This document shows, piece by piece, positions 1-43,498 of a stretch of 43,498 bases of DNA. Under the pieces are notes generated by a model. That model searched no databases, was not told the origin of the DNA, and worked only from the letters and a program-made list of their open reading frames with translations. How positions within the stretch are numbered: the stretch's first letter is position 1; every line of letters starts with the position of its first letter. Both the position numbers and the translations under genes were made by a program. The DNA is from Patescibacteria group bacterium (GTDB lineage: Bacteria > Patescibacteriota > Patescibacteriia > UBA2591 > UBA6264): the NCBI GenBank assembly GCA_018896315.1, contig JAHIMV010000081.1, positions 1-43,498 of the forward strand, in the 5' to 3' direction.

Positions 1-1
1 G

Positions 2-760
2 GAAGCCAAAACCTTAGCAAAAGAAATTTTAAATCGGTTAAAGAAAGTTAAAAAGAAAGAAAAAAAGTTAATTGATTTTGATTTAGTCTTATGCCCCCCA
101 TTTATGAGCCTGCCAGAAGTTTCTAGAATTTTTGGACCAAAAAAGGATATACTTTTATGTGGAGCACAAGATTGTTTTTGGGAAGAAAGAGGTGGATTTA
201 CAGGAGAAGTTTCACCTAAGAGTTTAAAAGAATTAGGATGTACCCATGTCATTATTGGGCATTCAGAAAGAAGGCAGATTTTAAAAGAAACAGACGAGAT
301 GGTTCATAAGAAAGTCAAAGCTGCTTTAAGAGCAGGTTTGATTCCAATAATATGTGTTGGCGAGACTAGAGACCAAAGAGACAAGGGACTAAAGGAACAG
401 ACAGTAATTAATCAGGTTTCAAAAGCTTTAGATGGTATTAGTTTAAAAGCTAATCAAAAAATTATTATTGCCTATGAACCGGTTTGGGTTATAGGTTCTG
501 GTTGGGCAATTGAACCAGCCGAAGCCGGATATATGTGTAAAATAATTCATCAAAGAATGATTGATTTATATGCCCTGCCACTTGTTCGCAATAATATCCG
601 TCTTGTTTATGGTGGAAGCGTTGATTCAACAACAATTAAATCATTTGTTGATCAGGAAATAATAGATGGAGTTTTAGTCGGGGGAGCAAGTTTAAAGGTA
701 GATGAGTTTGTAAAGATGTGTGAATTGATGGTGCAAGAAACAAGAAACAAGAAACAATAA
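2..760 (+). CDS. tpiA: triosephosphate isomerase, 5' end cut by window edge
   Basis: Frame is open from nt 2 (EAKTLAKEIL..DLVLCPPF) straight into ORF 104..760. TIM motifs IIGHSERR, AYEPVWVIGSG, VYGGSV. Confidence 0.9.
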   Translation, partial: EAKTLAKEILNRLKKVKKKEKKLIDFDLVLCPPFMSLPEVSRIFGPKKDILLCGAQDCFWEERGGFTGEVSPKSLKELGCTHVIIGHSERRQILKETDEMVHKKVKAALRAGLIPIICVGETRDQRDKGLKEQTVINQVSKALDGISLKANQKIIIAYEPVWVIGSGWAIEPAEAGYMCKIIHQRMIDLYALPLVRNNIRLVYGGSVDSTTIKSFVDQEIIDGVLVGGASLKVDEFVKMCELMVQETRNKKQ

Positions 761-846
761 CCAAACAATAATCAATAATCAATGACCAAACAATCAAACA
801 TTTGTATCTTGTTTCTTGGTTATTGGTTATTGAAGCGAAGCGATTT
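761..846. repeat. structured spacer (tpiA-fba) ending in the gaagcgaagcga..ATG motif
   Basis: aagaaacaaga/tcttgtttctt and caataacc/ggttattg complementary segments. 3' end tgaagcgaagcgatttATG. Confidence 0.45.
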
Positions 847-1716
847 ATGTTAGTCCATATTAAAAAACTTATTCAGCAGGCTAAAAAAGAAAAATACGCC
901 ATAGGGGCTTTTGATACTTTTAATTTAGAGATAACATTGGGCATTATACAGGGGGCTAAACAAGCTAAAAGACCTATTATTCTTCAGGTTACCCCAACAA
1001 CGCTTAAATATGCAGGAATAGAATCAATGTCTTACTTAATGAAAACTGTTGCTCAGAATCAAGCTAAAAATATTCCGATTGCTCTCCATCTTGACCATGG
1101 AAAAACATTTTCTGATATAGTAGAATGTATTAAAGCTGGTTTTTCTTCAGTAATGATAGATGCTTCTAATTTGTCTTTTGATAAAAATATTGCTTTAACA
1201 AAAAAAGTTGTTCAATATGCGCGTCAACACAATGTTTGGGTTCAGGGAGAACTTGGTAGGGTAGTCAAAGGTAAACAAGGGTATGATAAATTAATTATTG
1301 AACCAGAAGAATTTTTAACTGACCCAGATCAGGCGCAGGAATTTGTTAAAAAAACAAAAATTCATACTTTAGCTGTAGCTATTGGAAATATTCATGGGCT
1401 GTATAAAATGAGACACGGCGTTCCTCGCCTTTTTTTATCAAGATTAAAGGAAATCCAAAAAAGGGTTAACGTTCCATTGGTTTTGCATGGAGCCTCAGGC
1501 ATATCATCGGCTCAGATAAAAAAAGCAATTTCTTTGGGTATCAGGATTATTAATATTGATACAGAAATAAGAATGGCTTTTAAACAAAGTTTAATTCAAT
1601 CCTTAAAAGTCAACAAAAAGGAATATGACCCAAGAAAGATTCTTTTTCCAACAATTAAAAATGTCGCGAAAATAGTTAAGAAAAAAATATTAATTTTTGG
1701 TTTTTCTAAGAAATAG
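847..1716 (+). CDS. fba: class II fructose/tagatose-bisphosphate aldolase
   Basis: Track ORF 802..1716 starts at a TTG inside a repeat. First ATG at 847 gives MLVHIKKLIQQAKKEKYAIGAFD. Motifs LHLDHG and LHGASG. Confidence 0.85.
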   Translation: MLVHIKKLIQQAKKEKYAIGAFDTFNLEITLGIIQGAKQAKRPIILQVTPTTLKYAGIESMSYLMKTVAQNQAKNIPIALHLDHGKTFSDIVECIKAGFSSVMIDASNLSFDKNIALTKKVVQYARQHNVWVQGELGRVVKGKQGYDKLIIEPEEFLTDPDQAQEFVKKTKIHTLAVAIGNIHGLYKMRHGVPRLFLSRLKEIQKRVNVPLVLHGASGISSAQIKKAISLGIRIINIDTEIRMAFKQSLIQSLKVNKKEYDPRKILFPTIKNVAKIVKKKILIFGFSKK

Positions 1717-1747
1717 TTTTATAATTAAATTACTTTATTGTTTGTAT

Positions 1748-1802
1748 AATTAAAATTTAATTTCAAGGTTCTCGACGAGCAGAACGAGGAGAGGTTCTTA
1801 TG
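1748..1802 (-). repeat. family F element (agaacc direct-repeat module), inverted copy
   Basis: Its reverse complement, cataagaacctctcctcgttctgctcgtcgagaaccttgaaattaaattttaatt, matches 6112..6165 at both ends. Confidence 0.65.
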
Positions 1803-2147
1803 CTAATAAACATCCTATTATTAATGGTTATTTTTTTATCCCTAATTGGTGTTGCTGTTATTATCAGAAGGAAATTTTTTTCATTGACTAATATTAATTT
1901 AGAACAGGTTCCCGAGGAAAGGGCGGCAAGGATAAAAAAAGATTTATTGGAAAAAAAATTTATTCGTCAGATTGGAGAGTTAAAAAATAAACTAAAAGAA
2001 AGAAAAAATAATTTGAAAGTTTATTTGAAAATAGGGATAGATTTTTTTAAAAAAATAAAAGAAAAAATACAGTCAAACACAAAATTGAACTTGATTTTTT
2101 TGAAAAACAAGCTAAAATTTATTAAAAATAAGATAATGCCCAGGTAG
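1800..2147 (+). CDS. hypothetical small protein, N-terminal TM helix plus Lys-rich tail
   Basis: ORF with GGAGAGG-like SD 5 nt upstream and a hydrophobic N-terminus (LINILLLMVIFLSLIGVAVII). No recognisable family. Confidence 0.4.
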   Translation: MLINILLLMVIFLSLIGVAVIIRRKFFSLTNINLEQVPEERAARIKKDLLEKKFIRQIGELKNKLKERKNNLKVYLKIGIDFFKKIKEKIQSNTKLNLIFLKNKLKFIKNKIMPR

Positions 2148-2238
2148 CCTTCCTACGCCAAGGCTTCGGATGGGCGATAAAAATTGTTTTAACTAGTATT
2201 TAAATCGAAAATCTTAAATCTTAAATTTTAAATTGTAT

Positions 2239-2312
2239 GCCCAGGTAGCTCAGTTGGCCAGAGCACAAACATGGTAAGTTTGGGGTCAGCGGTTCGAATC
2301 CGCTCCTGGGCT
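2239..2312 (+). tRNA. tRNA-Thr (anticodon GGT)
   Basis: Hand-folded cloverleaf: acceptor gcccagg/cctgggc, anticodon stem caaac/gtttg with loop atGGTaa, T arm agcgg-ttcgaat-ccgct. Confidence 0.85.
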
Positions 2313-2315
2313 TTT

Positions 2316-2398
2316 GGGTAGGTGGCAGAGTGGACAAATGCCCGGGTCTGTAAAACCCGTGCCTTATGGCTACGGAGGTTCGAATCCTCCCCTACCCA
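2316..2398 (+). tRNA. tRNA-Tyr (anticodon GTA), long variable arm
   Basis: Acceptor gggtagg/cctaccc, anticodon stem cgggt/acccg with loop ctGTAaa, long variable arm, T arm ggagg-ttcgaat-cctcc. Confidence 0.85.
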
Positions 2399-2401
2399 TT
2401 T

Positions 2402-2472
2402 GCCGGGATAGCTTAGTGGAAAAGCAGGGGTTTTGTAAACCTCGGACGGGGGTTCGATTCCTCTTCCCGGCT
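2402..2472 (+). tRNA. tRNA-Thr (anticodon TGT)
   Basis: Acceptor gccggga/tcccggc, D stem gctt/aagc, anticodon stem ggggt/acctc with loop ttTGTaa, T loop ttcgatt. The Thr-Tyr-Thr order echoes the thrU-tyrU-(glyT)-thrT cluster of other bacteria. Confidence 0.75.
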
Positions 2473-2497
2473 AGTTAAAATTAAAAAGTTGAAAATT

Positions 2498-2656
2498 ATG
2501 TCAATCAAAGATAAGTTGGTAAAATTAGAATGTACTGAGTGTCATCGCATTGGCTATTACACCCAGAAGAACAAGAAAAAGCTTAAGGACCGCTTGGAAC
2601 TTAAAAAATATTGTCGTTGGTGTAGAAAACATACACTACACAAAGAAACAAAATAG
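2498..2656 (+). CDS. rpmG: 50S ribosomal protein L33 (zinc-ribbon C+ form)
   Basis: Not in the ORF track (52 aa): [52 protein letters not shown], with CxxC..CxxC. Lies between tRNA genes as in many bacteria. Confidence 0.85.
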
Positions 2657-2726
2657 GGGGCGTGGTGAAGTGGTATCACAGGAATCTCCAAAATTCTAGT
2701 CGGGGGTCCGATTCCCTCCGCCCCCG
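2656..2726 (+). tRNA. tRNA-Trp (anticodon CCA)
   Basis: Acceptor gggggcg/cgccccc, anticodon loop ctCCAaa, discriminator G. T loop reads tccgatt (C at position 55). First base overlaps the rpmG stop codon. Confidence 0.75.
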
Positions 2727-2791
2727 CTTTTTTAAAAGTTGAGAGTTGTAAGCCGCAAGATTAAAGTTAACTTAAATCTTAAATCTAATTT

Positions 2792-3946
2792 ATGGCTGAT
2801 TATTATAAAATATTAGGGATTAAAAAAGATGCTTCTGGCCAAGAAATTAAAAATGTTTTTCGTCGTTTAGCTCATAAATATCATCCCGATAAAGCTGGAG
2901 GAAATGCTGAGAGATTTAAAGAAGTTAATGAAGCTTATCAAACACTTTCTGATCCAGAAAAAAGAGCCATGTATGATCAATATGGGCCTGCTTTTAGTCA
3001 AGCTCAAGCAAAAGGGGGTGTTGGGGGTTTTGATAATTTTCGCGATTGGGCCACTTATGCTGAAGCCATGAAAGGACAGAAAACAAATATTGATTTTGAG
3101 GATATTGGCTTTGGCGATTTGGGTAATATTTTTTCAGATTTTTTTTCCGCCGGAGGCGGATCCGCCTTTGGCAGAGGTTTTGGTCAATCTCGGGCAAATT
3201 CGAGAGTTCAGAGAGGAGAAGATATTGAAATACAAATGGCCATTGATTTTCAAGAGGCCGTTTTTGGCGCAGAAAAAGAAATTAAATTAGAACGATATGT
3301 AAAATGTAAAAGATGTGAAGGGGAAGGAATAGAACCAGACAGTAATCTTATCATTTGTCAGACTTGTCAGGGTCAGGGGCAGATTGCCCGGGCATTAGGA
3401 CCTTTTCAGACTACTACAATTTGTCCAGAATGTCATGGAGAAGGAAAAATTCCAGAGAAAAAATGTAAAAAGTGTCAGGGACAGGGTCGTGAAAAAAGTT
3501 TCTCAAATATAAAGTTGAAAATCCCTGCTGGAATTAATCATGGTCAAACAATCAGATTAAGCGAACAAGGTGGCGCCGGACAAAGCGGAACCCGCAGTGG
3601 TGATTTATATGTAACTATTTTAGTTCGACCTGATCCTAAGTTTAAACGCCAAGGAAATAATATTTTTTCAGAAGAAGAAATTTCTATTTCCCAAGCTGTT
3701 TTAGGAGGTGAAGTTGAAGTAGAAACGATTTATGGACCAGTAAAATTAAAAATTCCTTCAGGAACTTCAGACGGACAAGAAATTCGTTTAAAAGGAAAGG
3801 GCGTTTCAAAGGTTTCTAGTAATATAGGATTTAACAGGGGAGGTCAAAAAGGAAATCAAATTATTAGAATTAGAATTAACATTCCCAGACACTTAAATAA
3901 AAAACAAAAGAAATTATTGCAGGAATTAGAAGAACAAGGTTTGTAG
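2792..3946 (+). CDS. dnaJ: molecular chaperone DnaJ
   Basis: J domain with YHPDK, G/F-rich linker, four CxxCxGxG repeats (CKRCEGEG, CQTCQGQG, CPECHGEG, CKKCQGQG). Confidence 0.95.
   Translation: MADYYKILGIKKDASGQEIKNVFRRLAHKYHPDKAGGNAERFKEVNEAYQTLSDPEKRAMYDQYGPAFSQAQAKGGVGGFDNFRDWATYAEAMKGQKTNIDFEDIGFGDLGNIFSDFFSAGGGSAFGRGFGQSRANSRVQRGEDIEIQMAIDFQEAVFGAEKEIKLERYVKCKRCEGEGIEPDSNLIICQTCQGQGQIARALGPFQTTTICPECHGEGKIPEKKCKKCQGQGREKSFSNIKLKIPAGINHGQTIRLSEQGGAGQSGTRSGDLYVTILVRPDPKFKRQGNNIFSEEEISISQAVLGGEVEVETIYGPVKLKIPSGTSDGQEIRLKGKGVSKVSSNIGFNRGGQKGNQIIRIRINIPRHLNKKQKKLLQELEEQGL
3147..3172 (-). repeat. GC-rich double-hairpin motif inside the dnaJ G/F region
   Basis: ccgccggaggcggatccgcctttggc is the reverse complement of 26423..26448 in rplD. 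Confidence 0.75.
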
Positions 3947-3954
3947 CTTGAATT

Positions 3955-3983
3955 TTGACTTGTTATTTTTAAAATGTTAGAAT
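3955..3983 (+). promoter_or_regulatory. sigma70-type promoter, TTGACT-17 nt-TAGAAT
   Basis: ttgact (3955..3960), 17-nt spacer, tagaat (3978..3983). The ATG at 3995 lies 11 nt after the -10 box, so the leader would be very short or absent. Confidence 0.55.
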
Positions 3984-3994
3984 AATATTGTCAC

Positions 3995-5353
3995 ATGAGC
4001 TTTACTATTGATTTAAATTTTCTGTCTTTCTTGTTTGAAGGGAATATTTTTTATTTTATTCGCCAATTTTTAATTCTAATAGTTATCCTTTTAGTTTTAT
4101 TGATTATTTTGCGAATCTGTTGGAAACATTGGTTAGATCATATAAAAAAACAATATTTAGCTATTCAGAAATATGTTTTATTATCTATTGATGTTCCTAG
4201 AGACAATGAGCAAGGCCCAGAAGCAATAGAAAGATTTTTTTCACATTTGGCTGGCATAAAAATTAAGCCAACTTGGCGGGAAAAATATTTTGAAGGCCAT
4301 GCGCAATTGGATATTTCCTTAGAAATCGTTAGTTTGGAAGGACAAATTCGTTTTTTAATTTATACTCCAATTCAATTCCGTGATTTAGTTGAGGCGGCTA
4401 TTTATGCAACTTATCCCGGAGTAGAGATTTCTGAATTTGATGATTATACTAAAAAAATTCCTGACGAATTTCCCAATAACGAATATGACCTTTGGGGGGC
4501 AGACATTGGTCTGTATAATAAAAATCCTTTTCCAATCAGGACTTATCCTAATTTTGAGCATACATTAACCAAAGAATTAAAAGATCCAATAATTGATCTT
4601 TTAGAAATTTTAGGAAAATTACAAAAAGGCGAGCAGGTTTGGATTCAATTTATTATCAGGCCAGCAGGGATTGAATTTAAAAAACAAGGAGAAGAAATTG
4701 TCAAAAGTATGATGGGCGAAAAGGCTGATCAATCCGAGAATATAGTTGATAAAACATCTCATACTGTAGTTAAAATAGGACAAGGTATTTCTGATTTTAC
4801 AGCAGATGCCTTGGGAGTACTTTTTCCCACTGAAGCAGAAAAGAAAAGGGAAGAAAAAAAGATTATTTCACCAGGAGAAAAAAGAGTAATTGAGGCTATT
4901 CAGAATAAAATATCTAAAATTGCCTTTGAAACAAGGGTTAGATTAATCTATATAGGCGAAAAACAAGTCTTTAGTAGGGACAGAGGGGTAATCGGAGTTT
5001 TAAGCGCTTTTAATGCAGTTAATACCCTGGATATGAATGGTTTAGAGCCGGAAAAAAGAACAGTAATTCCTCAGCGACCTAAGAGAGTAGAGAAGAAAAA
5101 GACAGCTATTAAAAAGGCTTATCAAGAAAGAGCTCGTTATTGGAGGAGAGAACCAAAAGGATTAACAAGAATTTTAAAAACTATAGCTAAGTTTTTAGCT
5201 ATTGATTTTAAAGGATACAGAAAAAAGAATATTTTAAATATTGAAGAATTGGCCACTCTTTATCATTTTCCAGTGGTTGGTATTAGTCCTCCTTTGATTA
5301 AAAAAACAGGGAGTAAAAGAGCAGAACCGCCGTTTAGTTTGCCAGTTAAGTAG
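3995..5353 (+). CDS. hypothetical membrane-anchored protein (N-terminal TM, C-terminal EELATLYHFP motif)
   Basis: 452-aa ORF with a near-consensus promoter directly upstream and one strong N-terminal TM segment. No family assigned from sequence alone. Confidence 0.6.
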   Translation: MSFTIDLNFLSFLFEGNIFYFIRQFLILIVILLVLLIILRICWKHWLDHIKKQYLAIQKYVLLSIDVPRDNEQGPEAIERFFSHLAGIKIKPTWREKYFEGHAQLDISLEIVSLEGQIRFLIYTPIQFRDLVEAAIYATYPGVEISEFDDYTKKIPDEFPNNEYDLWGADIGLYNKNPFPIRTYPNFEHTLTKELKDPIIDLLEILGKLQKGEQVWIQFIIRPAGIEFKKQGEEIVKSMMGEKADQSENIVDKTSHTVVKIGQGISDFTADALGVLFPTEAEKKREEKKIISPGEKRVIEAIQNKISKIAFETRVRLIYIGEKQVFSRDRGVIGVLSAFNAVNTLDMNGLEPEKRTVIPQRPKRVEKKKTAIKKAYQERARYWRREPKGLTRILKTIAKFLAIDFKGYRKKNILNIEELATLYHFPVVGISPPLIKKTGSKRAEPPFSLPVK

Positions 5354-5441
5354 ACGCGATACCAATATGCCAATACATACGAATAATACGAATAAAGCAT
5401 TAGTATAATTAGTATTAATTCGTATATTAGCATCAATTTTT
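5354..5441. repeat. family D 'acgaat' long imperfect inverted repeat, copy 1 (before rsmI)
   Basis: Left arm cgataccaatatgccaatacatacgaataatacgaat. Right arm attagtataattagtattaattcgtatattagcatca. Runs from the stop codon to the ATG. Confidence 0.8.
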
Positions 5442-6116
5442 ATGTTATATATCATCGCTACCCCAATAGGAAACCTTAAAGATATTACTCTGCAGGCGTT
5501 AGAGATTTTAAAAAGCGTGGATTTAATCCTGTGCGAAGATACGCGAAAAACAAGCAGGCTTTGCGCTCATTATCAAATAAAAAAACCTTTACTTAACTAT
5601 CATCAACATTCAAAAGTTAATAAAGTTAATCAAATTTTTAAATTATTAGAACAGGGAAAAAATTTGGCTTTAGTTTCTGACGCCGGCACACCAGGTATTT
5701 CTGATCCAGGTAATAAATTGGTAGAGATGGCTCAAAAGAAATTTAATGATTTAAAAATAATTCCTATTCCTGGACCATCAGCCGTTACAACCGCCTTAAG
5801 TGTTTGTGGTTTTCCTGCAGATAAATTTATTTTTTTAGGATTTTGCCCGCAAAAAAGGGGAAGAAAAAAGTTTTTTCAACAAATTGTTCAGGCAACATAT
5901 ACAGTTGTTTTTTATGAATCACCTCATCGAATTTTAAAGACTTTGACAGAATTAAATGAATTTCTTAAATTAGATAATCAACAAATTTTTGTTGGACGAG
6001 AAATGACAAAGAAATTTGAAACTATTTATCGAGGAAATATTGGCCAAGTCTTAGATAGTATAAAAAAAGATAAATTAAAAGGAGAGTTTACAATTGTCGT
6101 TAGAAGAAAAACATAA
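5442..6116 (+). CDS. rsmI: 16S rRNA (cytidine1402-2'-O)-methyltransferase
   Basis: LYIIATPIGNLKDITLQALEILKSVDLILCEDTR, SDAGTPGISDPG, FYESPHR: typical RsmI tetrapyrrole-methylase fold signatures. Confidence 0.9.
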   Translation: MLYIIATPIGNLKDITLQALEILKSVDLILCEDTRKTSRLCAHYQIKKPLLNYHQHSKVNKVNQIFKLLEQGKNLALVSDAGTPGISDPGNKLVEMAQKKFNDLKIIPIPGPSAVTTALSVCGFPADKFIFLGFCPQKRGRKKFFQQIVQATYTVVFYESPHRILKTLTELNEFLKLDNQQIFVGREMTKKFETIYRGNIGQVLDSIKKDKLKGEFTIVVRRKT

Positions 6117-6178
6117 GAACCTTTCGCTTCGCTCAAGAACCTTGAAATTAAAAGACATTTTAATTATAAAATAGAAAT
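6112..6178 (+). repeat. family F element (rsmI-metG spacer)
   Basis: cataagaacctttcgcttcgctcaagaaccttgaaattaaaagacattttaattataaaatagaaatATG. Confidence 0.7.
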
Positions 6179-7684
6179 ATGTCTAAATTTTATATCACCA
6201 CTCCAATATATTATGTTAATGCCAAACCTCACTTAGGCGGGGCTTATACTACTTTAGCCGCAGATGTTTTAGCTCGTTGGCATAGAATGAAAGGGGAGAA
6301 TACATTTTTTTTAACAGGGACAGATGAGCATGGAGAAAAGATTGCTAAAGTGGCTAAAGAGAAAAAAATTACTCCACGACAATTATGTGATCAAAATGCA
6401 GCTAAATATGAACAAGTTTGGGATACTTTAAAGATTTCTTATAATAAGTTTATTAGAACAACTGATCCTGTTCATGAAAAAATGGTTGCTAAGGTTTTTC
6501 AACATCTCATTGACAAAAAATTAATTTATAAAGGGATTTATCAGGGTCTTTATTGCGTTGGTTGTGAAAGGTATTATACAGCCAAAGAATTAGTTGACGG
6601 AAAATGTTCGATTCATCAAAAAAAAGCAATTACTCTTTCAGAAGAGTGTTATTTTTTTAAATTATCTAAATTTCAAAATCGCTTGCTTAAATTAATCAAA
6701 AATAATAAATGGGTAATTGAGCCAGAAGAAAGAAGAAATGAGGTGCTGGGATTTTTAAGAACAGAGAAACTAGAGGACTTAGCCTTTTCTAGAGAAAAAG
6801 TTGAGTGGGGTATTGCAGTACCTGGGGACAGCTCTCAAACAATTTATGTTTGGATAGATGCTTTGTTAAATTATTTGTCAGGAATTGGCTGGAAAGGCCA
6901 GGAAGGAAAATGGCCATTGAATTGGCCCCCAGAAATTCAATTAATTGGTAAAGATATTCTAAGATTTCATGCTATTATCTGGCCTGGTGTTCTTTTAAGT
7001 TTGGGAGCTCCTTTGCCAAAGAAACTTTATGCTCATGGCTTTTTTACAATTGGCGGGAAAAAGATGAGTAAGTCTTTAGGTAATGTTCTTGATCCTGAAG
7101 AGTTGGCAATGACTTTTGGAGCAGATGCGCTTCGCTGGCTAATGCTTTCTGCTTTTCCTTTTGGGCAAGATGGTGACATTTCACAGTCCAAGTTTTATGA
7201 TAAATATAATACAGATTTATCTAATGGTTTAGGCAATTTATTAAGAAGGGTTTTAACTTTAGCTTTAAAAAATAAAAAGAAATTTTTACCACCTAAAAAA
7301 GTTGATACAAACTTTAAAAAACAGATAGGCTTGGTTTGGCAAAAATATGAAAGATCTCTTAATCAATTGAAATTTGAAACCGCTATAGCAAGCATTAATG
7401 ATTTAGTCAGTTTTTGTGATAAATATATTGATAGCAAACAACCTTGGCGGTTATTTAAGAAAGATATTGCTGAATATCAGATAGTCTTGTATAATCTTTT
7501 AGAAGGGCTACGTCACCTTGCTTGGTTGACTCAGCCTTTTATGCCAGAAAAAAGTAATCAAATTTTTCAAAGTCTGGGAATTTTAGGACAGGAAAAGAAA
7601 AACCCCTTAGCCAAAGGACAGGTGTGGGGAAAAACAGAGTTTAAAGAAATTATTTTAGGTGAAATATTATTTCCAAAATTATAA
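6179..7684 (+). CDS. metG: methionine--tRNA ligase
   Basis: Class I aaRS motifs (PHLGG HIGH variant, KMSKS), Cys knuckle CVGCERYY..C.IH, anticodon-binding C-terminal region. Confidence 0.95.
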   Translation: MSKFYITTPIYYVNAKPHLGGAYTTLAADVLARWHRMKGENTFFLTGTDEHGEKIAKVAKEKKITPRQLCDQNAAKYEQVWDTLKISYNKFIRTTDPVHEKMVAKVFQHLIDKKLIYKGIYQGLYCVGCERYYTAKELVDGKCSIHQKKAITLSEECYFFKLSKFQNRLLKLIKNNKWVIEPEERRNEVLGFLRTEKLEDLAFSREKVEWGIAVPGDSSQTIYVWIDALLNYLSGIGWKGQEGKWPLNWPPEIQLIGKDILRFHAIIWPGVLLSLGAPLPKKLYAHGFFTIGGKKMSKSLGNVLDPEELAMTFGADALRWLMLSAFPFGQDGDISQSKFYDKYNTDLSNGLGNLLRRVLTLALKNKKKFLPPKKVDTNFKKQIGLVWQKYERSLNQLKFETAIASINDLVSFCDKYIDSKQPWRLFKKDIAEYQIVLYNLLEGLRHLAWLTQPFMPEKSNQIFQSLGILGQEKKNPLAKGQVWGKTEFKEIILGEILFPKL

Positions 7685-7705
7685 ATTTTGTTTGATATTT
7701 TCAAT

Positions 7706-7719
7706 CCGCCAGTTGGCGG
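7706..7719. repeat. ccgcc-NNNN-ggcgg mini hairpin after metG
   Basis: ccgccagttggcgg, the same stem as the rplD/dnaJ motif. Confidence 0.5.
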
Positions 7720-7746
7720 AGTAGAAAATTCAATTCCAAAATTATA

Positions 7747-7876
7747 ACCCAGCACTTATTTTGCGAAACAGAAACAAAATTTTATATATATAACAAGGTA
7801 AAATAAGTTTATTTTTCGCGAAAGAGCGTTAAAACACTCTTTCGCCAAGACATACCTAGCAAAATAAGTGCTGGGT
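7747..7876 (+). repeat. family B 130-nt palindromic element, copy 1 (metG-cvpA spacer)
   Basis: 16-bp terminal inverted repeat acccagcacttatttt / aaaataagtgctgggt and inner hairpin gcgaaagag..ctctttcgc. By eye identical to copy 3, including the following gctcaaa. Confidence 0.9.
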
Positions 7877-7936
7877 GCTCAAATTTCTAATAAAATTTAA
7901 TTCGCTACGCTTTAAAATTTTAACAAATTTGGCACT

Positions 7937-8437
7937 ATGAGTTTTTTTGATTTAATTTTATTATTACTTTTGTTCGGTTTTGTTTGGTTTGGTTTTTGGA
8001 ATGGATTGATTCGAACACTCGGGGGAATAATCGGACTTGTCTTAGCAGTTTTTGTTGCTGGACAATGGTATGAAACTGTAGCTTTAAAATTGCTGCCTTT
8101 TTTAAGTGATAATTTAAGTTTAGCTCGTCTACTGTCTTTTATTCTTGTTTTTATTATTACTCAGTTTATTATTATTTGTTTACTCAAAGTAGTAAACAAA
8201 ATTTTTAATCTTCCTGTTTTAAAAATTCTTAATCGTCTAACTGGTGCAATCTTTGGCTTGATTGAGGGAGGATTAATTTTGGGCTTGGTTTTATACTTTT
8301 CAACTAAATTTACTCTAGTGCCCAACTGGGCAGAGATTTTAAACAGTTCAAGTATTGCCCCGACTTTGATCTCTTTTGGTAAAATTTTGCAGCCTCTTTT
8401 ACCCCAAGTTTTAAAACAAATTCAGTCATTAATATAA
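7937..8437 (+). CDS. cvpA: CvpA-family small membrane protein
   Basis: 166 aa with about four hydrophobic helices and an N-terminal FDLILLLLLFGFVWFGFWNGLIR pattern like colicin V production protein family members. Confidence 0.55.
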   Translation: MSFFDLILLLLLFGFVWFGFWNGLIRTLGGIIGLVLAVFVAGQWYETVALKLLPFLSDNLSLARLLSFILVFIITQFIIICLLKVVNKIFNLPVLKILNRLTGAIFGLIEGGLILGLVLYFSTKFTLVPNWAEILNSSSIAPTLISFGKILQPLLPQVLKQIQSLI

Positions 8438-8552
8438 ACGTAATACTAATCTACGAATGACATACGAATACTACGAATATTAGTATAATTAGTATCAATT
8501 CGTCCTAGACCCGTTCGGGACGGACTAGGGTATATTGGCATTGATTTTTTTT
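8438..8552. repeat. family D copy 2 (before nrdD) with a nested 27-nt GC hairpin
   Basis: ctacgaatgacatacgaatactacgaat / attagtataattagtatcaattcgt[..]atattggcattga. Insert at 8504..8530. Confidence 0.8.
8504..8530. repeat. 27-nt GC-rich hairpin nested in family D copy 2
   Basis: cctagacccgttcgggacggactaggg interrupts aattcgt|atatt, which is continuous in the other D copies. Confidence 0.7.
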
Positions 8553-11500
8553 ATGAAGCAACAAATAATTAGAATAAGAAGAAGAAACGGTCGTTTAGCT
8601 AAATTCGATCAAGAAAGAATTACCACAGCAATTTATCAGGCCGTTACAGCTGTTTCTGAAGAAGACGGCAAATTGTCCCAAAAATTATCTAATCAAGTAG
8701 TTAAAATAATTAGTAGGCGCTTTAAAGAGAGGGTTCCAACCGTAGAAGATGTTCAAGACGTTGTTGAAGAAGTTTTAATTCGTGCTGATTTAACAGAAAT
8801 TGCCAAAGCTTATATTATTTATCGCGAACAAAGGAGGAAACTTAGAGAAACAGTTAAGGTTACCAATGAAAGCTTGGGCATGGTGGATCAATACTTAAAA
8901 GAAGTTGATTGGGAAGTAAAGGAGAACGCCAACATGACATATTCTTTACAAGGGTTAAATAACTATATTTCTAATGGCGTAACAAAAAGATATTGGTTTG
9001 AAAAAGTTTATCCTTCAGAAATTAGAGAATCAGCTGAAGGAGGGGATTTTCATATTCATGACTTGGGGATTTTAGCGCCGTATACTTTTTTTGGCAAAGA
9101 AACAGTTGTTATTAAATTGAATGGAAAAATTAAGTTAGTTTCTTTAGAAAGTTTATATAACAATATAATTCAAAAAGAAGATTTTCTTAATAAAAAAGAT
9201 CAAGTTTTCGCTAAATATCCTCGTAATTTATTTATTTTAGATAAAGAAGGTTGGACCAAGGTTTCCCGATTAGTAAAAAAGAAAAAACAAAGAGAAATGC
9301 GTTTTATAAAGTCAGAACAGGGAAGGAGTGTTATTGTTACCGATAATCATCCTTTTATTGTAAAAAATCAAAAAAATGGGAAACAAAAAGAAATTTTGGC
9401 AAGTGAGGTTCAAGAAAAAGAACATTTATCTTTGAGTTGCTTTTTGCCTTCTTTACTTTCTTCTGAAAAATTATTTACTAAAAAAGAGATATATTTAGCT
9501 CAAGAATTAATAGATAAAGATTATCAAGATTTCTTTTTAGAAGGATATAAGTGGCAGGATTTTATAGAAAACTGGGGAGGATCTCTTAAGGTAAAAGGAA
9601 CCTTAAGTGTTTCTAATAAATCTAATAGTTTAGATAATTATTTTGAACTTTCTGAGGATTTTGGTTATTTGGTAGGAATTTTTATTGCAGAGGGCCATTA
9701 TCATAGCTGGCGGATGGAAATAACCTTAGGAGAAGAGAAAATAATAAAAAAGGTACAAAAAATTTGTTCCAATTTAGGAATAAGAACTTATATTAACAAG
9801 CACGAACAAACTAAGCGAATATCTATTAATTGCAGCACTTTAAAACTTGTTTTTGAAAAAGTCTTCCAAATAAAACCTTTTAGCCAAAATAAAACTTTAC
9901 CAATAGATATTCTAAATTACAATTTTGATTTTATAAAAGGGCTAATTGCTGGAATTATTGACGGAGATGGTAATGTTAGTACCCAAGGAAGCCAAATTAT
10001 TATTAGGACAGCTTCAAGAACGATGTTAGAACAAATGGCCATTTTATTGCAATTTTTTGGCATTATTTGTCGAGATAGAGCTATTGAAGGAGTTGGCAGT
10101 AAAAGGGTTTATAATGGCAGGGAGATTATTCAAAAATTTCCTCTTTACGGAATATCTTTTTCTAAAAAAGAAAAATTAGATTTACCTTCTTTTAAATATC
10201 AAAAAGCTAATGTAGCCCAGAAAAATTGGCGTGTAGAAGAATATGGTTGGAATAAAGTTTTAAACAATAAATCCACCTCTATAGCAGATGATTTTATTTA
10301 TGATATTACCACTGATTCACATACATTCCTTTGTAATGGCTTATTGGTTCATAATTGCGTGGGGTGGAGTTTAGAGGACATATTGCGCAAAGGATTCACT
10401 GGTGTTTATGGTAAAATTTCTTCAAAACCAGCCAAACATTTAAGAGTAGCTTTAGGCCAGTTAGTTAACTTTTTTTACACACTTCAAGGGGAAGCAGCAG
10501 GAGCAATTGCTGTTTCTTCTTTTGATACTTTTTTGGCTCCTTTTATTCGTTATGATAAATTAACTTATTCTCAAATAAAACAGGCCATGCAGGAGTTTAT
10601 GTTTAATTGTAATGTGCCAACTCGAGTTGGGTTTCAATGTATGTCAGAAGATACAGAAATTTTAACTAAAGATGGGTGGAAAAATTATCGTCAGGTTAAA
10701 AAAGGAAGCATTATTGCTACCTTTAACATTGAAAAGGGTTTTATTGAATATTTGCCAGTTAATAATGTTTTTACTAAGAAATACAAAGGAATAATGTATA
10801 ACTTAAAGAATAGAATTAGCGATCAATTAATTTCTCCAGAGCATAGGGTAGTGAGAAAAATGTTTAATTCAGAAAGCTATACTTTAGAAAAAATAGAAAA
10901 AGTTTTAAGCCTAAAATCACCGTTTATGGTGCCAGTGGGAAGTGAAGGAAATGTTTTAGGAGATGATAAATTAGATGAAAATATAGTTAAATTAACAGCT
11001 TGGTTAATAGCGGAAGGAACAATAGACAAAGGTAGACGAGGGAGTGGAAGAATTAGTATTTACCAATCAAAAGAAAAAAACCCTGAAAATTATGAAGAGA
11101 TTAATTTTTTGTGCCATAATTTAGACTTAAAATATACCGAAAGAATGCAAAGAGGATTAGGTGCTGATTGTAATGTTATTCGATTTAACGCAAATAGCAC
11201 TAGAAAAATTTTAAATTATTTTAATAGCAATAAAAATAAAGGTATTAAATTTATTCCAGACAGTATACTTAATTCAGATGTAGAAACTTCAAGATTGTTT
11301 TTAGAGACATATATTAAAGGTGATGGACATGATGGATGTAAAATCACCACTACTGAAGAAAAAATCAAAGATGGTTTGCTTCAAGTTATAGTTAATGCTG
11401 GTTATGGCGCTACGGTTTTAGTTCGCAATCCTGATAATGATCTGTCAAAAAAAGATAGATATATTATTAGACTCATTAAACATAAAGATACTTATATTAA

Positions 11501-14500
11501 TCAAATTAAAAAAGTTAATTATCAAGGAATTATTTGGTGTCCCAACACTAAAAATGAGACAGTTGTCGCGAGAAGAAAAGGAAAAGTATTTATTACTGGA
11601 AATACGCCTTTTACAAATATTACACTTGATTTAAATCCACCTAAAAATTTAGCTAAATTACCAGTGATTGTCGGAGGAAAAACTAAAAAAGAAAAATATG
11701 GAGATTTTCAAAAAGAAATGGATTTATTTAATAAAGCTTTTTACGAAGTAATTATGGAAGGAGATGCCACTCAAAGGGTTTTTACTTTTCCAATACCGAC
11801 CATCAATATTACCAAAGACTTTGACTGGGATAATCCTAATTACAAATCAATATGGGACGCAACGGCTAAATATGGGATTAATTATTTTTCTAACTTTATT
11901 AATTCAGAGTTAGATCCAGAAGATATCAGAAGTATGTGTTGCCGGTTGCGCTTAAACAATAAAGATCTTCATCATCGAGGGGGTGGGCTTTTTGGCTCAG
12001 CTCCATTAACAGGTTGTTATGATAAAGAAACAGAAATTTTGACTGAAAGCGGTTGGAAGTTTTTTAAAGATTTAACTAAAAACGAGAAAGTGTTTACCTT
12101 AGCTGAAAATAACGAAATTGAGTTACACAAGCCAAGAAAAATTTTCAAATATGATTATAAAGGGGAAATGTATCAATTTAAAGCTAAATCTTTGGATTTA
12201 TTAGTTACCCCAAACCACCGGATGGTGATAGACCAAAGATATAAAGATAAAAGAAGGTTTGTTGAAGCTAAAGACTTAAAGCCAGCTAATCATCGGATTC
12301 CTAAGCAGGGTGTATGGAAAAGAGATGAGATAGAACACTTTATTTTGCCTGGGATTGAATTTACAAAATACGGGAGACAAGGAATAACTCCTTATCAGGT
12401 ATTCAGAGAGGCTTTAAAAATAGAAATGGATAATTGGCTTGAATTTTTTGGATTTTGGTTGGCAGAGGGCTGTGCTGACAATAAAAATATTGCTAAACGT
12501 CATGGTTATAGGGTGATAATCACACAGGTTAATAAGAAGAAAAATAGAGAAATCCAAAAAGTTTTAGATTGTTTACCCTTTAATTATTATATAGAAAGAA
12601 AGATAAATTTTGTAATTTGTAATAAACAGCTTTGGACTTATTTACGGCAATTCGGAAATAAATATCAAAAGTTTATTCCAAAGGAGATTAAAAATTTAGG
12701 TAAGAGACAATTGAGAATTTTGTTTAATTGGATGGTTAAGGGCGATGGCCATATTAGAAAAACTACTGGACAGATTAATTATTGGACGTCTTCCGAAAAA
12801 TTAGCCGATGATTTGCAAGAAGTAATTCTAAAAATAGGATGGCTTGGCACTATAAGTGCTCGAAAGAGAAATATATCTCAAATTAGAGGCAGAAAAGTAA
12901 AGTCGGGCATTGTTTATACAATAGGAGTACAAAAATCAAAACATTATAGGTTAAGAAAAAATAGCATAAAAAAGATTTATTATAAGGATAAAGTGTATTG
13001 TTGTGAAGTAAGAAATCATACTGTTTTCGTAAGGAGAAATGGAAAAGTTAGTTGGTGCGGGAATTCAATTGGGGTAGTAACCATAAATCTTCCGCGAATT
13101 GGCTATTTAACCAAAACAAAAAAGGAATTTTTTAACAAATTGGAAAATTTAATGGATTTGGCCAAAGAAAGCTTAGAAATAAAAAGAAAAACTTTGGAAG
13201 ATTTTATTGAAAAAGATCTTTATCCTTATTCAAAATTTTATTTATCTGATATTAAGAAATTAAGAGGACAATATTGGGCAAATCATTTTTCAACCATTGG
13301 TCTGGTGGGAATGAACGAAGCTTTACTTAATTTTTTAAAAAAAGATATGATTTCAGATGAGGGGCAGAAATTTGCTCAAGAAGTTTTAGATTTTATGAAT
13401 CAACGTTTACTTGATTACCAGAAAGAAACTAAAAATATTTATAATTTAGAAGCAACACCGGCAGAGGGCACTAGCTATCGTTTAGCTAAAAAAGACAAAG
13501 AACATTATCCTCAGATTATTACGGCCGGAAAAGATGTTCCTTATTATACTAATTGTGTATCAGATGATACAGATATCTTAACTAAAGAAGGATGGAAAAG
13601 ATATAACGATGTAAAAGTCAGAGACGAAATTCTTACATTAAATATGGATAGGAAAATATTAGAGTATCAAAGGATATTAAATATTCATACTCAATATTTA
13701 GATAATAAACCAATGTTTAATATCAAATCTCAAAAACAAGATCAACTAATAACCCCAAATCATATGGTTGTATATGATGGAGACAGAAAAGGAAAATATA
13801 GTTTAGCAACACCTAGAAATTTACCTTGGAGAATAATTATTCCAATGGCAGGGAAAATAAATCAATACACTAAAGAGATAGATGATGACATTATAAGGAT
13901 GATAGGATGGATAATTACTGAAGGACATTTTGAAACAGATTGTAATGCAATTAGAATAACACAAGCTGAATGGTGTAATAAAAATAAATTTAAGGAGATA
14001 GGAGAGATATTAAAAAAACTTAAAGTTAAATTTAAAATACATGGAGATAAGAGAGGAAGATCAATTTTTAGAATTTCAGCTTCTGATGGAATAAAAATAA
14101 GAAGTAAGTATATATCAAACAAGCATATCCCAAGATGGTGCTTAAATGAATTAGACTATAGACAACTGAACATTTTATTGGAAACCATGATGAAAGGAGA
14201 CGGAAGTATAAGTAAACACTCTAAATATTTTTGTTCTGGTGATAAACAATTAATAGACGAATTTCAAGAACTATGCATTAAGACATGCAGAAGAGCCGTT
14301 ATATGTGATTATAGAGAAATGACTGCTTGCTATCATGCAGTTCCTTCTGATTTCCATCATACTGAAATAAATAAAAATAATATTAAAGAAATAAAACACA
14401 CAGGCATTGTTTGGTGTCCAGAAGTGGAGAACCATACTTTTGTAGCAAGAAGAAACGGGAAGCCGTTTATAACAGGTAATTCAACCCAATTACCAGTTGA

Positions 14501-16115
14501 TTACAATGGAGATTTATTTAGTGCTTTGGCCTTACAAGATAATTGTCAGACAAAATATACTGGAGGATGTATTGAGAAAGGGAATAAAGTTTTAACCAAC
14601 AAAGGGTTGTTGAATATAGAATATATAGTGAAGAATTTTAATAAACTCAAACCAATTAAGGTTTTAGGTTATAATATTAAAAAAGGAATCAGTGAATGGG
14701 ACAGCGTTGTTGATGCTGTTTTTGTTGATGTTAAGAAAAAAAATAAGATAAAAATAAAAGCAGAGAGAGGTTTAGATATTATTACTTCTGATTGGCATCC
14801 ATTCTTTGTTTTAGAAAGAATTAAAGTTAATTCAATTTGTCCTGTTTGTCAGCAAAAAGTAGAAAACATTAAAGGTTTTGCTAGCCATCTGGGGCGTAAC
14901 CCAAAGTGTAGGGAAGAGTATTTGTTAATGTTTAAATATCAAGTGTTAGAGAAAAGGGCGGATGAATTGAAAAAGGGCGACTATATTTTACAAAATTTTG
15001 ATAATTTATATCCAGAGAAATCTACGGCGTTAAATAACGATTTGATGTGGTTGATAGGTTTTTTCATCGGCGATGGGTGCATTTCAAAGTTTATAGATAA
15101 TAGAGGTGGGCACAATTTAGAGAAATATAGAGTTCGTTTTCATAGCGAAAACCAAAGAGCATTACAAAAAATTGTTAGGATAATTTCAGAGCATTTCCAT
15201 ACAGAAGTTAAAGTTATAAAAAACGACAAAAGAAGTAAATCTCTGAGAGAGGTTACTATATCTAAAAAGGTTGTTTTAGATTTTTTCTTCAAATATGGTT
15301 TTAATTCTGGCAAAAAGGTTTATAATATTTCTGTCCCTCAAAAAGTAAGGGAAAATTTTAACAAAAGTAATGTTTTTGCTTTTTTGTCTGGTCTAATAGA
15401 CAGTGATGGACATATTAGTAAAAGAGATGGTGATTTTGAATATCAGACGGTTTCTGATAAATTAGCCGAAGACATCTTAGAGATTTCTACTCGAGCAGGA
15501 TTAATGATTAGTAAGAGCCTAAAAGCAAGTAAAAGAAAAAATGAAGTTAATATATATAGATTGAGAATTCCGCGATACCAAATGACGAGGATAAAAGATA
15601 AGTTGAATGATTCAGTTAATTGTTCAAAAATTAAAACGAAGTTGTCGGATAGAAAAAAGCGTCAGCTTCCGGTAATAAGAGTAACACAGATTTCAAAAGT
15701 TGATATGAAAGATAACCAATTCTACGATTTAACAACAAAAAAGAATCACAATTATTTAGCAGGTAAAAATACTTTAGTTTTTATCCATAATACTGTTTTT
15801 CATGCTTTTTTAGGGGAAAGAATTTTTAATTCAGAATCAGTTAAAAGTTTAATTAAAAAAGTCTTTGTAAAATTTCGTCTCCCTTATTTTACTTTAACTC
15901 CTACATTTAGCATTTGTCCAACTCATAATTATATAAATGGCAAACATTTTACATGTCCTGAATGTGGAGAGAAAACAGAGGTTTATTCAAGGGTTGTTGG
16001 ATATTTACGTCCTATTCAACAATGGAATAAAGGCAAACAAGAAGAGTTTAAACAAAGAAAAGTGTTTGACGTAGAAAATAAAAAGAATCTGATTTCGTCA
16101 GAACTCCAAAATTAA
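8553..16115 (+). CDS. nrdD: anaerobic (class III) ribonucleoside-triphosphate reductase interrupted by five inteins
   Basis: First ATG at 8553 (the track start 8535 is a TTG inside a repeat). Exteins carry an ATP-cone N-terminus, FHIHDL, CVGWSL, TPFTNITLD, MCCRLRL, SIGVVTINLPRIG, YYTN-S-TQLPV, YTGG-TVFH, C-terminal CPECG and the glycyl-radical motif RVVGYLRP. They sum to about 707 aa. Confidence 0.95.
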   Translation: MKQQIIRIRRRNGRLAKFDQERITTAIYQAVTAVSEEDGKLSQKLSNQVVKIISRRFKERVPTVEDVQDVVEEVLIRADLTEIAKAYIIYREQRRKLRETVKVTNESLGMVDQYLKEVDWEVKENANMTYSLQGLNNYISNGVTKRYWFEKVYPSEIRESAEGGDFHIHDLGILAPYTFFGKETVVIKLNGKIKLVSLESLYNNIIQKEDFLNKKDQVFAKYPRNLFILDKEGWTKVSRLVKKKKQREMRFIKSEQGRSVIVTDNHPFIVKNQKNGKQKEILASEVQEKEHLSLSCFLPSLLSSEKLFTKKEIYLAQELIDKDYQDFFLEGYKWQDFIENWGGSLKVKGTLSVSNKSNSLDNYFELSEDFGYLVGIFIAEGHYHSWRMEITLGEEKIIKKVQKICSNLGIRTYINKHEQTKRISINCSTLKLVFEKVFQIKPFSQNKTLPIDILNYNFDFIKGLIAGIIDGDGNVSTQGSQIIIRTASRTMLEQMAILLQFFGIICRDRAIEGVGSKRVYNGREIIQKFPLYGISFSKKEKLDLPSFKYQKANVAQKNWRVEEYGWNKVLNNKSTSIADDFIYDITTDSHTFLCNGLLVHNCVGWSLEDILRKGFTGVYGKISSKPAKHLRVALGQLVNFFYTLQGEAAGAIAVSSFDTFLAPFIRYDKLTYSQIKQAMQEFMFNCNVPTRVGFQCMSEDTEILTKDGWKNYRQVKKGSIIATFNIEKGFIEYLPVNNVFTKKYKGIMYNLKNRISDQLISPEHRVVRKMFNSESYTLEKIEKVLSLKSPFMVPVGSEGNVLGDDKLDENIVKLTAWLIAEGTIDKGRRGSGRISIYQSKEKNPENYEEINFLCHNLDLKYTERMQRGLGADCNVIRFNANSTRKILNYFNSNKNKGIKFIPDSILNSDVETSRLFLETYIKGDGHDGCKITTTEEKIKDGLLQVIVNAGYGATVLVRNPDNDLSKKDRYIIRLIKHKDTYINQIKKVNYQGIIWCPNTKNETVVARRKGKVFITGNTPFTNITLDLNPPKNLAKLPVIVGGKTKKEKYGDFQKEMDLFNKAFYEVIMEGDATQRVFTFPIPTINITKDFDWDNPNYKSIWDATAKYGINYFSNFINSELDPEDIRSMCCRLRLNNKDLHHRGGGLFGSAPLTGCYDKETEILTESGWKFFKDLTKNEKVFTLAENNEIELHKPRKIFKYDYKGEMYQFKAKSLDLLVTPNHRMVIDQRYKDKRRFVEAKDLKPANHRIPKQGVWKRDEIEHFILPGIEFTKYGRQGITPYQVFREALKIEMDNWLEFFGFWLAEGCADNKNIAKRHGYRVIITQVNKKKNREIQKVLDCLPFNYYIERKINFVICNKQLWTYLRQFGNKYQKFIPKEIKNLGKRQLRILFNWMVKGDGHIRKTTGQINYWTSSEKLADDLQEVILKIGWLGTISARKRNISQIRGRKVKSGIVYTIGVQKSKHYRLRKNSIKKIYYKDKVYCCEVRNHTVFVRRNGKVSWCGNSIGVVTINLPRIGYLTKTKKEFFNKLENLMDLAKESLEIKRKTLEDFIEKDLYPYSKFYLSDIKKLRGQYWANHFSTIGLVGMNEALLNFLKKDMISDEGQKFAQEVLDFMNQRLLDYQKETKNIYNLEATPAEGTSYRLAKKDKEHYPQIITAGKDVPYYTNCVSDDTDILTKEGWKRYNDVKVRDEILTLNMDRKILEYQRILNIHTQYLDNKPMFNIKSQKQDQLITPNHMVVYDGDRKGKYSLATPRNLPWRIIIPMAGKINQYTKEIDDDIIRMIGWIITEGHFETDCNAIRITQAEWCNKNKFKEIGEILKKLKVKFKIHGDKRGRSIFRISASDGIKIRSKYISNKHIPRWCLNELDYRQLNILLETMMKGDGSISKHSKYFCSGDKQLIDEFQELCIKTCRRAVICDYREMTACYHAVPSDFHHTEINKNNIKEIKHTGIVWCPEVENHTFVARRNGKPFITGNSTQLPVDYNGDLFSALALQDNCQTKYTGGCIEKGNKVLTNKGLLNIEYIVKNFNKLKPIKVLGYNIKKGISEWDSVVDAVFVDVKKKNKIKIKAERGLDIITSDWHPFFVLERIKVNSICPVCQQKVENIKGFASHLGRNPKCREEYLLMFKYQVLEKRADELKKGDYILQNFDNLYPEKSTALNNDLMWLIGFFIGDGCISKFIDNRGGHNLEKYRVRFHSENQRALQKIVRIISEHFHTEVKVIKNDKRSKSLREVTISKKVVLDFFFKYGFNSGKKVYNISVPQKVRENFNKSNVFAFLSGLIDSDGHISKRDGDFEYQTVSDKLAEDILEISTRAGLMISKSLKASKRKNEVNIYRLRIPRYQMTRIKDKLNDSVNCSKIKTKLSDRKKRQLPVIRVTQISKVDMKDNQFYDLTTKKNHNYLAGKNTLVFIHNTVFHAFLGERIFNSESVKSLIKKVFVKFRLPYFTLTPTFSICPTHNYINGKHFTCPECGEKTEVYSRVVGYLRPIQQWNKGKQEEFKQRKVFDVENKKNLISSELQN
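9084..10355 (+). mobile_element. intein 1 of nrdD (424 aa, LAGLIDADG homing endonuclease); begins with Thr
   Basis: Inserted between ..DLGILAPY and CVGWSL. Block A TFFGKETVVIKLNG, block B VTDNHPF, LAGLIDADG motifs GYLVGIFIAEGH and LIAGIIDGDGN, C-terminus LLVHN followed by +1 Cys. Confidence 0.85.
10638..11603 (+). mobile_element. intein 2 of nrdD (322 aa, LAGLIDADG)
   Basis: Inserted between ..TRVGFQ and TPFTNITLD. Starts CMSEDTEILTKDGW, block B ISPEHRV, motifs LTAWLIAEGT and ETYIKGDGH, ends VARRKGKVFITGN followed by +1 Thr. Confidence 0.9.
12015..13064 (+). mobile_element. intein 3 of nrdD (350 aa, LAGLIDADG)
   Basis: Inserted between ..GSAPLTG and SIGVVTINLP. Starts CYDKETEILTESGW, block B VTPNHRM, motifs FFGFWLAEGC and NWMVKGDGH, ends FVRRNGKVSWCGN followed by +1 Ser. 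Confidence 0.9.
13554..14480 (+). mobile_element. intein 4 of nrdD (309 aa, LAGLIDADG)
   Basis: Inserted between ..VPYYTN and STQLPVDY. Starts CVSDDTDILTKEGW, block B ITPNHMV, motifs MIGWIITEGH and ETMMKGDGS, ends VARRNGKPFITGN followed by +1 Ser. Confidence 0.9.
14568..15791 (+). mobile_element. intein 5 of nrdD (408 aa, LAGLIDADG, with extra Cys/His knuckle)
   Basis: Inserted between ..QTKYTGG and TVFHAFLGE. Starts CIEKGNKVLTNKG, block B ITSDWHPF, motifs LIGFFIGDGC and LSGLIDSDGH, ends NTLVFIHN followed by +1 Thr. Contains CPVCQQKVENIKGFASHLGRNPKC. Confidence 0.9.
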
Positions 16116-16257
16116 AAAACACTTTAATTATAGGAACCTTTCGCTACGCTCAAGAACCCTGCTATTCGCTACGTTTATAGTAAGAACCTGCTTCGCAGAA
16201 CCTTGAAATTAAATATTATTATATAGAAGTTAAAGTATTTTAATTATAAAGTATTGT
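16116..16257 (+). repeat. family F element, expanded (nrdD-nrdG spacer)
   Basis: ggaacctttcgctacgctcaagaaccctg .. gtaagaacctgcttcgcagaaccttgaaattaaat .. ttttaattataaagtattgtATG. Confidence 0.7.
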
Positions 16258-17022
16258 ATGGTTTTTAGAGGATGGCAAAAAACCTCTTTGAATGAATGGC
16301 CGGGCAAAGTTTGTTCGGTTGTTTTTCTCCAGAGTTGTAATTTTCGTTGCTCTTTTTGTTATAATTACGATCTTGTTTTGAATCCCAAAAAATTACCTTT
16401 AATTAAAGAAAAACAAGTTTTAAATTATTGCAAAAAAAACAAGGATTTGCTTGACGGAGTAATGATTACCGGCGGTGAACCATTAAAAATCAAAAATCAA
16501 AAATCAATCCTTCGACTACGCTCAGGATTGATGGTGAGCAAAGTCGAACCATCAAAAATCAAAAATAATTTATTAGAATTTATCAAAAAAGTAAAGAAAT
16601 TAGGGTTAAAAGTTGGCGTGGAAACTAATGGTTCTAATCCTGAAATGATTGATTTTTTGATAAAAAATAAATTAGTTGATTATTTAGCTATGGATGTAAA
16701 GGCTCCTTTGATTCAAGAGAAGTACAATCAGATGACCGGCGTAAAAGTTGATTTGAAAAAAATAAAAAAAAGTATTAGAATTATTATTAATTCAAACATT
16801 GAATCTGAATTTCGCACTACTGTTATTCCAGGATTATTAAATGAGGACGATATTTTAAAAATTGCTAAAGAGATAAAAGGAGGAAAAAAATATTATTTAC
16901 AGCAGTTTCAAAAGGGCGAAACATTAGGACAACTACCTAAAATAGATGTTTATTCTCAGAAATGGTTTAAAGAAATAAAAGAGAAAATCAAAAATTTAAT
17001 TGATATAGAATTAAGAATCTAA
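16258..17022 (+). CDS. nrdG: anaerobic ribonucleotide reductase activating protein (radical SAM)
   Basis: CNFRCSFCYN (CxxxCxxC) and ITGGEP, immediately downstream of nrdD. Carries an 81-nt in-frame repeat insertion at 16486..16566. Confidence 0.9.
   Translation: MVFRGWQKTSLNEWPGKVCSVVFLQSCNFRCSFCYNYDLVLNPKKLPLIKEKQVLNYCKKNKDLLDGVMITGGEPLKIKNQKSILRLRSGLMVSKVEPSKIKNNLLEFIKKVKKLGLKVGVETNGSNPEMIDFLIKNKLVDYLAMDVKAPLIQEKYNQMTGVKVDLKKIKKSIRIIINSNIESEFRTTVIPGLLNEDDILKIAKEIKGGKKYYLQQFQKGETLGQLPKIDVYSQKWFKEIKEKIKNLIDIELRI
16486..16566 (-). repeat. 81-nt in-frame repeat insertion inside nrdG (50-nt hairpin element plus aaaatc flanks)
   Basis: 16504..16553 is the exact reverse complement of 34841..34890. 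Flanked by aaaaatcaaaaatcaaaaa / aaaaatcaaaaat. Read as KIKNQKSILRLRSGLMVSKVEPSKIKN. Confidence 0.9.
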
Positions 17023-17031
17023 ATTAATTAT

Positions 17032-18321
17032 ATGAAACAAAAAAAGTTCATATTTAAAAGCTGGTCATCTTCATTAATTATAATTGCTTTGATTAGTTTG
17101 ATTATTGGCGCTTTGGCTGGAACAATTTCTGGTTTCTATGCATCTAGTTTATTAACAAATACGGAAGGGTCTTTTTTATATCCTTTATTACAACAAAAGA
17201 TATTGCATCAATTTCAAGATAAAACAACAGATACAACAAAAGACTTATCAACATCTATTCTTAATAAAGAACAAACAGTTATAGAGGTTGTAGAAAAAGT
17301 CAATCCTTCAGTGGTGAGTATTGTTGTCACTAAGTATGTAACTCAGTACTATGGATTACAAGAATTTCCATTTGATGATTTTTTTAACTCACCGTTTTTT
17401 GAATTTCATGGCCCAAGTATCCCCACTCCTGTACCAAATGAAGAAAAACAAAAACAAGAAGTAGGAGGCGGTACTGGTTTTGTTATTTCTTCAGAAAAGG
17501 GTCTTATTTTAACCAATAAACATGTGGTTAGCGACGAAGAAGCCGAATATACTATTGTGACTAATGATGGAGAAAAATATGAAGCAGAAGTTTTAGCCAG
17601 AGATCCGTTTAATGACATCGCTGTTTTAAAGGTTGCAACTGATAATTTACCGGCAATTCAATTGGGTGATTCAGATCAATTAAAAATAGGAGAAACAGTT
17701 ATTGCTATTGGAAATGCTTTAGGGGAGTATAGAAACACAGTAACGAAGGGGGTAATTAGTGGGATTAGCCGTCGGGTTGTTGCTAGCGGAGCAGGATATT
17801 CAGAAGTCTTAGAGGGTGTTATTCAAACTGATGCAGCAATTAATTTTGGCAACTCAGGGGGTCCTTTAATTAATCTTCAGGGAGAGGTAATAGGTATTAA
17901 TACTGCAATTAGTCGCCAAGGACAATTAATCGGATTTGCTATTCCATCAAATCAAGCCAAACAAGTGGTTGAAAGTGTGGAAAAATATGGGAAAATAGTC
18001 AGGCCATTTTTAGGAATAAGATATCTTATAATTAATCAAGAAATGGCCAATGTAAACAAATTACCATTTGATTATGGGGCATTAATTGTCAGAGGCCAGA
18101 CAATAACAGATTTAGCGGTTATTCCTGGTTCGCCAGCTAATAAAGCGGGTTTAGTGGAAAACGACATTATTTTAGAGATTAATAATGAAAAAATTACAGA
18201 AATAAAGTCTTTAGCAAAGGAGATTCAAAAATACCAACCTGGCGAAGAAATTGAATTAAAAATTTATCATCAAGGCGAAGAAAAAATAATTAAAGTTGTT
18301 TTAGAAGAGTATAAAGAGTAG
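17032..18321 (+). CDS. htrA: HtrA/DegP-family serine protease with PDZ domain
   Basis: N-terminal TM anchor, trypsin-like core with TNKHVV (His), NDIAVLK (Asp), GNSGGPL (Ser), and a C-terminal PDZ-like region (GSPANKAGL). Confidence 0.9.
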   Translation: MKQKKFIFKSWSSSLIIIALISLIIGALAGTISGFYASSLLTNTEGSFLYPLLQQKILHQFQDKTTDTTKDLSTSILNKEQTVIEVVEKVNPSVVSIVVTKYVTQYYGLQEFPFDDFFNSPFFEFHGPSIPTPVPNEEKQKQEVGGGTGFVISSEKGLILTNKHVVSDEEAEYTIVTNDGEKYEAEVLARDPFNDIAVLKVATDNLPAIQLGDSDQLKIGETVIAIGNALGEYRNTVTKGVISGISRRVVASGAGYSEVLEGVIQTDAAINFGNSGGPLINLQGEVIGINTAISRQGQLIGFAIPSNQAKQVVESVEKYGKIVRPFLGIRYLIINQEMANVNKLPFDYGALIVRGQTITDLAVIPGSPANKAGLVENDIILEINNEKITEIKSLAKEIQKYQPGEEIELKIYHQGEEKIIKVVLEEYKE

Positions 18322-18327
18322 AAAATT

Positions 18328-19420
18328 ATGCAGGAATTAATTTCAGAATTAGAAAATTTTAAAAAGAGGCTCCGCAAAGTCGGAGACTATCTTTGACCTT
18401 GTTAAAAATAAACAAGAAATTGAAAAAATTGAAAAAGAGATGGCTGAACCGGATTTTTGGCAGGACCGGGTTAAAGCAGAAGATAAATCAAGAGAATTAG
18501 ATAGATTAAAAGAGGATTTGTTCAAATGGGAAAAAATTCAAAAATCAATAAATGATTGTTTAGAGATTGCCAAATTAGACAAGGATGATCAATCAGTAAA
18601 CTTAAAAAAGGAAATTGAAAAACAATTTTCCATTATTGAACGTCAACTTAATGATTTTGAGAAGTTGACTTTTTTAAATAATAAATATGACAAAGAAAAT
18701 GCCTTTGTTTCTATTTTTGCCGGAGCTGGAGGAGTTGACGCTCAGGACTGGACAGAAATGCTTTTAAGAATGTATTTAAGATTTGCTGAGAAAAAAGGTT
18801 GGCAAGCACAGATAATAGATCATTCTAAAGGAACAGAGGCAGGCATGAAAAGCGTCACCATAGAGGTTAATGGTAAATACGCCTATGGATTTTTAAAAGG
18901 AGAGGCTGGTGTTCATCGTTTGGTGAGGATTTCACCTTTTGATGCAGAACAAATGCGCCATACTTCATTTGCTTTAGTAGAGGTTTTACCAGAGATAAAA
19001 GAGACTGAAATAGAAATTAATCCTGATGATTTAAGAATTGATACTTTTTTGTCTTCTGGTCCTGGTGGTCAGAATATGCAGAAGAATGAAACTGCGGTTA
19101 GAATAGTTCATTTGCCGACAAAAATTACAGTTAGCTGTCAATCACAAAGGTCACAAACCCAGAATAAAGAAAGAGCTTTGCAGATTTTAGAATCAAAACT
19201 TTTTCAATATGCCCAGGCAGAAAAAGAAGAAGAAAAAGCTCGTTTGCGCGGTGAGTTTAAATCTGCTTCTTGGGGTAATCAGATTCGTTCATATGTTATT
19301 CACCCATATCATATGGTTAAAGATTTAAGAACAGGCTATGAGACTAGTAATGTTGATGATATTTTAAATGGAAATTTAGATGAAATAATTGAAAGTTATT
19401 TTCGTTGGAAAAAAGAATAA
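18328..19420 (+). CDS. prfB: peptide chain release factor 2, requires +1 programmed frameshift (join 18328..18393, 18395..19420)
   Basis: Frame 0 reads MQELISELENFKKRLRKVGDYL and stops at CTT TGA C (TGA 18394..18396). The +1 frame continues DLVKNKQEIEKIEKEMAEPDFW into ORF 18440..19420. SPF and GGQ motifs are present. Confidence 0.9.
18381..18397 (+). other. RF2 autoregulatory +1 frameshift site (GGAG .. CUU UGA C)
   Basis: cggagactatCTTTGAC: an internal SD-like GGAG lies upstream of the slippery CUU-UGA-C, as in the classic prfB site. Confidence 0.85.
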
Positions 19421-19423
19421 TTT

Positions 19424-20911
19424 ATGATTAATCTTTCAAAGATAATATTTTATTCAATTCTTTTTTTTATTTTCGGTATTGCTTGGGGCTCTTTTTTATC
19501 AGTCCCATTTTTTATTTATCCAAGTATATTTTTATTTATTTTAATATTTTTATTCTTAATTAAGCCGAAATATTTAATTAAAAATATTTGGTTAGTTGTC
19601 TTTGTCCTATCTTTTTTTATTTTTGGTCTTTGGCGATATCAAATAAGTTTTGATCAAATAAACGAGGACCACATTTCTTTTTACAATGGAGAGAATATTC
19701 TTTTTCAGGGGAAAATAGTTAAAGAACCAGATGTTAAAGTAAATAAAACAAACTTAATTATTGATAAAATTGTTTTTAAAAATAAAAATACTAAAGGAAA
19801 AATTTTAGTTTTTGTTCCTTTATATTCTCATTATCAATTAAATGATTTGTTGCAGATTGAATGTAAATTAGAGCAACCAAAACCAATTGAAGATTTTAAT
19901 TATCATGAATATCTAGCTCGTTATGATATTTATTCAATGTGTGGTTGGGCAGAAATTAAGGTCTTAGAAAAAGGAAATAATAAAGGGGTCTATTCAAAAA
20001 TTTTATGGTTTAAAAATAAAACTGAAAATTCAATTAATATTTATTTTACTGAACCGCAAGGAAGTTTTATTTCTGCATCTTTGCTTGGCTTAAAACGCCA
20101 AGTTCCTCAAGAGGTTAGAGATTGGTTTAGTCGATCTGGAATTTCTCACATTTTAGCAATTTCTGGACTACATATATCGATTTTAGCTCAGTTGATTATG
20201 ATTTTTTGTACCAGTGTTTTATTAATTCGTCGGCAAAAAGCTTTCTGGCCCACCCTTATAATTATTATTTTATTTGTTTTTTTAGCCGGGGCTCCGGCTT
20301 CAGCTGTAAGGGCAGCTATTATGGGCTTGGGTTTAATTTGGACACAAAAAATTGGCCGACCTCAAGCAGGGAAAAGAATAATTATTTATACTGCAGCAAT
20401 AATGTTATTGATTAACCCAAAACTTTTAAAGGTTGATATTGGATTTCAACTCTCTTTTATGGCTGTTTTTGGTTTAAGCTTGCTCCCAGAATATTTTAAT
20501 CAATTTTTTCAAAAGATTCCTAATTTTAGGATTTTTCCTTTCCGTCAATATTTGTCTACCACTTTAAGCGCGCAGATTTTTGTTTTACCATTAGTTTTAT
20601 ATTATTTTGGAAACCTTTCATTAATTGCTCCCTTAACTAATGTTTTAGTTTTGTCAGTTATGCCTTTAATTATGACTTTAGGTTTTTTGTTTGCCTTAGC
20701 CGGTTTGATTCATTTTTGGTTGGCAAAAATTGTTTTTTATCCTCTTTGGCTATTATTAACCGCAATTATTTTAATAGCTAAAATAGGGGCAAATATTCCA
20801 GGTTTATCTTTTATTTTTGCTGATTTTCCTTTATTTTTAGTAATTATTTTATATATTTTAATTATTTTTTGGTTAGTTAAAATTAAGAAAAATGAGCATC
20901 AAAAAATTTAA
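19424..20911 (+). CDS. comEC: ComEC/Rec2 DNA internalisation channel (OB/DUF4131-like plus competence domain, no MBL domain)
   Basis: Polytopic membrane protein with SGISHILAISGLHISIL and GAPASAVRAAIMG motifs typical of the ComEC competence domain. Confidence 0.8.
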   Translation: MINLSKIIFYSILFFIFGIAWGSFLSVPFFIYPSIFLFILIFLFLIKPKYLIKNIWLVVFVLSFFIFGLWRYQISFDQINEDHISFYNGENILFQGKIVKEPDVKVNKTNLIIDKIVFKNKNTKGKILVFVPLYSHYQLNDLLQIECKLEQPKPIEDFNYHEYLARYDIYSMCGWAEIKVLEKGNNKGVYSKILWFKNKTENSINIYFTEPQGSFISASLLGLKRQVPQEVRDWFSRSGISHILAISGLHISILAQLIMIFCTSVLLIRRQKAFWPTLIIIILFVFLAGAPASAVRAAIMGLGLIWTQKIGRPQAGKRIIIYTAAIMLLINPKLLKVDIGFQLSFMAVFGLSLLPEYFNQFFQKIPNFRIFPFRQYLSTTLSAQIFVLPLVLYYFGNLSLIAPLTNVLVLSVMPLIMTLGFLFALAGLIHFWLAKIVFYPLWLLLTAIILIAKIGANIPGLSFIFADFPLFLVIILYILIIFWLVKIKKNEHQKI

Positions 20912-21770
20912 AATACTTGTTTTTGGCATTGGCATACTTTTATTAATTAATTTAATTGTTTTAGGTTATTGGTTTGTTTTGTTTAATGGAAATGTTTCTG
21001 AAGATAGTTTGAAGGTAGTTTTTTTAAATGTTGGACAAGGAGATGCGGCCTTGATTCAGACATCTCAACAAGATATTTTAGTTGATGGAGGTCCTGATAA
21101 AAATATTATTTATAAATTGGATAAGTATATTCCTTTTTATGATAGAGAAATAGACTTGATGATTTTAACTCATTTAGATTCAGACCACTTAACAGGTTTG
21201 GTTGAGGTTTTAAAACGTTATCCAGTTAAGAAAATTATAAGCAATGGATTAAAAAATTATGATTCAATAGCGTTGGAGTGGGAGAGACTAATCCAAGAAA
21301 AAAATATTCCTCAACAAATAGCAGATATTCCTTTAACTATTTTGTTAGATGAGCAAACCTTGATAGAATTTTTATGGCCTAGCCAAGATTTAATTAAAGA
21401 ATCAAAGGGTGATGATAATTTTACTTCTTTAGTTTTTAAATTAACTCATGGAAATAATAAATTTTTGTTTACCGGAGATGTGCCAAAAGAAGTAGAGGAA
21501 ATATTAGCAGCAACAGAGAATGATTTAAAAGCGGACGTTTTAAAGGCTGGCCATCATGGTTCAAAATATTCTTCAACTATGGAATTTTTAAGCAAGGTTA
21601 AGCCTAAATACGGGGTTATTTCTTGCGGTGAGAATAATTTTGGTCATCCTAGTTTGCGGGTTTTAAAAAATTTAGAAAATATTAGGGCGGAGATTTTAAG
21701 AACAGACCAATTAGGAGATGTTATATTTTTAAGTGATGGACAAGAATTAACATTGACATCTAAAAAATAA
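20892..21770 (+). CDS. membrane-anchored metallo-beta-lactamase-fold hydrolase (stand-alone ComEC C-terminal domain)
   Basis: N-terminal TM, then LNVGQGDA, THLDSDH, AGHHGS motifs. Overlaps comEC by 20 nt. Confidence 0.8.
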   Translation: MSIKKFKILVFGIGILLLINLIVLGYWFVLFNGNVSEDSLKVVFLNVGQGDAALIQTSQQDILVDGGPDKNIIYKLDKYIPFYDREIDLMILTHLDSDHLTGLVEVLKRYPVKKIISNGLKNYDSIALEWERLIQEKNIPQQIADIPLTILLDEQTLIEFLWPSQDLIKESKGDDNFTSLVFKLTHGNNKFLFTGDVPKEVEEILAATENDLKADVLKAGHHGSKYSSTMEFLSKVKPKYGVISCGENNFGHPSLRVLKNLENIRAEILRTDQLGDVIFLSDGQELTLTSKK

Positions 21771-21833
21771 ATTGTTATCCTGTTTTTAATTGTAGTTTAT
21801 TTTTAAAATAATATAATAAAAATATATCTGCCC

Positions 21834-21978
21834 ACACCCCAATTTTGCGAGATATGTCATGGCAACGCACTCGCTTCGCTCGGGCTTATTCAGCCACTGC
21901 GTTGAGAGGACTAAACAAGAGATGTTAAAATAATAAAAAATGTTAGCAGAGTTTAAGGTGGCAAAATTGAGGCGGGGT
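21834..21978 (+). repeat. family C ~145-nt element with ACCCC..GGGGT termini upstream of the atypical kinase gene
   Basis: acaccccaattttgc ... ggcaaaattgaggcggggt outer pairing, inner caacgca..tgcgttg stem, followed by the same gctcataattgtaacg leader module as at rplE. Confidence 0.6.
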
Positions 21979-22030
21979 GCTCATAATTGTAACGAAATTT
22001 TTTTCGTTACACTCATAAATTTCGACAATT
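21979..22030 (+). promoter_or_regulatory. leader module L2 (gctcataattg + gtaacgaaat hairpin + caattATG) before the atypical kinase gene
   Basis: gctCATAATTGtaacgaaatttttttcgttacactcataaatttcgaCAATTATG. The 5' cataattg is complementary to caattatg, which contains the start codon. Confidence 0.75.
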
Positions 22031-23122
22031 ATGGCAAAAGAATTTGAAAAAGATTTTCCTTGGTCTTTATCTAAAACTAAAACAGAAGGCTTGAATAAAG
22101 AATTTAATTTAAGCCAATTGTCCAAACGTCATCAATATTTTAAAGCCAAAGTTGGAAAAGAAATTGAAGGACTAAAGCAATATCTTGATAAGAATACTTT
22201 TATTGCTTATTGGTTAGGTAAAAAGAATTCAGGAAAAGGCACTTATTCAAAATTAATGTTAGAAATTTTTGGCAAGGATAGAATTAATCATGTTTCTGTT
22301 GGAGACGTAGTGAGAGAGGCGTGTGAAAAACTAAAAGATCCGAAACAAAGAGAAGAGATAGTTGATTATTTGAAAAAAAATTATCGGGGATATATTTCTG
22401 TTGATGAAGCAGTAGAAAGCATCTTAAATAGAGACACAAAAAGCCTTTTACCCACAGAATTTATTCTTACTTTAGTTAAAAGAGAAATTGATAAAATGCC
22501 CAAAAAGAGCCTTTTTATTGATGGTTTTCCTCGTAATATGGATCAGGTCTCTTATTCTTTGTATTTCAGAGATTTAATCAATTACAGGGAAGATCCAGAT
22601 GTTTTTATTGGAATTGATATCCCTGAGCAAGTAATTGATCAAAGAATGAAATCAAGAGTTGTTTGTCCTAAATGTCATACGCCAAGGAGTTTGAAATTAT
22701 TGCCAACTCAAGAGGTCGGTTATGATCCAGAAAAAAAGGAATTTTATTTAATGTGCGATGATCCAGATTGTGATAAAGCAAGAATGACTGCTAAAGAAGG
22801 AGATAATTTAGGCATTGAATCAATTAGAGAAAGATTAGAGTTAGACGAAAAATTAATAAATAAAATATTTTCTTTACACGGAGTACCAAAGGTTTTATTA
22901 AGAAACGCTTTACCTGTTTCTGAAGCAGAAAAATTAGTAGATAAGTATGAAATAACACCAGAATATGATTATGAATTAATTGAAGAAAATAAAGTACAGA
23001 CGAAAGAAAAACCATGGACAGTAAAAGATGATCAGGGAAGGGAAATTTATAGTCTTTTGGCTCCGCCAGTAGTAGTTTCTTTAATTAAACAGTTGTATAA
23101 CATTTTTGTTGAAAAGAATTAA
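22031..23122 (+). CDS. atypical adenylate-kinase-fold nucleoside monophosphate kinase (363 aa)
   Basis: P-loop GKKNSGKGT, DGFPR motif, Zn-type LID CPKCH..CDDPDC, plus N-terminal (~60 aa) and C-terminal (~100 aa) extensions absent from the canonical adk at 38128. Confidence 0.6.
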   Translation: MAKEFEKDFPWSLSKTKTEGLNKEFNLSQLSKRHQYFKAKVGKEIEGLKQYLDKNTFIAYWLGKKNSGKGTYSKLMLEIFGKDRINHVSVGDVVREACEKLKDPKQREEIVDYLKKNYRGYISVDEAVESILNRDTKSLLPTEFILTLVKREIDKMPKKSLFIDGFPRNMDQVSYSLYFRDLINYREDPDVFIGIDIPEQVIDQRMKSRVVCPKCHTPRSLKLLPTQEVGYDPEKKEFYLMCDDPDCDKARMTAKEGDNLGIESIRERLELDEKLINKIFSLHGVPKVLLRNALPVSEAEKLVDKYEITPEYDYELIEENKVQTKEKPWTVKDDQGREIYSLLAPPVVVSLIKQLYNIFVEKN

Positions 23123-23149
23123 AAGGTTAATTTATTGTGGAAAAGGGCC

Positions 23150-23177
23150 TTGTCAAAGAAAATAAGTATGTTAGAAT
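23150..23177 (+). promoter_or_regulatory. candidate tuf promoter, TTGTCA-16 nt-TAGAAT
   Basis: ttgtca (23150..23155), 16-nt spacer, tagaat (23172..23177). Followed by a tcacgg..ccgtga hairpin and a GAGG Shine-Dalgarno sequence. Confidence 0.45.
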
Positions 23178-23273
23178 TAATGCACATTTAAATAGTCTAC
23201 TTATTAAAATTAATTGATTCACGGTTATAATAATTTGTTAATAAATAAGCCGTGATGAAACGAGGTAATTAAT

Positions 23274-24479
23274 ATGGCAGTAAAAGAAAAATTTGAAAGA
23301 GACAAGCCGCACGTAAATGTTGGTACTATTGGTCATGTTGACCATGGAAAAACTACTTTAACAGCGGCTATGTTAAAATGCTTAAAAGCATCTGGTAAAA
23401 AGGCCGAAGAAAAATCTGTTGATCAAATTGATAATGCTCCAGAAGAAAGAGAAAGGGGTATTACAATTGCTTTAGCTCACTTGGAATATACAACTGATAA
23501 ACGTCATTATGCTCACATTGATTGTCCTGGTCATGCAGACTATATTAAAAACATGATTACTGGGGCGGCACAAATGGATGGCTCAATTTTGGTTATTTCC
23601 GCTACTGACGGACCAATGCCGCAAACAAGAGAGCATATTCTTTTAGCTAGACAGGTTGGAGTTCCGGCAATGATTGTTTATTTAAATAAAACTGACCAAG
23701 TGCAAGACAAGGAATTAATTGAATTAGTCAAAGAAGAAGTTAAAGAATTGCTTAAGAAGTATGAATTTCCTGGCGATGAAATTCCTATTATTGAAGGATC
23801 AGCTTTAAAAGCTTTGGAATGTGGTTGTGGTAAAACAGATTGTCCACATTGCGGTTCAATACTTAAGTTGGTTGAAGTCCTTGATAGCTATATCCCTGAG
23901 CCAAAAAGAGACACTGATAAACCATTTTTAATGCCTATTGAAGACATCTTTACTATTGAAGGCAGAGGAACCGTAGTTACAGGTAAAATTGAAAGAGGAA
24001 TTGTTAAATTAAATGAAGAAATAGAAATTGTTGGATTAAGACCTACTCAAAAAACCGTAGTTACTGGAATTGAAATGTTTAGAAAGTCTTTAGAAGAAGG
24101 AATGGCTGGCGATAACGCCGGTATTCTTTTACGCGGCACTAAAAAAACAGACGTAGAAAGAGGTCAGGTTCTTGCCAAGCCAGGTACGGTTAAACCTCAT
24201 ACTGAGTTTGAAGGAAAAGTTTATATTCTTTCCAAGGAAGAGGGTGGCCGTCATACCCCATTTTTTAAAGGGTATAAGCCACAATTCTATATCCGGACTA
24301 CTGATGTTACTGGTGAAGTAACCTTGCCCGAGGGAACAGAAATGGCCATGCCAGGTGATACACTTAATATTAATGTTAAATTGAATAAGGAAATTGCTTT
24401 AGAAGAACAACAGAGATTTGCCCTTAGAGAAGGTGGCAAAACTGTCGGGGCAGGCGTAGTAACAAAACTCATTAAATAA
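23274..24479 (+). CDS. tuf: elongation factor Tu
   Basis: [23 protein letters not shown] GTPase motifs. GAGG Shine-Dalgarno sequence 8 nt upstream of the ATG. Confidence 0.97.
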
Positions 24480-24604
24480 AAATGCGATACCAATATACTA
24501 ATACATACGAATTATACGAATAATTTGAAGTATTAGTGTGTCGTAATGTTAAATTTGTATTATTAGTATCAATTTGTATATTAGCATTGATTTAGTTCTT
24601 TGTA
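24480..24604. repeat. family D copy 3 (tuf-rpsJ spacer)
   Basis: gcgataccaatatactaatacatacgaattatacgaat ... attagtatcaatttgtatattagcattgat. Confidence 0.8.
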
Positions 24605-24964
24605 ATGACGAAAGAAAAAATTAAGACACAAAAATCAATTAAAAAAGAAGAGGCTAAATACCAGCCGAGAATTCGGATTAAAATTAAATCATATGACCAT
24701 CGAGTTATTGATGAAGCTTTAAAAGGAATTATTGAAGCGATTTCTCGGTCTGGCGCCAAGGTAATTGGCCCGATTTTTCTCCCTACAGAGAAAAAAAAAT
24801 ATACGGTCCTTCGTTCCTCTTTTGTTCATAAAGATTCTCGAGATCAGTTTGAGAAAAGAATTCACAAGAGGTTGCTTGATATTACTGATTTTAATCCCCA
24901 AACATTAGAAACTCTAACTGGCCTTCATTTGCCAGCAGGAGTAGATGTGGAAATTAAAATGTAA
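24605..24964 (+). CDS. rpsJ: 30S ribosomal protein S10 (with ~20-aa Lys-rich N-terminal extension)
   Basis: IRIKIKSYDHRVIDEA..PTEKKKYTVLRS.FVHKDSRDQFE.R.HKRLLDI. First gene of the S10 cluster, after tuf. Confidence 0.9.
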   Translation: MTKEKIKTQKSIKKEEAKYQPRIRIKIKSYDHRVIDEALKGIIEAISRSGAKVIGPIFLPTEKKKYTVLRSSFVHKDSRDQFEKRIHKRLLDITDFNPQTLETLTGLHLPAGVDVEIKM

Positions 24965-24974
24965 AGAGTTTTTT

Positions 24975-25018
24975 CAAAAATTTTAAAGTTGAGATTAGCG
25001 AAACTGCAGAAATTTTTG
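24975..25018 (+). repeat. H1 hairpin module, copy after the rpsJ stop
   Basis: caaaaattt ..agcgaa.. aaatttttg (9-bp stem). Preceded by taa-agag and followed by ttagaaaaccttt plus core A. Confidence 0.7.
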
Positions 25019-25031
25019 TTAGAAAACCTTT

Positions 25032-25089
25032 ACCCTGTTAAATAATTTCGCTTTTAGCGAAATTGCCGCAAGGCGGCATTTAACAGGGT
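25032..25089 (+). repeat. family A Y-shaped 58-nt core, copy a (rpsJ-rplC spacer)
   Basis: accctgttaaat[aatttcgc-tttt-agcgaaatt][gccgc-aag-gcggc]atttaacagggt: a 12-bp outer stem enclosing two hairpins. Confidence 0.9.
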
Positions 25090-25337
25090 TCTCGAAAATC
25101 TAACAAAATTTTCATCGTTCCCTAAACTCGAAAATTTTGAGATTTTCGGAATAATTTGATCAGGGGAAAGCAAGGTTAAAAGTGAACTCTTAAGTTTCAT
25201 AAGAGTTATTGTTTAATCAAACTTTTTCTTAATTTTGAGGTTCAAAATTCTCTAAAGAGATGACAATTTAGTCAAATTTTTCACAGCCAGGCTTAAGGTC
25301 AGAGAAATTTGGTCTCAAACCTGGTTTTTTAATACCT

Positions 25338-25955
25338 ATGAAATTCATTCTTGGGAAAAAAATAGAAATGTCCCAAATTTTTAAAGGGGACAAGGTTATT
25401 CCGGTAACAAAAATTCAAGCCGGCCCTTGTTTGATTACTCAAATTAAAACACAAGAAAAAGACGGTTATGAGGCTATTCAGATTGGATTTGCTAAGAAAA
25501 GAAAGAATACTAAATCATTATTAGGTCATTTAAAAAAGGGTTTAGCTGACAAAGAGTATAATCGATATTTAAAAGAATTTAAAACAGAAAGGGGTGATTT
25601 AAAAATTGGAGATAAGATAAAAGTTGATATTTTTCAACCTGGAGATAAAATAAAGATTGTTGGTACCTCTAAAGGAAAAGGGTTTCAAGGAGTAGTTAAG
25701 CGACATGGTTTTCATGGAGCATCAGCTACACATGGAACCAAAGATCAAGAAAGAATGCCTGGTTCAATTGGAGCCACTGGTCCTGCCAGAGTTTTTAAAG
25801 GAAAAAAAATGCCTGGAAGAATGGGAGGCAAACAAGTTACAGTTAAAATTTTAGAGATTATAGAGGTTAATCCAGAAGAAAATTTATTATTAGTCAAAGG
25901 ATCTGTTCCTGGGGCAAGGAACTCATTATTAGAAATTACTCAAGTAAAATATTAA
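25338..25955 (+). CDS. rplC: 50S ribosomal protein L3
   Basis: ILGKKIEMSQIF.., GKGFQGVVKRHGF, conserved cluster position. Confidence 0.93.
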   Translation: MKFILGKKIEMSQIFKGDKVIPVTKIQAGPCLITQIKTQEKDGYEAIQIGFAKKRKNTKSLLGHLKKGLADKEYNRYLKEFKTERGDLKIGDKIKVDIFQPGDKIKIVGTSKGKGFQGVVKRHGFHGASATHGTKDQERMPGSIGATGPARVFKGKKMPGRMGGKQVTVKILEIIEVNPEENLLLVKGSVPGARNSLLEITQVKY

Positions 25956-26650
25956 TGTTAAAAGTTTCAGTTTACAATCAAGAAGGAAAAGTAATTGGAC
26001 AAGAAGAATTAGATCCTGAAATTTTTGGATTGGAAAGTAAACCTGATTTAATTCATCAAACCGTAGTATCTCTTATGGCTAATCAGCGCCATGCTTTTGC
26101 TCATGTTAAAACTCGTTCAGAAGTACGGGGAGGAGGAAGAAAACCTTGGAGACAAAAGGGGACTGGTCGGGCTCGAGCAGGCACAATTCGTTCACCTTTG
26201 TGGCGGGGCGGTGGAATCACTTTTGGTCCAGATAAAAATAGGAATTATTCTCAGAAAATTAATAGAAAAGCTAAAAGACAAGTGCTTTTTATGTGTCTTT
26301 CTGATAAAGTTAAAGAAGAAAGAATGTATGTTTTGGATAAGTTAGAAATGCCTGAAATCAAAACCAAAAAGTTTACTCAAATTTTATTTAAGTTGATTCC
26401 TGAATATAAAGACAAGACTTCCGCCAAAGGCGGATCCGCCTCCGGCGGAAAAAAAATCCTTTTTGGCTTGCCTGAGAAGGATTTAAATATAATTAGATCT
26501 GTACGAAATATTAAAGGTTTAAAAACTATGCCGATTATTAATTTAAATATTTTAGACTGTTTAAAGGCAGACTATTTATTAACCACTTTAGACGGTGTAA
26601 AAAAAATTCAAGAACATTTTAAAATAGATGGCTCACCATTAAATAAATAA
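25955..26650 (+). CDS. rplD: 50S ribosomal protein L4
   Basis: RSEVRGGGRKPWRQKGTGRARAGTIRSPLWRGGG. ATG overlaps the rplC stop by 1 nt. Contains a GC-rich hairpin pair in frame at 26421..26448. Confidence 0.93.
   Translation: MLKVSVYNQEGKVIGQEELDPEIFGLESKPDLIHQTVVSLMANQRHAFAHVKTRSEVRGGGRKPWRQKGTGRARAGTIRSPLWRGGGITFGPDKNRNYSQKINRKAKRQVLFMCLSDKVKEERMYVLDKLEMPEIKTKKFTQILFKLIPEYKDKTSAKGGSASGGKKILFGLPEKDLNIIRSVRNIKGLKTMPIINLNILDCLKADYLLTTLDGVKKIQEHFKIDGSPLNK
26421..26448 (+). repeat. GC-rich double-hairpin motif inside rplD
   Basis: ccgcc-aaa-ggcgg at ccgcc-tcc-ggcgg, translated SAKGGSASGG. GC-rich island in an AT-rich gene. Confidence 0.75.
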
Positions 26651-26735
26651 AACATGGGAATTTTCACCCAGTTTAGAAATTTAATGGGGTAAAAGAAGTA
26701 ATTGATTGAAAATTAGATATATTAAAAATACTTTT

Positions 26736-27218
26736 ATGGCAGAAAAAAGACTTAAAAAATTTCTAACGGGGTTTAAAAGAAAAATAAAGCCAGCGGTTAA
26801 GAAAGAAGAAGTTAAAAAGGAAAAAGTGGAAAAGGCAAAGGAAATAGAAAAAGATGAGAAAATAGAAGATAAAAAGCAACAGAAATCTAAAACAGAAATA
26901 AAAAAAACTGTTAAAAAATTAATACAAAGACAAGGAGTTGATATCTCAATTTTACTAAGACCAATTATTACAGAAAAAGCAACTGACCAAGAGGTCAAGG
27001 GATGCTATATTTTTGAAGTTAATTCAAAGGCAAACAAAATTTCAATAAAAAAAGCAATTGAACAAATTTACGGAGTCAAACCCTTAAGAGTAAATATTAT
27101 TCGAGTACGTGGGAAAAAAGTAAGATATGGGCGTTCAACAGGTAAAACAAAGGCATGGAAAAAAGCTTTAGTTTTTCTAAAAAAAGGAGATAAGCTGCAG
27201 TTTGTGCAGAAATCCTAA
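26736..27218 (+). CDS. rplW: 50S ribosomal protein L23 with ~70-aa Lys/Glu-rich N-terminal extension
   Basis: L23 core ILLRPIITEKA..FEV...ANK..IK.A.E..YGVKP..VN begins about residue 75. First ATG is at 26736 (track start 26706 is TTG). Confidence 0.85.
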   Translation: MAEKRLKKFLTGFKRKIKPAVKKEEVKKEKVEKAKEIEKDEKIEDKKQQKSKTEIKKTVKKLIQRQGVDISILLRPIITEKATDQEVKGCYIFEVNSKANKISIKKAIEQIYGVKPLRVNIIRVRGKKVRYGRSTGKTKAWKKALVFLKKGDKLQFVQKS

Positions 27219-27395
27219 ATAATAAATAACAAATAACAAACAATATCCAATGACCAAAATCCAAATGACCAAAACAAATACGTTTAGAATTTAGAATTTT
27301 GCCCCGGCCTTCGTAGCCGAAGCTACTTCGGCGGAGTAGGCAATTTGTTTAGAATTTGGTGCTTGGTGTTTGGAATTTGGAGCGAAGCGACTATT
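27219..27395. repeat. structured spacer (rplW-rplB) ending in the gagcgaagcga..ATG motif
   Basis: ccaaaatccaaatgaccaaaacaaat versus atttgtttagaatttggtgcttggtgtttggaatttgg arms, GC hairpins in the centre. 3' end ggagcgaagcgactattATG resembles 830..849. Confidence 0.55.
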
Positions 27396-28238
27396 ATGCT
27401 TAAAATATCTAAACCAACAACTCCAGGTAGGAGAAAAATGAGCGTGGTTGATACTAGTGGACTATCAAAAGTGAGACCATTAAAGAAATTGGTTAGTATA
27501 AGAAAACAAAAAGCAGGCCGAAGCAAAGGAAAGATTACTGTTCGTCACCAAGGCGGGGGAGAAAAAAGATTTTACAGAAAGATTGATTTTAGGCAAGATA
27601 AATTTGATATCCCGGCGAAAGTTAAAACATTGGAATATGATCCAAATCGTTCTGCTTGGATTGCTTTATTACATTATACGGACGGAGAAAAGAGATATAT
27701 ACTTGCTCCGCACAGTCTTAAAGTAGGTGATGAGATTATTAGTTCAAAAAAGAAGATTGATGCAAAATTAGGCCATCGCATGCCTTTAAAATACATTCCA
27801 GTGGGCATGGCCATTCACAATATAGAATTAATGCCAAATCAAGGTGGAAAAATTGTTCGTTCGGCTGGTAATTCAGCTATTTTAATGGTTGTGAATGATG
27901 GGTTTGCGCAAATTAAACTGCCCTCATCTGAAAGAAGGCTTGTTAAAGAAGATTGTTTAGCTAGTTGCGGTCAGGTTAGTAATCCAGAGTGGCGATTTAT
28001 TCGCTGGGGAAAAGCTGGTAGGATGCGTCATAGAGGAATTAGACCTTCAGTTCGCGGTAAAGCAATGGCCCCAGTGGCTCATCCACACGGTGGAGGAGAG
28101 GGTAATTCACCTATTGGTTTAAAAAATCCTAAAACCCCTTGGGGAAAACCAGCCTTAGGGCCAAAGACTAGAAAAAAGAAAAAATGGACTAATAAATATA
28201 TTGTCCAAAGAAGAATTAAAAAAAGAAGAAAAAAGTAA
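27396..28238 (+). CDS. rplB: 50S ribosomal protein L2
   Basis: MLKISKPTTPGRRKMS.., HPHGGGEG. The track ORF start 27345 lies inside the upstream repeat, so the internal ATG at 27396 was chosen. Confidence 0.93.
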   Translation: MLKISKPTTPGRRKMSVVDTSGLSKVRPLKKLVSIRKQKAGRSKGKITVRHQGGGEKRFYRKIDFRQDKFDIPAKVKTLEYDPNRSAWIALLHYTDGEKRYILAPHSLKVGDEIISSKKKIDAKLGHRMPLKYIPVGMAIHNIELMPNQGGKIVRSAGNSAILMVVNDGFAQIKLPSSERRLVKEDCLASCGQVSNPEWRFIRWGKAGRMRHRGIRPSVRGKAMAPVAHPHGGGEGNSPIGLKNPKTPWGKPALGPKTRKKKKWTNKYIVQRRIKKRRKK

Positions 28239-28248
28239 AGGGCTTTCT

Positions 28249-28282
28249 TAAAAATTTCAAGTTGTAGACGTAGAAATTTTTA
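28249..28282 (+). repeat. H1 hairpin module, copy after the rplB stop
   Basis: taaaaatttc .. gaaattttta (10-bp stem, different sequence, same position). Preceded by taa-agggcttt. Confidence 0.7.
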
Positions 28283-28295
28283 TTAGAAAACCTTT

Positions 28296-28353
28296 ACCCT
28301 GTTAAATAATTTGTAAAGCAAATTAAAAATCAAAAATTTTTGTTTAACAGGGT
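28296..28353 (+). repeat. family A core, copy b (rplB-rpsS spacer), divergent inner hairpins
   Basis: Same outer stem accctgttaaa..tttaacagggt. Both inner hairpins are replaced by different self-complementary sequences (aatttg-taaag-caaatt; aaaaat-caa-aaattttt). Confidence 0.85.
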
Positions 28354-28383
28354 GCTCGAAAATTAATAAATTAATTTTTTCGC
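28354..28383 (+). promoter_or_regulatory. leader module L1 (gctc + AT palindrome + ttcgc-ATG) before rpsS
   Basis: gctcgaaaattaataaattaattttttcgc then ATG. No SD-like purine tract. Confidence 0.8.
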
Positions 28384-28680
28384 ATGGGAAGAAGTTTGAA
28401 AAAAGGACCTTGGGTTGACCCAAGATTACTCAAAAAAATTTCCAATTTAAAAAGAGGAGATAAAACAATAATTAAAACCTGGTCACGTAATTCAACAATT
28501 ACTCCGGAAATGATTGGTTTTACAATTGGGGTCCATAATGGTAAGACACATTTATCAGTATTTATTGTTGAAAATATGGTCGGGCACAAGCTTGGAGAAT
28601 TTTCTCCGACCAGAAAATTTGTCAAACATGGAGGTAAGATGCAAAGAGGATTAGAAGCAGCCGTTAAGAAATCAAAATAA
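28384..28680 (+). CDS. rpsS: 30S ribosomal protein S19
   Basis: [34 protein letters not shown]. Confidence 0.95.
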
Positions 28681-28883
28681 TCCCTCACCCTTTGGCGATA
28701 ATACTTCGCATTAGTGCTTCGCATTTTTAAACAAGTGTATTTAAAATTAAAAATAAAAAATCAAAATGCAAAATTTAGGTATCAAAAATTTTTCTTGAAA
28801 ATTTTTGATGATTGTATTTTATTTAATTTTAACATTTTTAATTGTCATTTTGATATTTGATATTTACATTTTACATTTATATT
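28681..28883. repeat. AT-rich long-hairpin spacer (rpsS-rplV), E-like
   Basis: Central 11-bp hairpin atcaaaaattt/aaatttttgat (28781..28809) flanked by an A-rich left arm and a quasi-complementary T-rich right arm (..ttttaattgtcattttgatattt). Confidence 0.6.
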
Positions 28884-29438
28884 ATGCAAGTAAAAGCTAA
28901 AGGAAAATATTTAAGAATATCCAGTAAAAAGATGAGGCTGGTAACAGACCTAATTAGAGGAATGGACTTAAAAGATGCCTTAGATTCTTTAAATTTTGTT
29001 CCTAAAAAGTCAGCCCGTTTTATTAACAAGGTTTTAAAGTCAGCTTTAGCTAATGCAGAACATAATTTTGATTTAAAAAAAGAAAATCTTTTTATTAAAG
29101 AAATTTTTGTTAATGAAGGGCCTACTCTTAAGAGATGGAGGCCAAGAGCTTTTGGTCGGGCCGGACAGGTTCGTAAAAGAAGCTCACATTTAGAAATTAT
29201 TTTAGGGGAAAAAATTCCTAGTTCAGAGACCAGATCTGTTAAAACAAAAATTAAAGAACCAATAATTGAATCTATTTCTAAAGATAAGATTGAAGAAAAA
29301 AAGCCGGTGGAAGAAACAGAAGAAGAAACGTTAAATCGACTTCAAGGAAAACATCAATCTAAACCAAATTATTACCAAAAAAAGGGTAAAGGGTTTAGAG
29401 GGAGTTTAAAAAAGATTTTTAGAAGAAAAACTATATAA
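28884..29438 (+). CDS. rplV: 50S ribosomal protein L22 with ~70-aa C-terminal extension
   Basis: MQVKAKGKYLRISSKKMRLV.DLIRG..V..AL..L.F, RA.GRA..VRKR.SH. Internal ATG at 28884 chosen over the track start 28857. Confidence 0.88.
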   Translation: MQVKAKGKYLRISSKKMRLVTDLIRGMDLKDALDSLNFVPKKSARFINKVLKSALANAEHNFDLKKENLFIKEIFVNEGPTLKRWRPRAFGRAGQVRKRSSHLEIILGEKIPSSETRSVKTKIKEPIIESISKDKIEEKKPVEETEEETLNRLQGKHQSKPNYYQKKGKGFRGSLKKIFRRKTI

Positions 29439-29448
29439 AGAGCTTTGT

Positions 29449-29481
29449 CTGAAATTTGGAGAACTAGCGAACAAATTTCAG
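29449..29481 (+). repeat. H1 hairpin module, copy after the rplV stop
   Basis: ctgaaatttg ..agcgaa.. caaatttcag (10-bp stem). Preceded by taa-agagctttgt. Confidence 0.7.
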
Positions 29482-29494
29482 TAACAAAACCTTT

Positions 29495-29622
29495 ACCCAG
29501 CACTTATTTTGCGAAGCAAAAACAAAATTTTATATATAACAAGATAAGATAGGTTTATTTCTCGCGAAAGAGCGTTAAAACACTCTTTCGCTAAGACTCA
29601 CTTGGCAGAATAAGTGCTGGGT
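29495..29622 (+). repeat. family B element, copy 2 (rplV-rpsC spacer), diverged
   Basis: Same termini (acccagcacttatt / aataagtgctgggt) and the same inner gcgaaagag hairpin, with several substitutions and indels. Confidence 0.85.
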
Positions 29623-29687
29623 GCTCAAATTTGTAACGAAATTTCCTTCGTTACTTCGTAACTCGTAAATTTAGACAAATTTAGCAT
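29623..29687 (+). promoter_or_regulatory. leader module L2 variant before rpsC
   Basis: gctcaaatttgtaacgaaatttccttcgttac...gacaaatttagcat then ATG. 5' caaatttg and 3' caaattt co-vary relative to the other copies. Confidence 0.7.
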
Positions 29688-30332
29688 ATGGGAAGAAAAG
29701 TAAATCCAAAAATTTTCCGTATTCCCTTAATCAGAGATTGGGAATCAAAGTGGTTTGCAAAAAAGCACGAATTTAAACGATTCTTAAAAGAGGATATACA
29801 GATTAGAGAGTTTTTATCAAAAAGACTAAAGAATTGTGGTATTTCTAATATTAGTATTGAAAGGTTGGCTAATATTATAAGAATCAGCATATCCACTGGT
29901 AAGCCTGGATTAATTATTGGTCGAGGAGGTCTTGATATTGAAAAATTAAAAAAAGAATTAAAAGTTTTTGTCAGCGATGGAATTGTTTTAGAAGTTAATG
30001 TTATTGAAGAGAAAAAACCAATGCTTTCCGCTGATGTGATTTTAGAAGGAGCAATTGCTGATTTAGAAAAAAGGTTTCCTTTCCGTCGAGTGATGAAAAA
30101 AGTTATTAGACAGGCTAAAACAAGCGAGGCCAAAGGAATGAAAATCATCCTTAGCGGACGTTTGGGGGGAGTTGAGATTTCTCGATCAGAAAAATTGATT
30201 TGGGGGAACTTACCGCTTCATACTTTGCGAGCAGACATTGATTATGCTCGTGGCACAGCCGCAACAACATATGGTTCAATCGGAGTTAAAATCTGGGTTT
30301 ATCGAGGAGAAAAATTTAGTAATTCTGTCTGA
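29688..30332 (+). CDS. rpsC: 30S ribosomal protein S3
   Basis: MGRKVNPKIFRI..W.SKWFA, KH domain GKPGLIIGRGG, GRLGG.EI.R.E. Confidence 0.95.
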   Translation: MGRKVNPKIFRIPLIRDWESKWFAKKHEFKRFLKEDIQIREFLSKRLKNCGISNISIERLANIIRISISTGKPGLIIGRGGLDIEKLKKELKVFVSDGIVLEVNVIEEKKPMLSADVILEGAIADLEKRFPFRRVMKKVIRQAKTSEAKGMKIILSGRLGGVEISRSEKLIWGNLPLHTLRADIDYARGTAATTYGSIGVKIWVYRGEKFSNSV

Positions 30333-30378
30333 TATTTTTAAGTCCAGAGGACGTAGAAAATTCAGCTACAGAATTGCT

Positions 30379-30508
30379 ACCCAGCACTTATTTTGCGAAA
30401 CAGAAACAAAATTTTATATATATAACAAGGTAAAATAAGTTTATTTTTCGCGAAAGAGCGTTAAAACACTCTTTCGCCAAGACATACCTAGCAAAATAAG
30501 TGCTGGGT
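30379..30508 (+). repeat. family B element, copy 3 (rpsC-rplP spacer)
   Basis: Reads identically to 7747..7876. Confidence 0.9.
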
Positions 30509-30539
30509 GCTCAAAAATTAATAAATTAATTTTTTTCGC
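30509..30539 (+). promoter_or_regulatory. leader module L1 before rplP
   Basis: gctcaaaaattaataaattaatttttttcgc then ATG. Confidence 0.8.
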
Positions 30540-30959
30540 ATGTTAATGCCCAAGAAACAAAAGTATAGAAAGAGCCACAAAGGAAGAAGGAGAACAAAAA
30601 GTCAAGCAACAAGGGGAACTACGGTTAGTTTTGGTGATTTTGGATTAAAAACATTAGAGCATCGTTGGATCACTGCTCGTCAAATTGAGACGGTGCGCCG
30701 AACACTTACCCGAGTATTTAAAAAAAGAGGAAAGATTTGGATTAGAATTTTTCCTAATAAACCAGTTACGGCTAAAAGTTCAGAGATTCCTATGGGCGGG
30801 GGTAAAGGAGCGGTTGACCACTATGTCGTTGCGGTAAAACCAGGAATGATTCTTTTTGAGGTCACCGGAATTGATAAAGAATCGGCCCAAAAAGCGTTTA
30901 AAGCAGCTTCATATAAATTGCCAGTGAAAACTAAGTTTGTTAGCAAAGATAATATTTAA
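30540..30959 (+). CDS. rplP: 50S ribosomal protein L16
   Basis: MLMPKKQKYRK.HKGR.., RWITARQIE..RR.LTR, MGGGKG. Confidence 0.95.
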   Translation: MLMPKKQKYRKSHKGRRRTKSQATRGTTVSFGDFGLKTLEHRWITARQIETVRRTLTRVFKKRGKIWIRIFPNKPVTAKSSEIPMGGGKGAVDHYVVAVKPGMILFEVTGIDKESAQKAFKAASYKLPVKTKFVSKDNI

Positions 30960-30962
30960 AAA

Positions 30963-31148
30963 ATGAAGACAGAGGAACTTAAACCAAAAACAAAAAAAGA
31001 ACTGGAAAGATTGTTAGAAGATTCTAGGGAAAAACTACGTAATCTACATTTTGATATTCAAATGAAGCAGTCAAAAAATGTAAGGGAAATAAGAAAAGCA
31101 AAGAAATTAATTGCTAAAATACTTACATTTATTAATCAAAAAAATTAA
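30963..31148 (+). CDS. rpmC: 50S ribosomal protein L29
   Basis: 61 aa, LKPKTKKELERLLEDSREKLRNLHF, conserved position between rplP and rpsQ. Confidence 0.85.
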   Translation: MKTEELKPKTKKELERLLEDSREKLRNLHFDIQMKQSKNVREIRKAKKLIAKILTFINQKN

Positions 31149-31149
31149 T

Positions 31150-31401
31150 ATGGCCAAAAAAAGATTTCAAGGAGTAGTGACTAGTGATAAGATGGATAAA
31201 ACCATTGTTGTTATGATAAATCGGACAAAGGTGCATCCTATCTATAAAAAGAGATATCAGGTTAGTAAAAAATATAAAGTTCATGATCAGAAAAATGAAG
31301 CTAAAATTGGTGATCAAGTTACTTTTGAGGAATGCAGACCTTTGTCAAAAGATAAAAAGTGGAGATTAATAACGATTTTGTCTGAAAAAGCGAGCTCGTA
31401 G
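31150..31401 (+). CDS. rpsQ: 30S ribosomal protein S17
   Basis: MAKKRFQGVVTSDKMDKTIVV......HPIYKKR...SKKYKVHD..N.A.IGD.V...E.RPLSK.K.W. ATG at 31150 (the track start 31111 overlaps rpmC). Confidence 0.92.
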   Translation: MAKKRFQGVVTSDKMDKTIVVMINRTKVHPIYKKRYQVSKKYKVHDQKNEAKIGDQVTFEECRPLSKDKKWRLITILSEKASS

Positions 31402-31430
31402 AGCGAAGGTTTTTTGGTAACAAAATCGTT

Positions 31431-31488
31431 ACCCTGTTAAATAATTTCGCTAAAAGCGAAATTGCCGCAGGGCGGCATTTAACAGGGT
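31431..31488 (+). repeat. family A core, copy c (rpsQ-rplN spacer)
   Basis: As copy a, but the loop of hairpin 1 is aaaa instead of tttt and hairpin 2 is gccgc-agg-gcggc. Confidence 0.9.
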
Positions 31489-31518
31489 GCTCAAAAATTA
31501 ATAAATTAATTTTTTCGC
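31489..31518 (+). promoter_or_regulatory. leader module L1 before rplN
   Basis: gctcaaaaattaataaattaattttttcgc then ATG. aaaaattaat/attaattttt is a 10-bp self-complement. Confidence 0.8.
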
Positions 31519-31890
31519 ATGATTCAACCGGAAACAAGACTAAAAGTTATTGATAACACTGGAGCTAAAGAAATACAGTGTATTCGCGTTTTAGGCGGTT
31601 ATAGGAAGAGATATGCTCGTATTGGTGATATTATTACAGCGACAATTAAAAAAGCTGTTCCTCACACTTCAGTAAAAAAAGGAGAGGTGATTCATGCGGT
31701 TATTGTTAGAACAAAAAAAGAAACTCGTCGGGCCAATGGTGTTTATATCAGATTTGATGATAATGCCGCGGTGATTGTTGATAGAAAGACTAAAGAACCA
31801 AAAGGAGGTAGAGTTTTTAGTGTTGTTGCTAGAGAATTAAGAAAAAAAGGTTTTACCAAGATCGTCTCTTTAGCCCCCGAAGTACTTTAG
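31519..31890 (+). CDS. rplN: 50S ribosomal protein L14
   Basis: [27 protein letters not shown]...RYA.IGD.I. Confidence 0.96.
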
Positions 31891-31949
31891 TGATTTTATC
31901 TGATAAAATCGAGGCCGCCGGGCGAAGATTTTTCAGCTACAAAATCGCT

Positions 31950-32007
31950 ACCCTGTTAAATAATTTCGCTTTTAGCGAAATTGCCGCAAAGCGGCATTTA
32001 ACAGGGT
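31950..32007 (+). repeat. family A core, copy d (rplN-rplX spacer)
   Basis: accctgttaaataatttcgcttttagcgaaattgccgcaaagcggcatttaacagggt. Confidence 0.9.
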
Positions 32008-32037
32008 GCTCAAAAATTAATAAATTAATTTTTTCGC
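32008..32037 (+). promoter_or_regulatory. leader module L1 before rplX
   Basis: Identical to the rplN copy. Confidence 0.8.
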
Positions 32038-32346
32038 ATGAAAATAAAAAAAGGTGACACAGTACAAATAATTAATGGTAAAGATAAAGGAAAAAAGGGG
32101 AAAGTGATCCGATCTTTACTTAAAGAAGGCAAGATAGTTGTTGAGGGTTTAAATGTGGTAACTAAGCATGTTCGGCCAAAAAAATCTGGAGAAAAGGGAC
32201 AAAGAATCAAGATGGCTACCCCTTTGTATGTTTCAAAGGTAATGTTGATTTGTCCTCATTGCAAAAAAAGAGTTAGAGTGGGATACAAAATTTTAACTGA
32301 TAATAGAAAAAAAAGAATTTGTCGAAAATGTAAAGATATAATATAA
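32038..32346 (+). CDS. rplX: 50S ribosomal protein L24 (C-terminal CxxC..CxxC)
   Basis: MKIKKGDTVQIINGKDKGKKGKV (KOW motif). C-terminus CPHCKKRVRVGYK...RICRKCKD. Confidence 0.92.
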   Translation: MKIKKGDTVQIINGKDKGKKGKVIRSLLKEGKIVVEGLNVVTKHVRPKKSGEKGQRIKMATPLYVSKVMLICPHCKKRVRVGYKILTDNRKKRICRKCKDII

Positions 32347-32356
32347 AGGGCTTTGT

Positions 32357-32392
32357 CTAAATTTTGGAGTCCGAAGGGCGAACAAAATTTGG
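32357..32392 (+). repeat. H1 hairpin module, copy after the rplX stop
   Basis: ctaaattttg ..ggcgaa.. caaaatttgg. Preceded by taa-agggctttgt. Confidence 0.7.
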
Positions 32393-32405
32393 TAACAAAA
32401 CCTTT

Positions 32406-32463
32406 ACCCTGTTAAATAATTTCGCTTTTAGCGAAATTGCCGCAGGGCGGCATTTAACAGGGT
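32406..32463 (+). repeat. family A core, copy e (rplX-rplE spacer)
   Basis: accctgttaaataatttcgcttttagcgaaattgccgcagggcggcatttaacagggt. Confidence 0.9.
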
Positions 32464-32520
32464 GCTCATAATTGTAACGAAATTTATTTCGTTACGAGTA
32501 ACTTATAAATTTCGATAATT
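32464..32520 (+). promoter_or_regulatory. leader module L2 before rplE
   Basis: gctCATAATTgtaacgaaatttatttcgttacgagtaacttataaatttcgatAATTATG. Confidence 0.75.
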
Positions 32521-33069
32521 ATGGCAGATTTAAAGCAAATATATTTAAAAAAAGTTGTTCCAGAATTAGTCAAAAAATTTGATTATCAGAACAAGATGGC
32601 TGTTCCTAAGATAGAAAAAATTGTTGTTAATTCTGGATTAAGTCGTGGAACTACAGAGAAAAATTCTAAATATGTTGACATGGTTAGTCAGACAATTGCT
32701 AAAATTACAGGACAACAGCCAGTTAAAAATTTAGCAAAAAAATCAATTGCTGGTTTTAAAATTAGAGAAGGAATGCCAGTTGGCGTAAGTACAACTCTGC
32801 GAGGCCCGAAAATGTATAATTTTCTAGATAAATTAATTAATATTGCTTTACCAAGAATAAGAGATTTTAGAGGACTAAAAAAACAGAGTATTGATCAACA
32901 GGGTAATTTATCAATCGGTTTTAAAGAGCAGGTAGTTTTTCCAGAGATTAATCAGGAAAATCTTGAATCAACCCATGGTTTACAAGTAGTGATTACAACA
33001 ACAACTCAAAGTAAAGAAAAGGCATTAGAATTATTTAAATTATTAGGATTTCCCTTTAGAAAAGAATAA
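32521..33069 (+). CDS. rplE: 50S ribosomal protein L5
   Basis: LKQIYLKKVVPEL.KKF.Y.N.M.VPKIEKIVVN.G.., LP.IRDFRGL. Confidence 0.95.
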   Translation: MADLKQIYLKKVVPELVKKFDYQNKMAVPKIEKIVVNSGLSRGTTEKNSKYVDMVSQTIAKITGQQPVKNLAKKSIAGFKIREGMPVGVSTTLRGPKMYNFLDKLINIALPRIRDFRGLKKQSIDQQGNLSIGFKEQVVFPEINQENLESTHGLQVVITTTTQSKEKALELFKLLGFPFRKE

Positions 33070-33078
33070 ATTTGACAT

Positions 33079-33264
33079 ATGGCAACTAAAGGACAAGTAG
33101 TTAAATCAAATAAAGAGCCTAAATATCGGACACGAAAAGTACGACGTTGTTGGCGTTGCGGAAGAAGACATGGCTATATGAGAGAATTTGATGTTTGTCG
33201 CATTTGCTTTAGAGAATTAGCAACTAAGGGGGCAATCCCAGGTATAAGAAAATCATCTTGGTAA
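33079..33264 (+). CDS. rpsN: 30S ribosomal protein S14, type Z (zinc form)
   Basis: 61 aa with [23 protein letters not shown]. Confidence 0.93.
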
Positions 33265-33402
33265 GATAAAAATTCAAATATCAAAAATTAAAAATCAAAA
33301 TGACATATCAAAATCTAAAATTAATAAATAATAAAAATTATCCCGAAGGGATACCTAAATTTTGCATTTTGCATTTTGCATTTTGCATTTAACGAAACGT
33401 TT
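33265..33402. repeat. AT-rich long-hairpin spacer (rpsN-rpsH), E-like
   Basis: Left arm atcaaaaattaaaaatcaaaatgac.., central tatccc-gaa-gggata hairpin (33339..33353), right arm four tandem ttttgca units. Confidence 0.6.
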
Positions 33403-33807
33403 ATGACTGATCCAATTGCCGACATGCTAACAAGAGTTCGTAATGCTTTGGCTATTAAAAAACCAGAGATAGTTTTGCCTTATTCCAAGGTTAAGTTTAA
33501 TATTGCTAAAGTATTAGAAAAAGAAAAATTGATTGAAAAAGTGGAAATAATTGATGCGGCGAAAAGTAAAACAGGATTTAAGCAGTTAAAAATTAAATTA
33601 AAGTACAATGAAGACAATCAACCAGTTATTGGTACTTTAAAAAGAATCAGCAGCCCAGGTCAACGTATTTATGTTAAAAAAGATAAAATTCCCAAAGTTT
33701 TAAATGGTTTGGGAATGAATATTTTATCTACCTCTAAAGGCTTAATGACCGGACAAGAAGCTAGAGAGAAGGGTTTAGGAGGAGAATTAATTTGTGAAAT
33801 ATGGTAA
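33403..33807 (+). CDS. rpsH: 30S ribosomal protein S8
   Basis: MTDPIADMLTRVRNAL... Internal ATG at 33403 chosen; the track start 33376 lies in the ttttgca tandem repeat. Confidence 0.93.
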   Translation: MTDPIADMLTRVRNALAIKKPEIVLPYSKVKFNIAKVLEKEKLIEKVEIIDAAKSKTGFKQLKIKLKYNEDNQPVIGTLKRISSPGQRIYVKKDKIPKVLNGLGMNILSTSKGLMTGQEAREKGLGGELICEIW

Positions 33808-34074
33808 CGCGATACCAATATACGAATGCATGCGAATGATACGAATAAAGCACACGAATAGTAAAACATAATGCTAATCTACGAATGTATGCGAATGCTA
33901 CGAATTACGAATAAAGCGCGCAAATTATTATTCGCGTCATTCGCGTGAATTAGCGTATTAGTGTCGCTACTTTTAACACAACATGAATGCGCCCACACGA
34001 ATATTAGTATAATCAGTATCCATTCGTATATTAGCATCGATTAAATTAATTCGTATATTAGCATCGATATTATT
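33808..34074. repeat. family D copy 4 (rpsH-rplF spacer), expanded, 267 nt
   Basis: cgcgataccaatatacgaatgcatgcgaatgatacgaat ... attcgtatattagcatcgat duplicated in tandem at the 3' end. Many acgaat/attcg units. Confidence 0.8.
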
Positions 34075-34623
34075 ATGTCAAGAATTGGTAAAAAAATTAT
34101 TTCTGTTCCAGAAAATGTTGAAATAAAAGTACAAGATCAACAGATTTTAGTCAAAGGGCCAAAAGGCGAATTAAAGCAATTTTTGCCAGATTTTGTTAAA
34201 ATTGAAATAAAAGATAATCAATTGAAAGTTTTAGTTAAAAATCCTGAAGAAAAAGAACAAAAAGCTTGTTGGGGGACGTTTGCTAGTCTGATTTCTAATA
34301 TGATTCAAGGGGTAACCCAAGGATTTAAAAAAAAACTAGAATTAGTAGGGGTGGGTTATCGGGCAGAAAAACAAGGAGATAAGATTATTCTTAATGTTGG
34401 TTTTTCCCATCCAGTAGAATATTTAGTTCCTAAAAATATTGAAGCAGACGTTGAACAAAGAACAATTATTATTCGGGGATTTGATAAACAGTTAGTAGGA
34501 GAAACAGCAGCACAGATTAGGAAGTTTAGAAAACCAGAACCATATAAGGGAAAGGGAATTAAATATTCCGATGAAGTAATTCGTCGAAAAGCTGGCAAAA
34601 AGGTTGCTGGAGCAGGAACATAG
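34075..34623 (+). CDS. rplF: 50S ribosomal protein L6
   Basis: MSRIGKKIISVPENVEI......I.VKGPKGEL, GVGYRA, PEPYKGKGI.Y. Confidence 0.95.
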   Translation: MSRIGKKIISVPENVEIKVQDQQILVKGPKGELKQFLPDFVKIEIKDNQLKVLVKNPEEKEQKACWGTFASLISNMIQGVTQGFKKKLELVGVGYRAEKQGDKIILNVGFSHPVEYLVPKNIEADVEQRTIIIRGFDKQLVGETAAQIRKFRKPEPYKGKGIKYSDEVIRRKAGKKVAGAGT

Positions 34624-34911
34624 AAAAATCAAAAATCAAAAATCAAAAATCAAAATTATTTTATTAAAAAATCAAAAAAGAACAAGTTCCTCTCAAGCGA
34701 GAGTAAAATGGAAAACGTAAAAAGGAATTGCTGATTGCCGATTGTTGATTGTTTGGAAAGATAGACAAAGGTTTCAATTAGCAATTAACAATTAAGACTA
34801 GTTTTTAATTTTTACATTTTAATTTGTCATTTTACATTTTGATGGTTCGACTTTGCTCACCATCAATCCTGAGCGTAGTCGAAGGATTGATATTTAAATT
34901 TTACATTTTCT
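34624..34911 (+). repeat. family E element, copy 1 (rplF-rplR spacer), carrying a nested 50-nt hairpin element
   Basis: (aaaatc)n left arm, centre gaacaagttcctctcaagcgagag..aattgctgattgccgattg..caattagcaattaacaatt, right arm tttacattttaatttgtcattttacattttga. Confidence 0.85.
34841..34890 (+). repeat. 50-nt hairpin element nested in family E copy 1
   Basis: gatggttcgactttgctcaccatcaatcctgagcgtagtcgaaggattga. Absent from the otherwise collinear copy 2 (..ccattttga|tatttaaatt..). ttga occurs on both sides. Confidence 0.9.
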
Positions 34912-35277
34912 ATGGCTGAAGTAAAAAAACAATTGCAGAGAGAAAAAAGACATCGCCGAGTTCGCGCAAAAATTAATGGGACAAGTGAATGTCCAAGACT
35001 CTGTGTTTTTAGAAGCAATAAATATATTTATGTGCAGTTGATTGATGATCAAAAAGGGATAACTTTATTATCTGTTACAGATAATAAACCAAAAACAAAA
35101 TCTAAAACTAAAGAATCTTCAAATATAAATAGCGCCTTAGAGGTTGGAAAAATTTTAGCAAAAAAAGCTATTGAAAAGAAAATTAAAAAAATAGTTTTTG
35201 ATCGTGGAGGATATAAGTATCATGGTCGAGTTAAGGCAATAGCGGAGGGAGCAAGGCAAGGTGGACTTAAGTTCTAA
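34912..35277 (+). CDS. rplR: 50S ribosomal protein L18
   Basis: [49 protein letters not shown]. Confidence 0.95.
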
Positions 35278-35499
35278 ATCAAAAATCAAAAATCAAAAAT
35301 CAAAATTATTTCATTAGAAAACTAAATAAGAACAAGTTCCTCGCAAGCGAGAGTAAAATGGAAAACATAAAAAAGAATTGCTGATTATTCGGAAAGATAT
35401 ACAAAAATGTCAATTAGCAATTAACAATTAAGATTAGTTTTTAATTTTTACATTTTAATTTGTCATTTTCCATTTTGATATTTAAATTTTACATTTTCT
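35278..35499 (+). repeat. family E element, copy 2 (rplR-rpsE spacer)
   Basis: Collinear with copy 1 apart from a short internal deletion and absence of the nested hairpin. Ends ..tatttaaattttacattttctATG exactly as copy 1 does. Confidence 0.85.
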
Positions 35500-35988
35500 A
35501 TGACAAAAGAAAAAAGAATAAAACGTAGGGAGTTGCCAGGAGTCAAAATTGAGCCAGAGTTTATTCAGCAATTAGTTGATTTAGCTAGAGTAACTAGAGT
35601 TGTTAAGGGAGGAAAACGTTTAAGTTTTCGTGCCTGTATGGTTATTGGAAATAAAAAAGGAGAAATTGGAATGGGATTAGCTAAAGGGACAGATGTCGCC
35701 GGAGCTATTCATAAAGCAGTTCGTAAGGCAAATAAAAATTTAATCAAAGTAACAATTGTTAATGATACTATCCCTCATTGGGTTAGAGTTAAGTATGGAG
35801 CGGCTCAAGTTTTATTACGACCAGCCAGAAAAGGCCATGGAATTGTCGCTGGAGGAGCTGTTAGAACAGTTTTATCTTTATCAGGTATTAGAAATGTTAC
35901 CGCTAAAATTCTGGGGTCAAAGAGTAAAATGAACAATGTTAGAGCAACGATTAAAGCTTTACAGTCATTAAAAATTCCTAAGGTTTAA
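35500..35988 (+). CDS. rpsE: 30S ribosomal protein S5
   Basis: V.L.RVTRVVKGGKR.SFRA..V.GN..G..G.G.AK, RPA..G.GI.AGG.VR. Confidence 0.95.
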   Translation: MTKEKRIKRRELPGVKIEPEFIQQLVDLARVTRVVKGGKRLSFRACMVIGNKKGEIGMGLAKGTDVAGAIHKAVRKANKNLIKVTIVNDTIPHWVRVKYGAAQVLLRPARKGHGIVAGGAVRTVLSLSGIRNVTAKILGSKSKMNNVRATIKALQSLKIPKV

Positions 35989-35992
35989 AATT

Positions 35993-36472
35993 ATGACAGT
36001 TAAATTATCTAATTTAAAACCAGGGTCTAAGGCAAGACGCCGCTCAAGAAGAGTTGGCAGGGGAAATAATGCTTCTGATCCAGGCACTTATTCTGGCCGG
36101 GGCATGAAGGGACAAAGATCAAGATCTGGCGGAAAAAAGGGTCTTAAAATTAGAGGCCTAAGAAGAAACTTGAGAAGCATGCCAAAATTAAAGGGATTTA
36201 ATAAAAGAAAGTCTTTAAGCATTAAACCAATAAGTTTGAAAGATTTAGAAAACAAATTCAAAGAAAATGAAATTGTTGATCTTGCTAAATTGGTTAAGAG
36301 TGGTTTAATTAAAAAGAAAGACCGTCGAGTTAAAATTTTAGCTCAAGGGAAGATAACAAAAAAATTAACTATTAAAGCTCATCAATTTTCAAAAGCGGTG
36401 GAAAAGGCTGTTAAAAAAGCAGGGGGAAAGATAGTGATTTTATCTGATAAAATAGAGCTTAAAAAGCGATAA
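35993..36472 (+). CDS. rplO: 50S ribosomal protein L15 (last 12 codons lie in a repeat cassette)
   Basis: LSNLKPG..ARR...RVGRG...G.....GRG.KGQ..RSG. Follows rpsE directly, with no rpmD. Confidence 0.93.
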   Translation: MTVKLSNLKPGSKARRRSRRVGRGNNASDPGTYSGRGMKGQRSRSGGKKGLKIRGLRRNLRSMPKLKGFNKRKSLSIKPISLKDLENKFKENEIVDLAKLVKSGLIKKKDRRVKILAQGKITKKLTIKAHQFSKAVEKAVKKAGGKIVILSDKIELKKR

Positions 36473-36493
36473 TTTTTCAGCTACAAAATCGCT

Positions 36494-36551
36494 ACCCTGT
36501 TAAATAATTTCGCTTTTAGCGAAATTGCCACAGGGTGGCATTTAACAGGGT
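36494..36551 (+). repeat. family A core, copy f (rplO-secY spacer)
   Basis: Hairpin 2 is gccac-agg-gtggc, a double compensatory change relative to gccgc..gcggc. Confidence 0.9.
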
Positions 36552-36583
36552 GCTCGAAAATTAATTAACATTAACTTTCTCGC
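36552..36583 (+). promoter_or_regulatory. leader module L1 variant before secY
   Basis: gctcgaaaattaattaacattaactttctcgc then ATG. Still an imperfect AT palindrome. Confidence 0.7.
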
Positions 36584-37861
36584 ATGTGGGGAAAAATAAG
36601 ACAACTTTGGCAAATTAAAGATTTAAGAAACAGTCTTCTTTTTGTTATGGCCATGTTGATTATTTTTCGTATTGCCGCACATATTCCAGTCCCGGGAGTA
36701 AACTTAGATAATTTAAAAGATTTTTTCTCGCGCAATGAGATGTTGGGAATGTTAAATATCCTTTCTGGAGGAGCTATGTCTAATTTTTCCTTAGTGGCAA
36801 TGGGTATTGCTCCTTATATCACTGCTTCAATTATTATGCAACTCTTAACTATGATTGTTCCCCGCTTAGAAGAACTTAGCAAAGAAGGAGCAAGTGGTTA
36901 TCAAAAGATTAATCAATATTCTCGTTTATTAACAATTCCTTTGGCTATTCTACAGTCTTATGGAATGATTATGATTTTTAGCCAATCTAGCCAGCCAATT
37001 CTGGGTTCTTTATCAACTTTTGAATTAGCCAATGTTTTAATGGTTATGACTGCTGGGACAGTTTTTTTAATGTGGTTAGGAGAATTAATTACTGAAAAGA
37101 AAATTGGCAATGGTATTTCTTTGCTTATTTTTGCTGGAATTGTTGAACGAGTTCCTATTTCTATTCAGCAAACGATTGCTACTTTTTCTGCAGATCAAAT
37201 TATTAATTTTTTAGTTTTAGTAGGTTTAGCTTTAGTGACAATTGCTGGAGTGGTAATTATTACAGAAGGTCAGCGCAATATTCCAGTTACTTATGCCCGA
37301 CGCATTCGTGGTCATCGTATGTATGGCGGAACAGATACTTATTTACCGATGAAGGTTAATCAGGCGGGCATGATTCCTATTATTTTTGCCATTTCTATTG
37401 TTCTTTTTCCAGGTTTAATAGGGCAACTTTTAGCCAGATCAGGTTCAACTTTTATAGCTAAGTTTGGTCAAATTTTAATGGGAATTACTCAAAATCAACT
37501 TATTTATGGTTTGTTATATTTTACTTTAGTGGTCGCTTTTACTTATTTTTATACTAGTATTATTTTTCATCCAAAACAAATAGCTGACAATTTACAAAAG
37601 CAAGGAGGTTTTGTTCCTGGTTTAAGACCGGGCGAGCCAACAGCTAATTACTTGTCCACAGTTAGTGTTCGTATTATGCTTGCCGGAGCTTTGTCTTTAG
37701 GGCTCATTGCTGTTTTGCCCATTATTACCCAAAATGTTTTTAGACTTTCTACTTTTGTTGTTGGCGGAGCAGCTATTTTAATTGTCGTGAGCGTGGTTTT
37801 AGAGTCTGTTAAACAAATTCAAGCCCAGATTGCAATGCATGAATATGAGGGTTTAGGTTAG
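36584..37861 (+). CDS. secY: preprotein translocase subunit SecY
   Basis: 10-TM protein, LGI.PYITASII.QLL, GEL.TE.GIGNGISL.IFAGI. Confidence 0.96.
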   Translation: MWGKIRQLWQIKDLRNSLLFVMAMLIIFRIAAHIPVPGVNLDNLKDFFSRNEMLGMLNILSGGAMSNFSLVAMGIAPYITASIIMQLLTMIVPRLEELSKEGASGYQKINQYSRLLTIPLAILQSYGMIMIFSQSSQPILGSLSTFELANVLMVMTAGTVFLMWLGELITEKKIGNGISLLIFAGIVERVPISIQQTIATFSADQIINFLVLVGLALVTIAGVVIITEGQRNIPVTYARRIRGHRMYGGTDTYLPMKVNQAGMIPIIFAISIVLFPGLIGQLLARSGSTFIAKFGQILMGITQNQLIYGLLYFTLVVAFTYFYTSIIFHPKQIADNLQKQGGFVPGLRPGEPTANYLSTVSVRIMLAGALSLGLIAVLPIITQNVFRLSTFVVGGAAILIVVSVVLESVKQIQAQIAMHEYEGLG

Positions 37862-38127
37862 AAAAATCAAAAATTAAATATCAAAAATCAAAATTATTTT
37901 ATTAGAAAATTAAATAGGAACAAGTTCCTCGCAAGCGAGAGCAAAATGGAAAACATAAAAAGGAATTGCTGATTGCTGATTGCCGATTGTTGATTGTTTG
38001 GAAAGATAGACAAAGGTTTCAATTAGCAATTAATAGCTAAGAATAGTTTTTAATTTTTACATTTTAATTTGTCATTTTCCATTTTGATATTTACATTTTG
38101 CATTTGACCGAGTGTTAACGAGGAAAT
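37862..38127 (+). repeat. family E element, copy 3 (secY-adk spacer)
   Basis: Collinear with copies 1 and 2 through ..gtcattttccattttgatattt, then diverges into an SD-containing adk leader. Confidence 0.85.
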
Positions 38128-38799
38128 ATGATTAAAAAGAATTTTAATTTAATTATTCTGGGACCAGCTGGTTCAGGCAAGGGAACACAAGCTCATTTGT
38201 TAATCAAAGAGTTTAGTATGAAAACAATTGAGATGGGAGAATTGGTCAGAGGAGCAGCCAAGGAAAAAACAAAACAGGCTAAATTAATTGCTTGGATGCA
38301 TGACGTGGGCATGCATTTTTCAGATGATTTTATTTTTAATCTTTTTGAAAAAAACGTTAAAAAGCTTAATAAAAAATATAAGCTTTTAGTTGACGGATAT
38401 CCAAGAACAGCTGGACAAGCTTGGGATTTGCAAAGAATTTTAAAAAAATATTATAAAAACAGGCCAAGCTTAGCCATTTGGATCAATGTTAGCGATAAAG
38501 AATCTTTAAAAAGATTGCTGAGTCGAGCCCTTTGTTCTAAATGTGGCAAGATTTTTCCTAATCGAAAAATTAAAAAATGCCCAGATTGCGGCGGTTTAGT
38601 TAAAGTCAGGGGTTATGATAAAGACAAAAAAGCAATTCAAAAAAGATTAGATTGGTTTCATGATCATGTAGTTCCAGCTATTGAGTTTTATAAACAGCGT
38701 AAAATGTTAGTTCAGGTTAATGGAGAGCAGTCAGTAGAAAAAGTTTTTAAAGAAACTTTAAGAAAAATAAATCGATACCAATATACGAATGCATACTAA
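38128..38799 (+). CDS. adk: adenylate kinase (Zn LID); last 9 codons lie in a family D repeat
   Basis: ILGPAGSGKGTQA, VDGYPRT, LID CSKCGK..CPDCGG. GAGGA Shine-Dalgarno sequence upstream. Confidence 0.9.
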   Translation: MIKKNFNLIILGPAGSGKGTQAHLLIKEFSMKTIEMGELVRGAAKEKTKQAKLIAWMHDVGMHFSDDFIFNLFEKNVKKLNKKYKLLVDGYPRTAGQAWDLQRILKKYYKNRPSLAIWINVSDKESLKRLLSRALCSKCGKIFPNRKIKKCPDCGGLVKVRGYDKDKKAIQKRLDWFHDHVVPAIEFYKQRKMLVQVNGEQSVEKVFKETLRKINRYQYTNAY

Positions 38800-38869
38800 T
38801 TATACTAATCATTATTTGAATCATTTTTATTTGTATTATTAGTATGAATTTGTATATTAGCATTGCATT
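38773..38869. repeat. family D copy 5 (adk 3' end to the map start)
   Basis: cgataccaatatacgaatgcatactaa is read as adk codons RYQYTNAY-stop. Right arm attagtatgaatttgtatattagcattgc. Confidence 0.8.
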
Positions 38870-39631
38870 ATGATTCCCATTAAAACAGAAAAAGAAATTG
38901 AAATCATGCGTCAGGCAGGTCAGATTTTGTCTGATGTTATAAAAAAAATCGTCCCGTATGTTTGTCGGGGCGTTTCTACTTTAGAATTAGACCAATTGGC
39001 AGAGAAATTAATTTATCAAGCTGGAGCCAAGCCAGGATTTAAAGGATATAGTGACAAAAAGAAGATTTATCCGGCTACACTTTGCACTTCAATTAATGAA
39101 CATGTAGTTCATACTATTCCCAAGAGAAATAAATTTTTAAAAGATGGTGATATTATTAGCCTGGATTGCGGGGTAAAATATAAGGGATATTATTCAGATA
39201 TGGCCATAACTGTAGCCGTAGGAAAAATTCCTTATAAAACCAAAGAGTTAATTAAAACAACTAAAGAAGCATTAGAGGTGGCCATTAAAAACATAAAAGA
39301 AGGGGTTTATTTAGGCGATATTTCTCATTTGATTCAATCTTTTGTTGAAAAAAAAGGGTTTTCAGTGGTGCGCCAGCTTTCTGGACATGGTATTGGCAAA
39401 GAACTTCATGAAAAACCAACTATTTTAAATTATGGCAAAAAAGGAACAGGTCCTATTTTAAAATCAGGCATGGTTTTAGCCTTTGAACCCATGGTTAATA
39501 TGGGGGACTGGCCAGTTAAAACACTTAAAGATGGCTGGACTATTGTTACAGAAGATGGAAGTTTGTCGGCTCATTTTGAACATACTATTTTAGTGACAAA
39601 AAAAGGGGCTGAAGTTTTAACAAAAATGTAA
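38870..39631 (+). CDS. map: type I methionine aminopeptidase
   Basis: IKTEKEIEIMRQAG, VHTIP, DGDIISLDCG..Y.GY.SDMA.T, GHGIG...HE.P, FEPM, HFEHT. Confidence 0.95.
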   Translation: MIPIKTEKEIEIMRQAGQILSDVIKKIVPYVCRGVSTLELDQLAEKLIYQAGAKPGFKGYSDKKKIYPATLCTSINEHVVHTIPKRNKFLKDGDIISLDCGVKYKGYYSDMAITVAVGKIPYKTKELIKTTKEALEVAIKNIKEGVYLGDISHLIQSFVEKKGFSVVRQLSGHGIGKELHEKPTILNYGKKGTGPILKSGMVLAFEPMVNMGDWPVKTLKDGWTIVTEDGSLSAHFEHTILVTKKGAEVLTKM

Positions 39632-39639
39632 CTTTTTAA

Positions 39640-40083
39640 ATGAAATTTTTAGGTATTGATCCAGGAAAAAGATATATTGGATTAGCCATGGCTGATGACC
39701 AAGTAAAAATAGCTATGCCTTATCAGGTTTTAGATATGAATGACCATGAATCTTTGTTTAAAGAATTAGAAAAAATTGTAGCTAAGGAAAAAATACAAAA
39801 AATTATTGTTGGTTATCCAATTGGTATGTCGGGAAAACCAACAGAGCAAACCAAGATAACAGAACAATTTATAAGACAGTTAAAAAAACAGGTCAACCCT
39901 GTTAAATCCCGCAAAGCGGGAATTTCGCCAAAGGCGAAATTATTTAACAGGGTAAATATTCCAATAATTAGATTTGACGAAAGATTAAGCTCAAAAATGG
40001 CTGACAAGCTGTCATCTGGTCAGAAGCAGAATCACGCTGTAGCCGCTAATATTATTCTACAAGATTATTTAGACAAAAATTAA
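39640..40083 (+). CDS. ruvX: YqgF/RuvX putative pre-16S rRNA nuclease / Holliday junction resolvase-like
   Basis: LGIDPGKRYIGLA, IVVGYPIGMSG, FDERLSS. Contains an in-frame 60-nt copy of the Y-shaped repeat at 39895..39954. Confidence 0.85.
   Translation: MKFLGIDPGKRYIGLAMADDQVKIAMPYQVLDMNDHESLFKELEKIVAKEKIQKIIVGYPIGMSGKPTEQTKITEQFIRQLKKQVNPVKSRKAGISPKAKLFNRVNIPIIRFDERLSSKMADKLSSGQKQNHAVAANIILQDYLDKN
39896..39953 (-). repeat. family A core, copy g, inverted orientation, inside the ruvX coding sequence
   Basis: accctgttaaat[cccgc-aaa-gcggg][aatttcgcc-aaa-ggcgaaatt]atttaacagggt. Hairpin order is reversed relative to copies a-f. Translated in frame as NPVKSRKAGISPKAKLFNRV. Confidence 0.9.
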
Positions 40084-40086
40084 ATT

Positions 40087-41163
40087 ATGATTTTTATTAT
40101 TTTTTTTCTCAGTCTTGCTTTGGCAATTATTTTGACTCCTTTGGTTCGTAGTTTGGCAATAAAGTTAAATGTGGTTGATGTTTTTGGAAAATCAGAAAGA
40201 AAGATTCACAAAAAAACCACTCCTCTTTTGGGCGGTTTAGTGATATTTCTTTCTTTTTTTATTATTCTTTTTATTGCTAAACAAACTGCTTGGTGGCCTG
40301 CAGGCAAGGTTTTAGACAAACATTTAATCGGTTTGTTTTTAGCAGGTAGTTTGTTGATGATAGGAGGTTTTTTAGATGATAAATATAATTTAAAACCTGT
40401 TCAACAACTTATTTGGCCTATTTTAGCTTGTCTTGTTGTTATTATTAGTGGAATAGGCATTGAGTATATTAATAATCCTTTTGGCACTGGCTATCTGCAC
40501 CTTGATAATATAAAAATAGAGTTGATTCGATTAAAAGGAATGCCATATTATTTTACTCCTTGGGCTGATTTAGTTACTTTTTTCTGGTTAATGATTTTAA
40601 TGTATTCAACTAAATTACTTGATGGCCTGGACGGTTTGGTATCAGGAATAACAGTTATTGGCGCTTTGGTTATTGCCGGACTTTGTTTTTTTACTGAATT
40701 TTATCAGCCTGATGTTGGATTAATGAGTTTGATTTTGGCTGGAGCAGGATTAGGGTTTTTATTTTTTAATTTCCACCCAGCTAAGATTTTTTTAGGAGAA
40801 GGAGGTAGTCTTTTTGCCGGATTTATGTTAGGATCTTTGGCCATAATTTCAGGAAGCAAAGTGGCAACCACATTTTTAATTTTAGGGCTGGCTATTATTG
40901 ATTTAATTAGCGTCGTAATTCAAAGAACAGTAATTGAACGTCATTCTCCTTTTAAAGGTGATAAAAAACATTTTCATTTTCGTTTATTAGAAATTGGTTT
41001 TTCTCACCGCTTGGCAGTCATTTTTTACTGGTCTATTGCCTTGATATTTGGCTTAACTACTTTATTTTTACAAACAAAAGGTAAAATTATTTCTTTGATT
41101 ATTTTAATTGTTTTTGGCATAAGCTTGATTAATTTATATTCTTTTAGAAGAAAAAAGTGTTAA
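40087..41163 (+). CDS. MraY/WecA-family polyprenyl-phosphate N-acetylhexosamine-1-phosphate transferase (WecA/TagO-like)
   Basis: Polytopic membrane protein with GGFLDDKYNLKP, LLDGLDGL, and a C-terminal DKKHFHFRLLEIGFSHR that resembles WecA/TagO more than MraY. Confidence 0.75.
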   Translation: MIFIIFFLSLALAIILTPLVRSLAIKLNVVDVFGKSERKIHKKTTPLLGGLVIFLSFFIILFIAKQTAWWPAGKVLDKHLIGLFLAGSLLMIGGFLDDKYNLKPVQQLIWPILACLVVIISGIGIEYINNPFGTGYLHLDNIKIELIRLKGMPYYFTPWADLVTFFWLMILMYSTKLLDGLDGLVSGITVIGALVIAGLCFFTEFYQPDVGLMSLILAGAGLGFLFFNFHPAKIFLGEGGSLFAGFMLGSLAIISGSKVATTFLILGLAIIDLISVVIQRTVIERHSPFKGDKKHFHFRLLEIGFSHRLAVIFYWSIALIFGLTTLFLQTKGKIISLIILIVFGISLINLYSFRRKKC

Positions 41164-41212
41164 AAATTAATTTTTTAGTCTTTTTTGGAGTAAAAGAAAG
41201 AGAAAATTCTAA

Positions 41213-41245
41213 AAATCCCCATCTTTTTGGGGATTTTGCCTTTTA
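41213..41245 (+). terminator. rho-independent terminator after the WecA-like gene
   Basis: aaatcccca / tggggattt 9-bp stem with a 6-nt loop, followed by a T-rich tail (ttgcctttt). Confidence 0.65.
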
Positions 41246-41255
41246 AAATATTGCG

Positions 41256-41284
41256 TTGACAATCAATAAAATACAACATATAAT
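41256..41284 (+). promoter_or_regulatory. perfect-consensus sigma70 promoter, TTGACA-17 nt-TATAAT
   Basis: ttgaca (41256..41261), exactly 17 nt, tataat (41279..41284), 21 nt upstream of the ATG at 41306. Confidence 0.7.
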
Positions 41285-41305
41285 AATAATAATATATTTA
41301 AGGCT

Positions 41306-42835
41306 ATGGATAATATAAATCAAGAAAAAATACCTCAACCTGAGGATGAAATAGTGCTTTTTGCCGAGACTAATTATCGGAATATTCGGAAAAAATTTGG
41401 GATTAAGACCAATGACAGGCGTCGGCATATGTATTTAATTGGTAAAACTGGAACTGGAAAAACTACAGCCATGGAGAATATGGCGCTTCAAGATATTCAG
41501 GCTGGTAGAGGAGTGGTTTTTATTGATCCCCATGGTGAGTCAGTTGAAAAAATTTTAAATTTTATTCCTCCAAACCGAATTAATGACACTGTTTATTTTA
41601 ATCCAGCTGACGTAGAATATCCCTTTGCCTTTAATGTTTTGGAGAGCGTTGGTCCTGAGCATAAGCATTTAGTCGCTTCTGGCTTGGTTGGAGTATTTAA
41701 AAAGATTTGGGCAGATTCTTGGGGGCCAAGATTAGAATATGTTCTTAGAAATACTATTCTTGCTTTACTTGAATATCCAGGCAGTACGCTTTTGGGCATA
41801 ATGCGTATTTTGGTTGATAAAGACTTTAGGAAAAAAGTGGTTGACCGTTTAACAGATCCAGTAGTTAAATCATTCTGGGTTGATGAATATCCAAGATATC
41901 CTGAAAGATTGCGTGCCGAGGCTATTGCTCCTATTCAAAATAAGGTGGGACAATTTTTATCTACTTCGTTAATCAGAAATATTGTTGGTCAAGTTCGTTC
42001 TAAAATAAATTTGCGCGAAATTATGGACGAAGGAAAGATTTTAATCATGAATCTTTCTAAAGGAAGAATAGGGGAAGATGCTTCAGCTCTATTGGGGGCA
42101 ATGATGATTACCAAAATTCAAATGGCAGCTATGAGTCGTGTTGATATTCCTGAAGATAAAAGAAGAGATTTTTATCTTTATGTAGATGAATTTCAGAATT
42201 TTGCTACTGACTCATTTGCTGATATCCTTTCAGAAGCCAGAAAATATCGCCTTAATTTAATTATTGGCCATCAATACGTTGGTCAATTAACCCTAGATAG
42301 CACAAAAGTGAGAGATGCTGTTTTTGGCAATGTCGGAACAATGGTAGCCTTTAGAGTGGGAGCTGAAGACGCGGAATTTTTAGCTAAAGAATTTTTTCCT
42401 CGTTTTGATGAAACAGATTTAGTTGATTTAGATCAGTATAATATTTACGTTAAATTAATGATTGATGGAATTACTTCTGAACCATTTTCTGCTGTTACTC
42501 TACCACCTATTTCTAACCCGCAAAATTGTGAAGATAAAATTATTAAGATTTCTCGTGAGAGATATGCTGAGCCCAAAAAGGTCGTTGAAGAAAAAATTGC
42601 TCGTTGGAGTGGCGTAATTAAAACTGGACAAGGATTGCCTCAGCCATACCCAGATAAATATGAAGCAAAATGTGATGGATGTGGAGTTGAAATCAACGTC
42701 CCTTTTATTCCTGATGGTTTAAGGCCTGTCTATTGTAAAAAATGTTTAAAAAAAGCTCGACAAACAGAAAGACCATTAGAAAATATTTCTTTAAAACAGG
42801 CAATTAAAAAAGGCCCAGTTTCTTTTAGAAAATAG
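41306..42835 (+). CDS. TraD/VirD4-like (type IV coupling protein / HerA-FtsK class) P-loop ATPase with C-terminal CxxC-x17-CxxC zinc-ribbon motif
   Basis: Walker A GKTGTGKT, DPHGES, Walker B LYVDEFQNF, RKYRLNLIIGHQ. C-terminus CDGCGVEINVPFIPDGLRPVYCKKC. Has its own consensus promoter. Confidence 0.6.
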   Translation: MDNINQEKIPQPEDEIVLFAETNYRNIRKKFGIKTNDRRRHMYLIGKTGTGKTTAMENMALQDIQAGRGVVFIDPHGESVEKILNFIPPNRINDTVYFNPADVEYPFAFNVLESVGPEHKHLVASGLVGVFKKIWADSWGPRLEYVLRNTILALLEYPGSTLLGIMRILVDKDFRKKVVDRLTDPVVKSFWVDEYPRYPERLRAEAIAPIQNKVGQFLSTSLIRNIVGQVRSKINLREIMDEGKILIMNLSKGRIGEDASALLGAMMITKIQMAAMSRVDIPEDKRRDFYLYVDEFQNFATDSFADILSEARKYRLNLIIGHQYVGQLTLDSTKVRDAVFGNVGTMVAFRVGAEDAEFLAKEFFPRFDETDLVDLDQYNIYVKLMIDGITSEPFSAVTLPPISNPQNCEDKIIKISRERYAEPKKVVEEKIARWSGVIKTGQGLPQPYPDKYEAKCDGCGVEINVPFIPDGLRPVYCKKCLKKARQTERPLENISLKQAIKKGPVSFRK

Positions 42836-42982
42836 CAATACGAATTAATGCGAATTAAGCATACGAATACTACTAATTATTTATATACTATTCGTAATAT
42901 TCTTATGAAAATAGCATACATATTATTAGCATTGCGCCTTTATTCGTAGTATTCGCATGTATTTGTAGATTAGTATTACTAC
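42836..42982. repeat. family D copy 6 (before the flippase-like gene)
   Basis: caatacgaattaatgcgaattaagcatacgaatac ... attcgtagtattcgcatgtatttgtagattagtattac. Confidence 0.7.
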
Positions 42983-43498
42983 ATGAGAAAAATCCTTTTG
43001 TTTAGTATTTCTTTATTGTTTGGTTTAAGTCTGGCTGTTTGGATTTATACTCATATTGATTTAAGGGATGTTTTTTTGCGTTTTGGCTTTTTAGCTTGGT
43101 GGCAAATAATCGTCCTTTTTGCTTTGACATTAACCAAACTTATAATTTGGATTTTCCGGTGGAAGTTAATACTAAAAGCTATGGGCTTTGGTGAATTGCC
43201 TTTTAAGAGTTTAGCTGGAGCTCGTTTAGGTGAAATGGCTTTAAGCTATTTAACACCAGGTATTTACTATGGAGGAGAGATAGTTAGGGTTTTTGCTTTA
43301 AAAAAGAGCACAAATATTCCTATATCGCAAGGAATAGTTTCTGTTATTTCAGATAGAATAATTGAAATTTTTGCTTTTAGTATTTTTGCTTTTTTAGGGG
43401 TATTTGTCTTATTTTTTCAAAAAAATCTGTTTGGAGGCCTTTTTTTTACAATTCTTGGTTTTTTACCTTTGATTTTAGTAGCTTTAATTTTTAGGCTA
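42983..43498 (+). CDS. flippase-like / lysylphosphatidylglycerol-synthase TM-region family membrane protein, 3' end cut by window edge
   Basis: ATG at 42983, open to the window end. Multi-TM with LGEMALSYLTPG..GGE..R pattern. Confidence 0.5.
   Translation, partial: MRKILLFSISLLFGLSLAVWIYTHIDLRDVFLRFGFLAWWQIIVLFALTLTKLIIWIFRWKLILKAMGFGELPFKSLAGARLGEMALSYLTPGIYYGGEIVRVFALKKSTNIPISQGIVSVISDRIIEIFAFSIFAFLGVFVLFFQKNLFGGLFFTILGFLPLILVALIFRL

Follow-up and report, generated by a model that had tools for sequence, protein, structure and literature searches.

The locus raises the question of how one palindrome can stand, base for base, in two different operon spacers of the same genome. The window, by which we mean the whole stretch of 43,498 nucleotides analysed here, comes from a Patescibacteria bacterium whose 1.1-Mb metagenome-assembled genome (G000) is fragmented into 147 contigs. 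A first-pass annotation had read 7747..7883 and 30379..30515 as identical over some 137 nt, had placed these copies between metG and cvpA and between rpsC and rplP, and had pointed to a diverged third copy at 29495. Exact alignment bears this out, with 137/137 bases identical. Pfam matches agree with the flanking genes (metG, PF09334, and cvpA, PF02674, for copy 1; rpsC, PF00189, and rplP, PF00252, for copy 2), and the third copy (29495-29629), between rplV (PF00237) and rpsC, is 89.8% identical to the first two. Genome-wide there are four copies, the fourth being on contig C57 (C57:4366-4501(-), 89.7% identity).

The family B hairpin and its cassette

The hairpin proper, which we call family B, is a branched structure of 130 nt with a perfect outer stem of 18 bp. 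In copy 1, ACCCAGCACTTATTTTGC pairs with GCAAAATAAGTGCTGGGT to form this stem, and the interior consists of an AT-rich arm and the hairpin GCGAAAGAGCG..CACTCTTTCGC. The last 7 of the 137 identical bases, GCTCAAA, are part of the start of the next module and not of the hairpin. The copies in the window are as follows.

7747..7876, + strand: family B hairpin copy 1, metG/cvpA spacer
30379..30508, + strand: family B hairpin copy 2, rpsC/rplP spacer, equal to copy 1, the identity running on through GCTCAAA to 30515
29495..29622, + strand: family B hairpin copy 3, rplV/rpsC spacer, 90% identity to copies 1 and 2

Family B occupies one fixed slot in a larger cassette that runs from stop codon to start codon in the order H1 hairpin, ACCC...GGGT hairpin, H3 leader. 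G000 contains about 28-30 such cassettes. The modules on either side of the B copies are these.

7682..7746, + strand: H1 module of cassette 1, starting at the metG stop codon TAA
7877..7936, + strand: H3 leader of cassette 1, GCTCAAATTT...AAATTTGGCACT, ending at the cvpA ATG
30317..30378, + strand: H1 module of cassette 2, TAGTAATTCTGTCTGA...CAGAATTGCT
30509..30539, + strand: H3 leader of cassette 2, GCTCAAAAATTAATAAATTAATTTTTTTCGC, ending at the rplP ATG
29436..29494, + strand: H1 module of cassette 3, TAAAGAGCTTTGTCTGAAATTTGG...CAAATTTCAGTAACAAAACCTTT, beginning with the rplV stop codon
29623..29687, + strand: H3 leader of cassette 3, ending at the rpsC ATG

In cassette 1 the 3' strand of H1 reaches the base directly before ACCC, and in cassette 2 H1 takes the place of the final 14 rpsC codons and brings a new stop for the gene, TGA at 30330-30332. 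In H1 the region of the stop codon is paired, TAA/TTA co-varying with TAG/CTA. The H3 module of cassette 2 also stands before three other genes in the window. The first-pass annotation had described ACCC..GGGT-GCTC as termini common to several hairpin families. The pattern is real, in that the 1.1-Mb genome has 34 occurrences of GGGTGCTC, about 30 of them closing an ACCC...GGGT hairpin, but the GCTC does not belong to the hairpin: GCTC(A) is the 5' arm of the H3 leader palindrome, its pairing partner being ..GGC or ..ATGGC at the start codon of the gene downstream.

Elements of the ACCC...GGGT type measure 38-185 nt and have nested branches; one element may also lie within another (A within A, and a B-type stem within A). 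Family A accounts for about 50 elements in G000, and families A and D together for about 90. Those of families A and C in the window are listed below.

25032..25089, + strand: 58-nt Y-shaped hairpin of family A, ACCCTGTTAAAT..ATTTAACAGGGT, occupying the ACCC...GGGT slot of a further cassette
28296-28353, 31431-31488, 31950-32007, 32406-32463 and 36494-36551: further family A copies
39896-39953: inverted family A copy inside an ORF
21835..21978, + strand: family C element, CACCCCAATTTTGC ... GCAAAATTGAGGCGGGGTG; a GCTCAT leader comes next and runs to the ATG at 22031, and other contigs carry four further copies

The 137-nt identity of copies 1 and 2 stops exactly at the edges of the block, where the adjoining bases differ on either side, and the H1 and H3 subtypes differ between the two loci. 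This supports the very recent copying that the first-pass annotation had supposed, by which the element would have reached a second slot. The 18-nt B arms also stand around other cargo: in about 20 metagenome contigs they enclose 37 to 203 nt, mostly in an H1/H3 context as well, and in some the cargo is inverted.

Insertion and exchange among relatives

A genome of the same genus, G001 (93% identity in RpsC, 95% in MetG), has compact junctions at the three B sites, namely spacers of 4 nt and 2 nt and, in one case, an ATGA overlap; the three sites measure 249, 207 and 252 nt in G000. The metG/cvpA cassette lies exactly on the ATGA of G001, with TATAA and TATGA at its two ends. This TAT(A/G)A may represent a duplication and is seen around this whole cassette only. 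We found no direct repeat flanking the B hairpin and no clear target-site duplication around the hairpin itself. The comparison shows the cassettes to be evident insertions relative to this sister species. No cassettes were found in the congeners G001, G012, G020 and G003, while G017, from another genus, has 8 and G013 and G018 have 3 each. G000 is also the larger genome (1.1 Mb, against 0.6-0.8 Mb for the relatives).

G017 carries the same H1 and H3 at both rpsC junctions, with 92-94% identity to G000 (94% for the H3 of cassette 3) and with the same rpsC truncation, ..EKFSNSV*. The neighbouring coding DNA is only 58-71% identical, so that the cassette modules are more conserved than the ribosomal-protein coding DNA. 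At both junctions the slot of G017 is filled by family A where G000 has family B, and alignment of these orthologous slots shows what is evidently an exchange of A for B between the two genomes.

Palindromic arms around GIY-YIG genes

As the first-pass annotation had stated, the window contains no transposase gene. Across the whole genome there are 8 ORFs resembling Y1 transposases, along with 9 GIY-YIG matches, of which about 5 are intact. The GIY-YIG matches (PF01541, over cut-off) are single-domain ORFs of 85-95 aa with the invariant residues Y6, Y17, G19, R27, H31 and E63; NCBIfam gave weak sub-threshold matches only. In G017 a full 89-aa GIY-YIG ORF bounded by ACCCTGTTAAATAA and TTATTTAACAGGGT sits in a cassette slot, contig C128 of G000 has a truncated copy, and the slot is likewise held by a GIY-YIG gene at loci L059-L064 and L095. 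In G017 and other Patescibacteria this gene encodes 85-90 aa and has family A arms around it.

Family A arms are present on both sides in 66/80 homologous GIY-YIG loci from many genomes. The arms are the two halves of one stem and covary (one arm pair is UA in 31, CG in 5 and GC in 3, with no mismatch). The loop between them contains the gene, whose final codons, for YLTG, fall within the 3' arm. Other GIY-YIG subfamilies have family D arms or ACCCCCACACC arms. Because of the 66/80 loci with arms and the covariation, families A, D and the ACCCCCACACC type, for all of which ORF-bearing relatives with the same arms were found, look like ORF-less miniatures of stem-framed GIY-YIG genes. We assign family B to the same superfamily on the basis of its ACCC...GGGT stem base and its H1/H3 slot, both of which it has in common with the ORF-bearing members; among G000, 60 relatives and 77 metagenome stretches, no B-armed element exceeded 203 nt or carried an ORF. 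The first-pass annotation had proposed a recognition partner common to the hairpin families. A candidate can now be named in the GIY-YIG genes within family A arms, while the enzyme that moves B remains putative.

Taken on these grounds, family B is probably, though by no means certainly, a non-coding, non-autonomous mobile palindromic element in an ACCC...GGGT superfamily, its two identical copies being the outcome of a recent event. We use "stem-framed GIY-YIG element superfamily" as a working name. Its ORF-bearing members appear to carry just one gene in the loop, for an 85-90-aa single-domain GIY-YIG protein, and H1, slot and H3 together would form an intercistronic cassette inserted at operon stop/start junctions, the slot being fixed in place and its content exchangeable. 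The GIY-YIG nuclease is likely the mobilising enzyme of the hairpins: it may recognise the stem base in single-stranded DNA and start copying, as Ssn does with hairpin repeats, and such an enzyme could move B in trans. Insertions in essential operons might then survive thanks to the palindromic shape and to the rebuilding of stop and start codons. G018 counts against this explanation, since it has a B copy and cassettes yet no detected GIY-YIG gene of this family, in a genome that is only 83% complete. Relatives without cassettes also carry GIY-YIG genes of the stem-framed family, so presence and absence of the gene does not discriminate.

A wider proposal, which we put forward tentatively and rate somewhat short of an even chance, is that the A, B, C and D hairpins, with the cassettes, represent a class of minimal mobile element not described before, of which they would be the non-autonomous half. 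Its autonomous unit would be a GIY-YIG gene of about 0.3 kb in a covarying stem. The class would have spread across Patescibacteria and other anaerobes and onto operon stop/start junctions, rebuilding both codons, and the stem would serve as a slot for exchanged cargo such as the B interior.

The host is an ultra-small groundwater bacterium that has repeat cassettes at nearly every ribosomal-protein operon junction and has kept its operons, and the rebuilt codons suggest a way for selfish DNA to enter even those regions of a genome that are most essential and most compact. Through the GIY-YIG link, orphan palindromic repeats of a large class would acquire a candidate enzyme, and the recently discovered Ssn/SRM principle would reach a second architecture as well as the candidate phyla radiation. 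There is practical interest in nucleases of this kind, as cutters of single-strand DNA with specificity for sequence and structure. For family B itself the gain is more modest, comprising a new arm family, exchangeable cargo and a very recent copy event, which makes it a good substrate for mobility tests.

Alternative explanations

The alternative that survives best is that the cassettes, B hairpin included, are selected RNA elements of the polycistronic mRNA, either processing or stability sites or structures coupling stop and start, and that their likeness comes from selection and recombination rather than transposition. All 28 cassettes are oriented along with their operons, from stop codon to start codon, and this co-orientation, together with module conservation between G000 and G017 above that of coding DNA, would fit a selected RNA function too. 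The covarying pairing of H1 at the stop codon and that of H3 at the start codon point the same way, as does the folding of the whole spacers with the identical copies, which is far more stable than that of shuffles (z = -9.7 and -8.6). The cassettes, however, are missing from the same-genus genome and most of the family and are thus not needed. G.U pairs number 66 vs 66 on the two strands, an absence of asymmetry that gives no sign of RNA-only selection. The same B arms hold cargo of variable length and sometimes inverted, a protein gene can occupy the same slot, and family A copies lie within coding regions too. Rfam 15 covariance models at gathering score recovered only tRNAs in the window; E-value searches of the spacers gave chance-level matches only, and the metagenome copies gave none. 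We therefore regard a selected RNA element as unlikely.

Ordinary gene conversion of older, diverged B copies could in principle have made copies 1 and 2 identical with no element-encoded or dedicated machinery. There are four B copies in the genome, recombination can homogenise short repeats, and the identity block takes in GCTCAAA, which is common to both H3 types. On the 5' side, however, there is no shared sequence, as the base before ACCC differs and the H1 subtypes are unrelated. Copy 3 lies only 884 bp from copy 2 yet remains at 90% identity, making simple local homogenisation unlikely, and conversion leaves unexplained both the A-to-B exchange at orthologous slots and the arrival of cassettes in the lineage. 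We consider it improbable.

Still less probable is mobilisation of B, as a REP/REPIN-type element, by the Y1 (HUH) transposases of RAYT or IS200/IS605 type. The first-pass annotation had suggested a search for such enzymes, and the 8 ORFs found in G000 (PF01797, 203-238 aa) have no counterpart in the repeat-free sister G001; enzymes of this kind act on single-stranded DNA hairpins without target duplication (PMC11893778, PMC3733652). Each of the 8 genes nevertheless has its own, different short hairpins and none is flanked by A, B, C or D, G018 carries B and cassettes with no Y1 match, and the elements, which carry neither GTAG nor CGTC as a tag, far exceed REPs in length.

That the duplicate is an artefact, a collapsed or chimeric contig of this fragmented genome, can be dismissed, because in independent groundwater assemblies (Logan contigs; four runs, three studies) both edges of each identical locus are spanned by separate contigs with zero mismatch, the 137-nt repeat is shorter than a read, and in run X3 the repeat forms a unitig of its own (137 nt, depth 60.8), about twice as deep as the unique flanks (32-48).

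Relation to known repeat systems

With mobility in the stem-framed superfamily as our preferred reading, the closest known system is that of the Ssn nucleases with their NTS/SRM hairpin repeats, whose authors noted that the NTS-ssnA-NTS layout resembles an insertion sequence (Chenal et al. 2025, PMC11893778). Both systems have a single-domain GIY-YIG protein of about 90 aa that lacks a DNA-binding domain, a gene bracketed by a palindromic motif also present in many ORF-less genome copies, and repeats that are oriented, mostly intergenic and clustered around genes. In Ssn/SRM, however, two complete hairpins flank the gene, whereas here the arms pair across it and the gene is in the loop. The stem base here is ACCC/GGGT and not a CGTC tag, the miniature copies are longer, branched and variable in cargo, and the best matches among solved structures are UPF0213 proteins (1zg2, E = 1e-5; 1ywl, 2e-4). 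The SRM consensus HGTCWYN(0-2)YYVSBRHN(0-5)WNVSBRGN(0-2)RNCYNB had 0 matches in the 1.1-Mb genome and 0-4 in five shuffles.

The free-standing GIY-YIG homing endonucleases of T-even phages, the Seg proteins, are also encoded by genes that have inserted between other genes in the same orientation, that differ in their presence among close relatives and that spread to the same intergenic site. Seg proteins, in contrast, are two- to threefold the size and possess a DNA-binding domain, and neither framing inverted repeats nor miniature derivatives lacking the ORF are known for their genes.

REP/REPIN sequences with RAYT, and BIMEs, are likewise abundant palindromic repeats between co-directional genes (PMC2817692, PMC3733652). 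BIMEs and REPINs are mosaics of several motifs in alternating orientation, and these repeats also stand on both sides of the gene for the enzyme proposed to move them, with no target duplication. Here, however, the candidate enzyme is a GIY-YIG nuclease and not an HUH transposase, and the Y1 genes are flanked by other hairpins. A REP is a 20-40-nt element with an unpaired GTAG or CGTC tag, and we rejected this assignment for B, which is 130 nt long and branched and has paired ends, ACCC/GGGT.

Modular MITEs such as the Neisseria Correia elements, pneumococcal BOX and the Rickettsia palindromic elements (PMC10969869) are also short and non-autonomous with terminal inverted repeats, co-transcribed with genes, modular (compare BOX A-B-C) and patchy among close relatives. 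They may also sit in frame within genes, and here family A lies in the ORF at 39896. A classical DDE-derived MITE was rejected for B: the 18-bp perfect inverted repeats are present, but no direct repeat or clear TA-type duplication flanks the hairpin and no DDE transposase parent was found in our searches, the parent form carrying instead a nuclease gene of about 0.27 kb. Unlike MITEs, the elements described here are inserted at stop/start junctions and rebuild both codons.

The family B duplication

Family B is a real palindromic insert devoid of any ORF, recently copied, that occupies an exchangeable slot within inserted intercistronic cassettes. The genome carrying it (G000; 1.10 Mb, 147 contigs, 32% G+C), of which the window is the entire contig C41, contains four copies, located as follows, with neighboring genes named by Pfam:

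7747-7883, metG/cvpA spacer, copy 1
30379-30515, rpsC/rplP spacer, copy 2
29495-29629, rplV/rpsC spacer, copy 3, 90% identical
C57:4366-4501, another contig of the genome, 90% identical

The first-pass annotation had claimed that copies 1 and 2 read identically, and this was borne out at 137/137 bases, the neighboring bases on either side being different; the diverged third copy it had placed at 29495 was found as well. The palindrome proper is 130 nt long; within its perfect 18-bp outer stem (ACCCAGCACTTATTTTGC / GCAAAATAAGTGCTGGGT) lie the hairpin GCGAAAGAGCG..CACTCTTTCGC and an AT-rich arm.

A concern with any such repeat is that it could be an assembly artefact. The runs in which the window's sequence is present are groundwater metagenomes, and Logan contigs of four such runs, drawn from three studies, were placed on both loci. 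One unitig equals the 137-nt repeat and has about twice the depth of the flanks, and each junction of both loci is spanned by separate Logan contigs with zero mismatch. The two-locus duplication is real.

Cassette anatomy

The family B hairpin lies in the middle of a cassette whose three parts together take up the whole spacer between the stop codon and the start codon. The first part, the hairpin module H1, has a 5′ strand that starts at the upstream stop codon or close to it and a 3′ strand that ends on the base immediately preceding ACCC, as in TAAAGGGCTTTGT...ACAAAACCTTTA and TAGTGATTTTAT...ACAAAATCGCTA. The middle position is then taken by an ACCC...GGGT hairpin of family A, B or C, followed by a leader palindrome, H3, which starts with GCTCA and ends at, or takes in, the downstream ATG (GCTCAAATTT...AAATTTGGCATG and GCTCATAATTGT...ACAATTATGGCA are examples). 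The GCTC noted earlier as a terminus shared by these hairpins does follow GGGT, but since H3 starts with GCTCA it is the 5′ arm of H3 and lies outside the hairpin.

A pattern search of the genome yielded 28 cassettes; a same-strand ORF ends 24-72 nt ahead of ACCC in 27 of them and another begins 30-65 nt past GGGT in 24. Hairpin families combine freely with H1 and H3 subtypes, and the window's three B copies have a different H1 and H3 at each. In the cassette at C78:3650-3770, H1 runs straight into H3, both the hairpin and GCTCA being absent. An AAATTT-based motif is common to H1 and H3 in alternating orientation, and H1 can also pair with H3, an arrangement that is a BIME-like mosaic. Direct abutment of the genome's ACCC elements on long-ORF starts was seen in 3 of 112 cases versus about 8 in the control, a weak test, since internal ATGs raise the control count. 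Upstream of rplJ, C128:1100-1710 holds two tandem units, family A with a GIY-YIG remnant and H3, then family C with the same H3; both end in ATGGC(A), as would result from two insertions of hairpin plus leader at the start codon.

Insertion relative to a sister genome

Comparison with a genome of the same genus (G001), whose RpsC and MetG are 93% and 95% identical to those of G000, indicates that the cassettes are insertions.

Intercistronic junctions in the two genomes
Junction: G001; G000
rplV/rpsC: 4 nt; 249 nt
rpsC/rplP: 2 nt; 207 nt
metG/cvpA: overlapping ATGA; 252 nt

The metG/cvpA cassette is placed exactly on ATGA, with TATAA on its left and TATGA on its right, so that the metG stop codon and the cvpA start codon were both rebuilt. 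The rpsC/rplP cassette replaced the final 14 rpsC codons (..EKFEKAKPNQIKVNLKA* became ..EKFSNSV*), homology returning at the rplP ATG. In more distant relatives these junctions are compact too, or are filled by other repeat families. In groundwater runs X1 and X6, a variant contig connects rpsC (30317) to the rplP start (30540) without cassette sequence, as would be expected if these samples also contained a G001-like organism or an allele lacking the cassette. Most genomes of the family measure 0.6-0.8 Mb (G001, 0.8 Mb) versus 1.1 Mb for G000, a difference that may be due in part to its repeat cassettes and hairpin families.

Distribution and exchange of the hairpin

Counts of the H1-ACCC junction motif are about 30 in G000, 8 in G017, a genome of another genus, and 3 in each of the related genomes G013 and G018; their congeners G001, G012, G020 and G003 have no true occurrence. 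At both rpsC junctions G017 has the same H1 and H3 as G000, with H3 94% and the rpsC/rplP H1 92% identical while adjoining coding DNA is 58-71% identical, and the two genomes have the derived RpsC end SNSV* in common. These same slots hold family A in G017 and family B in G000; the slot is thus fixed and the hairpin in it can be exchanged. G018 carries a B copy, 78% identical, in the same kind of cassette.

Metagenome contigs contain the 18-nt B arms around quite different interiors (37-38, 47, 55, 58, 105, 128, 145-155, 183-185 and 203 nt), most of them between H1-like and H3-like flanks, and the cargo is inverted in some loci, e.g. L144 relative to L155. No ORF was found between B arms in 77 metagenome stretches, about 50 of which are single-arm chance matches, archaeal 16S genes among them. 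Nesting occurs in G000 too: one family A element lies within another, and a B-type stem within family A. Many B-armed elements (interiors of metagenome loci L144, L149, L154 and L198) and family C (window positions 21860-21910) have a GC-rich Y-shaped core of paired hairpins with loops GAATAG and CTATTC, e.g. GCCCGAATAGGGC and GGGCTATTCGCCC, for which Rfam gave no match.

GIY-YIG genes within ACCC...GGGT arms

On contig C128 of G000, a truncated GIY-YIG ORF lies between family A arms lengthened to 24 nt, and in G017 a complete 89-aa GIY-YIG ORF occupies the hairpin slot of a cassette, with ACCCTGTTAAATAA about 35 nt ahead of its ATG and TTATTTAACAGGGT on its last codons, encoding ..SYLTG. With a three-sequence alignment as query and one genome searched per species, 387 relatives were obtained, and the best 80 of the 387 were examined. 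These are mostly from Patescibacteria; some are from metagenome-assembled genomes that bear the labels Bacteroidota, Desulfobacterota or Ignavibacteriota. Among these best 80, both arms are present by pattern at 66 loci, and the median best inverted-repeat score is 14 versus 7 in a shifted control. At one position the 39 distinct arm pairs show covariation (UA 31, CG 5, GC 3) with zero mismatch; the overall arm covariation score was reached by 2 of 500 shuffles. Cassette-type flanks surround 8 of the 66 armed loci, and in 26 of the 66 the 3′ arm lies at most 13 nt from the host ATG, most often as GGGTAAATG.

Other subfamilies of GIY-YIG genes are framed by family D arms (CCCCGTTAGAAAT.. / ..TTTTAACGGGG; related genome G008 and contig C135 of G000) and, in G017, by ACCCCCACACC.. 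/ ..GGTGTGGGGGGT arms; ORF-less elements with each of these two arm types are present in G000. The ACCC/GGGT ends noted earlier as shared therefore mark a superfamily in which the full-length elements contain a gene for a GIY-YIG nuclease. Family B has the stem base of this superfamily, and both miniature and full-length elements of it are found in the slot that B occupies. In 12 relatives, GIY-YIG genes are common both with and without cassettes. For the superfamily, the mechanism with the best support is mobilization by a GIY-YIG nuclease; for family B itself, of which no ORF-bearing parent is known, we infer the same mechanism.

Comparison with known systems and alternative explanations

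The closest published system is Ssn/SRM, in which SsnA, a 94-aa single-domain GIY-YIG protein, cuts single-stranded DNA beside a hairpin repeat that flanks its own gene and is present in hundreds of copies, an IS-like layout remarked on by the authors (PMC11893778). In contrast, the arms of the elements described here pair across the gene, the element ends are ACCC/GGGT, the published SRM consensus has zero matches in G000, and the solved structures nearest to the GIY-YIG proteins are those of UPF0213 proteins. GIY-YIG genes have been listed among genes transferred out of Patescibacteria (PMC12455944). A full-text literature search found no description of ACCC...GGGT elements in Patescibacteria, and Rfam searches of the window (gathering score) and of spacers and metagenome copies (E-value) returned only tRNAs and one rRNA.

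That the cassettes originated as selected mRNA structure would fit their fixed orientation, stop-to-start extent and high conservation, yet a sister species does without them, the cargo is variable and can be inverted, a protein gene sits in the same slot, and G.U pairs show no asymmetry between the two strands (66 versus 66). Orientation and codon-rebuilding ends probably reflect which insertions survive in essential operons. The predicted stems may keep stop and start codons near each other.

The other analogue, REP/RAYT, was rejected as the main explanation: the hairpins that flank the Y1 transposase genes differ from gene to gene, and G018 carries family B without any Y1 gene. The Y1-transposase-like ORFs of G000 (PF01797, 203-238 aa) number eight, on C63, C43, C121, C94, C139, C30, C80 and C123, each with a short hairpin repeat of its own on both sides, and the sister G001 has zero; this looks like several separate RAYT/REP-like systems within one 1.1-Mb genome.

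Other repeats in the window

Further repeat families occupy other spacers:

5354-5441, 8438-8534, 24480-24604, 33808-34074, 38800-38869, 42836-42982: second family, long AT-rich imperfect palindromes, CGATACCAATATACGAAT... / ...ATTCGTATATTAGCATCG
28681-28856, 33265-33375, 34624-34911, 35278-35499, 37862-38127: third spacer family, 110-290 nt, arms AAAATCAAAAATC... / ...CATTTTGATATTT
6117-6178, 16116-16257: fourth, short repeat GAACCTTTCGCTTCGCTCAAGAACCTTGAAATTAAA..., two spacers

A palindrome related to the second family lies at the rpsC/rplP junction of a relative (G002), and the third type occurs at rplV/rpsC or rpsC/rplP junctions in relatives G003, G005 and G008. The short repeat is also present on contig C25 and within a G013 cassette. 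An inverted family A copy (39896-39953) lies inside a 147-aa ORF (39640-40083), and 8535-16115 is one 2526-aa ORF with internal direct repeats.

What the first reader, a model, noticed from the sequence alone, without database searches (positions are those of the whole stretch)
8553..16115. Five inteins in one nrdD gene
The 2520-codon ORF resolves into about 707 aa of class III RNR extein plus five Hint/LAGLIDADG inteins (424, 322, 350, 309 and 408 aa; about 72 percent of the ORF). Each sits exactly at a highly conserved motif: ..APY|CVGWSL, ..VGFQ|TPFTNIT, ..APLTG|SIGVVTINLP, ..YYTN|STQLP, ..YTGG|TVFH. Each has a nucleophilic +1 residue (C, T, S, S, T). To my knowledge genes with more than three or four inteins are rare, so this is near the upper extreme. 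A functional enzyme needs five successful splicing events, in an organism where nrdD is probably the only route to dNTPs (inference).
Basis: partly seen in the sequence, partly recalled or inferred. Interest (0 to 1): 0.8.

Follow-up and report, generated by a model that had tools for sequence, protein, structure and literature searches.

The report
Five inteins in one nrdD gene
A small-genome bacterium encodes its oxygen-sensitive ribonucleotide reductase as a 2520-residue precursor, and five self-splicing, mobile protein inserts must cut themselves out to yield the 707-residue enzyme, which ties the highest intein count I could find for any single gene.

Summary
ORF 8553-16115 (+) encodes 2520 aa: a 707-aa class III ribonucleotide reductase (NrdD) plus five in-frame inserts of 424, 322, 350, 309 and 408 aa.

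- **Host gene:** with the inserts removed, the protein matches the NrdD equivalog model end to end in one stretch (1062 bits). nrdG follows directly.
- **Insertion sites:** relatives carry an allelic intein at each of the five sites. Other relatives have the site empty, with the predicted junction. A syntenic relative lacks exactly inteins 3 and 4.
intein 1 starts with Thr. Inteins 2-4 end in Gly-Asn and carry a block-F Cys. Both are conserved family traits under purifying selection, not decay.
- **Recent mobility:** intein 5 is 99.3% identical to the relative's copy while the flanks are 86% identical, with short co-conversion tracts.
- **Rarity:** of 74 full-length NrdD genes from species-representative genomes, 63 have no intein and the maximum is four. 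The largest count in the papers I could search is five (Anaeramoeba Prp8, 2023). At least three other metagenomic NrdDs also carry five.

Verdict: real, at the known extreme, but a new member of a known kind. Splicing itself is untested.

The parts
8553..16115 (+). nrdD precursor ORF: 2520 codons plus stop, made of six extein segments and five inteins
8553..9083 (+). Extein segment E1 (aa 1-177): ATP-cone plus the start of the NrdD core, ending ...HIHDLGILAPY
   Evidence: Pfam ATP-cone residues 7-95. NF006126 end-to-end match after splicing.
9084..10355 (+). Intein 1 (424 aa), at the NrdD 'Y|C' site (extein position 177). Terminal and block residues: Thr1; block B TDNH; block F Asp; ends His-Asn; +1 Cys. 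LAGLIDADG motifs: IFIAEGH and IIDGDGN.
   Evidence: Pfam Intein_splicing 49 bits and LAGLIDADG_3 55 bits. 57 allelic inteins. dN/dS 0.118 against L002.
10356..10637 (+). Extein segment E2 (extein aa 178-271): CVGWSL...VGFQ
   Evidence: dN/dS 0.039
10638..11603 (+). Intein 2 (322 aa), at extein site 271. Terminal and block residues: Cys1; block B SPEH; block F Cys (WCP); ends Gly-Asn; +1 Thr. LAGLIDADG motifs: WLIAEGT and YIKGDGH.
   Evidence: Paralog of inteins 3 and 4. About 48 alleles. AF2 pLDDT 89.7 and Foldseek match to TliVMA intein, E 4.5e-17. dN/dS 0.096.
11604..12014 (+). Extein segment E3 (extein aa 272-408). It contains the SMCCRLRL loop at extein 381-388.
12015..13064 (+). Intein 3 (350 aa), at extein site 408. 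Terminal and block residues: Cys1; TPNH; block F Cys (YCC); ends Gly-Asn; +1 Ser. LAGLIDADG motifs: FWLAEGC and MVKGDGH.
   Evidence: TIGR01445 intein_Nterm 26.4 bits, above its cut-off. Pfam LAGLIDADG_3 42 bits. Exactly absent from the syntenic relative L002. 19 alleles.
13065..13553 (+). Extein segment E4 (extein aa 409-571): SIGVVTINLP...PYYTN
   Evidence: dN/dS 0.039
13554..14480 (+). Intein 4 (309 aa), at extein site 571. Terminal and block residues: Cys1; TPNH; block F Cys (WCP); ends Gly-Asn; +1 Ser. LAGLIDADG motifs: WIITEGH and MMKGDGS. This is the rarest of the five sites.
   Evidence: Paralog of intein 2 (29% identity, E 1e-37). Exactly absent from L002. Only 3 alleles in the relatives, at 41-42% identity.
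14481..14567 (+). Extein segment E5 (29 aa, extein 572-600): STQLPV...KYTGG
14568..15791 (+). Intein 5 (408 aa), at extein site 600. Terminal and block residues: Cys1; block B SDWH; block F Asp; ends His-Asn; +1 Thr. LAGLIDADG motifs: FFIGDGC and LIDSDGH. It carries a small Cys-rich insert after block B.
   Evidence: Pfam Intein_splicing 60 bits and LAGLIDADG_3 54 bits. PI-PfuI (1DQ3) E 9.5e-21. 99.3% nt identity to the L002 copy against 86% in the flanks.
15792..16115 (+). Extein segment E6 (extein aa 601-707, plus stop). It contains the CPTH...CPEC metal site and the RVVGY glycyl-radical motif.
16258..17022 (+). nrdG, the radical-SAM activase of NrdD (254 aa)
   Evidence: TIGR02495 NrdG2 180.6 bits against a cut-off of 131. 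Pfam Radical_SAM and Fer4_12.

Best explanation
This is a functional nrdD-nrdG operon of a low-GC, small-genome bacterium. The closest named relatives are Patescibacteria/CPR. The catalytic subunit gene has been invaded at five conserved active-site motifs by five homing-endonuclease-containing inteins from three families:
- a Thr1 ... His-Asn family (intein 1);
- three diverged paralogs of a 'Cys1 / block-F Cys / Gly-Asn' family (inteins 2, 3 and 4);
- a PI-PfuI-like family (intein 5).

The gene is translated as one precursor of 2520 aa (roughly 290 kDa).

Inferred mechanism, not shown here:
1. Each intein folds into its own HINT domain and excises itself by the class 1 pathway.
2. That pathway is an N-O or N-S acyl shift at residue 1, transesterification to the +1 Cys/Thr/Ser, cyclisation of the terminal Asn, and an acyl shift back to a peptide bond.
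3. The result is the 707-aa NrdD, which NrdG then activates.

The inteins persist and spread as selfish elements. Their LAGLIDADG nucleases cut intein-less alleles and the intein is copied in by repair.
For: Shown by tools:
1. Exact architecture, and an end-to-end NrdD match only after removing the five blocks.
2. Hint plus LAGLIDADG identity for all five inserts.
3. All five sites are occupied by allelic inteins in other NrdDs. The same sites are empty in yet others, with the predicted junction.
4. A syntenic relative, L002 (88-96% nt identity), lacks precisely nt 12015-13064 and 13554-14480.
5. Purifying selection acts on the inteins. dN/dS against L002 is 0.118 for intein 1, 0.096 for intein 2 and 0.118 for intein 5, compared with 0.04-0.06 for the long extein segments.
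6. Catalytic positions are conserved within families.
   - Intein-1 family, among 57 close alleles: position 1 (56 Thr, 1 Ser), T86, H89, D407, H423 and N424 are each conserved at 95% or more.
   - Intein-1 family, in 72 cluster representatives at 50% identity: position 1 is Thr 36, Ser 24, Cys 11, Gly 1. All 64 with both ends mapped have +1 Cys. Apart from that single Gly, only nucleophiles occur, which argues that position 1 is used as one.
   - Gly-Asn family, across five NrdD sites: C1, the block-B His and the terminal Gly-Asn are invariant. The block-F Cys is more than 90% conserved.
7. Intein 5 differs at 9 of 1224 nt from the L002 copy. The flanks differ at 12 of 87 and 36 of 268 nt. 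There is no mismatch in the 35 nt upstream of the intein and one in the first 38 nt downstream. This is the pattern expected of recent homing with co-conversion.
8. All ten LAGLIDADG motifs keep their acidic residue.
9. An independent NCBI contig, GCA_022013275.1 JAKLQQ010000180.1, matches nt 11611-18794 at 99.92%. No intragenic repeat is longer than 34 nt at 85% or less.

From the literature:
- An intein with penultimate Gly splices well (Bethlehem gp51; PMC5050341).
- About 5% of functional inteins lack the penultimate His, and Cys is the second commonest block F:4 residue (PMC4031507).
- An S1T mutant of the Tli pol-2 intein splices (PMC2807308).
Against: - No experiment shows that any of these five inteins splices or that the enzyme is active.
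- Thr is a poorer nucleophile than Cys or Ser, and no natural Thr1 intein had been recorded as of 2009.
- Intein 2 lacks His at both the penultimate position and the block-F position where inteins 3 and 4 have His (NET versus NHT).
- No single independent record spans all five inteins. The NCBI contig starts 8 nt after the end of intein 2, which could reflect strain heterogeneity at that point.
- Pfam's Intein_splicing model does not reach threshold on inteins 2, 3 and 4.
Confidence: 0.82

Rival explanations
1. At least one of the five inteins is splicing-dead, most plausibly the Thr1 intein 1 or the His-poor intein 2. The gene would then be a decaying pseudogene and the cell would get dNTPs another way, through salvage from a host or another RNR.
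For: Non-canonical residues: Thr1 in intein 1, and Gly at the penultimate position of inteins 2-4. Intein 2 has Glu where its paralogs have the block-F His. Patescibacteria have reduced genomes and are thought to depend on host organisms (titles and abstracts listed).
Against: The same residues are conserved across dozens of diverged alleles. dN/dS is 0.10-0.12 in the inteins and 0.04-0.06 in the long extein segments. The 7.5-kb frame is uninterrupted in roughly 31% GC DNA. nrdG is intact next door. There is published precedent for functional Gly-Asn inteins and for a spliced S1T mutant.
Confidence: 0.06
2. The five-intein gene is an assembly consensus of co-existing strains with different intein complements, for example one strain with inteins 1, 2 and 5 and another with 3, 4 and 5. 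No single cell would carry all five.
For: Close relatives do differ in intein content. L002 has inteins 1, 2 and 5 only. L004 and L013 have only the site-271 intein. The independent NCBI contig breaks 8 nt after intein 2. Intein 5 is nearly identical between two otherwise 86-92% identical lineages.
Against: The window is 99.92% identical to the NCBI contig across inteins 3, 4 and 5 and nrdG. Divergence from L002 is spread through the whole left part of the gene, at 81-96% identity per 150-nt bin. The window's inteins 1 and 2 are therefore not copied from an L002-like strain. The switch to high identity coincides with the boundaries of intein 5 to within tens of bases, as homing predicts. There are no long intragenic repeats to mislead an assembler. 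Other public NrdDs independently carry five inteins.
Confidence: 0.06
3. The inteins are not merely parasitic. Some act as conditional-splicing switches. For example, a disulfide between Cys1 and the block-F Cys in inteins 2-4, or slow Thr1 chemistry in intein 1, could ensure that the oxygen-sensitive enzyme is completed only under reducing, anoxic conditions.
For: Inteins 2-4 all pair Cys1 with a conserved block-F Cys. The host enzyme is the anaerobic (class III) ribonucleotide reductase by family assignment, and that class is described as oxygen-sensitive (abstract of PMC8365446, listed). Redox-responsive and stress-responsive splicing has been published for other inteins (titles and abstracts of PMC6195587 and PMC7360933). 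All five sites lie in strictly conserved motifs.
Against: Nothing here tests conditionality. Block-F Cys is a common class 1 variant. Close relatives do without these inteins. Intein 5 carries a homing signature. The HE domains look intact. All of this fits selfish persistence without any host benefit.
Confidence: 0.1

Closest known systems
Anaeramoeba ignava BMAN Prp8 with five inteins (PMC10710043, 2023)
   Same: Five inteins in one essential, highly conserved protein. This is the highest count I found in the literature.
   Different: A eukaryotic spliceosomal protein, not a bacterial RNR. The intein families are unrelated.
Trichodesmium erythraeum ribonucleotide reductase gene with four inteins (Liu, Yang and Meng 2003, as cited in PMC10710043)
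   Same: A bacterial RNR catalytic-subunit gene carrying several inteins. The 2023 paper cites it as the previous maximum of four.
   Different: Four inteins plus three group II introns, according to the cited title. From memory, not tested here, it is a class II RNR. The present gene is class III, has five inteins, and showed no Rfam intron family at gathering threshold anywhere in the window.
Other metagenomic NrdD precursors with five insertions: P0007 (2631 aa), P0105 (2983 aa) and P0109 (2517 aa)
   Same: Same host protein and the same number of inserts. Some sites are shared: 177, 271, 408 and 600.
   Different: They use different site combinations, including sites 223, 230, 331, 366, 382/383 and 543. 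None has the site-571 intein. Their extein identity to the window is about 31-66%. I know of no paper describing them.
PI-PfuI, the Pyrococcus furiosus RNR intein endonuclease (PDB 1DQ3)
   Same: Closest solved relative of intein 5 (E 9.5e-21). Block B (WHPFFVL), both LAGLIDADG motifs and the C-terminal FYDLT...NYLAG...HN blocks all align.
   Different: It sits in a different RNR class and at a different site. Intein 5 has an extra Cys-rich segment after block B.
Mycobacteriophage Bethlehem gp51 (RDF) intein with penultimate Gly (PMC5050341)
   Same: A class 1 intein ending Gly-Asn. It was shown to splice, and the Gly-to-His change slowed it. This is a precedent for inteins 2-4.
   Different: Unrelated host protein. 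No evidence of sequence relationship to the NrdD Gly-Asn family.
Haloarchaeal MCM (cdc21) with four intein sites (PMC10643990)
   Same: One essential gene with several closely spaced intein insertion sites and variable occupancy among relatives.
   Different: Archaeal replication helicase. Maximum of four. NrdD shows about 12 sites in my sample.

Membership tests
Intein (class 1 protein-splicing element) | In-frame insertion within a conserved host protein that is absent from orthologs, with host sequence continuous across the site | tested here: met
   The spliced sequence matches NF006126 in one stretch. Relatives with each site empty read xY|C, FQ|TP, TG|SI, TN|ST and GG|TV. L002 lacks exactly inteins 3 and 4.
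Intein (class 1 protein-splicing element) | Nucleophile (Cys, Ser or Thr) at intein position 1 | tested here: met
   The five first residues are T, C, C, C, C. Thr1 is unusual. Within its family, position 1 is Thr 36, Ser 24, Cys 11, Gly 1 of 72 representatives.
Intein (class 1 protein-splicing element) | Block B (T/S)xxH motif | tested here: met
   TDNH, SPEH, TPNH, TPNH and SDWH at residues 86, 66, 65, 67 and 74 of the respective inteins. The His is invariant in the Gly-Asn family and at least 95% conserved in the intein-1 family.
Intein (class 1 protein-splicing element) | C-terminal Asn followed by a +1 Cys, Ser or Thr | tested here: met
   All five end in Asn. The +1 residues are C, T, S, S, T.
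Intein (class 1 protein-splicing element) | Penultimate His (block G:6) | tested here: not met
   Met for inteins 1 and 5 (His-Asn). Not met for inteins 2, 3 and 4 (Gly-Asn). This residue is not obligatory: about 5% of functional inteins lack it and a Gly-Asn intein splices. Gly is invariant in this family.
Intein (class 1 protein-splicing element) | HINT fold | tested here: met
   Pfam Intein_splicing is above threshold for inteins 1 and 5. The profile of the family containing inteins 2-4 hits solved inteins 6ZGQ, 2CW7 and 7QSU. The AF2 model of intein 2 matches the TliVMA, PI-SceI and PI-PfuI inteins. Inteins 3 and 4 are covered only through full-length paralogy to intein 2.
Intein (class 1 protein-splicing element) | Demonstrated self-excision with extein ligation | not testable with these tools
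   Needs expression with western blot or mass spectrometry.
Class 3 intein (block-F Cys nucleophile, WCT triplet) | No N-terminal nucleophile, together with the Trp(B:12)-Cys(F:4)-Thr(G:5) triplet | tested here: not met
   Inteins 2-4 do have Cys at block F, and inteins 2 and 4 have Thr before Gly-Asn. All three keep an invariant Cys1, and they have Val, Val and Met rather than Trp two residues after the block-B His. They are better read as class 1 with Cys at F:4.
LAGLIDADG homing endonuclease (double-motif, intein-nested) | Two LAGLIDADG motifs, each keeping the catalytic acidic residue | tested here: met
   All ten motifs keep the acidic residue: IAEGH/IDGDGN, IAEGT/IKGDGH, LAEGC/VKGDGH, ITEGH/MKGDGS and IGDGC/IDSDGH. 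Pfam LAGLIDADG_3 is above threshold for inteins 1, 3 and 5 and weak for 2 and 4. I-DmoI matches by profile and by fold.
LAGLIDADG homing endonuclease (double-motif, intein-nested) | Site-specific cleavage of the intein-less allele (homing) | not testable with these tools
   Indirect support only. Intein 5 is 99.3% identical between lineages whose flanks are 86% identical, with short co-conversion tracts.
NrdD (class III anaerobic ribonucleoside-triphosphate reductase) | Full-length match to the curated equivalog model above its cut-off | tested here: met
   NF006126 scores 1062 bits against a cut-off of 548. TIGR02487 scores 561 bits against 326.
NrdD (class III anaerobic ribonucleoside-triphosphate reductase) | C-terminal glycyl-radical motif, active-site Cys loop, and an adjacent NrdG activase | tested here: met
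   RVVGY at extein 667-671, SMCCRLRL at 381-388, and CPTH...CPEC at 642-658. nrdG lies at 16258-17022 (TIGR02495, 180.6 bits). The assignment of individual catalytic residues rests on my knowledge of the E. coli and T4 enzymes and was not tested.

The most novel reading that the evidence does not exclude
The intein load is partly adaptive and gates enzyme maturation.
- The three paralogous inteins that pair Cys1 with a conserved block-F Cys and a penultimate Gly, together with the Thr1 intein sitting on the active-site Cys, would act as a post-translational gate sensitive to redox state or oxygen.
- The oxygen-labile glycyl-radical enzyme would then be completed only under anoxic, reducing conditions.

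A lesser but better-supported novelty is that the NrdD 'Y|C' intein family naturally uses Thr as its first-step nucleophile. A 2010 survey of InBase had never seen a natural Thr1 intein.
Probability: 0.1. Interest if true: 0.75.

Novelty: new member of a known kind. Interest (0 to 1): 0.5.

Why it matters
- **Intein load on an essential-type enzyme.** Five independent splicing reactions must all succeed for each active subunit. That makes this a natural test case for folding and splicing order in a precursor that is 72% intein.
- **A family spreading within one gene.** One intein family occupies five different sites of the same gene family. Three of its members sit in this one gene. This bears on how homing endonucleases acquire new targets.
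- **Recent mobility in a little-studied lineage.** The near-identical intein 5 in two diverged lineages, and the presence or absence of inteins 3 and 4 among close relatives, show ongoing mobility in what is probably a Patescibacteria lineage.
- **Material for intein engineering.** The Thr1 family and the Gly-Asn / block-F-Cys family are natural, conserved departures from textbook intein chemistry.

Tried and rejected
1. **Synthetic poly-intein query.** To pull out NrdDs with six or more inteins, I built a query of the extein plus representatives of up to 12 sites.
   - The 4985-aa version returned only P0105 (2983 aa) and an unrelated RNA-polymerase-like protein.
   - The tool seems to keep only hits at least about 55% as long as the query. 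That is my inference, from 1393 aa being the shortest hit.
   - The result shows no NrdD longer than 2983 aa. It does not exclude a compact six-intein NrdD of about 2500-2700 aa.
2. **Class 3 mechanism for inteins 2-4.** Rejected: Cys1 is invariant and there is no block-B Trp.
3. **Class 2 (KlbA-like) reading of intein 1.** Considered because of +1 Cys and a weak residue-1 nucleophile. Not favoured: position 1 is Thr, Ser or Cys in 71 of 72 representatives and never Ala, and the penultimate residue is His, not Ser.
4. **Alternative boundary for intein 1 that would avoid Thr1.** Impossible without breaking the conserved Y|C junction.
5. **Literature on Thr1 inteins, Mja RNR inteins, and inteins in CPR.** These searches gave nothing specific.
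6. **Upstream regulatory element.** No terminator-like site. Promoter-like hits are only weakly above shuffled expectation. The intergenic region is not conserved in L002.
7. **Rfam.** Only four tRNAs in the window and no intron or riboswitch family.
8. **Intragenic repeats as a source of misassembly.** None longer than 34 nt at 85% identity or less.
Full report
**1. The observation**

The window has one open frame at 8535-16115 on the + strand, with the first ATG at 8553. That gives 2520 codons. Mapping the junction strings gives five inserts:

| Intein | Residues | Nucleotides | Length |
|---|---|---|---|
| 1 | 178-601 | 9084-10355 | 424 aa |
| 2 | 696-1017 | 10638-11603 | 322 aa |
| 3 | 1155-1504 | 12015-13064 | 350 aa |
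| 4 | 1668-1976 | 13554-14480 | 309 aa |
| 5 | 2006-2413 | 14568-15791 | 408 aa |

The remaining extein is 707 aa.

**2. The host protein**

Pfam on the precursor finds NRDD in six pieces, an ATP-cone, LAGLIDADG_3 and Intein_splicing.

With the five blocks removed, the 707-aa protein matches the NCBIfam NrdD equivalog NF006126. The score is 1062 bits against a cut-off of 548. The match is a single stretch covering residues 6-694 and profile positions 3-683 of 684. It also matches solved NrdD structures 8P23 and 4COI. A single uninterrupted profile match is a strong test that all ten boundaries are right.

The extein keeps the SMCCRLRL loop (381-388), the CPTH...CPEC site (642-658) and the RVVGY glycyl-radical motif (667-671).

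The next gene, 16258-17022, is the NrdG activase (TIGR02495, 180.6 bits against a cut-off of 131).

The rest of the window is ordinary bacterial chromosome. It holds TIM, class II aldolase, DnaJ, MetRS, RF, ComEC, EF-Tu, the S10-spc ribosomal operon, SecY, Adk, Map and four tRNAs. GC content is about 31%. The closest named relatives are Patescibacteria, including Nealsonbacteria and 'Patescibacteria group bacterium'.

**3. Are the inserts inteins?**

- *Inteins 1 and 5.* Both pass Pfam Intein_splicing and LAGLIDADG_3. Intein 5 matches PI-PfuI (1DQ3) at E 9.5e-21.
- *Inteins 2, 3 and 4.* They are weak in Pfam. They are full-length paralogs of one another (27-29% identity, E 1e-23 to 1e-37). A 15-sequence family profile (A1) hits solved inteins 6ZGQ, 2CW7 and 7QSU, and also I-DmoI.
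- *Structure model.* An AlphaFold model of intein 2 has mean pLDDT 89.7 and pTM 0.89. Its best PDB matches are homing-endonuclease inteins: TliVMA at E 4.5e-17, then PI-SceI and PI-PfuI. I-DmoI matches the central domain.

The splicing positions are as follows:

| Intein | Residue 1 | Block B | Block F:4 | Last two residues | +1 |
|---|---|---|---|---|---|
| 1 | Thr | TDNH | Asp | His-Asn | Cys |
| 2 | Cys | SPEH | Cys | Gly-Asn | Thr |
| 3 | Cys | TPNH | Cys | Gly-Asn | Ser |
| 4 | Cys | TPNH | Cys | Gly-Asn | Ser |
| 5 | Cys | SDWH | Asp | His-Asn | Thr |

All ten LAGLIDADG motifs keep their acidic residue.

**4. Comparative evidence for the sites**

A search of the 5.8-billion-protein collection returned 120 multi-intein NrdDs. 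I aligned each to the spliced extein, allowing long insertions at a fixed cost.

- About 12 insertion sites appear in the NrdD family: extein positions 177, 223, 230, 271, 331, 366, 382/383, 408, 543, 570/571, 600 and 639.
- Each of the window's five sites (177, 271, 408, 571, 600) is occupied by allelic inteins elsewhere.
- Each is also empty in many other relatives. Across the empty sites the junctions read xY|C, FQ|TP, TG|SI, TN|ST and GG|TV.
- The best natural control is L002 (ENA ERZ24794676). It is syntenic and 88-96% identical in DNA. It aligns with the window across the whole gene except that nt 12015-13064 and 13554-14480 are missing. Those are exactly inteins 3 and 4.

**5. Are the odd residues signs of decay?**

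They are not.

*Intein 1 family.*
- Among 57 close alleles (39-92% identity to the window's copy), 56 start with Thr and one with Ser. T86, H89, D407, H423 and N424 are each conserved at 95% or more.
- An exhaustive HMMER search of 1.84 billion cluster representatives extends this. In 72 representatives, position 1 is Thr 36, Ser 24, Cys 11 and Gly 1. The +1 residue is Cys in all 64 with both ends mapped.
- Seven hosts that my quick extein screen had missed were all NrdD by Pfam.
- Apart from the single Gly, position 1 varies only among the three nucleophilic residues. That is what selection for a nucleophile predicts.

*Gly-Asn family.*
- It occurs at five different NrdD sites (223, 271, 408, 570 and 639).
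- C1, the block-B His and the terminal Gly-Asn are invariant. The block-F Cys is more than 90% conserved.

*Selection.* Against L002, dN/dS is 0.118 for intein 1, 0.096 for intein 2 and 0.118 for intein 5. The long extein segments give 0.04-0.06.

*Literature.*
- A natural Gly-Asn intein splices, and changing the Gly to His slows it (PMC5050341).
- About 5% of functional inteins lack the penultimate His, and Cys is the second most common F:4 residue (PMC4031507).

I found no later paper describing natural Thr1 inteins. My literature access is partial.

**6. Evidence of recent mobility**

Intein 5 differs from the L002 copy at 9 of 1224 nt (99.3% identity, dS 0.026). The flanking segments E5 and E6 are 86% identical, with dS 0.49 and 0.67. 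The mismatch map shows no difference in the 35 nt upstream of the intein and one in the first 38 nt downstream. These short tracts are what co-conversion during homing produces.

The closest species representatives, L004 and L013, carry only the site-271 intein. Intein content therefore turns over quickly in this lineage.

**7. Is the assembly sound?**

- An NCBI MAG contig, GCA_022013275.1 JAKLQQ010000180.1, matches window 11611-18794 with 6 mismatches in 7184 nt. It covers inteins 3, 4 and 5 and nrdG.
- L002 independently shows inteins 1, 2 and 5 in one gene.
- There are no intragenic repeats longer than 34 nt at 85% identity or less.
- The weak point is that no independent record spans all five. 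The NCBI contig begins 8 nt after intein 2 ends, which hints at a branching assembly graph there.

**8. How extreme is five?**

- *Literature.* A 2023 PNAS paper calls five inteins in Anaeramoeba Prp8 remarkable. It states that four was the previous maximum, citing the Trichodesmium RNR gene.
- *Species representatives.* Of 74 full-length NrdD loci among the 80 best loci returned from 185,579 species-representative genomes, 63 have no intein, 9 have one, 1 has two and 1 has four.
- *Long metagenomic NrdDs.* Among the 120 hits, which are biased towards long proteins, 70 have two inserts, 40 three, 7 four and 3 five (P0007, P0105 and P0109).
- *Search for more.* A probe for longer ones found nothing above 2983 aa.

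The window ties the known maximum but is not unique.

**9. Mechanism**

Shown: the anatomy, homology, conservation, selection and mobility signatures above.

Inferred: one 2520-aa precursor is made. Each HINT domain then excises itself by the class 1 route. Thr1 performs an N-O acyl shift in intein 1, and Cys1 performs an N-S shift in inteins 2-5. The product is the 707-aa enzyme, which NrdG then activates.

The order of the five splicing events, their rates and any redox dependence are unknown. Whether NrdD is this organism's only RNR cannot be judged from 43 kb.

**10. Verdict**

The finding is real and the reading is supported. It is a new member of a known kind, multi-intein RNR genes, and sits at the recorded extreme. 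Three features are worth follow-up: a conserved natural Thr1 intein family, one intein family occupying five sites of the same gene, and a clear recent-homing signature.

Noticed in passing
window 9084-9086 (first codon of intein 1, ACT); relatives P0001-P0268: The intein family at the NrdD 'Y|C' site mostly starts with Thr. Among close alleles 56 of 57 do. Among 72 cluster representatives the count is Thr 36, Ser 24, Cys 11, Gly 1, and all 64 with both ends mapped have +1 Cys. A 2010 paper states that no natural Thr1 intein was then known.
   Followed up: yes
window 10638-11603, 12015-13064, 13554-14480; relatives: One intein family occupies five different NrdD sites. Its signature is Cys1, a block-F Cys, an RRxGK motif and a terminal Gly-Asn. 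Three diverged members sit in this one gene. This suggests repeated retargeting of the endonuclease within a single host gene family.
   Followed up: partly
window 14533-15829 compared with L002 about 10004-11300: Intein 5 is 99.3% identical between two lineages whose flanking extein DNA is 86% identical. The mismatch-free tracts are about 35 nt on the 5' side and about 8-38 nt on the 3' side. This looks like a recent homing or horizontal-transfer event.
   Followed up: yes
L001 position 1 = window 11611: The near-identical NCBI MAG contig (GCA_022013275.1) starts 8 nt after the 3' end of intein 2. This could be an assembly-graph break caused by strain variation in intein content.
   Followed up: no
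window about 14832-14921 (intein 5 residues 89-118): There is a small Cys-rich segment, CPVCQQKVENIKGFASHLGRNPKC, inserted after block B of intein 5. Pfam gives weak hits to DUF7501 and a C2H2-type zinc finger. It may be an extra DNA-binding or metal-binding module.
   Followed up: no
relatives P0013, P0016, P0022, P0105 and others, extein site 382/383: Many relatives carry inteins inside the SM|C|CRLRL loop. That loop should hold the thiyl-radical Cys, by my recollection of E. coli NrdD. One group aligns as beginning with Pro (PLGGNEK...THN|C), or with Cys-Pro if the junction is shifted by one residue. Their class was not resolved.
   Followed up: no
window 8452-8480: There are three direct copies of TACGAAT in the nrdD upstream region, followed by an imperfect GC-rich palindrome at about 8496-8527. 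The region is not conserved in the syntenic relative L002.
   Followed up: partly
window 22031-23122 and 38128-38799: There are two adenylate-kinase-like genes. The first (363 aa) matches only part of the ADK profile and has a long N-terminal extension. The second (223 aa) is a normal adk in the usual place after secY.
   Followed up: no
L003, L004 versus L009, L013: The closest species-representative relatives (80-89% identity in the best segment) are labelled 'uncultured Gammaproteobacteria bacterium'. Equally close ones are labelled 'Patescibacteria group bacterium'. The first label is probably a mis-assignment in those third-party assemblies.
   Followed up: no
P0121: This is a 2858-aa protein carrying RNA polymerase beta and beta-prime domains, LAGLIDADG_3 and a Peptidase_M23 domain. 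It surfaced as a weak hit to the synthetic intein query. It may be an intein-bearing fused RNAP subunit.
   Followed up: no

What the first reader, a model, noticed from the sequence alone, without database searches (positions are those of the whole stretch)
16486..16566. In-frame 81-nt composite repeat inside the radical-SAM activase nrdG; its 50-nt hairpin recurs exactly in an rplF-rplR spacer
16504..16553 is the exact reverse complement of 34841..34890. In nrdG it is flanked by aaaatc hexamer repeats like the arms of family E. It adds 27 residues (KIKNQKSILRLRSGLMVSKVEPSKIKN) directly after the conserved GGEP motif. At 34841 the same 50-mer is a nested insertion: family E copy 2 reads ..ccattttga|tatttaaatt.. 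uninterrupted. ttga/tcaa is present on both sides at both loci, consistent with a short target-site duplication. This indicates an active or recently active miniature element able to land in both coding and non-coding DNA.
Basis: seen in the sequence. Interest (0 to 1): 0.66.

Follow-up and report, generated by a model that had tools for sequence, protein, structure and literature searches.

The report
Tiny mobile hairpin inserted in nrdG
The extra 27 codons in this bacterium's nrdG gene contain one copy of a 44-base hairpin-forming mobile DNA element. Near-identical and variant copies sit in many bacterial phyla, often in frame inside essential genes, and the element appears to choose its 4-base target by matching its own loop.

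Summary
Window 16503-16557 is the exact reverse complement of 34837-34891 (55 nt; none expected by chance).

Anatomy: a 44-nt body, TCC-TTCGACTnnGCTCA-GGATTGATGG-TGAGCnnAGTCGAA-CCA, bracketed by TCAA on both sides.
- In nrdG it lies inside an (AAAAATC)n heptamer array, not a hexamer array, directly after GGEPL.
- In the rplF-rplR spacer it is nested in a 240-nt repeat. Two sister copies of that repeat read ...TTTTGATATTT... uninterrupted.

The closest NrdG orthologues (75-88% identity, 232 aa) lack the segment. A 64%-identical orthologue has the heptamer array without the hairpin. AlphaFold models the insert as a disordered loop on an otherwise confident activase fold.

The element belongs to a large family. 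Public genomes hold at least 125 copies of the two 14-nt boxes, across Patescibacteria, Omnitrophota, Planctomycetota, Chloroflexota, Cyanobacteria (isolates included) and others. Metagenomes hold 68 copies of this exact subfamily, with TCAA on the 5' side in 60 and on the 3' side in 64. Many copies are in frame in housekeeping genes such as LeuRS, ArgRS, AlaRS and PNPase.

The loop varies between subfamilies, and the flanks co-vary with it. No mobilising enzyme was found.

Closest known kinds: cyanobacterial small dispersed repeats, Rickettsia palindromic elements, REPINs, and IS200/IS605-style guided targeting.

The parts
16258..17022 (+). nrdG (anaerobic ribonucleotide reductase activase, radical SAM), the host gene of the coding copy
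   Evidence: ORF of 254 aa. Pfam Radical_SAM and Fer4_12. nrdD-nrdG-htrA-prfA-comEC synteny with relatives. AF2 model pLDDT 88, best fold match PFL-AE 3C8F.
16485..16507 (+). Left heptamer array (AAAAATC) x3.3. Its last TCAA (16504-16507) is the left core.
   Evidence: TRF period 7, 100% matches; sequence.
16508..16551 (+). 44-nt element body: arm TCC (16508-10), box b TTCGACTACGCTCA (16511-24), loop S GGATTGATGG (16525-34), box b' TGAGCAAAGTCGAA (16535-48), arm CCA (16549-51). It is translated as ILRLRSGLMVSKVEP.
   Evidence: Box positions; fold; identical to the spacer copy; the same body occurs 68 times in metagenomes.
16552..16566 (+). Right TCAA core (16552-16555), continuing into the right heptamer array (ATCAAAA x2.3)
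34839..34842 (-). Core TTGA (TCAA on the - strand) flanking the spacer copy
34843..34886 (-). Second copy of the 44-nt body, in the rplF-rplR spacer and in opposite orientation. On the + strand: TGG, box 34846-59, loop CCATCAATCC 34860-69, box 34870-83, GGA.
34887..34890 (-). Second TTGA core flanking the spacer copy
34621..34911 (+). Copy 1 of the ~240-nt spacer repeat ('family E'), which hosts the nested insertion. Its 5' arm is (AAAAATC)4.6 and its 3' arm is a degenerate inverted heptamer array.
   Evidence: Repeat families D3/D4; alignment A1; TRF.
35475..35478 (+). Empty site (single TTGA) in family E copy 2
38084..38087 (+). Empty site (single TTGA) in family E copy 3

Best explanation
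The nrdG segment is one copy of a miniature, non-autonomous mobile DNA element. The body is 44 nt: a 3-nt arm, a conserved 14-nt box (TTCGACTnnGCTCA), a 10-nt loop, the inverted box (TGAGCnnAGTCGAA) and a second 3-nt arm. It sits between two copies of a 4-nt core (here TCAA), so presence versus absence differs by 48 nt, which is 16 codons.

Shown: the loop is complementary to left core + left arm and to right arm + right core. The element can therefore fold either as one long box/box hairpin or as two 7-bp hairpins, and its target core is the complement of its own loop centre.

Shown: in this genome it landed twice recently (55 nt identical). One copy is in a TCAA of a heptamer array inside nrdG. 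The other is in a TCAA/TTGA of a heptamer-like arm of a spacer repeat.

Shown: because 48 nt is a multiple of three and four of six frames lack stops, the nrdG copy is read through. Inferred from the model: it becomes a disordered surface loop after the SAM-binding GGEP motif, so the gene probably still works.

Inferred: movement is catalysed in trans by an enzyme that was not identified. It would recognise the conserved box hairpin and be directed to the target tetranucleotide by base pairing with the loop, as in the guide-directed single-strand 'peel and paste' of IS200/IS605 and REP/RAYT systems. On that model the right-hand core belongs to the element, the left-hand one is the target, and excision is seamless.
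For: Recent duplication: 55-nt identity between coding and non-coding loci in opposite orientation.

Empty sites: E2 and E3. NrdG orthologues at 75-88% identity lack the segment. L118 has the array with a single TCAA.

Not an assembly artefact: an independent assembly (GCA_022013275.1) has the identical NrdG. Copies also occur in cultured cyanobacteria.

Family: at least 125 copies in many phyla. There are 68 copies of this exact subfamily, with TCAA 5' in 60 and 3' in 64 and unrelated outer flanks.

Architecture and covariation:
- 90 of 167 unique copies have both arms and both cores perfectly complementary to the loop. These span 25 different loops, counting a loop and its reverse complement as one.
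- At least 15 different core tetranucleotides were tallied among the 60 canonical copies from species-representative genomes.
- The flank-loop helices are 83% and 80% paired against 55% and 53% in shuffles. The covariation score is 0.71 against 0.25-0.26. None of 500 shuffles reached the observed values, and slid controls scored at most 0.27.

Coding tolerance: in-frame copies lie in genes whose products Pfam identifies as LeuRS, ArgRS, AlaRS, PNPase, PPDK, an aminotransferase, PilM/FtsA and ProA-like. AF2 gives mean pLDDT 88, with the only low-confidence stretch (residues 88-102) inside the insert. Other Patescibacteria NrdG proteins carry different palindromic inserts at the same loop.

Hint for 'left core = target': among copies of the window's subfamily (loop GGATTGATGG), the left core deviates from the loop in 6 independent loci and the right core in 2.
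Against: No transposase or recombinase was linked to the element.
- None lies between paired copies.
- No IS200/IS605 TnpA-like ORF was found in 1.28 Mb of element-bearing loci.
- No recurrent enzyme family appears near copies.

Two loci (L186, L031) have identical cores on both sides that differ from the loop. That fits a true 4-bp target duplication better than the IS200/IS605-like model.

The two window copies are in opposite orientation on one replichore, so no strand rule is visible.

Orthologous old copies in Omnitrophota keep flank-loop pairing through compensatory changes. This could mean the structure is selected for a host function rather than being purely selfish.

NrdG activity with the insert was not tested.
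Confidence: 0.72

Rival explanations
1. It is a classical cut-and-paste MITE. A DDE-type transposase encoded elsewhere makes a 4-bp staggered cut at TCAA, inserts the 44-nt body, and gap repair duplicates the target. The match between loop and target would then reflect the enzyme's sequence preference, or the origin of the loop, rather than base-pair guidance.
For: Direct 4-nt repeats flank nearly all copies. L186 (TCGA/TCGA) and L031 (CTGA/CTGA) have matching flanks that differ from the loop core, as expected for a true target duplication at a near-cognate site.
Against: The termini are not inverted repeats of each other (TCC... versus ...CCA). No parent insertion sequence was found. The target core changes with the loop core across at least 15 cores and 25 loops, which a protein-only specificity does not explain simply. 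Single-flank deviations are more common than double ones, 11 against 5.
Confidence: 0.13
2. It is a domesticated structured element with a host function, at the DNA or RNA level. Examples would be a protein-binding hairpin, an mRNA-stability signal or a recombination signal. It would be kept by selection rather than being an active parasite. This overlaps with the best explanation: the element could have spread by transposition and then been co-opted.
For: The 14-nt boxes are conserved across phyla. Orthologous copies in three Omnitrophota species (L063, L065, L083) and in L031/L032 keep flank-loop pairing through compensatory or wobble changes. Covariation is strong.
Against: Copies occur in both orientations relative to transcription, in four reading frames, and in both coding and non-coding DNA. 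They are absent from close orthologues. There is no Rfam match. Tandem copy number varies at a single locus, 1 against 2 against 3 or more.
Confidence: 0.1
3. It is not mobile. The two window copies arose by gene conversion or illegitimate recombination between A-rich heptamer tracts, and the NrdG insert is just low-complexity loop expansion.
For: Both copies lie in similar heptamer contexts (80 nt at 89%). The post-GGEP loop is K/N-rich and of variable length in many homologues.
Against: There are 68 identical-subfamily copies with unrelated outer flanks but the same TCAA borders. The 48-nt presence/absence is precise. The same body occurs in many phyla.
Confidence: 0.03
4. The insertion has inactivated nrdG, so the gene is a pseudogene in decay.
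For: The insert lies directly after the SAM-binding GGEP motif. It uses the rarer, more hydrophobic reading frame (LRLRSGLMV), seen in only 2 of about 34 copies inside long ORFs.
Against: The ORF is intact, with CX3CX2C and GGEP retained. The AF2 fold is confident outside the insert. Many homologues tolerate inserts of 9-47 residues at the same loop. The neighbouring nrdD is an intact reading frame.
Confidence: 0.05

Closest known systems
Small dispersed repeats (SDR1-8) of Nostoc punctiforme and relatives (Elhai et al. 2008, Genome Res 18:1484). Cited from my own memory of the abstract; the paper is not in the held library.
   Same: Very small size (21-27 nt units; here 24-nt half-units, 44/48 nt in full). 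Often embedded in tandem heptamer repeats. Nested insertions. A shared hairpin supported by compensatory changes. Mobility inferred from filled and empty orthologous sites, with the mobilising enzyme unknown. Copies of the present family do occur in Nostoc, Calothrix and Cyanocohniella, one inside an (ACCGTCA)n array.
   Different: SDRs were reported as confined to Nostocaceae (PMC5861425). This family spans at least eight phyla and is abundant in Omnitrophota and Patescibacteria. Frequent in-frame insertion in housekeeping genes, and complementarity between target core and loop, are not features I can attribute to the SDR paper. Sequence identity with any SDR consensus could not be checked.
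Rickettsia palindromic elements (RPE; Ogata et al. 2000. Summarised in PMC10969869).
   Same: Palindromic selfish DNA that inserts in frame into unrelated essential genes and is translated. The inserts are predicted to be compatible with the host protein fold.
   Different: RPEs are about 100-150 bp, restricted to Rickettsia and relatives, and unrelated in sequence. No loop-target complementarity has been described for them.
REP / REPIN elements mobilised by RAYT (TnpA_REP) transposases (PMC3116915, PMC3733652).
   Same: Short imperfect palindromes. The mobile unit is a doublet of two inverted modules. Mobilisation is in trans by a hairpin-recognising single-strand nuclease.
   Different: REPs are extragenic, carry a conserved GTAG or CGTC tag, and co-occur with a RAYT gene. 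Here the corresponding position is variable (GCGnAG), many copies are intragenic, and no RAYT was seen.
IS200/IS605 family target selection (IS608, ISDra2; Barabas et al. 2008, Guynet et al. 2009. Cited from my own knowledge).
   Same: A tetra- or pentanucleotide target (TTAC, TTGAT) is recognised by pairing with a short guide inside the element. There are hairpin ends, seamless excision and no real target duplication. The right end of IS608 is TCAA.
   Different: Those elements are 1.2 kb or more, encode TnpA, have distinct left and right hairpins, and carry guides at the hairpin foot rather than in a loop. Here a single loop would guide both ends, and no TnpA was found.
[quoted passage not shown]
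   Same: Palindromic coding repeats with a patchy cross-phylum distribution suggesting horizontal spread.
   Different: PARCELs are 25-residue tandem domains in surface proteins of unknown function, not single 16-codon insertions in housekeeping genes.

Membership tests
Classical MITE | Terminal inverted repeats matching those of a parent insertion sequence | tested here: not met
   The ends TCC... and ...CCA are not inverted repeats of each other. The inverted repeats (the boxes) are internal. No parent IS was found in 1.28 Mb of loci.
Classical MITE | Short direct target-site duplication | tested here: inconclusive
   TCAA lies on both sides in 60 and 64 of 68 copies. However, the core equals the complement of the loop centre, so one copy may belong to the element. 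L186 and L031 favour a true duplication, while the 6 versus 2 asymmetry favours 'left = target'.
Classical MITE | Filled and empty sites at homologous positions | tested here: met
   E1 against E2 and E3. Window nrdG against L118 and against L119/L120.
REP/REPIN-RAYT | Conserved GTAG or CGTC tetranucleotide tag next to the palindrome | tested here: not met
   The candidate position reads GCGTAG, GCGAAG, GCGCAG, GCGGAG or GCAAAG among copies.
REP/REPIN-RAYT | Extragenic location | tested here: not met
   Many copies lie in frame inside Pfam-verified genes.
REP/REPIN-RAYT | Co-occurring RAYT / Y1 transposase gene | tested here: inconclusive
Whole genomes could not be scanned.
Rickettsia palindromic elements | In-frame insertion into unrelated protein genes, tolerated by the fold | tested here: met
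Rickettsia palindromic elements | About 100-150 bp, belonging to sequence families RPE-1 to RPE-10 of Rickettsiales | tested here: not met
   The element is 44/48 nt. Hosts are Patescibacteria, Omnitrophota, Cyanobacteria and others.
Cyanobacterial SDR (Elhai 2008) | Units of 21-27 nt embedded in tandem heptamer repeats, with nested insertions | tested here: met
   The half-unit is 24 nt, and lone 24-nt modules exist at L127/L133. Heptamer context is seen in the window, L011, L035, L037, L078, L080, L086, L093 and others. The element is nested in family E.
Cyanobacterial SDR (Elhai 2008) | Hairpin supported by compensatory mutations | tested here: met
Cyanobacterial SDR (Elhai 2008) | Sequence match to one of the SDR1-8 consensus sequences | not testable with these tools
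   The paper is not held. The box sequences occur in none of about 8 million searchable papers.
IS200/IS605-like mechanism | 4-5 nt target complementary to an internal guide of the element | tested here: met
   The core equals the complement of the loop centre in 90 of 167 copies, across 25 loops and at least 15 cores.
IS200/IS605-like mechanism | Element-encoded or trans-acting Y1 HUH transposase; single-strand circular intermediate; strand bias relative to replication | not testable with these tools
   No enzyme was identified. The two window copies are in opposite orientation, and the element is near-symmetric, so orientation is uninformative.
Rfam structured RNA | Match to a curated covariance model | tested here: not met
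   Only 4 tRNAs pass gathering thresholds in the window. The best sub-threshold hit on the element has E = 4.9.

The most novel reading that the evidence does not exclude
This is an undescribed, cross-phylum family of the smallest known transposable units: a 44-nt body built from two 24-nt modules. Its target tetranucleotide would be specified by base pairing with its own loop. It would be moved by a still unknown enzyme shared by Patescibacteria, Omnitrophota, Planctomycetota, Chloroflexota and Cyanobacteria. The same machinery could also generate or exploit the enigmatic tandem heptamer arrays (STRR-like) in these genomes. It would routinely write 16-residue loops into essential enzymes.
Probability: 0.35. 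Interest if true: 0.82.

Novelty: new variant of a known kind. Interest (0 to 1): 0.62.

Why it matters
The work turns a single odd insert into a defined, searchable family: two invariant 14-nt boxes, a variable loop, and flanks that co-vary with the loop.

It offers a natural experiment on how extremely small DNA elements move. The apparent rule 'target = complement of loop centre' can be tested directly by changing four bases.

It shows that reduced Patescibacteria genomes, and Omnitrophota, carry translated selfish DNA inside core enzymes such as tRNA synthetases, PNPase and NrdG. This matters for gene calling, for orthologue alignments and phylogenomics of these phyla, and for structure prediction.

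It links the long-unexplained heptamer arrays known from cyanobacteria to the same kind of element in unrelated phyla.

Tried and rejected
- Rfam, at gathering thresholds and at permissive E-values, gave nothing for the element.
- tRNA origin: the sequence GGTTCGACT..GCTCACCA resembles a tRNA T-loop plus 3' end, but there is no T-stem and the 'CCA' arm varies between subfamilies. Rejected.
- Autonomous parent: paired inverted copies about 1.1 kb apart in a Chloroflexales MAG enclose ordinary genes, not a transposase.
All-against-all clustering of ORFs near copies found only housekeeping families.
- Viral vehicles: there were 0 matches in 2.9 million viral contigs.
- Plasmids: a single weak Nostoc hit.
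- Literature: Elhai 2008 could not be opened. Searches for in-frame palindromic elements in these phyla, and for the box sequences themselves, found no description.
- The PDB sequence search with NrdG found nothing, so the fold search was used instead.
- Sequencing adaptor or assembly artefact: rejected. The loops vary with compensating flanks, copies lie in orthologous positions in different species, and copies occur in isolate genomes and in two independent assemblies of this organism.

Full report
**1. The observation**

The window comes from a low-GC (about 31%) Patescibacteria (CPR) genome.
- ORF 16258-17022 is a radical-SAM activase (Pfam PF04055/PF13353). It lies immediately downstream of a 2526-aa nrdD, in the same nrdD-nrdG-htrA-prfA-comEC order as in relatives.
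The exact match is in fact 55 nt, 16503-16557 against 34837-34891. Similarity continues to 80 nt at 89%.
- The second copy lies between genes whose products match ribosomal proteins L6 and L18.
- The flanking repeat is a heptamer, AAAAATC (period 7, 100% matches), not a hexamer.

**2. Anatomy**

Read on the nrdG strand, the unit is:

TCAA | TCC - TTCGACTACGCTCA - GGATTGATGG - TGAGCAAAGTCGAA - CCA | TCAA

- The two 14-nt boxes are inverted repeats and form the long hairpin.
- The 10-nt loop is also complementary to the flanks. GGATTGA pairs with the left TCAATCC, and TTGATGG pairs with the right CCATCAA. The two pairings overlap on the 4-nt core.
- In the spacer, two sister copies of the 240-nt repeat read CATTTTGATATTTA without interruption (35471 and 38080). 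The first copy has 48 extra bases at that TTGA.
- So the unit that is present or absent is the 44-nt body plus one core.

**3. The nrdG site**

- The nearest NrdG homologues (75-88% identity, 232 aa) lack the whole segment. Their DNA reads GGT GAA CCA TTA ATT CAG AAG AAA GAA GAC (L119/L120).
- A 64%-identical homologue (L118) has AAA ATT AAA AAT CAA AAG TCA AAA ATT AAA AAT at the same place. That is the heptamer array with a single TCAA exactly where the window has TCAA-body-TCAA.
- Other Patescibacteria NrdG proteins carry different small palindromes, often again between AAAATCA-type heptamers, at this same loop and at a second loop after DxKAP.
- An AlphaFold model (mean pLDDT 88, pTM 0.86) is confident everywhere except residues 88-102, inside the insert (residues 77-103). 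The insert lies between the strand carrying GGEP and the next helix. The model's best structural match is pyruvate formate-lyase activase 3C8F (TM 0.73-0.76).
- An independent assembly encodes the identical protein.
- The insert is therefore lineage-specific, in frame, and most likely a tolerated surface loop. Enzyme activity was not tested.

**4. The family**

- Hosts include Omnitrophota, a Chloroflexales MAG with dozens of copies, Planctomycetota, Patescibacteria (Curtissbacteria, Microgenomates, Doudnabacteria, Liptonbacteria, Saccharibacteria), Cyanobacteria, Firmicutes, Proteobacteria, Spirochaetes and Bacteroidota. The cyanobacterial hosts include the isolates Nostoc linckia z4, Crocosphaera and Coleofasciculus.
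- A metagenome scan for the window's exact subfamily gave 63 loci and 68 copies. TCAA lies immediately 5' in 60 and 3' in 64, and the outer flanks are unrelated.
- There were no matches in 2.9 million viral contigs, no Rfam family, and no paper in the searchable library containing the box sequences.

**5. Covariation**

- The loop differs between subfamilies and the flanks follow it. Of 167 unique copies, 90 have both arms and both cores perfectly complementary to the loop, across 25 distinct loops. At least 15 different cores occur (TCAA/TTGA, TTAA, TCGA, CCAA, CTAA, AGCT and others).
- On 97 unique 52-mers, non-canonical ones included, the two flank-loop helices are 82.9% and 79.7% paired, against 54.9% and 52.7% in shuffles. 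The covariation score is 0.709 against 0.25-0.26. None of 500 shuffles reached the observed values, and slid controls scored at most 0.27.
- The arms belong to the inserted body, so their pairing is internal to the element. The core is the target. The element's target tetranucleotide is therefore the complement of its own loop centre.
- Lone 24-nt modules (TTAATGG-box-CCATTAA) also exist, so the 44-nt body looks like a head-to-head pair of modules.
- Tandem arrays with a 48-nt period occur, and copy number varies at a single locus: 1, 2, or 3 and more.

**6. Coding insertions**

- Because the unit is 16 codons and only the two frames that read the core as TGA contain a stop, copies are often read through.
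- Pfam confirmed host genes for LeuRS, ArgRS, AlaRS, PNPase, PPDK, a class-III aminotransferase with three tandem copies, PilM/FtsA and a ProA-like dehydrogenase.
- Two hydrophilic frames dominate ([18 protein letters not shown] and [18 protein letters not shown]). The nrdG copy uses a rarer frame (SILRLRSGLMVSKVEPS), seen in 2 of about 34 copies inside long ORFs.
- In Omnitrophota, copies sit at orthologous positions in different species: a MiaB-like gene in L063/L065/L083 and RsmE in L031/L032. They show compensatory or wobble changes between flank and loop. Either the pairing is selected, or these sites are re-colonised by each genome's own subfamily.

**7. Heptamer arrays**

- In the window and in many other genomes the element sits in register inside tandem heptamers made of the element's own core plus 3 nt. 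Examples are AAAAATC here and in L086, L145, L162 and L179; ACCGTCA in Nostoc; TTCCTGG, GTTTTGA and AAATCCA in Omnitrophota and Planctomycetota.
- The composite of heptamers plus body seen in nrdG recurs almost base for base in a Curtissbacteria LeuRS gene.
- The window is full of period-7 arrays.
- Whether the arrays merely offer many targets or are produced by the same machinery is open.

**8. Mechanism**

Shown:
- Precise 48-nt presence/absence.
- The 4-nt core on both sides.
- Complementarity between core and loop.
- Conserved boxes.
- Recent duplication within this genome.

Inferred: a trans-acting enzyme recognises the box hairpin and is guided to the target by loop pairing. The best analogue is IS200/IS605 and REP-RAYT single-strand transposition, where a tetranucleotide target pairs with an internal guide and no real duplication is made (my own knowledge of Barabas 2008 and Guynet 2009).

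- A weak hint in favour: among the window's subfamily, the left core deviates from the loop in 6 independent loci and the right core in 2.
- Against: L186 and L031 look like true duplications.
- No enzyme was found.

I put about 0.7 on 'mobile element copy, translated as a tolerated loop' and about 0.3 on the specific guided single-strand mechanism.

**9. Comparison and novelty**

- The closest described things are the small dispersed repeats of Nostoc. They share the tiny size, the heptamer context, nesting and compensatory hairpins. This is recalled from the abstract, because the paper is not held. PMC5861425 describes them as confined to Nostocaceae.
- Also close are Rickettsia palindromic elements (in-frame selfish DNA), REPINs (PMC3116915) and PARCELs.
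- The family fails the defining tests for classical MITEs (no terminal inverted repeats, no parent IS), for REPs (no fixed tag, not extragenic) and for RPEs (size, host).
- It may include or equal one SDR family, which I could not test.
- I rate it a new variant of a known kind. The new features are the cross-phylum range, the routine in-frame insertion in core genes, and the loop-encoded target.

Noticed in passing
window 3137-3182 and 26413-26458: A second small palindromic repeat, TCCGCCGGAGGCGGATCCGCCTTTGGC.., 46 nt and 93% complementary between the two sites. Both copies lie in frame inside genes, in opposite orientation: the G/F region of a DnaJ-like ORF (FSAGGGSAFGRG) and the ORF 25955-26650, which looks like ribosomal protein L4 (SAKGGSASGG). 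That L4 identification was not checked against Pfam. Related CCGCC/GGCGG palindromes are inserted in NrdG homologues from other Patescibacteria (L122).
   Followed up: partly
window 8535-16115: nrdD is 2526 aa, against 1019 aa in the 88%-related genome (L119). It contains several intein-like inserts: three CxxxxT.ILT..GW N-terminal blocks at residues 702, 1161 and 1674, HNC/HNT junctions, and LAGLIDADG/Intein_splicing Pfam hits on the partial copy in L187.
   Followed up: partly
window, whole (e.g. 734, 2200, 27216, 33359, 34624, 34727, 35276, 37862, 37965): There are unusually many tandem period-7 arrays of several different units (AAAAATC, ATTTTGC, ATTGCTG, CAATTAA, TTAAATC...). They resemble the STRR heptamer repeats of cyanobacteria. 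Most lie in spacers of the ribosomal-protein operon.
   Followed up: partly
window 24987-36585 (D1 family) and 39895-39960: A 137-nt repeat occurs in six copies, with a ~60-nt palindromic core TACCCTGTTAAAT...ATTTAACAGGGT. The copies occupy spacers between ribosomal-protein genes, and an inverted copy lies at 39.9 kb. Other spacer repeat families also occur (7721-7883/29467/30353; 5353-5440/24481/33806/38769).
   Followed up: no
window vs L119/L120: The syntenic relative has tight spacers of 4-120 nt, where the window has spacers of up to 253 nt filled with repeats. The relative carries a diversity-generating retroelement (bAvd + reverse transcriptase) between the MBL-fold gene and adk, which the window lacks.
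   Followed up: no
L022 3490-3623; L088 7153-7386; L126, L152, L176 vs L168, L180: Tandem arrays of the 48-nt unit lie inside genes (an aminotransferase and a glycosyltransferase). Copy number differs between related assemblies. In L022 the inner junction cores (TTAG) differ from the outer ones (TTGG), which suggests growth by unit duplication rather than by repeated insertion.
   Followed up: partly
L001-L117, Chloroflexales MAG CALANA01: One Chloroflexales MAG holds dozens of copies of a variant in which the boxes are the same but the flank-loop pairing is shifted and longer (cgggacaagct pairs with AGCTTGCCC). The variant is embedded in a larger repeat.
   Followed up: no

Follow-up and report, generated by a model that had tools for sequence, protein, structure and literature searches.

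A hairpin at start codons in Patescibacteria is probably one module of a mobile fold-back repeat

Three near-identical leaders precede a kinase-like gene, rpsC, and rplE in a contig of a Patescibacteria group bacterium (JAHIMV010000081.1, assembly GCA_018896315.1; positions 1–43,498, forward strand; all 43,498 nt are here called the window). What does one leader do in front of such different genes? A first-pass annotation had located all three copies at their sites and proposed that two alternative folds switch the start codon between exposed and hidden states. We confirm that this leader, L2, is real: an RNA hairpin, conserved in structure, in which the start codon is buried or which it abuts. 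It is probably the start-proximal module of a modular mobile fold-back intergenic repeat, of REPIN/MITE-like character, that doubles as a portable leader lacking a Shine–Dalgarno motif.

L2 Copies in the Window and Beyond

The three leaders lie on the forward strand at 21977–22036, upstream of the gene for a 363-aa ADK-like (kinase-like) protein; at 29621–29691, upstream of rpsC; and at 32462–32526, upstream of rplE. Their covariance-model scores are 75.3, 89.7, and 77 bits, respectively. The kinase and rplE copies belong to a CATAATT variant and the rpsC copy to an AAATTT variant. The shared core, GTAACGAAATTTNNTTCGTTAC, occurs three times on the forward strand against a chance expectation of 0.01. 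In the kinase copy CATAATTG and CAATTATG are exact complements, and the rplE copy has one G·U pair. The joint change of both partners reported earlier for rpsC holds: read from the sequence, CAAATTTG still pairs with CAAATTT through two compensatory changes relative to the other copies.

Two additional, diverged copies, which the original description had missed, are also on the forward strand. The copy at 7875–7939 (48.4 bits) precedes a CvpA-like gene (ATG at 7937); CG-to-UA double changes preserve its extended stem, and its local hairpin is degraded. The copy at 25088–25156 (58.9 bits) sits ~180 nt before the rplC ATG with no adjoining start codon, and compensatory changes preserve 12/12 basal pairs and a 10-bp H2 helix. 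Since this copy folds without a start codon, masking of the AUG is not the sole reason for the fold.

Beyond the window, one genome-contig scan and one metagenome-contig scan yielded ~45 further copies, from Patescibacteria. Pairing statistics were computed on 40 distinct copies, drawn from the window together with ~35 metagenome or MAG contigs; because the bulk of the copies were retrieved by requiring the local hairpin sequence exactly, inference about that hairpin is biased. An Rfam 15 covariance scan brought nothing but four tRNAs to the gathering threshold, with no family matching L2, and E-value mode over 21700–38200 returned just three chance-level miRNA/snoRNA matches (E >2).

Fold and Covariation

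The minimum-energy fold of L2 is an extended stem rather than the local hairpin, in which a basal helix of 12 pairs, broken by a single bulge, stacks on a long-range helix, H2 (CGAAAUUU/AAAUUUCG). The helix is longer than first described, with the AUG inside it or directly at its end. It is extended by GU(R)C(U)C, following the upstream hairpin, which pairs with the GG(Y)AU of ..GGYAUG; the CATAATT variant has UGC paired to its second codon, GCA. The proposed helix over the ATG is borne out in two of the three leaders. In the kinase copy, GUGC(U)CAUAAUUG / CAAUUAUGGCA includes the AUG (22031–22033) and an inserted GCA codon (22034–22036), and in the rplE copy the helix likewise encloses the AUG (32521–32523) and an inserted GCA (32524–32526). 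At rpsC, the helix stops at ..UUUAGCAU, and the AUG (29688–29690) lies directly 3′, outside it.

Against 200 dinucleotide shuffles per leader, the kinase and rplE copies fold with clearly lower energies (z −6.5 and −5.5; 0/200), whereas the rpsC copy is marginal (z −2.0; 8/200). The helix over the AUG amounts to −13 to −23 kcal/mol, a stability that is difficult to square with efficient initiation on highly expressed essential genes.

The local hairpin H1 (GTAACGAA/TTCGTTAC) and H2 are mutually exclusive, as had been noted, and close in energy: the median difference is −2.45 kcal/mol, with 13/40 copies at ≤2 kcal/mol. Forcing H1 or H2 leaves an equal number of AUG bases paired in nearly all 40 copies. 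Because the basal helix is present in both folds and the AUG is paired either way, the alternative neither opens nor closes the start codon. A two-state translational riboswitch or operator is not supported: the AUG is equally exposed in both folds, and H2 alone covaries.

Covariation supports one long stem-loop composed of the basal helix and H2. The two arms of the basal helix are 91–92% paired across the 40 copies, compared with 22–61% once the 3′ partner has been shifted 1–3 columns, so the 5′/3′ complementarity is maintained in copies the annotation had not seen. Both-sided changes occur in 7/12 basal pairs, a result matched by 0/500 shuffles. With the diverged copies added, 12/20 pairs are compensatory, including 4/8 in H2, whose scores were also reached by 0/500 shuffles. 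H1 showed no covariation beyond shuffles (44–83 of 500 equaled its scores), and its G18–C29 pair is broken in 5/21 copies; the extended fold is therefore the only one that covariation supports.

Cassette Architecture

L2 is always preceded by a GC-clamped hairpin, HP-B, and in operon copies also by HP-A, an inverted L2-like hairpin that begins at the upstream stop codon. All ~45 family copies follow ..GGG(A)U(R)C(U)C. In the rpsC cassette, HP-A (UAA AGAGCUUUGUCUGAAAUUUGG ... CAAAUUUCAGUAACAAAACCUUUA; 29436–29495, forward strand) starts at the rplV stop codon and is followed by a type B HP-B (CCCAGCACUUAU ... AUAAGUGCUGGG; 29496–29621, forward strand). At rplE, a predicted HP-A fold (32344–32406, forward strand) starts at the rplX stop codon and matches the L2 model on the reverse strand (32339–32407; 29.1 bits, E 0.0086); the type A HP-B behind it (32407–32462, forward strand) is a three-way junction of CCCUGUUAAAU, two small hairpins, and AUUUAACAGGG. 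The kinase-like locus has no HP-A: its long type C HP-B (GCCCACACCCCAAUUUUGC ... GGCAAAAUUGAGGCGGGG; 21830–21978, forward strand) lies immediately 5′ of L2, with a native AT-rich spacer kept upstream. Of the diverged copies, the one at 7875–7939 follows a type B HP-B (7748–7875), and the one at 25088–25156 has an HP-B at 25033–25088 together with its own HP-A.

Sibling cassettes carry another leader, L1, in which a AAAAUUAAU..AUUAAUUUU hairpin is followed by CGC-AUG. One, with a type A HP-B, precedes rpsS (28297–28383, forward strand); other HP-B+L1 units lie at 30380–30539 (rplP), 31432–31518 (rplN), 31951–32037 (rplX), and 36495–36583 (secY). Ten HP-B-plus-leader units thus occupy 43 kb, in the combinations A+L1, A+L2, B+L1, B+L2, and C+L2.

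Reverse complements of HP-A match the L2 covariance model at 22–40 bits; matching ends are missing from cassettes with L1 or without HP-A. The individual hairpins are each ~20–25 bp long with internal loops, and at minimum energy the whole rpsC cassette folds into one giant fold-back (z −8.4); the whole rplE cassette reaches z −8.1. HP-A, HP-B, and L2 therefore have the layout of a REPIN—inverted palindromes around a spacer, forming one long hairpin.

Insertion at Stop-to-Start Junctions

A sister genome, L060, aligns collinearly to the window over 16.2 kb at 86.9% nucleotide identity, with interruptions precisely where the cassettes lie. Its gaps measure 4 nt against 249 nt in the window at rplV>rpsC, 16 against 174 nt at rplX>rplE, and 51 against 260 nt between the genes for MBL and the ADK-like protein. 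Because the L060 junctions are so short (4–16 nt at rpsC and rplE, 51 nt at the kinase-like gene), the cassettes are insertions. The HP-B+L1 units at rpsS, rplP, rplN, rplX, and secY are likewise all missing from L060. The L2 covariance model found no match in L060, L062, or L064–L067, and L061 and L063 carry different modules at the same junction. Relative to L060, the kinase and rplE copies have an extra GCA codon, and an extra GCA is present in the L061 rplC copy too; the CATAATT variant of L2 supplies its own ATG-GCA.

Like MITEs, the cassettes are small, non-coding, multi-copy, and polymorphic for presence or absence. No consistent target-site duplication was found at their borders (mean longest common substring 6.6, vs. 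5.3 in controls), although the kinase-like insert is flanked by a CTG/ATG pair. The window contains no recognizable transposase, and no RAYT (Y1 transposase) gene was present among its Pfam-annotated ORFs. Within HP-B, relatives L019/L020/L028 and L061 carry GIY-YIG ORFs for proteins of ~70–90 aa without a DNA-binding domain; most cassette copies lack the gene. To our knowledge, GIY-YIG proteins are not transposases.

Downstream Genes

L2 stands upstream of at least 25 unrelated housekeeping genes. Elsewhere these encode S3, S7, L5, L14, L24, L27, GroEL, DnaK, GlmS, TopA, FtsZ, MreB, a PilC-like protein, Fpg, and RecR, so that an operator role for the kinase, rpsC, and rplE loses its basis, and the sister genome, which has no L2 at those three junctions, further opposes a gene-specific role. 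In 40/42 distinct contexts an ORF follows with its ATG adjoining, and the orientation is strictly that of the gene. Fpg requires Pro2, and before fpg genes GG..CC replaces GC..GC, so that the pairing reaches and tracks the second codon. Between genomes whose S3 proteins are just 55–64% identical, L2 is ~90% identical. No Shine–Dalgarno motif occurs in any L1 or L2 leader. In promoter-proximal copies, sigma-70-like hexamers lie upstream of HP-B, which places L2 in a 5′UTR; in L036/L039, an HP-B of the type C kind follows TTGACA-17-TAAAAT.

Relation to Known Repeats and Leaders

Correia (NEMIS), ERIC, and BOX elements are 100–300-bp fold-back repeats; transcribed together with the genes that flank them, they affect the structure, processing, or expression of the mRNA. 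The cassettes resemble them in presence/absence polymorphism between strains; those elements differ in inserting in either orientation, in having clear terminal inverted repeats and (Correia) a TA duplication, and in supplying no start codon. T4 seg/mob genes encode free-standing GIY-YIG homing endonucleases between conserved phage genes. The small GIY-YIG gene in an intergenic slot, present or absent among relatives, recalls them, but the nuclease here has no DNA-binding domain and is enclosed in a hairpin, and most copies are without it. FourU and ROSE thermometers and translational operators likewise hide the initiation region in an AU-rich helix, and L2 does precede groEL and dnaK, yet it is far more stable and mostly precedes non-heat-shock genes.

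REP, BIME, and REPIN sequences are short imperfect palindromes, arranged in inverted pairs around a spacer to form a larger hairpin, that spread within genomes (PMC3116915, PMC2817692) and are mobilized by RAYT tyrosine transposases. The cassettes share their module mosaics, extragenic sites, and many copies; unlike them, they show no RAYT among the annotated window ORFs and no GTAG head, keep a fixed gene orientation, abut the ATG precisely, and have a small GIY-YIG nuclease as their sole internal gene. Neisseria REP2 and Borrelia IR-A/IR-B are dispersed repeats with internal stem-loops that provide the 5′UTR and ATG of many unrelated ORFs (PMC3184786). The cassette, too, is a dispersed repeat that adjoins unrelated ORFs and includes their start codon. 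REP2, however, carries a promoter and a ribosome binding site and lacks terminal inverted repeats, whereas L2 lacks a Shine–Dalgarno motif and a convincing promoter and adds an inverted L2-like hairpin upstream, an exact stop-to-start fit in operons, and a base-paired AUG. The efficient leader of E. coli rpsA also lacks a Shine–Dalgarno motif, has a conserved fold, and depends for initiation on S1 binding AU-rich RNA (PMC10931766). It too has successive hairpins adjoining the AUG, but it is a vertically inherited, autoregulatory leader of a single gene, whereas L2 is inserted in many copies and shows no sign of a repressor.

Proposed Mechanism and Alternatives

In the reading we favor, a clade of Patescibacteria (Parcubacteria-like), which are tiny uncultured bacteria, carries the repeat, with L2 as a 60–70-nt module. 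The full cassette comprises HP-A at the stop codon, HP-B with a variable interior, and L1 or L2 ending at the ATG, and as an insertion it fills the stop-to-start gap of essential genes. Transcribed within the mRNA, L2 would fold as one long stem-loop holding or abutting the AUG and so would act as a portable 5′ leader without a Shine–Dalgarno motif. A need for the cassette to fold back may be what preserves the structure; folding back would hold stop and start codons near each other, make the insert tolerable, and possibly aid mobility. Initiation would then require melting of the AU-rich helix, either by a ribosome assisted by S1 or by ribosomes coming from the preceding cistron. We infer that L2 has a function at the RNA level and does not serve particular genes as a switch operated by a ligand or protein.

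Selection could nevertheless act on the hairpins only as DNA, in a selfish REP/REPIN- or MITE-type repeat whose single strand or cruciform is a nuclease or transposase substrate, with masking of the AUG as a tolerated side effect. We regard this as possible, though we lean against it. Presence/absence polymorphism, an inverted L2-like HP-A flanking a spacer in REPIN fashion (PMC3116915), GIY-YIG genes inside HP-B, and the retained structure of the ATG-distant copy at 25088–25156 all fit, as does the HP-B-only insertion in L058 with its duplicated TATG. The strict gene orientation, the adjoining ATG, and pairing that varies with the second codon point the other way, and in L2 pairs on the sense strand G·U outnumbers A·C, though only about twofold (31 vs. 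16, one pair supplying most). The DNA-level reading is compatible with the mobile leader repeat that we favor; the two are not exclusive.

An intercistronic processing or stability cassette is an unlikely third reading. RNase III-type cleavage would leave protective terminal hairpins and a short or absent leader, freeing the AUG; this would resolve the paradox of occluded start codons on essential genes, the hairpins have suitable lengths and internal loops, and such processing is known for Correia and ERIC repeats. No cleavage site is identifiable in the sequence, however, and the distance from helix to AUG differs by 0 to 5 nt between variants.

It is highly unlikely that the cassette is a promoter like Neisseria REP2, with a −10-like TAAATT in L2 driving the downstream gene. 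The motif (C/T)(G/A)TAAATTT is nearly invariant 9–16 nt before the ATG, and L1 with a type A HP-B yields TTAACA-17-TAAATT. But TAAATTT forms the 3′ strand of the covarying H2, promoter-like sites show no enrichment (72 vs. 62.5 ± 8.5), L2 has no consistent −35, and covariation of the 5′ arm with the AUG region implies that both lie on one transcript.

Least credible of all is a gene-specific switch or operator exposing or hiding the AUG in response to a ribosomal protein, a metabolite, or temperature: the AUG within a covarying helix, two folds near-isoenergetic in a third of copies, and a conserved hairpin sequence that could mean binding of a trans-acting factor are outweighed by an AUG paired in both folds, a local hairpin covarying no better than shuffles, the many unrelated genes, their L2-free counterparts in the sister genome, and the lack of an Rfam match.

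Implications

Beyond the mobile leader repeat favored here, the cassettes might form an undescribed mobile class that homes to the stop/start junctions of translationally coupled genes and brings along its own hairpins for the stop and start sides, and even an ATG-GCA, with ribosomes re-initiating or shunting across a 100–300-nt insert. This is a long shot, suggested by closed hairpins without single-stranded linkers, from which a terminating ribosome could re-initiate or shunt onto the L2-held AUG. If true, bacteria would have their own counterpart of ribosome shunting, and it would be clear how repeated invasion is tolerated by the most conserved bacterial operon.

A Covarying Stem-Loop at the Start Codon

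The L2 leader, a start-codon-adjacent hairpin module, was found at 21977–22036, 29621–29691, and 32462–32526, where the first-pass annotation had described it. Its core, GTAACGAAATTTNNTTCGTTAC, has three + strand occurrences where chance predicts 0.01, and RNA folding of the three leaders gave −16.4, −12.9, and −18.9 kcal/mol (z = −6.5, −2.0, and −5.5 relative to dinucleotide shuffles). The predicted optimum is a single extended stem, in which a CATAATTG/CAATTATG helix is stacked on CGAAAUUU/AAAUUUCG, not the local hairpin.

The hairpin core was scanned over GTDB genome contigs and JGI metagenome contigs, one scan each. Together the scans returned ~45 family members and a few unrelated terminator-like palindromes that matched the pattern by chance and were rejected (L002/L040, L003, L005/L037/L048, L008/L024, L010/L054, L034/L041/L045, and L055). 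Across 40 distinct copies (alignment A1), the eight-pair helix proposed from the three window leaders is 92.5% paired, with compensatory changes in five pairs; sliding the 3′ partner lowers pairing to 22–56%. Its 5′/3′ variants are CATAATT/AATTATG, CAAATTT/AAATTTG, CAAAATT/AATTTTG, CATGTTT/AAACATG, CGAATTT/AAATTCG, and GAAATT/AATTTC. The basal helix is longer than first described: it also joins GU(R)C(U)C, 3′ of the upstream hairpin, to GG(Y)AU in ..GGYAUG, and in the CATAATT variant it reaches the second codon, whose GCA is paired with UGC. This 12-pair helix is 91% paired with seven compensatory pairs (one pair is GC in 17 copies and AU in 15), and its covariation score was reached by 0 of 500 shuffles.

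The Fpg protein requires proline at residue 2, and the copy preceding its gene, with an AUGCCA start, has its 5′ strand shifted from GC to GG to match. The AUG thus lies inside the helix in the CATAATT form; in AAATTT forms, it is partly inside or directly adjoining. The sequence observation on the L2 leaders is thereby confirmed and extended: L2 is a conserved sense-strand stem-loop that includes or adjoins the start codon, and it is part of an inserted, modular, orientation-restricted repeat. No known RNA family matched L2 in Rfam at gathering or E-value thresholds.

An open reading frame begins at the expected ATG in 40 of 42 distinct L2 contexts; of the remaining two, one is a decayed copy (ATG to ATA) and the other is the first of a tandemly duplicated pair. 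Downstream genes encode proteins as diverse as S3, S7, L5, L14, L24, L27, GroEL, DnaK, GlmS, TopA, FtsZ, MreB, a PilC-like protein, Fpg, and RecR, a diversity that rules out a gene-specific operator.

Competing Folds of the Leader

The first-pass annotation had further proposed two mutually exclusive folds around the start codon, read as a translational switch or operator. The exclusivity stands, as forming the local hairpin H1 (GUAACGAA/UUCGUUAC) precludes the long-range helix H2 (CGAAAUUU/AAAUUUCG) and vice versa. When each was imposed as a folding constraint on the 40 copies, H2 was favored by a median of −2.45 kcal/mol; H2 was better by >2 kcal/mol in 21, the two were within 2 kcal/mol in 13, and H1 was better in 6. 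Under both, the basal helix is present and the AUG is paired.

With seven diverged copies added by profile HMM and covariance model, four of the eight H2 pairs show compensatory changes (CG to UA, GC to AU), and the same substitutions disrupt H1. Covariation in H1 did not exceed shuffled controls, its G18–C29 pair being lost in 5 of 21 sequences; the copy in a more distant relative (L061) has one compensatory A-U to G-C change. The invariance of H1 in the main set is uninformative because most sequences were gathered by exact match to it. The extended stem-loop is the evolutionarily supported structure, and H1, though physically possible, does not gate the start codon. With the AUG paired in either fold and many unrelated genes downstream, we downgraded the switch or operator reading.

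Modular Architecture of the Cassette

Every L2 copy is adjoined on its 5′ side, without a linker, by HP-B, a GC-clamped hairpin ending ..GGG(A)U, whose interiors are unrelated (types A, B, and C in the window, others elsewhere). Ten HP-B-plus-leader units occur in the window, in the combinations A+L1, A+L2, B+L1, B+L2, and C+L2, where L1 is a simpler AU hairpin with a CGC-AUG end; the modules therefore reassort. At operon junctions, an extra hairpin (HP-A) lies 5′ of HP-B and extends from the upstream stop codon, UAAAG(R)G(Y)UUUGU...ACAAAACCUUUA. Its reverse complement matches the L2 covariance model full-length (up to 39.9 bits, E ~4e-5), so that the cassette runs from an inverted unit through a spacer hairpin to a direct unit, in the manner of REPINs/BIMEs.

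Folding of whole cassettes is much more favorable than that of shuffled controls: the rpsC cassette (z = −8.4) forms one giant fold-back pairing HP-A with L2, and the rplE cassette (z = −8.1) forms three abutting hairpins. A covarying long-range helix between the HP-A 5′ end and the L2 3′ end was rejected, as only a common TTTGTCT/AGACAAA heptamer with no covariation by eye was found; these ends are nonetheless predicted to pair in the rpsC cassette. Elsewhere, the hairpin 5′ of L2 can be a short ATCCCG..CGGGAT one with sigma-70-like hexamers upstream of it (e.g., TTGACA-17-TAAAAT in contig L036), an arrangement that places L2 in the 5′UTR and not itself as a promoter. A promoter reading was likewise rejected by a sigma-70 scan showing no enrichment in the region scanned (72 sites vs. 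62.5 ± 8.5); TTAACA-17-TAAATT is given only by L1 with type A HP-B.

Insertion into a Collinear Gene Array

The window (31% GC, all genes on the + strand) carries, by Pfam assignment, tpiA, fba, four tRNAs, tuf, an unknown ORF, a TP-methylase gene, metG, and a CvpA-like gene; then an intein-interrupted 2526-aa NrdD, a radical-SAM protein, HtrA, prfA, comEC, and an MBL-fold protein; and finally a 363-aa ADK-like protein (the "atypical kinase" of the first-pass annotation), a second tuf, the S10/spc ribosomal protein operon through secY, adk, and map. An assignment of the left third to rplK–rpoBC was wrong, this region holding tpiA through the intein-laden nrdD. NrdD (8535–16115) is an anaerobic ribonucleotide reductase with an ATP-cone and several inteins carrying LAGLIDADG homing endonuclease domains, which explains D19 and D20, the direct repeats within it. 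The gene 3′ of it is of the radical-SAM (activase-like) type. Both tuf genes are full-length, one (2792–3946) after a cluster of tRNA genes that has a small L33-like ORF (~2499–2657) between its members, and one (23274–24479) upstream of rpsJ.

By its S3 homologues, the organism is a member of the Patescibacteria (Parcubacteria-like), the best match being 92% identical. Most junctions in the ribosomal protein operon are 110–370 nt and repeat-filled, which is unusual. A sister genome contig (L060; S3 91% identical) is collinear with the window between prfA and secY; the alignment, which covers 16.2 kb with 86.9% nucleotide identity, is interrupted exactly at the cassettes. Gaps in L060 vs. the window are 4 nt (taaTATTatg) vs. 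249 nt at rplV>rpsC, 16 vs. 174 nt at rplX>rplE, 51 vs. 260 nt at MBL>ADK-like, 8 vs. 207 nt at rpsC>rplP, 9 vs. 117 nt at rpsQ>rplN, and 9 vs. 145 nt at rplB>rpsS. The cassettes are insertions. In all, more than 12 junctions of the S10/spc operon hold structured inserts of 110–290 nt that are missing in the sister genome.

On the 3′ side, the ATG bounds the cassette in every case compared. With the CATAATT form, one codon is added to the ADK-like gene (ATGGCAAAAGAA in the window vs. ATGAAAGAA in L060) and to rplE (ATGGCAGATTTA vs. ATGGATTTA), and the rplC copy in L061 has the same extra codon. The 5′ boundary is loose: HP-A takes the place of the last S3 codons, leaving 214 aa in the window vs. 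224 aa in L060 and three full-length matches at 91–92% identity, and it also forms C-terminal codons of S17 and L15. More distant relatives (L061–L067) have L2 at one junction or none and other modules at the same junctions. L2 identity is ~90% even between genomes that share only 55–64% identity in S3 protein, implying strong constraint or horizontal spread.

Other repeats fill junctions as well. An unrelated family of TACGAAT/ATACGAA-type short repeats ending ..ATTAGCATCGAT..ATG (5354–5441, 8438–8534, 24480–24604, 33808–34074, 38800–38869, and 42836–42985) also stops exactly at start codons and is missing at the same L060 junctions (S8>L6: 267 vs. 4 nt). A third, with AAAATCAAAAATC runs, a GAACAAGTTCCTCGCAAGCGAGAG hairpin, and a TTTTACATTTT..ATG leader (28740–28856, 33270–33375, 34624–34911, 35278–35499, and 37862–38127), occupies L6>L18, L18>S5, and secY>adk, the first two being 13 and 4 nt in L060. 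A small GAACCTTTCGCTTCGCTCAAGAACCTTGAAATTAAA-type element occurs at 6117–6178 and 16116–16257, at L3>L4 and S19>L22 of L060, which carries copies at junctions without them in the window, and in L025, within an L2 module between CAAATTTGTAA and GTAACGAAATTT with a possible GTAA duplication. A ~185-nt stretch of the rpsJ>rplC spacer (25152–25337) is kept in L060, L061, and L063 independently of cassettes and ends in a terminator-like hairpin and U-run (AACCTGGTTTTTTTAATAC) right before the rplC ATG; it has no match in Rfam and is a candidate ribosomal-protein attenuator or leader.

Clues to Mobility

A 70–89-aa GIY-YIG nuclease ORF lies inside HP-B in L019/L020/L028 (before a membrane-protein gene) and, within the same size range, in L061 (2492–2704, rplW>rplB). 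A degenerate copy in L058 (5285–5434) occupies an HP-B-only insert just before mreB, flanked by duplicated TATG. In L046 (227–415), such an ORF sits beside a tRNA gene with a duplicated 5′ part (GCCCTTATAGCTCAAC), as expected for integration into a tRNA gene.

Comparing upstream-gene ends with downstream-gene starts in 19 cassettes gave no general target-site duplication; a 16–19-nt repeat occurs only at the L020/L032 locus and is attributed to originally overlapping genes and tandem duplication. In L032 (145–426, minus strand), the whole 194-nt cassette (HP-A, HP-B, L2) occurs as a tandem duplication, each junction of which carries ATGGCAAAGATAAAGAG, and at the orthologous L020 site a 17-nt GTATGGCAAAAATAAAG lies on both cassette sides; these flanking repeats are consistent with two originally overlapping genes. 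Phage origin was rejected, the viral contig scan giving just two unrelated palindromes.

Discussion

SD motifs are rare in the window (~4 of 40 genes: the unknown ORF at 1800, tuf at 23274, adk at 38128, and possibly rplB) and are absent from its L1/L2 leaders and from the empty junctions of L060, where many ribosomal protein genes lie 3–9 nt apart without an SD. This scarcity, together with the short SD-less gaps, points to SD-independent, coupled translation as the probable native state. We infer that the cassette would be cotranscribed and act as a portable SD-less leader, whose construction from hairpins throughout would keep stop and start codons near each other and the insert tolerable in essential operons. 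Initiation would then need the AU-rich helix to be melted, which might come from S1-assisted ribosomes or from ribosomes arriving off the upstream cistron; SD-less, structured, S1-assisted initiation is described for the rpsA leader (PMC10931766).

Selection may also act on DNA, with the hairpins as nuclease substrates. This is a serious alternative, compatible with the leader reading: G.U exceeds A.C by only 31 to 16, an excess that is dominated by one pair and is suggestive of a sense-strand, RNA-level signal. Putative RNase III-type processing of the cassette RNA would resolve the paradox of an occluded AUG. A pure coupling model is opposed by promoter-proximal L2 copies, which have no upstream cistron. 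Masking of the AUG as the sole purpose of the fold is countered by the copy at 25088–25156, which keeps every pair without an ATG.

We found no published description of such cassettes in Patescibacteria in the literature on intergenic repeats, SD usage, or GIY-YIG with MITEs. The closest known systems are Neisseria REP2 and Borrelia IR-A/IR-B, dispersed stem-loop repeats that give many genes a 5′UTR and ATG but include a promoter and ribosome binding site (PMC3184786). REPINs/BIMEs are also close, with inverted palindromic units flanking a spacer in mosaic combinations, but their mobility depends on RAYT transposases and their position is not tied to start codons (PMC3116915, PMC2817692).

These repeats lengthen intergenic distances and change protein termini (in S3, S17, L5, and the kinase-like protein); gene callers and RNA-motif searches applied to Patescibacteria genomes will be misled by them. 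Few bacterial gene arrays are as compact and conserved as the S10/spc operon. Into it, one insert family without a Shine-Dalgarno site brings the leader of the downstream gene together with its start codon and one additional alanine codon, the AUG being locked inside a helix that covaries. The cassettes offer a natural experiment both in how SD-poor, reduced-genome bacteria initiate and couple translation and in how selfish DNA can evolve harmlessness within essential operons.

Follow-up and report, generated by a model that had tools for sequence, protein, structure and literature searches.

Nested palindromic repeat cassettes in the S10-spc operon of a Patescibacteria group bacterium and their probable origin as selfish DNA

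Genes and Spacers of the S10-spc Operon

The window, i.e., the whole analyzed stretch of 43,498 nt, contains an S10-spc operon in which all 20 ribosomal protein ORFs match their own Pfam families (20/20) and the identities of tuf and map were confirmed. The gene secY was named via orthology to Pfam-annotated genes of related genomes, and adk (38128-38799) by its position, with ADK-family genes located after secY in the relatives L142 and L143. The gene calls and spacer lengths of a preceding sequence-only reading were all reproduced exactly. Compact junctions are rplC/rplD (1-nt overlap), rplP-rpmC (3 nt), rpmC-rpsQ (1 nt), rplE-rpsN (9 nt), and rpsE-rplO (4 nt). Long spacers were confirmed for tuf-rpsJ (125 nt), rpsJ-rplC (373), rplD-rplW (85), rplW-rplB (177), rplB-rpsS (145), rpsS-rplV (203), rplV-rpsC (249), rpsC-rplP (207), rpsQ-rplN (117), rplN-rplX (147), rplX-rplE (174), rpsN-rpsH (138), rpsH-rplF (267), rplF-rplR (288), rplR-rpsE (222), rplO-secY (111), secY-adk (266), and adk-map (70).

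The repeat families reported for these spacers are real and, as had been described, a few structured, modular families occupy the long spacers over their full length. The following elements were identified (features without a sign have no assigned strand):

24480-24594: tuf-rpsJ, family D element with terminal inverted repeats CGATACCAATATACGAAT/ATTCGTATATTAGCATC; the 12 nt directly upstream of the ATG remain native
24965-25153 (+): rpsJ-rplC, cassette of H1-like hairpin, A core (25032-25089) and variant tail; site empty in L001
25154-25337 (+): rpsJ-rplC, native non-repeat leader of about 180 nt, conserved in relatives
26425-26455: double GC hairpin in frame in rplD, adding 9 aa (SAKGGSASG) absent in relatives
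27219-27395: rplW-rplB, insert with a GC hairpin flanked by A-rich periodic arms; 4 nt in L001
28239-28383 (+): rplB-rpsS, cassette of H1 variant, degenerate A core (28296-28353) and T1 (28354-28383) fused to the ATG
28681-28883: rpsS-rplV, E-like palindromic element, matching both family E and rpsN-rpsH at 65-86%
29439-29687 (+): rplV-rpsC, cassette of H1, B core (29495-29622) and T2 (29623-29687) fused to the ATG
30318-30539 (+): rpsC-rplP, cassette of H1 starting within rpsC, B core (30379-30508) and T1 (30509-30539); site empty in L001
31372-31518 (+): rpsQ-rplN, cassette of H1 starting within rpsQ, A core (31431-31488) and T1 (31489-31518)
31891-32037 (+): rplN-rplX, cassette of H1, A core (31950-32007) and T1 (32008-32037); folding z -5.3
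32347-32520 (+): rplX-rplE, cassette of H1, A core (32406-32463) and T2 (32464-32520)
33265-33402: rpsN-rpsH, E-like palindromic element
33808-34074: rpsH-rplF, two family D copies, nested or in tandem; 4 nt in L001
34624-34911: rplF-rplR, family E element with a nested 45-nt palindrome (about 34843-34887)
35278-35499: rplR-rpsE, family E element; 4 nt in L001
36435-36583 (+): rplO-secY, cassette of H1 starting within rplO, A core (36494-36551) and T1 variant
37862-38127: secY-adk, family E element
38769-38869: adk-map, family D element beginning inside adk and encoding the last approximately 9 Adk residues and the stop

Of the 373-nt rpsJ-rplC spacer, only the first 189 nt are cassette. This insertion directly follows the TAA of rpsJ and has a TAA on both flanks. 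The other 184 nt are a native conserved leader with 85% nucleotide identity across the window, L001, and L004, including compensatory changes. It ends in a hairpin and a U-run just before the rplC ATG, and an Rfam search returned no match for it.

Modules of the Repeat Cassettes

The main cassette consists of three modules. A 5′ hairpin (H1) is followed by an exchangeable core with ACCC...GGGT arms, and the 3′ module is a tail (T1 or T2) that runs directly up to the ATG. The window contains seven family A cores, each of exactly 58 nt (ACCCTGTTAAAT..ATTTAACAGGGT), and three family B cores of 128-130 nt. Family D has a 5′ terminal repeat CGATACCAATATACGAAT matched by ATTCGTATATTAGCATC at its 3′ end, and the ends of family E show A-tract periodicity. 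A stretch of about 30-35 nt in the A-rich arm of the rplW-rplB insert recurs at 753-790 (83% identity). Identity between repeat copies is 65-97%. The cassette spacers fold far better than shuffled sequences (z -3.5 to -6.3), and equally well on both strands. No Rfam family matched any cassette in a search, and no clear target-site duplication was seen at the cassettes, the TAA flanks being confined to the rpsJ-rplC insert. Native spacers vanish wholly, and T1 and T2 join the ATG with zero leftover nucleotides.

Copies Outside the Operon and Within Genes

The families had been placed in the region 24480-38869, but further copies occur elsewhere in the window, including inside ORFs:

5354-5441: hyp452-rsmI-like junction, filled by family D
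7685-7936 (+): metG-cvpA, complete cassette of H1, B core (7747-7876) and T2-like tail, filling stop to ATG
8438-8503 and 42837-42979: further family D copies
16486-16566 (-): nrdG, family E end and 45-nt palindrome in frame, about 27 aa
21771-22030 (+): MBL-adk-like, core and T2 (21979-22030) fused to the ATG; 51 nt in L001
39896-39953 (-): ruvX, lone inverted family A core in frame, adding 20 aa absent in L004

The additional 20 aa of RuvX correspond exactly to the 58-nt family A core, and the 3′ arm of the MBL-adk-like core resembles the GIY arm described below (..GAGGCGGGGT). Stop-to-start filling is also seen at the non-ribosomal junctions metG-cvpA and hyp452-rsmI. The anchoring between stop and start codons that had been noted is real; it recurs outside the operon (metG-cvpA) and in distant CPR genomes. 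The start of the repeat at the stop codon is likewise a genuine, recurring property, except that in four genes the repeat starts within the coding sequence. The C-termini of S3, S17, L15, and Adk are supplied by repeat elements. Comparison of S3 C-termini showed that the tail SNSV and the stop are encoded by H1 of the rpsC-rplP cassette, the S17 tail TILSEKASS stems from H1 of the rpsQ-rplN cassette, and the L15 tail from H1 of the rplO-secY cassette. Cassettes which clip the 3′ end of a gene bring their own stop codon. By our own classification of the window BLAST table, 17/23 operon junctions are occupied vs. 10/20 in the rest of the window, which is not a significant difference (Fisher p=0.13).

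Comparison With Related Genomes

The window was compared with the related genomes L001, L004, L126, and L142-L144. L001 is the closest relative found, with 87% amino acid identity of the ribosomal proteins, the same gene order, and synteny from prf to secY. Its operon is compact, with 3-16 nt at 11 junctions measuring 85-288 nt in the window, and these junctions are empty sites. The spacers sum up to 3045 nt in the window, 612 nt in L001, 2030 nt in L004, 2295 nt in L144, 2432 nt in L142, 1537 nt in L143, and 849 nt in L126 (over only 14 junctions). The filled junctions differ from genome to genome; L001 aside, five further relatives are filled at other junctions. In L126, the rplV-rpsC shell is the same as in the window but encloses an inverted family A core, and the rpsC-rplP shell holds a family A core instead of B. 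The comparison shows the cassettes to be insertions relative to the nearest relative, patchy among relatives, and the cores to be exchanged and inverted within shells that are otherwise identical.

The Family A Core and a GIY-YIG Nuclease Cassette

The 58-nt family A core folds as a three-way junction with stems that are almost entirely Watson-Crick paired. The core hairpins contain 1158 Watson-Crick vs. 17 G-T pairs, and their loops are strand-symmetric. It was found at 119 loci or more among GTDB species representatives of many phyla, where about 1-2 loci are expected by chance for its 22 fixed bases (our estimate). Of its interiors, 122/128 are distinct and 88/128 fold as two hairpins. Its orientation shows no bias with respect to transcription (11 same, 13 opposite). 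The core is shown to be a DNA-type three-way junction repeat occurring across phyla. A search for ORF-bearing versions of the family A arms found none, and a GIY-YIG ORF lies within 8 kb at only 3/119 loci.

In L004, the core slot of an H1′ and T1 shell holds a 70-aa GIY-YIG ORF between ACCCAGCCCTCTATGC and GCTTAGAGGGCTGGGT. Six arm pairs are present at this locus, one with and five without the ORF, the ORF-less interiors having only about 10 nt in common with it by our reading. In other CPR genomes, homologous ORFs are bounded by these arms in 4/5 independent contexts. In all five contexts the ORF lies between translation genes and is co-oriented with them, and in 4/5 the cassette tail stops precisely at the following ATG. 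The location of all five in translation operons suggests either targeting or a benefit, which are inseparable here. The start and stop codons of the ORF (70-75 aa) lie inside the arms, so that ORF and arms evolve as one unit. An ORF cassette with nearby ORF-less copies sharing its arms is the pattern of an autonomous element with miniature derivatives. The protein comprises the catalytic core without a DNA-binding domain. The solved structures closest to it are UPF0213 BH0048 (E=0.008) and I-TevI (E=0.39), and all homologs with a source name are from CPR (102/102). Neither a GIY-YIG gene nor a transposase was found in the window, L001, L126, or L142-L144. Since the family A and B arms are unlike the GIY arms except for ACCC/GGGT, the cores of the window itself are linked to the enzyme indirectly.

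Transcription and Translation Signals

Whole cassettes were co-oriented with transcription in every case viewed (about 28 cassettes, by eye), which indicates either strand-specific insertion or that RNA or translation imposes a functional constraint. Promoter-like sites occur in cassettes at chance level only, and sense-strand terminator-like sites are few, with none strong. By eye, no obvious Shine-Dalgarno sites were seen at the native internal genes.

Origin of the Cassettes

The spacers are probably selfish DNA, namely recent insertions of several families of mobile elements that are small, nested, palindromic, and non-coding and that invaded a formerly compact S10-spc operon in this Patescibacteria lineage; their mobility is inferred from the comparisons above. 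The hairpin-forming cassettes appear to be relatives of the cassette with the tiny GIY-YIG nuclease gene rather than a host system conserved for operon processing or translation. Selfish nested palindromic elements of this kind appear to be undescribed in CPR.

In the proposed mechanism, a break would be made by the GIY-YIG nuclease or another trans-acting enzyme, and repair would copy the cassette in. Such homing-like copying would explain a distant lineage with the same cassette, junction, and S3 tail. In a genome with spacers of 3-10 nt, only insertions at stop-start boundaries would survive. As observed, the survivors lack strong sense-strand terminators and provide their own stop when clipping a 3′ end; the tail that they bring to the ATG, rich in A/U and weakly structured, would permit initiation of downstream genes which, by eye, lack Shine-Dalgarno sites. 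As stable hairpins, the cassettes would be transcribed along with the operon, any effect on mRNA stability, processing, or coupling being a by-product. Simple random insertion followed by selection does not obviously predict the complete loss of native spacers or the exact fusion of tail and ATG, and the mechanism does not account for the strict co-orientation of whole cassettes with transcription.

It is somewhat doubtful that the mover is a different enzyme, e.g., a single-strand transposase of the REP-associated or IS200/IS605 type, an IS-encoded transposase working on terminal repeats (families D and E), or a recombinase of the host that is structure-specific or Xer-like. The GIY-YIG ORF would then be just another parasite that settled in the core slot, and the enzyme would be the sole point of difference from the preferred reading. 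The conventional terminal inverted repeats of families D and E, the family A core in phyla where the mini GIY-YIG family was not seen, the scarcity of GIY-YIG ORFs near family A loci, the short stretch shared by the ORF and the ORF-less L004 interiors, and TGTTAAAT, apparently identical to the outer portion of the XerD arm of E. coli dif, would fit such a mover. However, the start and stop codons of the ORF are built into the arms, a transposase or RAYT gene is absent from the window, and the cores lack the REP tag GTAG/CGTC (PMC3733652).

The sequence-only reading had favored an organized intercistronic system over MITE litter, with cassettes kept by the host for RNA processing, Shine-Dalgarno-independent stop/start reinitiation, or stabilization. 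Strong structure, constant co-orientation with tails ending exactly at the ATG even in distant genomes, few sense-strand terminators, and native genes without obvious Shine-Dalgarno sites (by eye) agree with this, but it is highly improbable. L001 lacks cassettes at almost every junction, and occupancy varies by junction among seven related genomes. The same families occur at non-ribosomal junctions and in frame inside ORFs, and occupancy of operon junctions does not significantly exceed that elsewhere in the window. Furthermore, the core sits either way round and is exchangeable with the shell unchanged, its DNA-type, strand-symmetric hairpins avoid G-U pairs, and the antisense strand folds as well. 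RNA roles may be side effects of the cassettes, not the cause of their presence.

Finally, a mis-joining of repeats into the operon by assembly or binning is effectively ruled out, with nothing found in its favor, since relatives assembled independently (NCBI, ENA, and JGI; L004/L005, L125/L126) carry equivalent cassettes, the copies are diverged (65-97% identity), and every flanking ORF is intact.

Comparison With Known Systems

Prokaryotic MITEs and palindromic repeats in operons include E. coli REP/BIME, enterobacterial ERIC, the Neisseria Correia elements, and pneumococcal BOX/RUP (PMC10969869, PMC2229807). Like these, the cassettes are short, non-coding, multi-copy, and hairpin-forming, consist of combinable modules, and lie between co-transcribed genes with transcription reading through; families D and E bear terminal inverted repeats as MITEs do. 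In contrast to MITEs, neither a parent IS or transposase nor a consistent target-site duplication was seen for the cassettes, and unlike REPs their cores lack the GTAG/CGTC tag (PMC3733652). They also differ from both in replacing the entire stop-to-start spacer, ending exactly at the ATG, and having as core an exchangeable slot able to hold a GIY-YIG ORF.

Integron attC sites are likewise folded, imperfect palindromic DNA sites, and the family A stem motifs GTTAAAT and ATTTAAC fit their GTTRRRY/RYYYAAC consensus. However, the motifs stand in opposite order, integrase and cassette array are absent, and the copies lie scattered over gene junctions.

Cyanobacterial small dispersed repeats and mitochondrial double-hairpin elements or GC clusters are very small hairpin units that nest. 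The GC clusters form a family in yeast mitochondria (PMC4478555). The cassettes resemble them as tiny hairpin or double-hairpin units, mutually nested and tolerant of gene insertion, whereas sequences and hosts differ. To our knowledge, the 11-15-bp outer stem CCCTGTTAAAT, conserved and common to several bacterial phyla, has no counterpart.

The Seg proteins of T-even phages are encoded by free-standing GIY-YIG homing endonuclease genes. Organellar intergenic regions also harbor GIY-YIG ORFs (PMC7487136). As in these cases, the CPR ORF is wedged between conserved genes, co-oriented with them, patchy among relatives, and found at the same junction in non-sister lineages. It differs in that the protein has only 70-75 aa and no DNA-binding domain, and in that the ORF is framed by inverted arms carrying its start and stop and has ORF-less multi-copy derivatives.

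The Rickettsia palindromic elements (RPEs), which Ogata et al. reportedly described in 2000, are palindromic repeats of a reduced genome that enter protein-coding genes in frame and add peptide segments. The in-frame inserts in ruvX, rplD, and nrdG and the new C-termini of S3, S17, L15, and Adk are comparable. In contrast to RPEs, which are unrelated in sequence and host phylum, the copies described here are mostly located at gene boundaries; they show a modular or nested construction and a link to a nuclease cassette.

Repeat Families in the Operon Spacers

The long spacers of the S10–spc operon are very probably selfish, nested palindromic elements. Their lengths, as listed by the sequence-only reading, were each reproduced when the gene ends were recomputed, and the spacers fold far better than shuffled sequence (z −3.5 to −6.3). 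Repeat families were defined by repeat finding and by BLAST of all spacers against the window, and have 3–7 copies each within its 43 kb. A cassette is composed of a 5′ hairpin, an exchangeable core with ACCC...GGGT arms and a 3′ tail up to the next ATG.

Repeat families and modules of the window
Family A (core): seven copies, each exactly 58 nt; ACCCTGTTAAAT, hairpin, hairpin, ATTTAACAGGGT
Family B (core): three copies, 128–130 nt; ACCCAGCACTTATT...AATAAGTGCTGGGT
Family D: terminal inverted repeats CGATACCAATATACGAAT / ATTCGTATATTAGCATC
Family E: A-tract periodic ends
H1: 5′ hairpin module (..TTTGTCTGAWA..)
T1: 3′ tail GCTCAAAAATTAATAAATTAATTTTTTCGC, abutting the ATG
T2: second 3′ tail, abutting the ATG

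Another small repeat family, F, was found at 1718–1782, 6133–6171 and 16130–16250, partly inverted, and is common to the junctions fba–hyp115, rsmI-like–metG and nrdD–nrdG.

Filled and Empty Sites in Relatives

The closest relative found (loci L001/L002) shares 87% ribosomal-protein identity with the window and synteny from prf to secY. Its spacers measure 3–16 nt at junctions of 85–288 nt in the window, e.g., 4 nt at rplV–rpsC, 8 nt at rpsC–rplP, 4 nt at rpsH–rplF, 13 nt at rplF–rplR and 4 nt at rplR–rpsE. Other combinations of junctions are filled in five further relatives, and a metagenome scan with T1 yielded only one additional relative.

Summed spacer lengths in the operon
Window: 3045 nt
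L001: 612 nt
L004: 2030 nt
L144: 2295 nt
L142: 2432 nt
L143: 1537 nt
L126: 849 nt (14 junctions only)

Such patchy presence and absence among relatives is the pattern of mobile DNA, not of a conserved host system. When filled and empty sites were compared, TAA was found on both sides of the rpsJ–rplC insert; at the remaining sites no target-site duplication is recognizable, the native spacers of 3–16 nt being wholly gone. An apparent polymorphism between the loci L004 and L005 was traced to a scaffolding N-run.

In L143, a relative of 73% identity, the rpsQ–rplN gap of 700 nt (9792–10491) is an array of repeated units. An endonuclease gene was considered there and rejected, as only repeat arrays and no credible ORF are present. 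In L126, the "empty" rplX–rplE spacer of 16 nt (3217–3232) opens with AGAGCTT, like H1 after TAA in filled sites, and may be the footprint of a lost cassette.

The 373-nt rpsJ–rplC spacer consists of a 189-nt insertion directly after the TAA and a native leader of 184 nt, the latter being conserved throughout the relatives. This leader, of about 180 nt, was located at the following positions:

Window 25154–25337 (+)
L001 6191–6374
L004 336 to about 515

Its nucleotide identity is 85% among relatives with ribosomal-protein identities of only 71–87%, and its stem carries compensatory changes (CCAGG..CCTGG vs. CCGGG..CCCGG). At its 3′ end, a hairpin and a U-run immediately precede the rplC ATG. 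No Rfam match was obtained for 25154–25337. In its conservation, though not in any other trait considered here, the leader resembles a cis-regulatory ribosomal-protein leader, and the cassettes do not. The leader is a candidate ribosomal-protein attenuator, unusual in its position.

Gene Content of the Window

The window has a G+C content of about 32%, and all of its genes are on the + strand. Homologs of its S3 protein place the host in the Patescibacteria/CPR; a record identical to this S3 was not found. The gene tuf, all 20 ribosomal-protein genes and map were confirmed by Pfam in the window ORFs, and secY and the adk downstream of it were named by orthology and position from Pfam-annotated genes of relatives. 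Upstream of the operon are located tpiA, fba, four tRNAs, dnaJ, metG, cvpA, nrdD, nrdG, htrA, prf, comEC, an MBL-fold gene and an adk-like gene; downstream follow ruvX, an mraY-like gene and a gene for a TrwB-like ATPase. An rpmD gene is missing between rpsE and rplO, which is expected in CPR bacteria.

Further features of the window
2473–2655: 183-nt gap in the tRNA cluster, from tRNA-Thr(TGT) to tRNA-Trp, matching neither a repeat family nor Rfam
8535–16115: nrdD, anaerobic ribonucleotide reductase gene, an intein-laden ORF of 2526 aa
22031–23122: gene of a 363-aa ADK/AAA_17 protein, upstream of tuf
26736–26950: Lys/Glu-rich N-terminal extension of L23, about 70 aa; the Pfam domain covers residues 72–156 only
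29200–29438: Lys/Glu-rich C-terminal extension of L22, about 75 aa; the Pfam domain covers residues 5–107 only
38128–38799: adk of 223 aa between secY and map, named by position

The NRDD domain is cut into five stretches by inteins, with three Intein_splicing and four LAGLIDADG_3 matches, and the intein N-termini appear as the DNA direct repeats D16/D17. The window has two genes of the adenylate kinase type. The one between secY and map is missing from L004 and L144, where the secY–map spacer has a length of 28 nt.

Copies Beyond the Operon and Inside Genes

The repeats had been described as a system of the ribosomal superoperon, yet the families are not confined to it, since copies occur at other junctions and within ORFs. 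The metG–cvpA junction (7685–7936) is filled from stop codon to ATG by a whole cassette of H1, family B and a T2-like tail. Family D fills hyp452–rsmI (5354–5441) and is also present in cvpA–nrdD (8438–8503) and past the TrwB-like gene (42837–42979), and the junction between the MBL-fold and adk-like genes is filled by an insert with a T2 tail. By our own classification of the spacer BLAST table, 17 of 23 junctions are occupied in the operon and 10 of 20 in the rest of the window (p = 0.13).

Within coding sequences, ruvX contains exactly one inverted family A core in frame, which adds 20 aa compared with L004, and rplD carries an in-frame 27-nt double GC hairpin (9 aa more than in both relatives compared). 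The nrdG gene contains, also in frame, a family E end and a 45-nt palindrome, the latter being nested in the rplF–rplR element as well. In four genes the repeat starts ahead of the stop codon, so that the C-termini of S3 (SNSV), S17 (TILSEKASS), L15 (12 residues) and Adk are repeat-encoded.

Core Exchange and the GIY-YIG Cassette

The most distant relative, L126 (65% amino acid identity to the window), has H1 and T2/T1 tails at rplV–rpsC and rpsC–rplP as in the window. The cores at these two junctions belong to family B in the window but to family A in L126, where one of them is inverted. As the core is swapped or inverted within one shell, it forms a unit of its own that can be exchanged and inverted independently. 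The element-encoded S3 terminus GEKFSNSV∗ is common to L126 and the window; the closer L001 and L004 lack this cassette at rpsC–rplP and have the native S3 tail. For one cassette to occupy the same junction in non-sister lineages, it must have been re-inserted site-specifically or have spread laterally by recombination.

In L004, the core slot at rplW–rplB is taken by an ORF of 70 aa coding for a GIY-YIG nuclease, which sits within an H1′-type hairpin and a T1 tail ending at the rplB ATG. The 9-kb operon of this relative has five further arm pairs without an ORF, their arms lying 72–88 nt apart. The protein family comprises 102 homologs, typically of 72–74 aa, and all those with a named source are from CPR genomes. 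The closest solved structures are the UPF0213 protein BH0048 and, weakly, I-TevI.

Mini GIY-YIG ORFs (70–75 aa) and their contexts
L004 2450–2745: rplW–rplB, bounded by ACCCAGCCCTCTATGC and GCTTAGAGGGCTGGGT
L127 1482–1750, and L138: rnc–rpsP
L137 1489–1775: rpmF–nusB
L140 1485–1778: after tsf

The arms are inverted repeats of the ACCCCGCCCTCTA type. All five contexts lie among translation-related genes, and in L127, L138, L137 and L140 the ORF and its neighboring genes are co-oriented (4/4). Four of the five contexts have kept the same arms; likewise in 4/5 the ATG of the ORF lies inside the 5′ arm and its TAG inside the 3′ arm, and in 4/5 the tail stops exactly at the ATG of the next gene. 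There is no GIY-YIG gene in the window, and its family A and B arms have only ACCC/GGGT and the GCTC flank in common with the GIY-YIG arms. For the window we therefore infer the link, and a GIY-YIG, homing-like parent of the elements has a somewhat less than even chance of being correct.

The Family A Core Across Phyla

GTDB species representatives were searched with the stem pattern CCCTGTTAAAT-N25-55-ATTTAACAGGG, for which we estimate a chance expectation of about 1–2 matches. At least 119 loci were found. The matches listed stem from many classes of Patescibacteria as well as from Desulfobacterales, WOR-3, Omnitrophota and others, and a single genome often has several copies. The core CCCTGTTAAAT...ATTTAACAGGG is also dispersed and multi-copy far from CPR, including Armatimonadota and Acidobacteriota (L006–L124), and in WOR-3 its interior is another conserved sequence of about 40 nt instead of two hairpins.

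The statistics of the core, again among the matches listed, are those of a DNA palindrome and not of a strand-specific RNA. Interiors are distinct in 122 of 128 cores, and two adjacent hairpins are predicted in 88 of the 128. The hairpins comprise 1158 Watson–Crick and 17 G–T pairs (1.4% G–T) with a mean of 0.6 unpaired non-loop bases per core. Loops and their complements are equally frequent (TTT 23 and AAA 20, TTC 19 and GAA 15), and of the cores flanked by co-directional genes, 11 are oriented as these genes and 13 against them. About 10% of these listed copies lie within long ORFs, and many of the remaining ones are wedged between genes with less than 15 nt to either side. No family A core was matched in viral contigs, and hence nothing points to a phage as its vector. 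In 0.8 Mb of loci, an ORF was sought between family A arms lying far apart, and only ordinary neighbor genes were found. The cross-phylum three-way-junction core is an unexplained recognition problem on its own.

Probable Effect on the Operon and Proposed Mode of Spread

Promoter-like sites in the cassettes are at chance level, which does not support cassette-borne promoters. Terminator-like sites are in excess mainly in antisense or in coding sequence, and the overall pattern fits obligatory read-through. As judged by eye, native internal junctions are A/T-rich before the ATG and without a Shine–Dalgarno motif. T1 and T2 are A/U-rich and weakly structured. The surviving insertions would be those cassettes with which the upstream frame is still closed and the downstream start can still be used. 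The fusion of tail and ATG is exact, with zero leftover nucleotides, and whole cassettes, as opposed to their cores, run in the direction of transcription in every case inspected by eye (about 28 cassettes); selection alone explains neither of these two traits.

Of the idea of an organized intercistronic system, only these two traits are left, and they belong to the element and not to the host operon. The sequence-only reading was right in its observation; its interpretation is supported only in part.

Our tentative full reading, including homing and read-through and slightly less probable than the GIY-YIG parentage, is an undescribed, CPR-wide class of "operon-riding" selfish cassettes. Their ACCC...GGGT arms would hold either a gene for a 70–75-aa GIY-YIG nuclease or a miniature double-hairpin surrogate, the 58-nt family A core being one of a family of DNA three-way-junction repeats that spans several phyla. 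The 5′ hairpin could bring the stop codon and the 3′ tail would end exactly at the next ATG, always in co-orientation with host transcription. Such cassettes would home to stop–start junctions, preferring operons of translation genes, would be expressed by host read-through and would provide the downstream gene with its translation-start context.

The S10–spc operon is, of all gene arrays in bacteria, the most conserved and compact, and it underpins CPR phylogenomics. Here mobile DNA amounting to about 2.4 kb is present at 16 of its 21 junctions, and the C-termini of S3, S17 and L15 have been altered by elements, which shows the extent to which reduced CPR genomes tolerate such parasites. This calls for caution in gene calling, operon-based binning and screens for "novel structured RNA" in genomes of the CPR type. 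If the mini GIY-YIG link is true, the ORF-bearing mobile unit, with about 250 bp between its arms, would to our knowledge be among the smallest of its kind, and the tails would be natural portable pre-ATG leaders for hosts making little use of Shine–Dalgarno sites.

Comparison With Known Element Classes

A literature search by sequence string and by topic returned no description of such elements in CPR. Among known classes, miniature transposable elements with inverted repeats (MITEs), non-autonomous derivatives of IS elements, come close, as the elements of the window are short, non-coding and multi-copy with matching ends: terminal inverted repeats in families D and E, and ACCC..GGGT arms in the cores. 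However, no parent transposase is present in the window, and the sole ORF-bearing relative with matching ends codes for a GIY-YIG nuclease instead. Free-standing homing endonuclease genes, i.e., ORFs of patchy distribution between conserved genes, are matched by the relatives but not by the window.

REP sequences and BIMEs fit less well. A REP carries GTAG or CGTC at one end of a palindrome of 20–40 bp (PMC3733652); the cores described here run from ACCC to GGGT without a consistent GTAG/CGTC tag, and no RAYT gene, the cognate partner of a REP, was found in the window.

A ribosomal-protein leader or other structured RNA family does not account for the cassettes, which are absent from L001. They fold equally well on either strand, with symmetric loops. 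An Rfam scan of the window (E ≤ 1) returned four tRNAs and one chance match and nothing for the cassettes, which excludes known ribozymes, group I introns and ribosomal-protein leaders. A hammerhead or other ribozyme, as suggested by the three-way-junction shape, was rejected because no junction nucleotides are conserved.

Integron attC sites have the order RYYYAAC ... GTTRRRY and occur in arrays beside an integrase. This assignment was discarded, as the two motifs come in reverse order (GTTAAAT ... ATTTAAC), the copies are scattered and the window has no integrase. A Xer/dif-like site in the elements is a speculative lead; in E. coli dif, the XerD arm is matched by TGTTAAAT. With the Rickettsia palindromic elements, finally, the elements share only their in-frame insertion behavior, here in a host belonging to the Patescibacteria.
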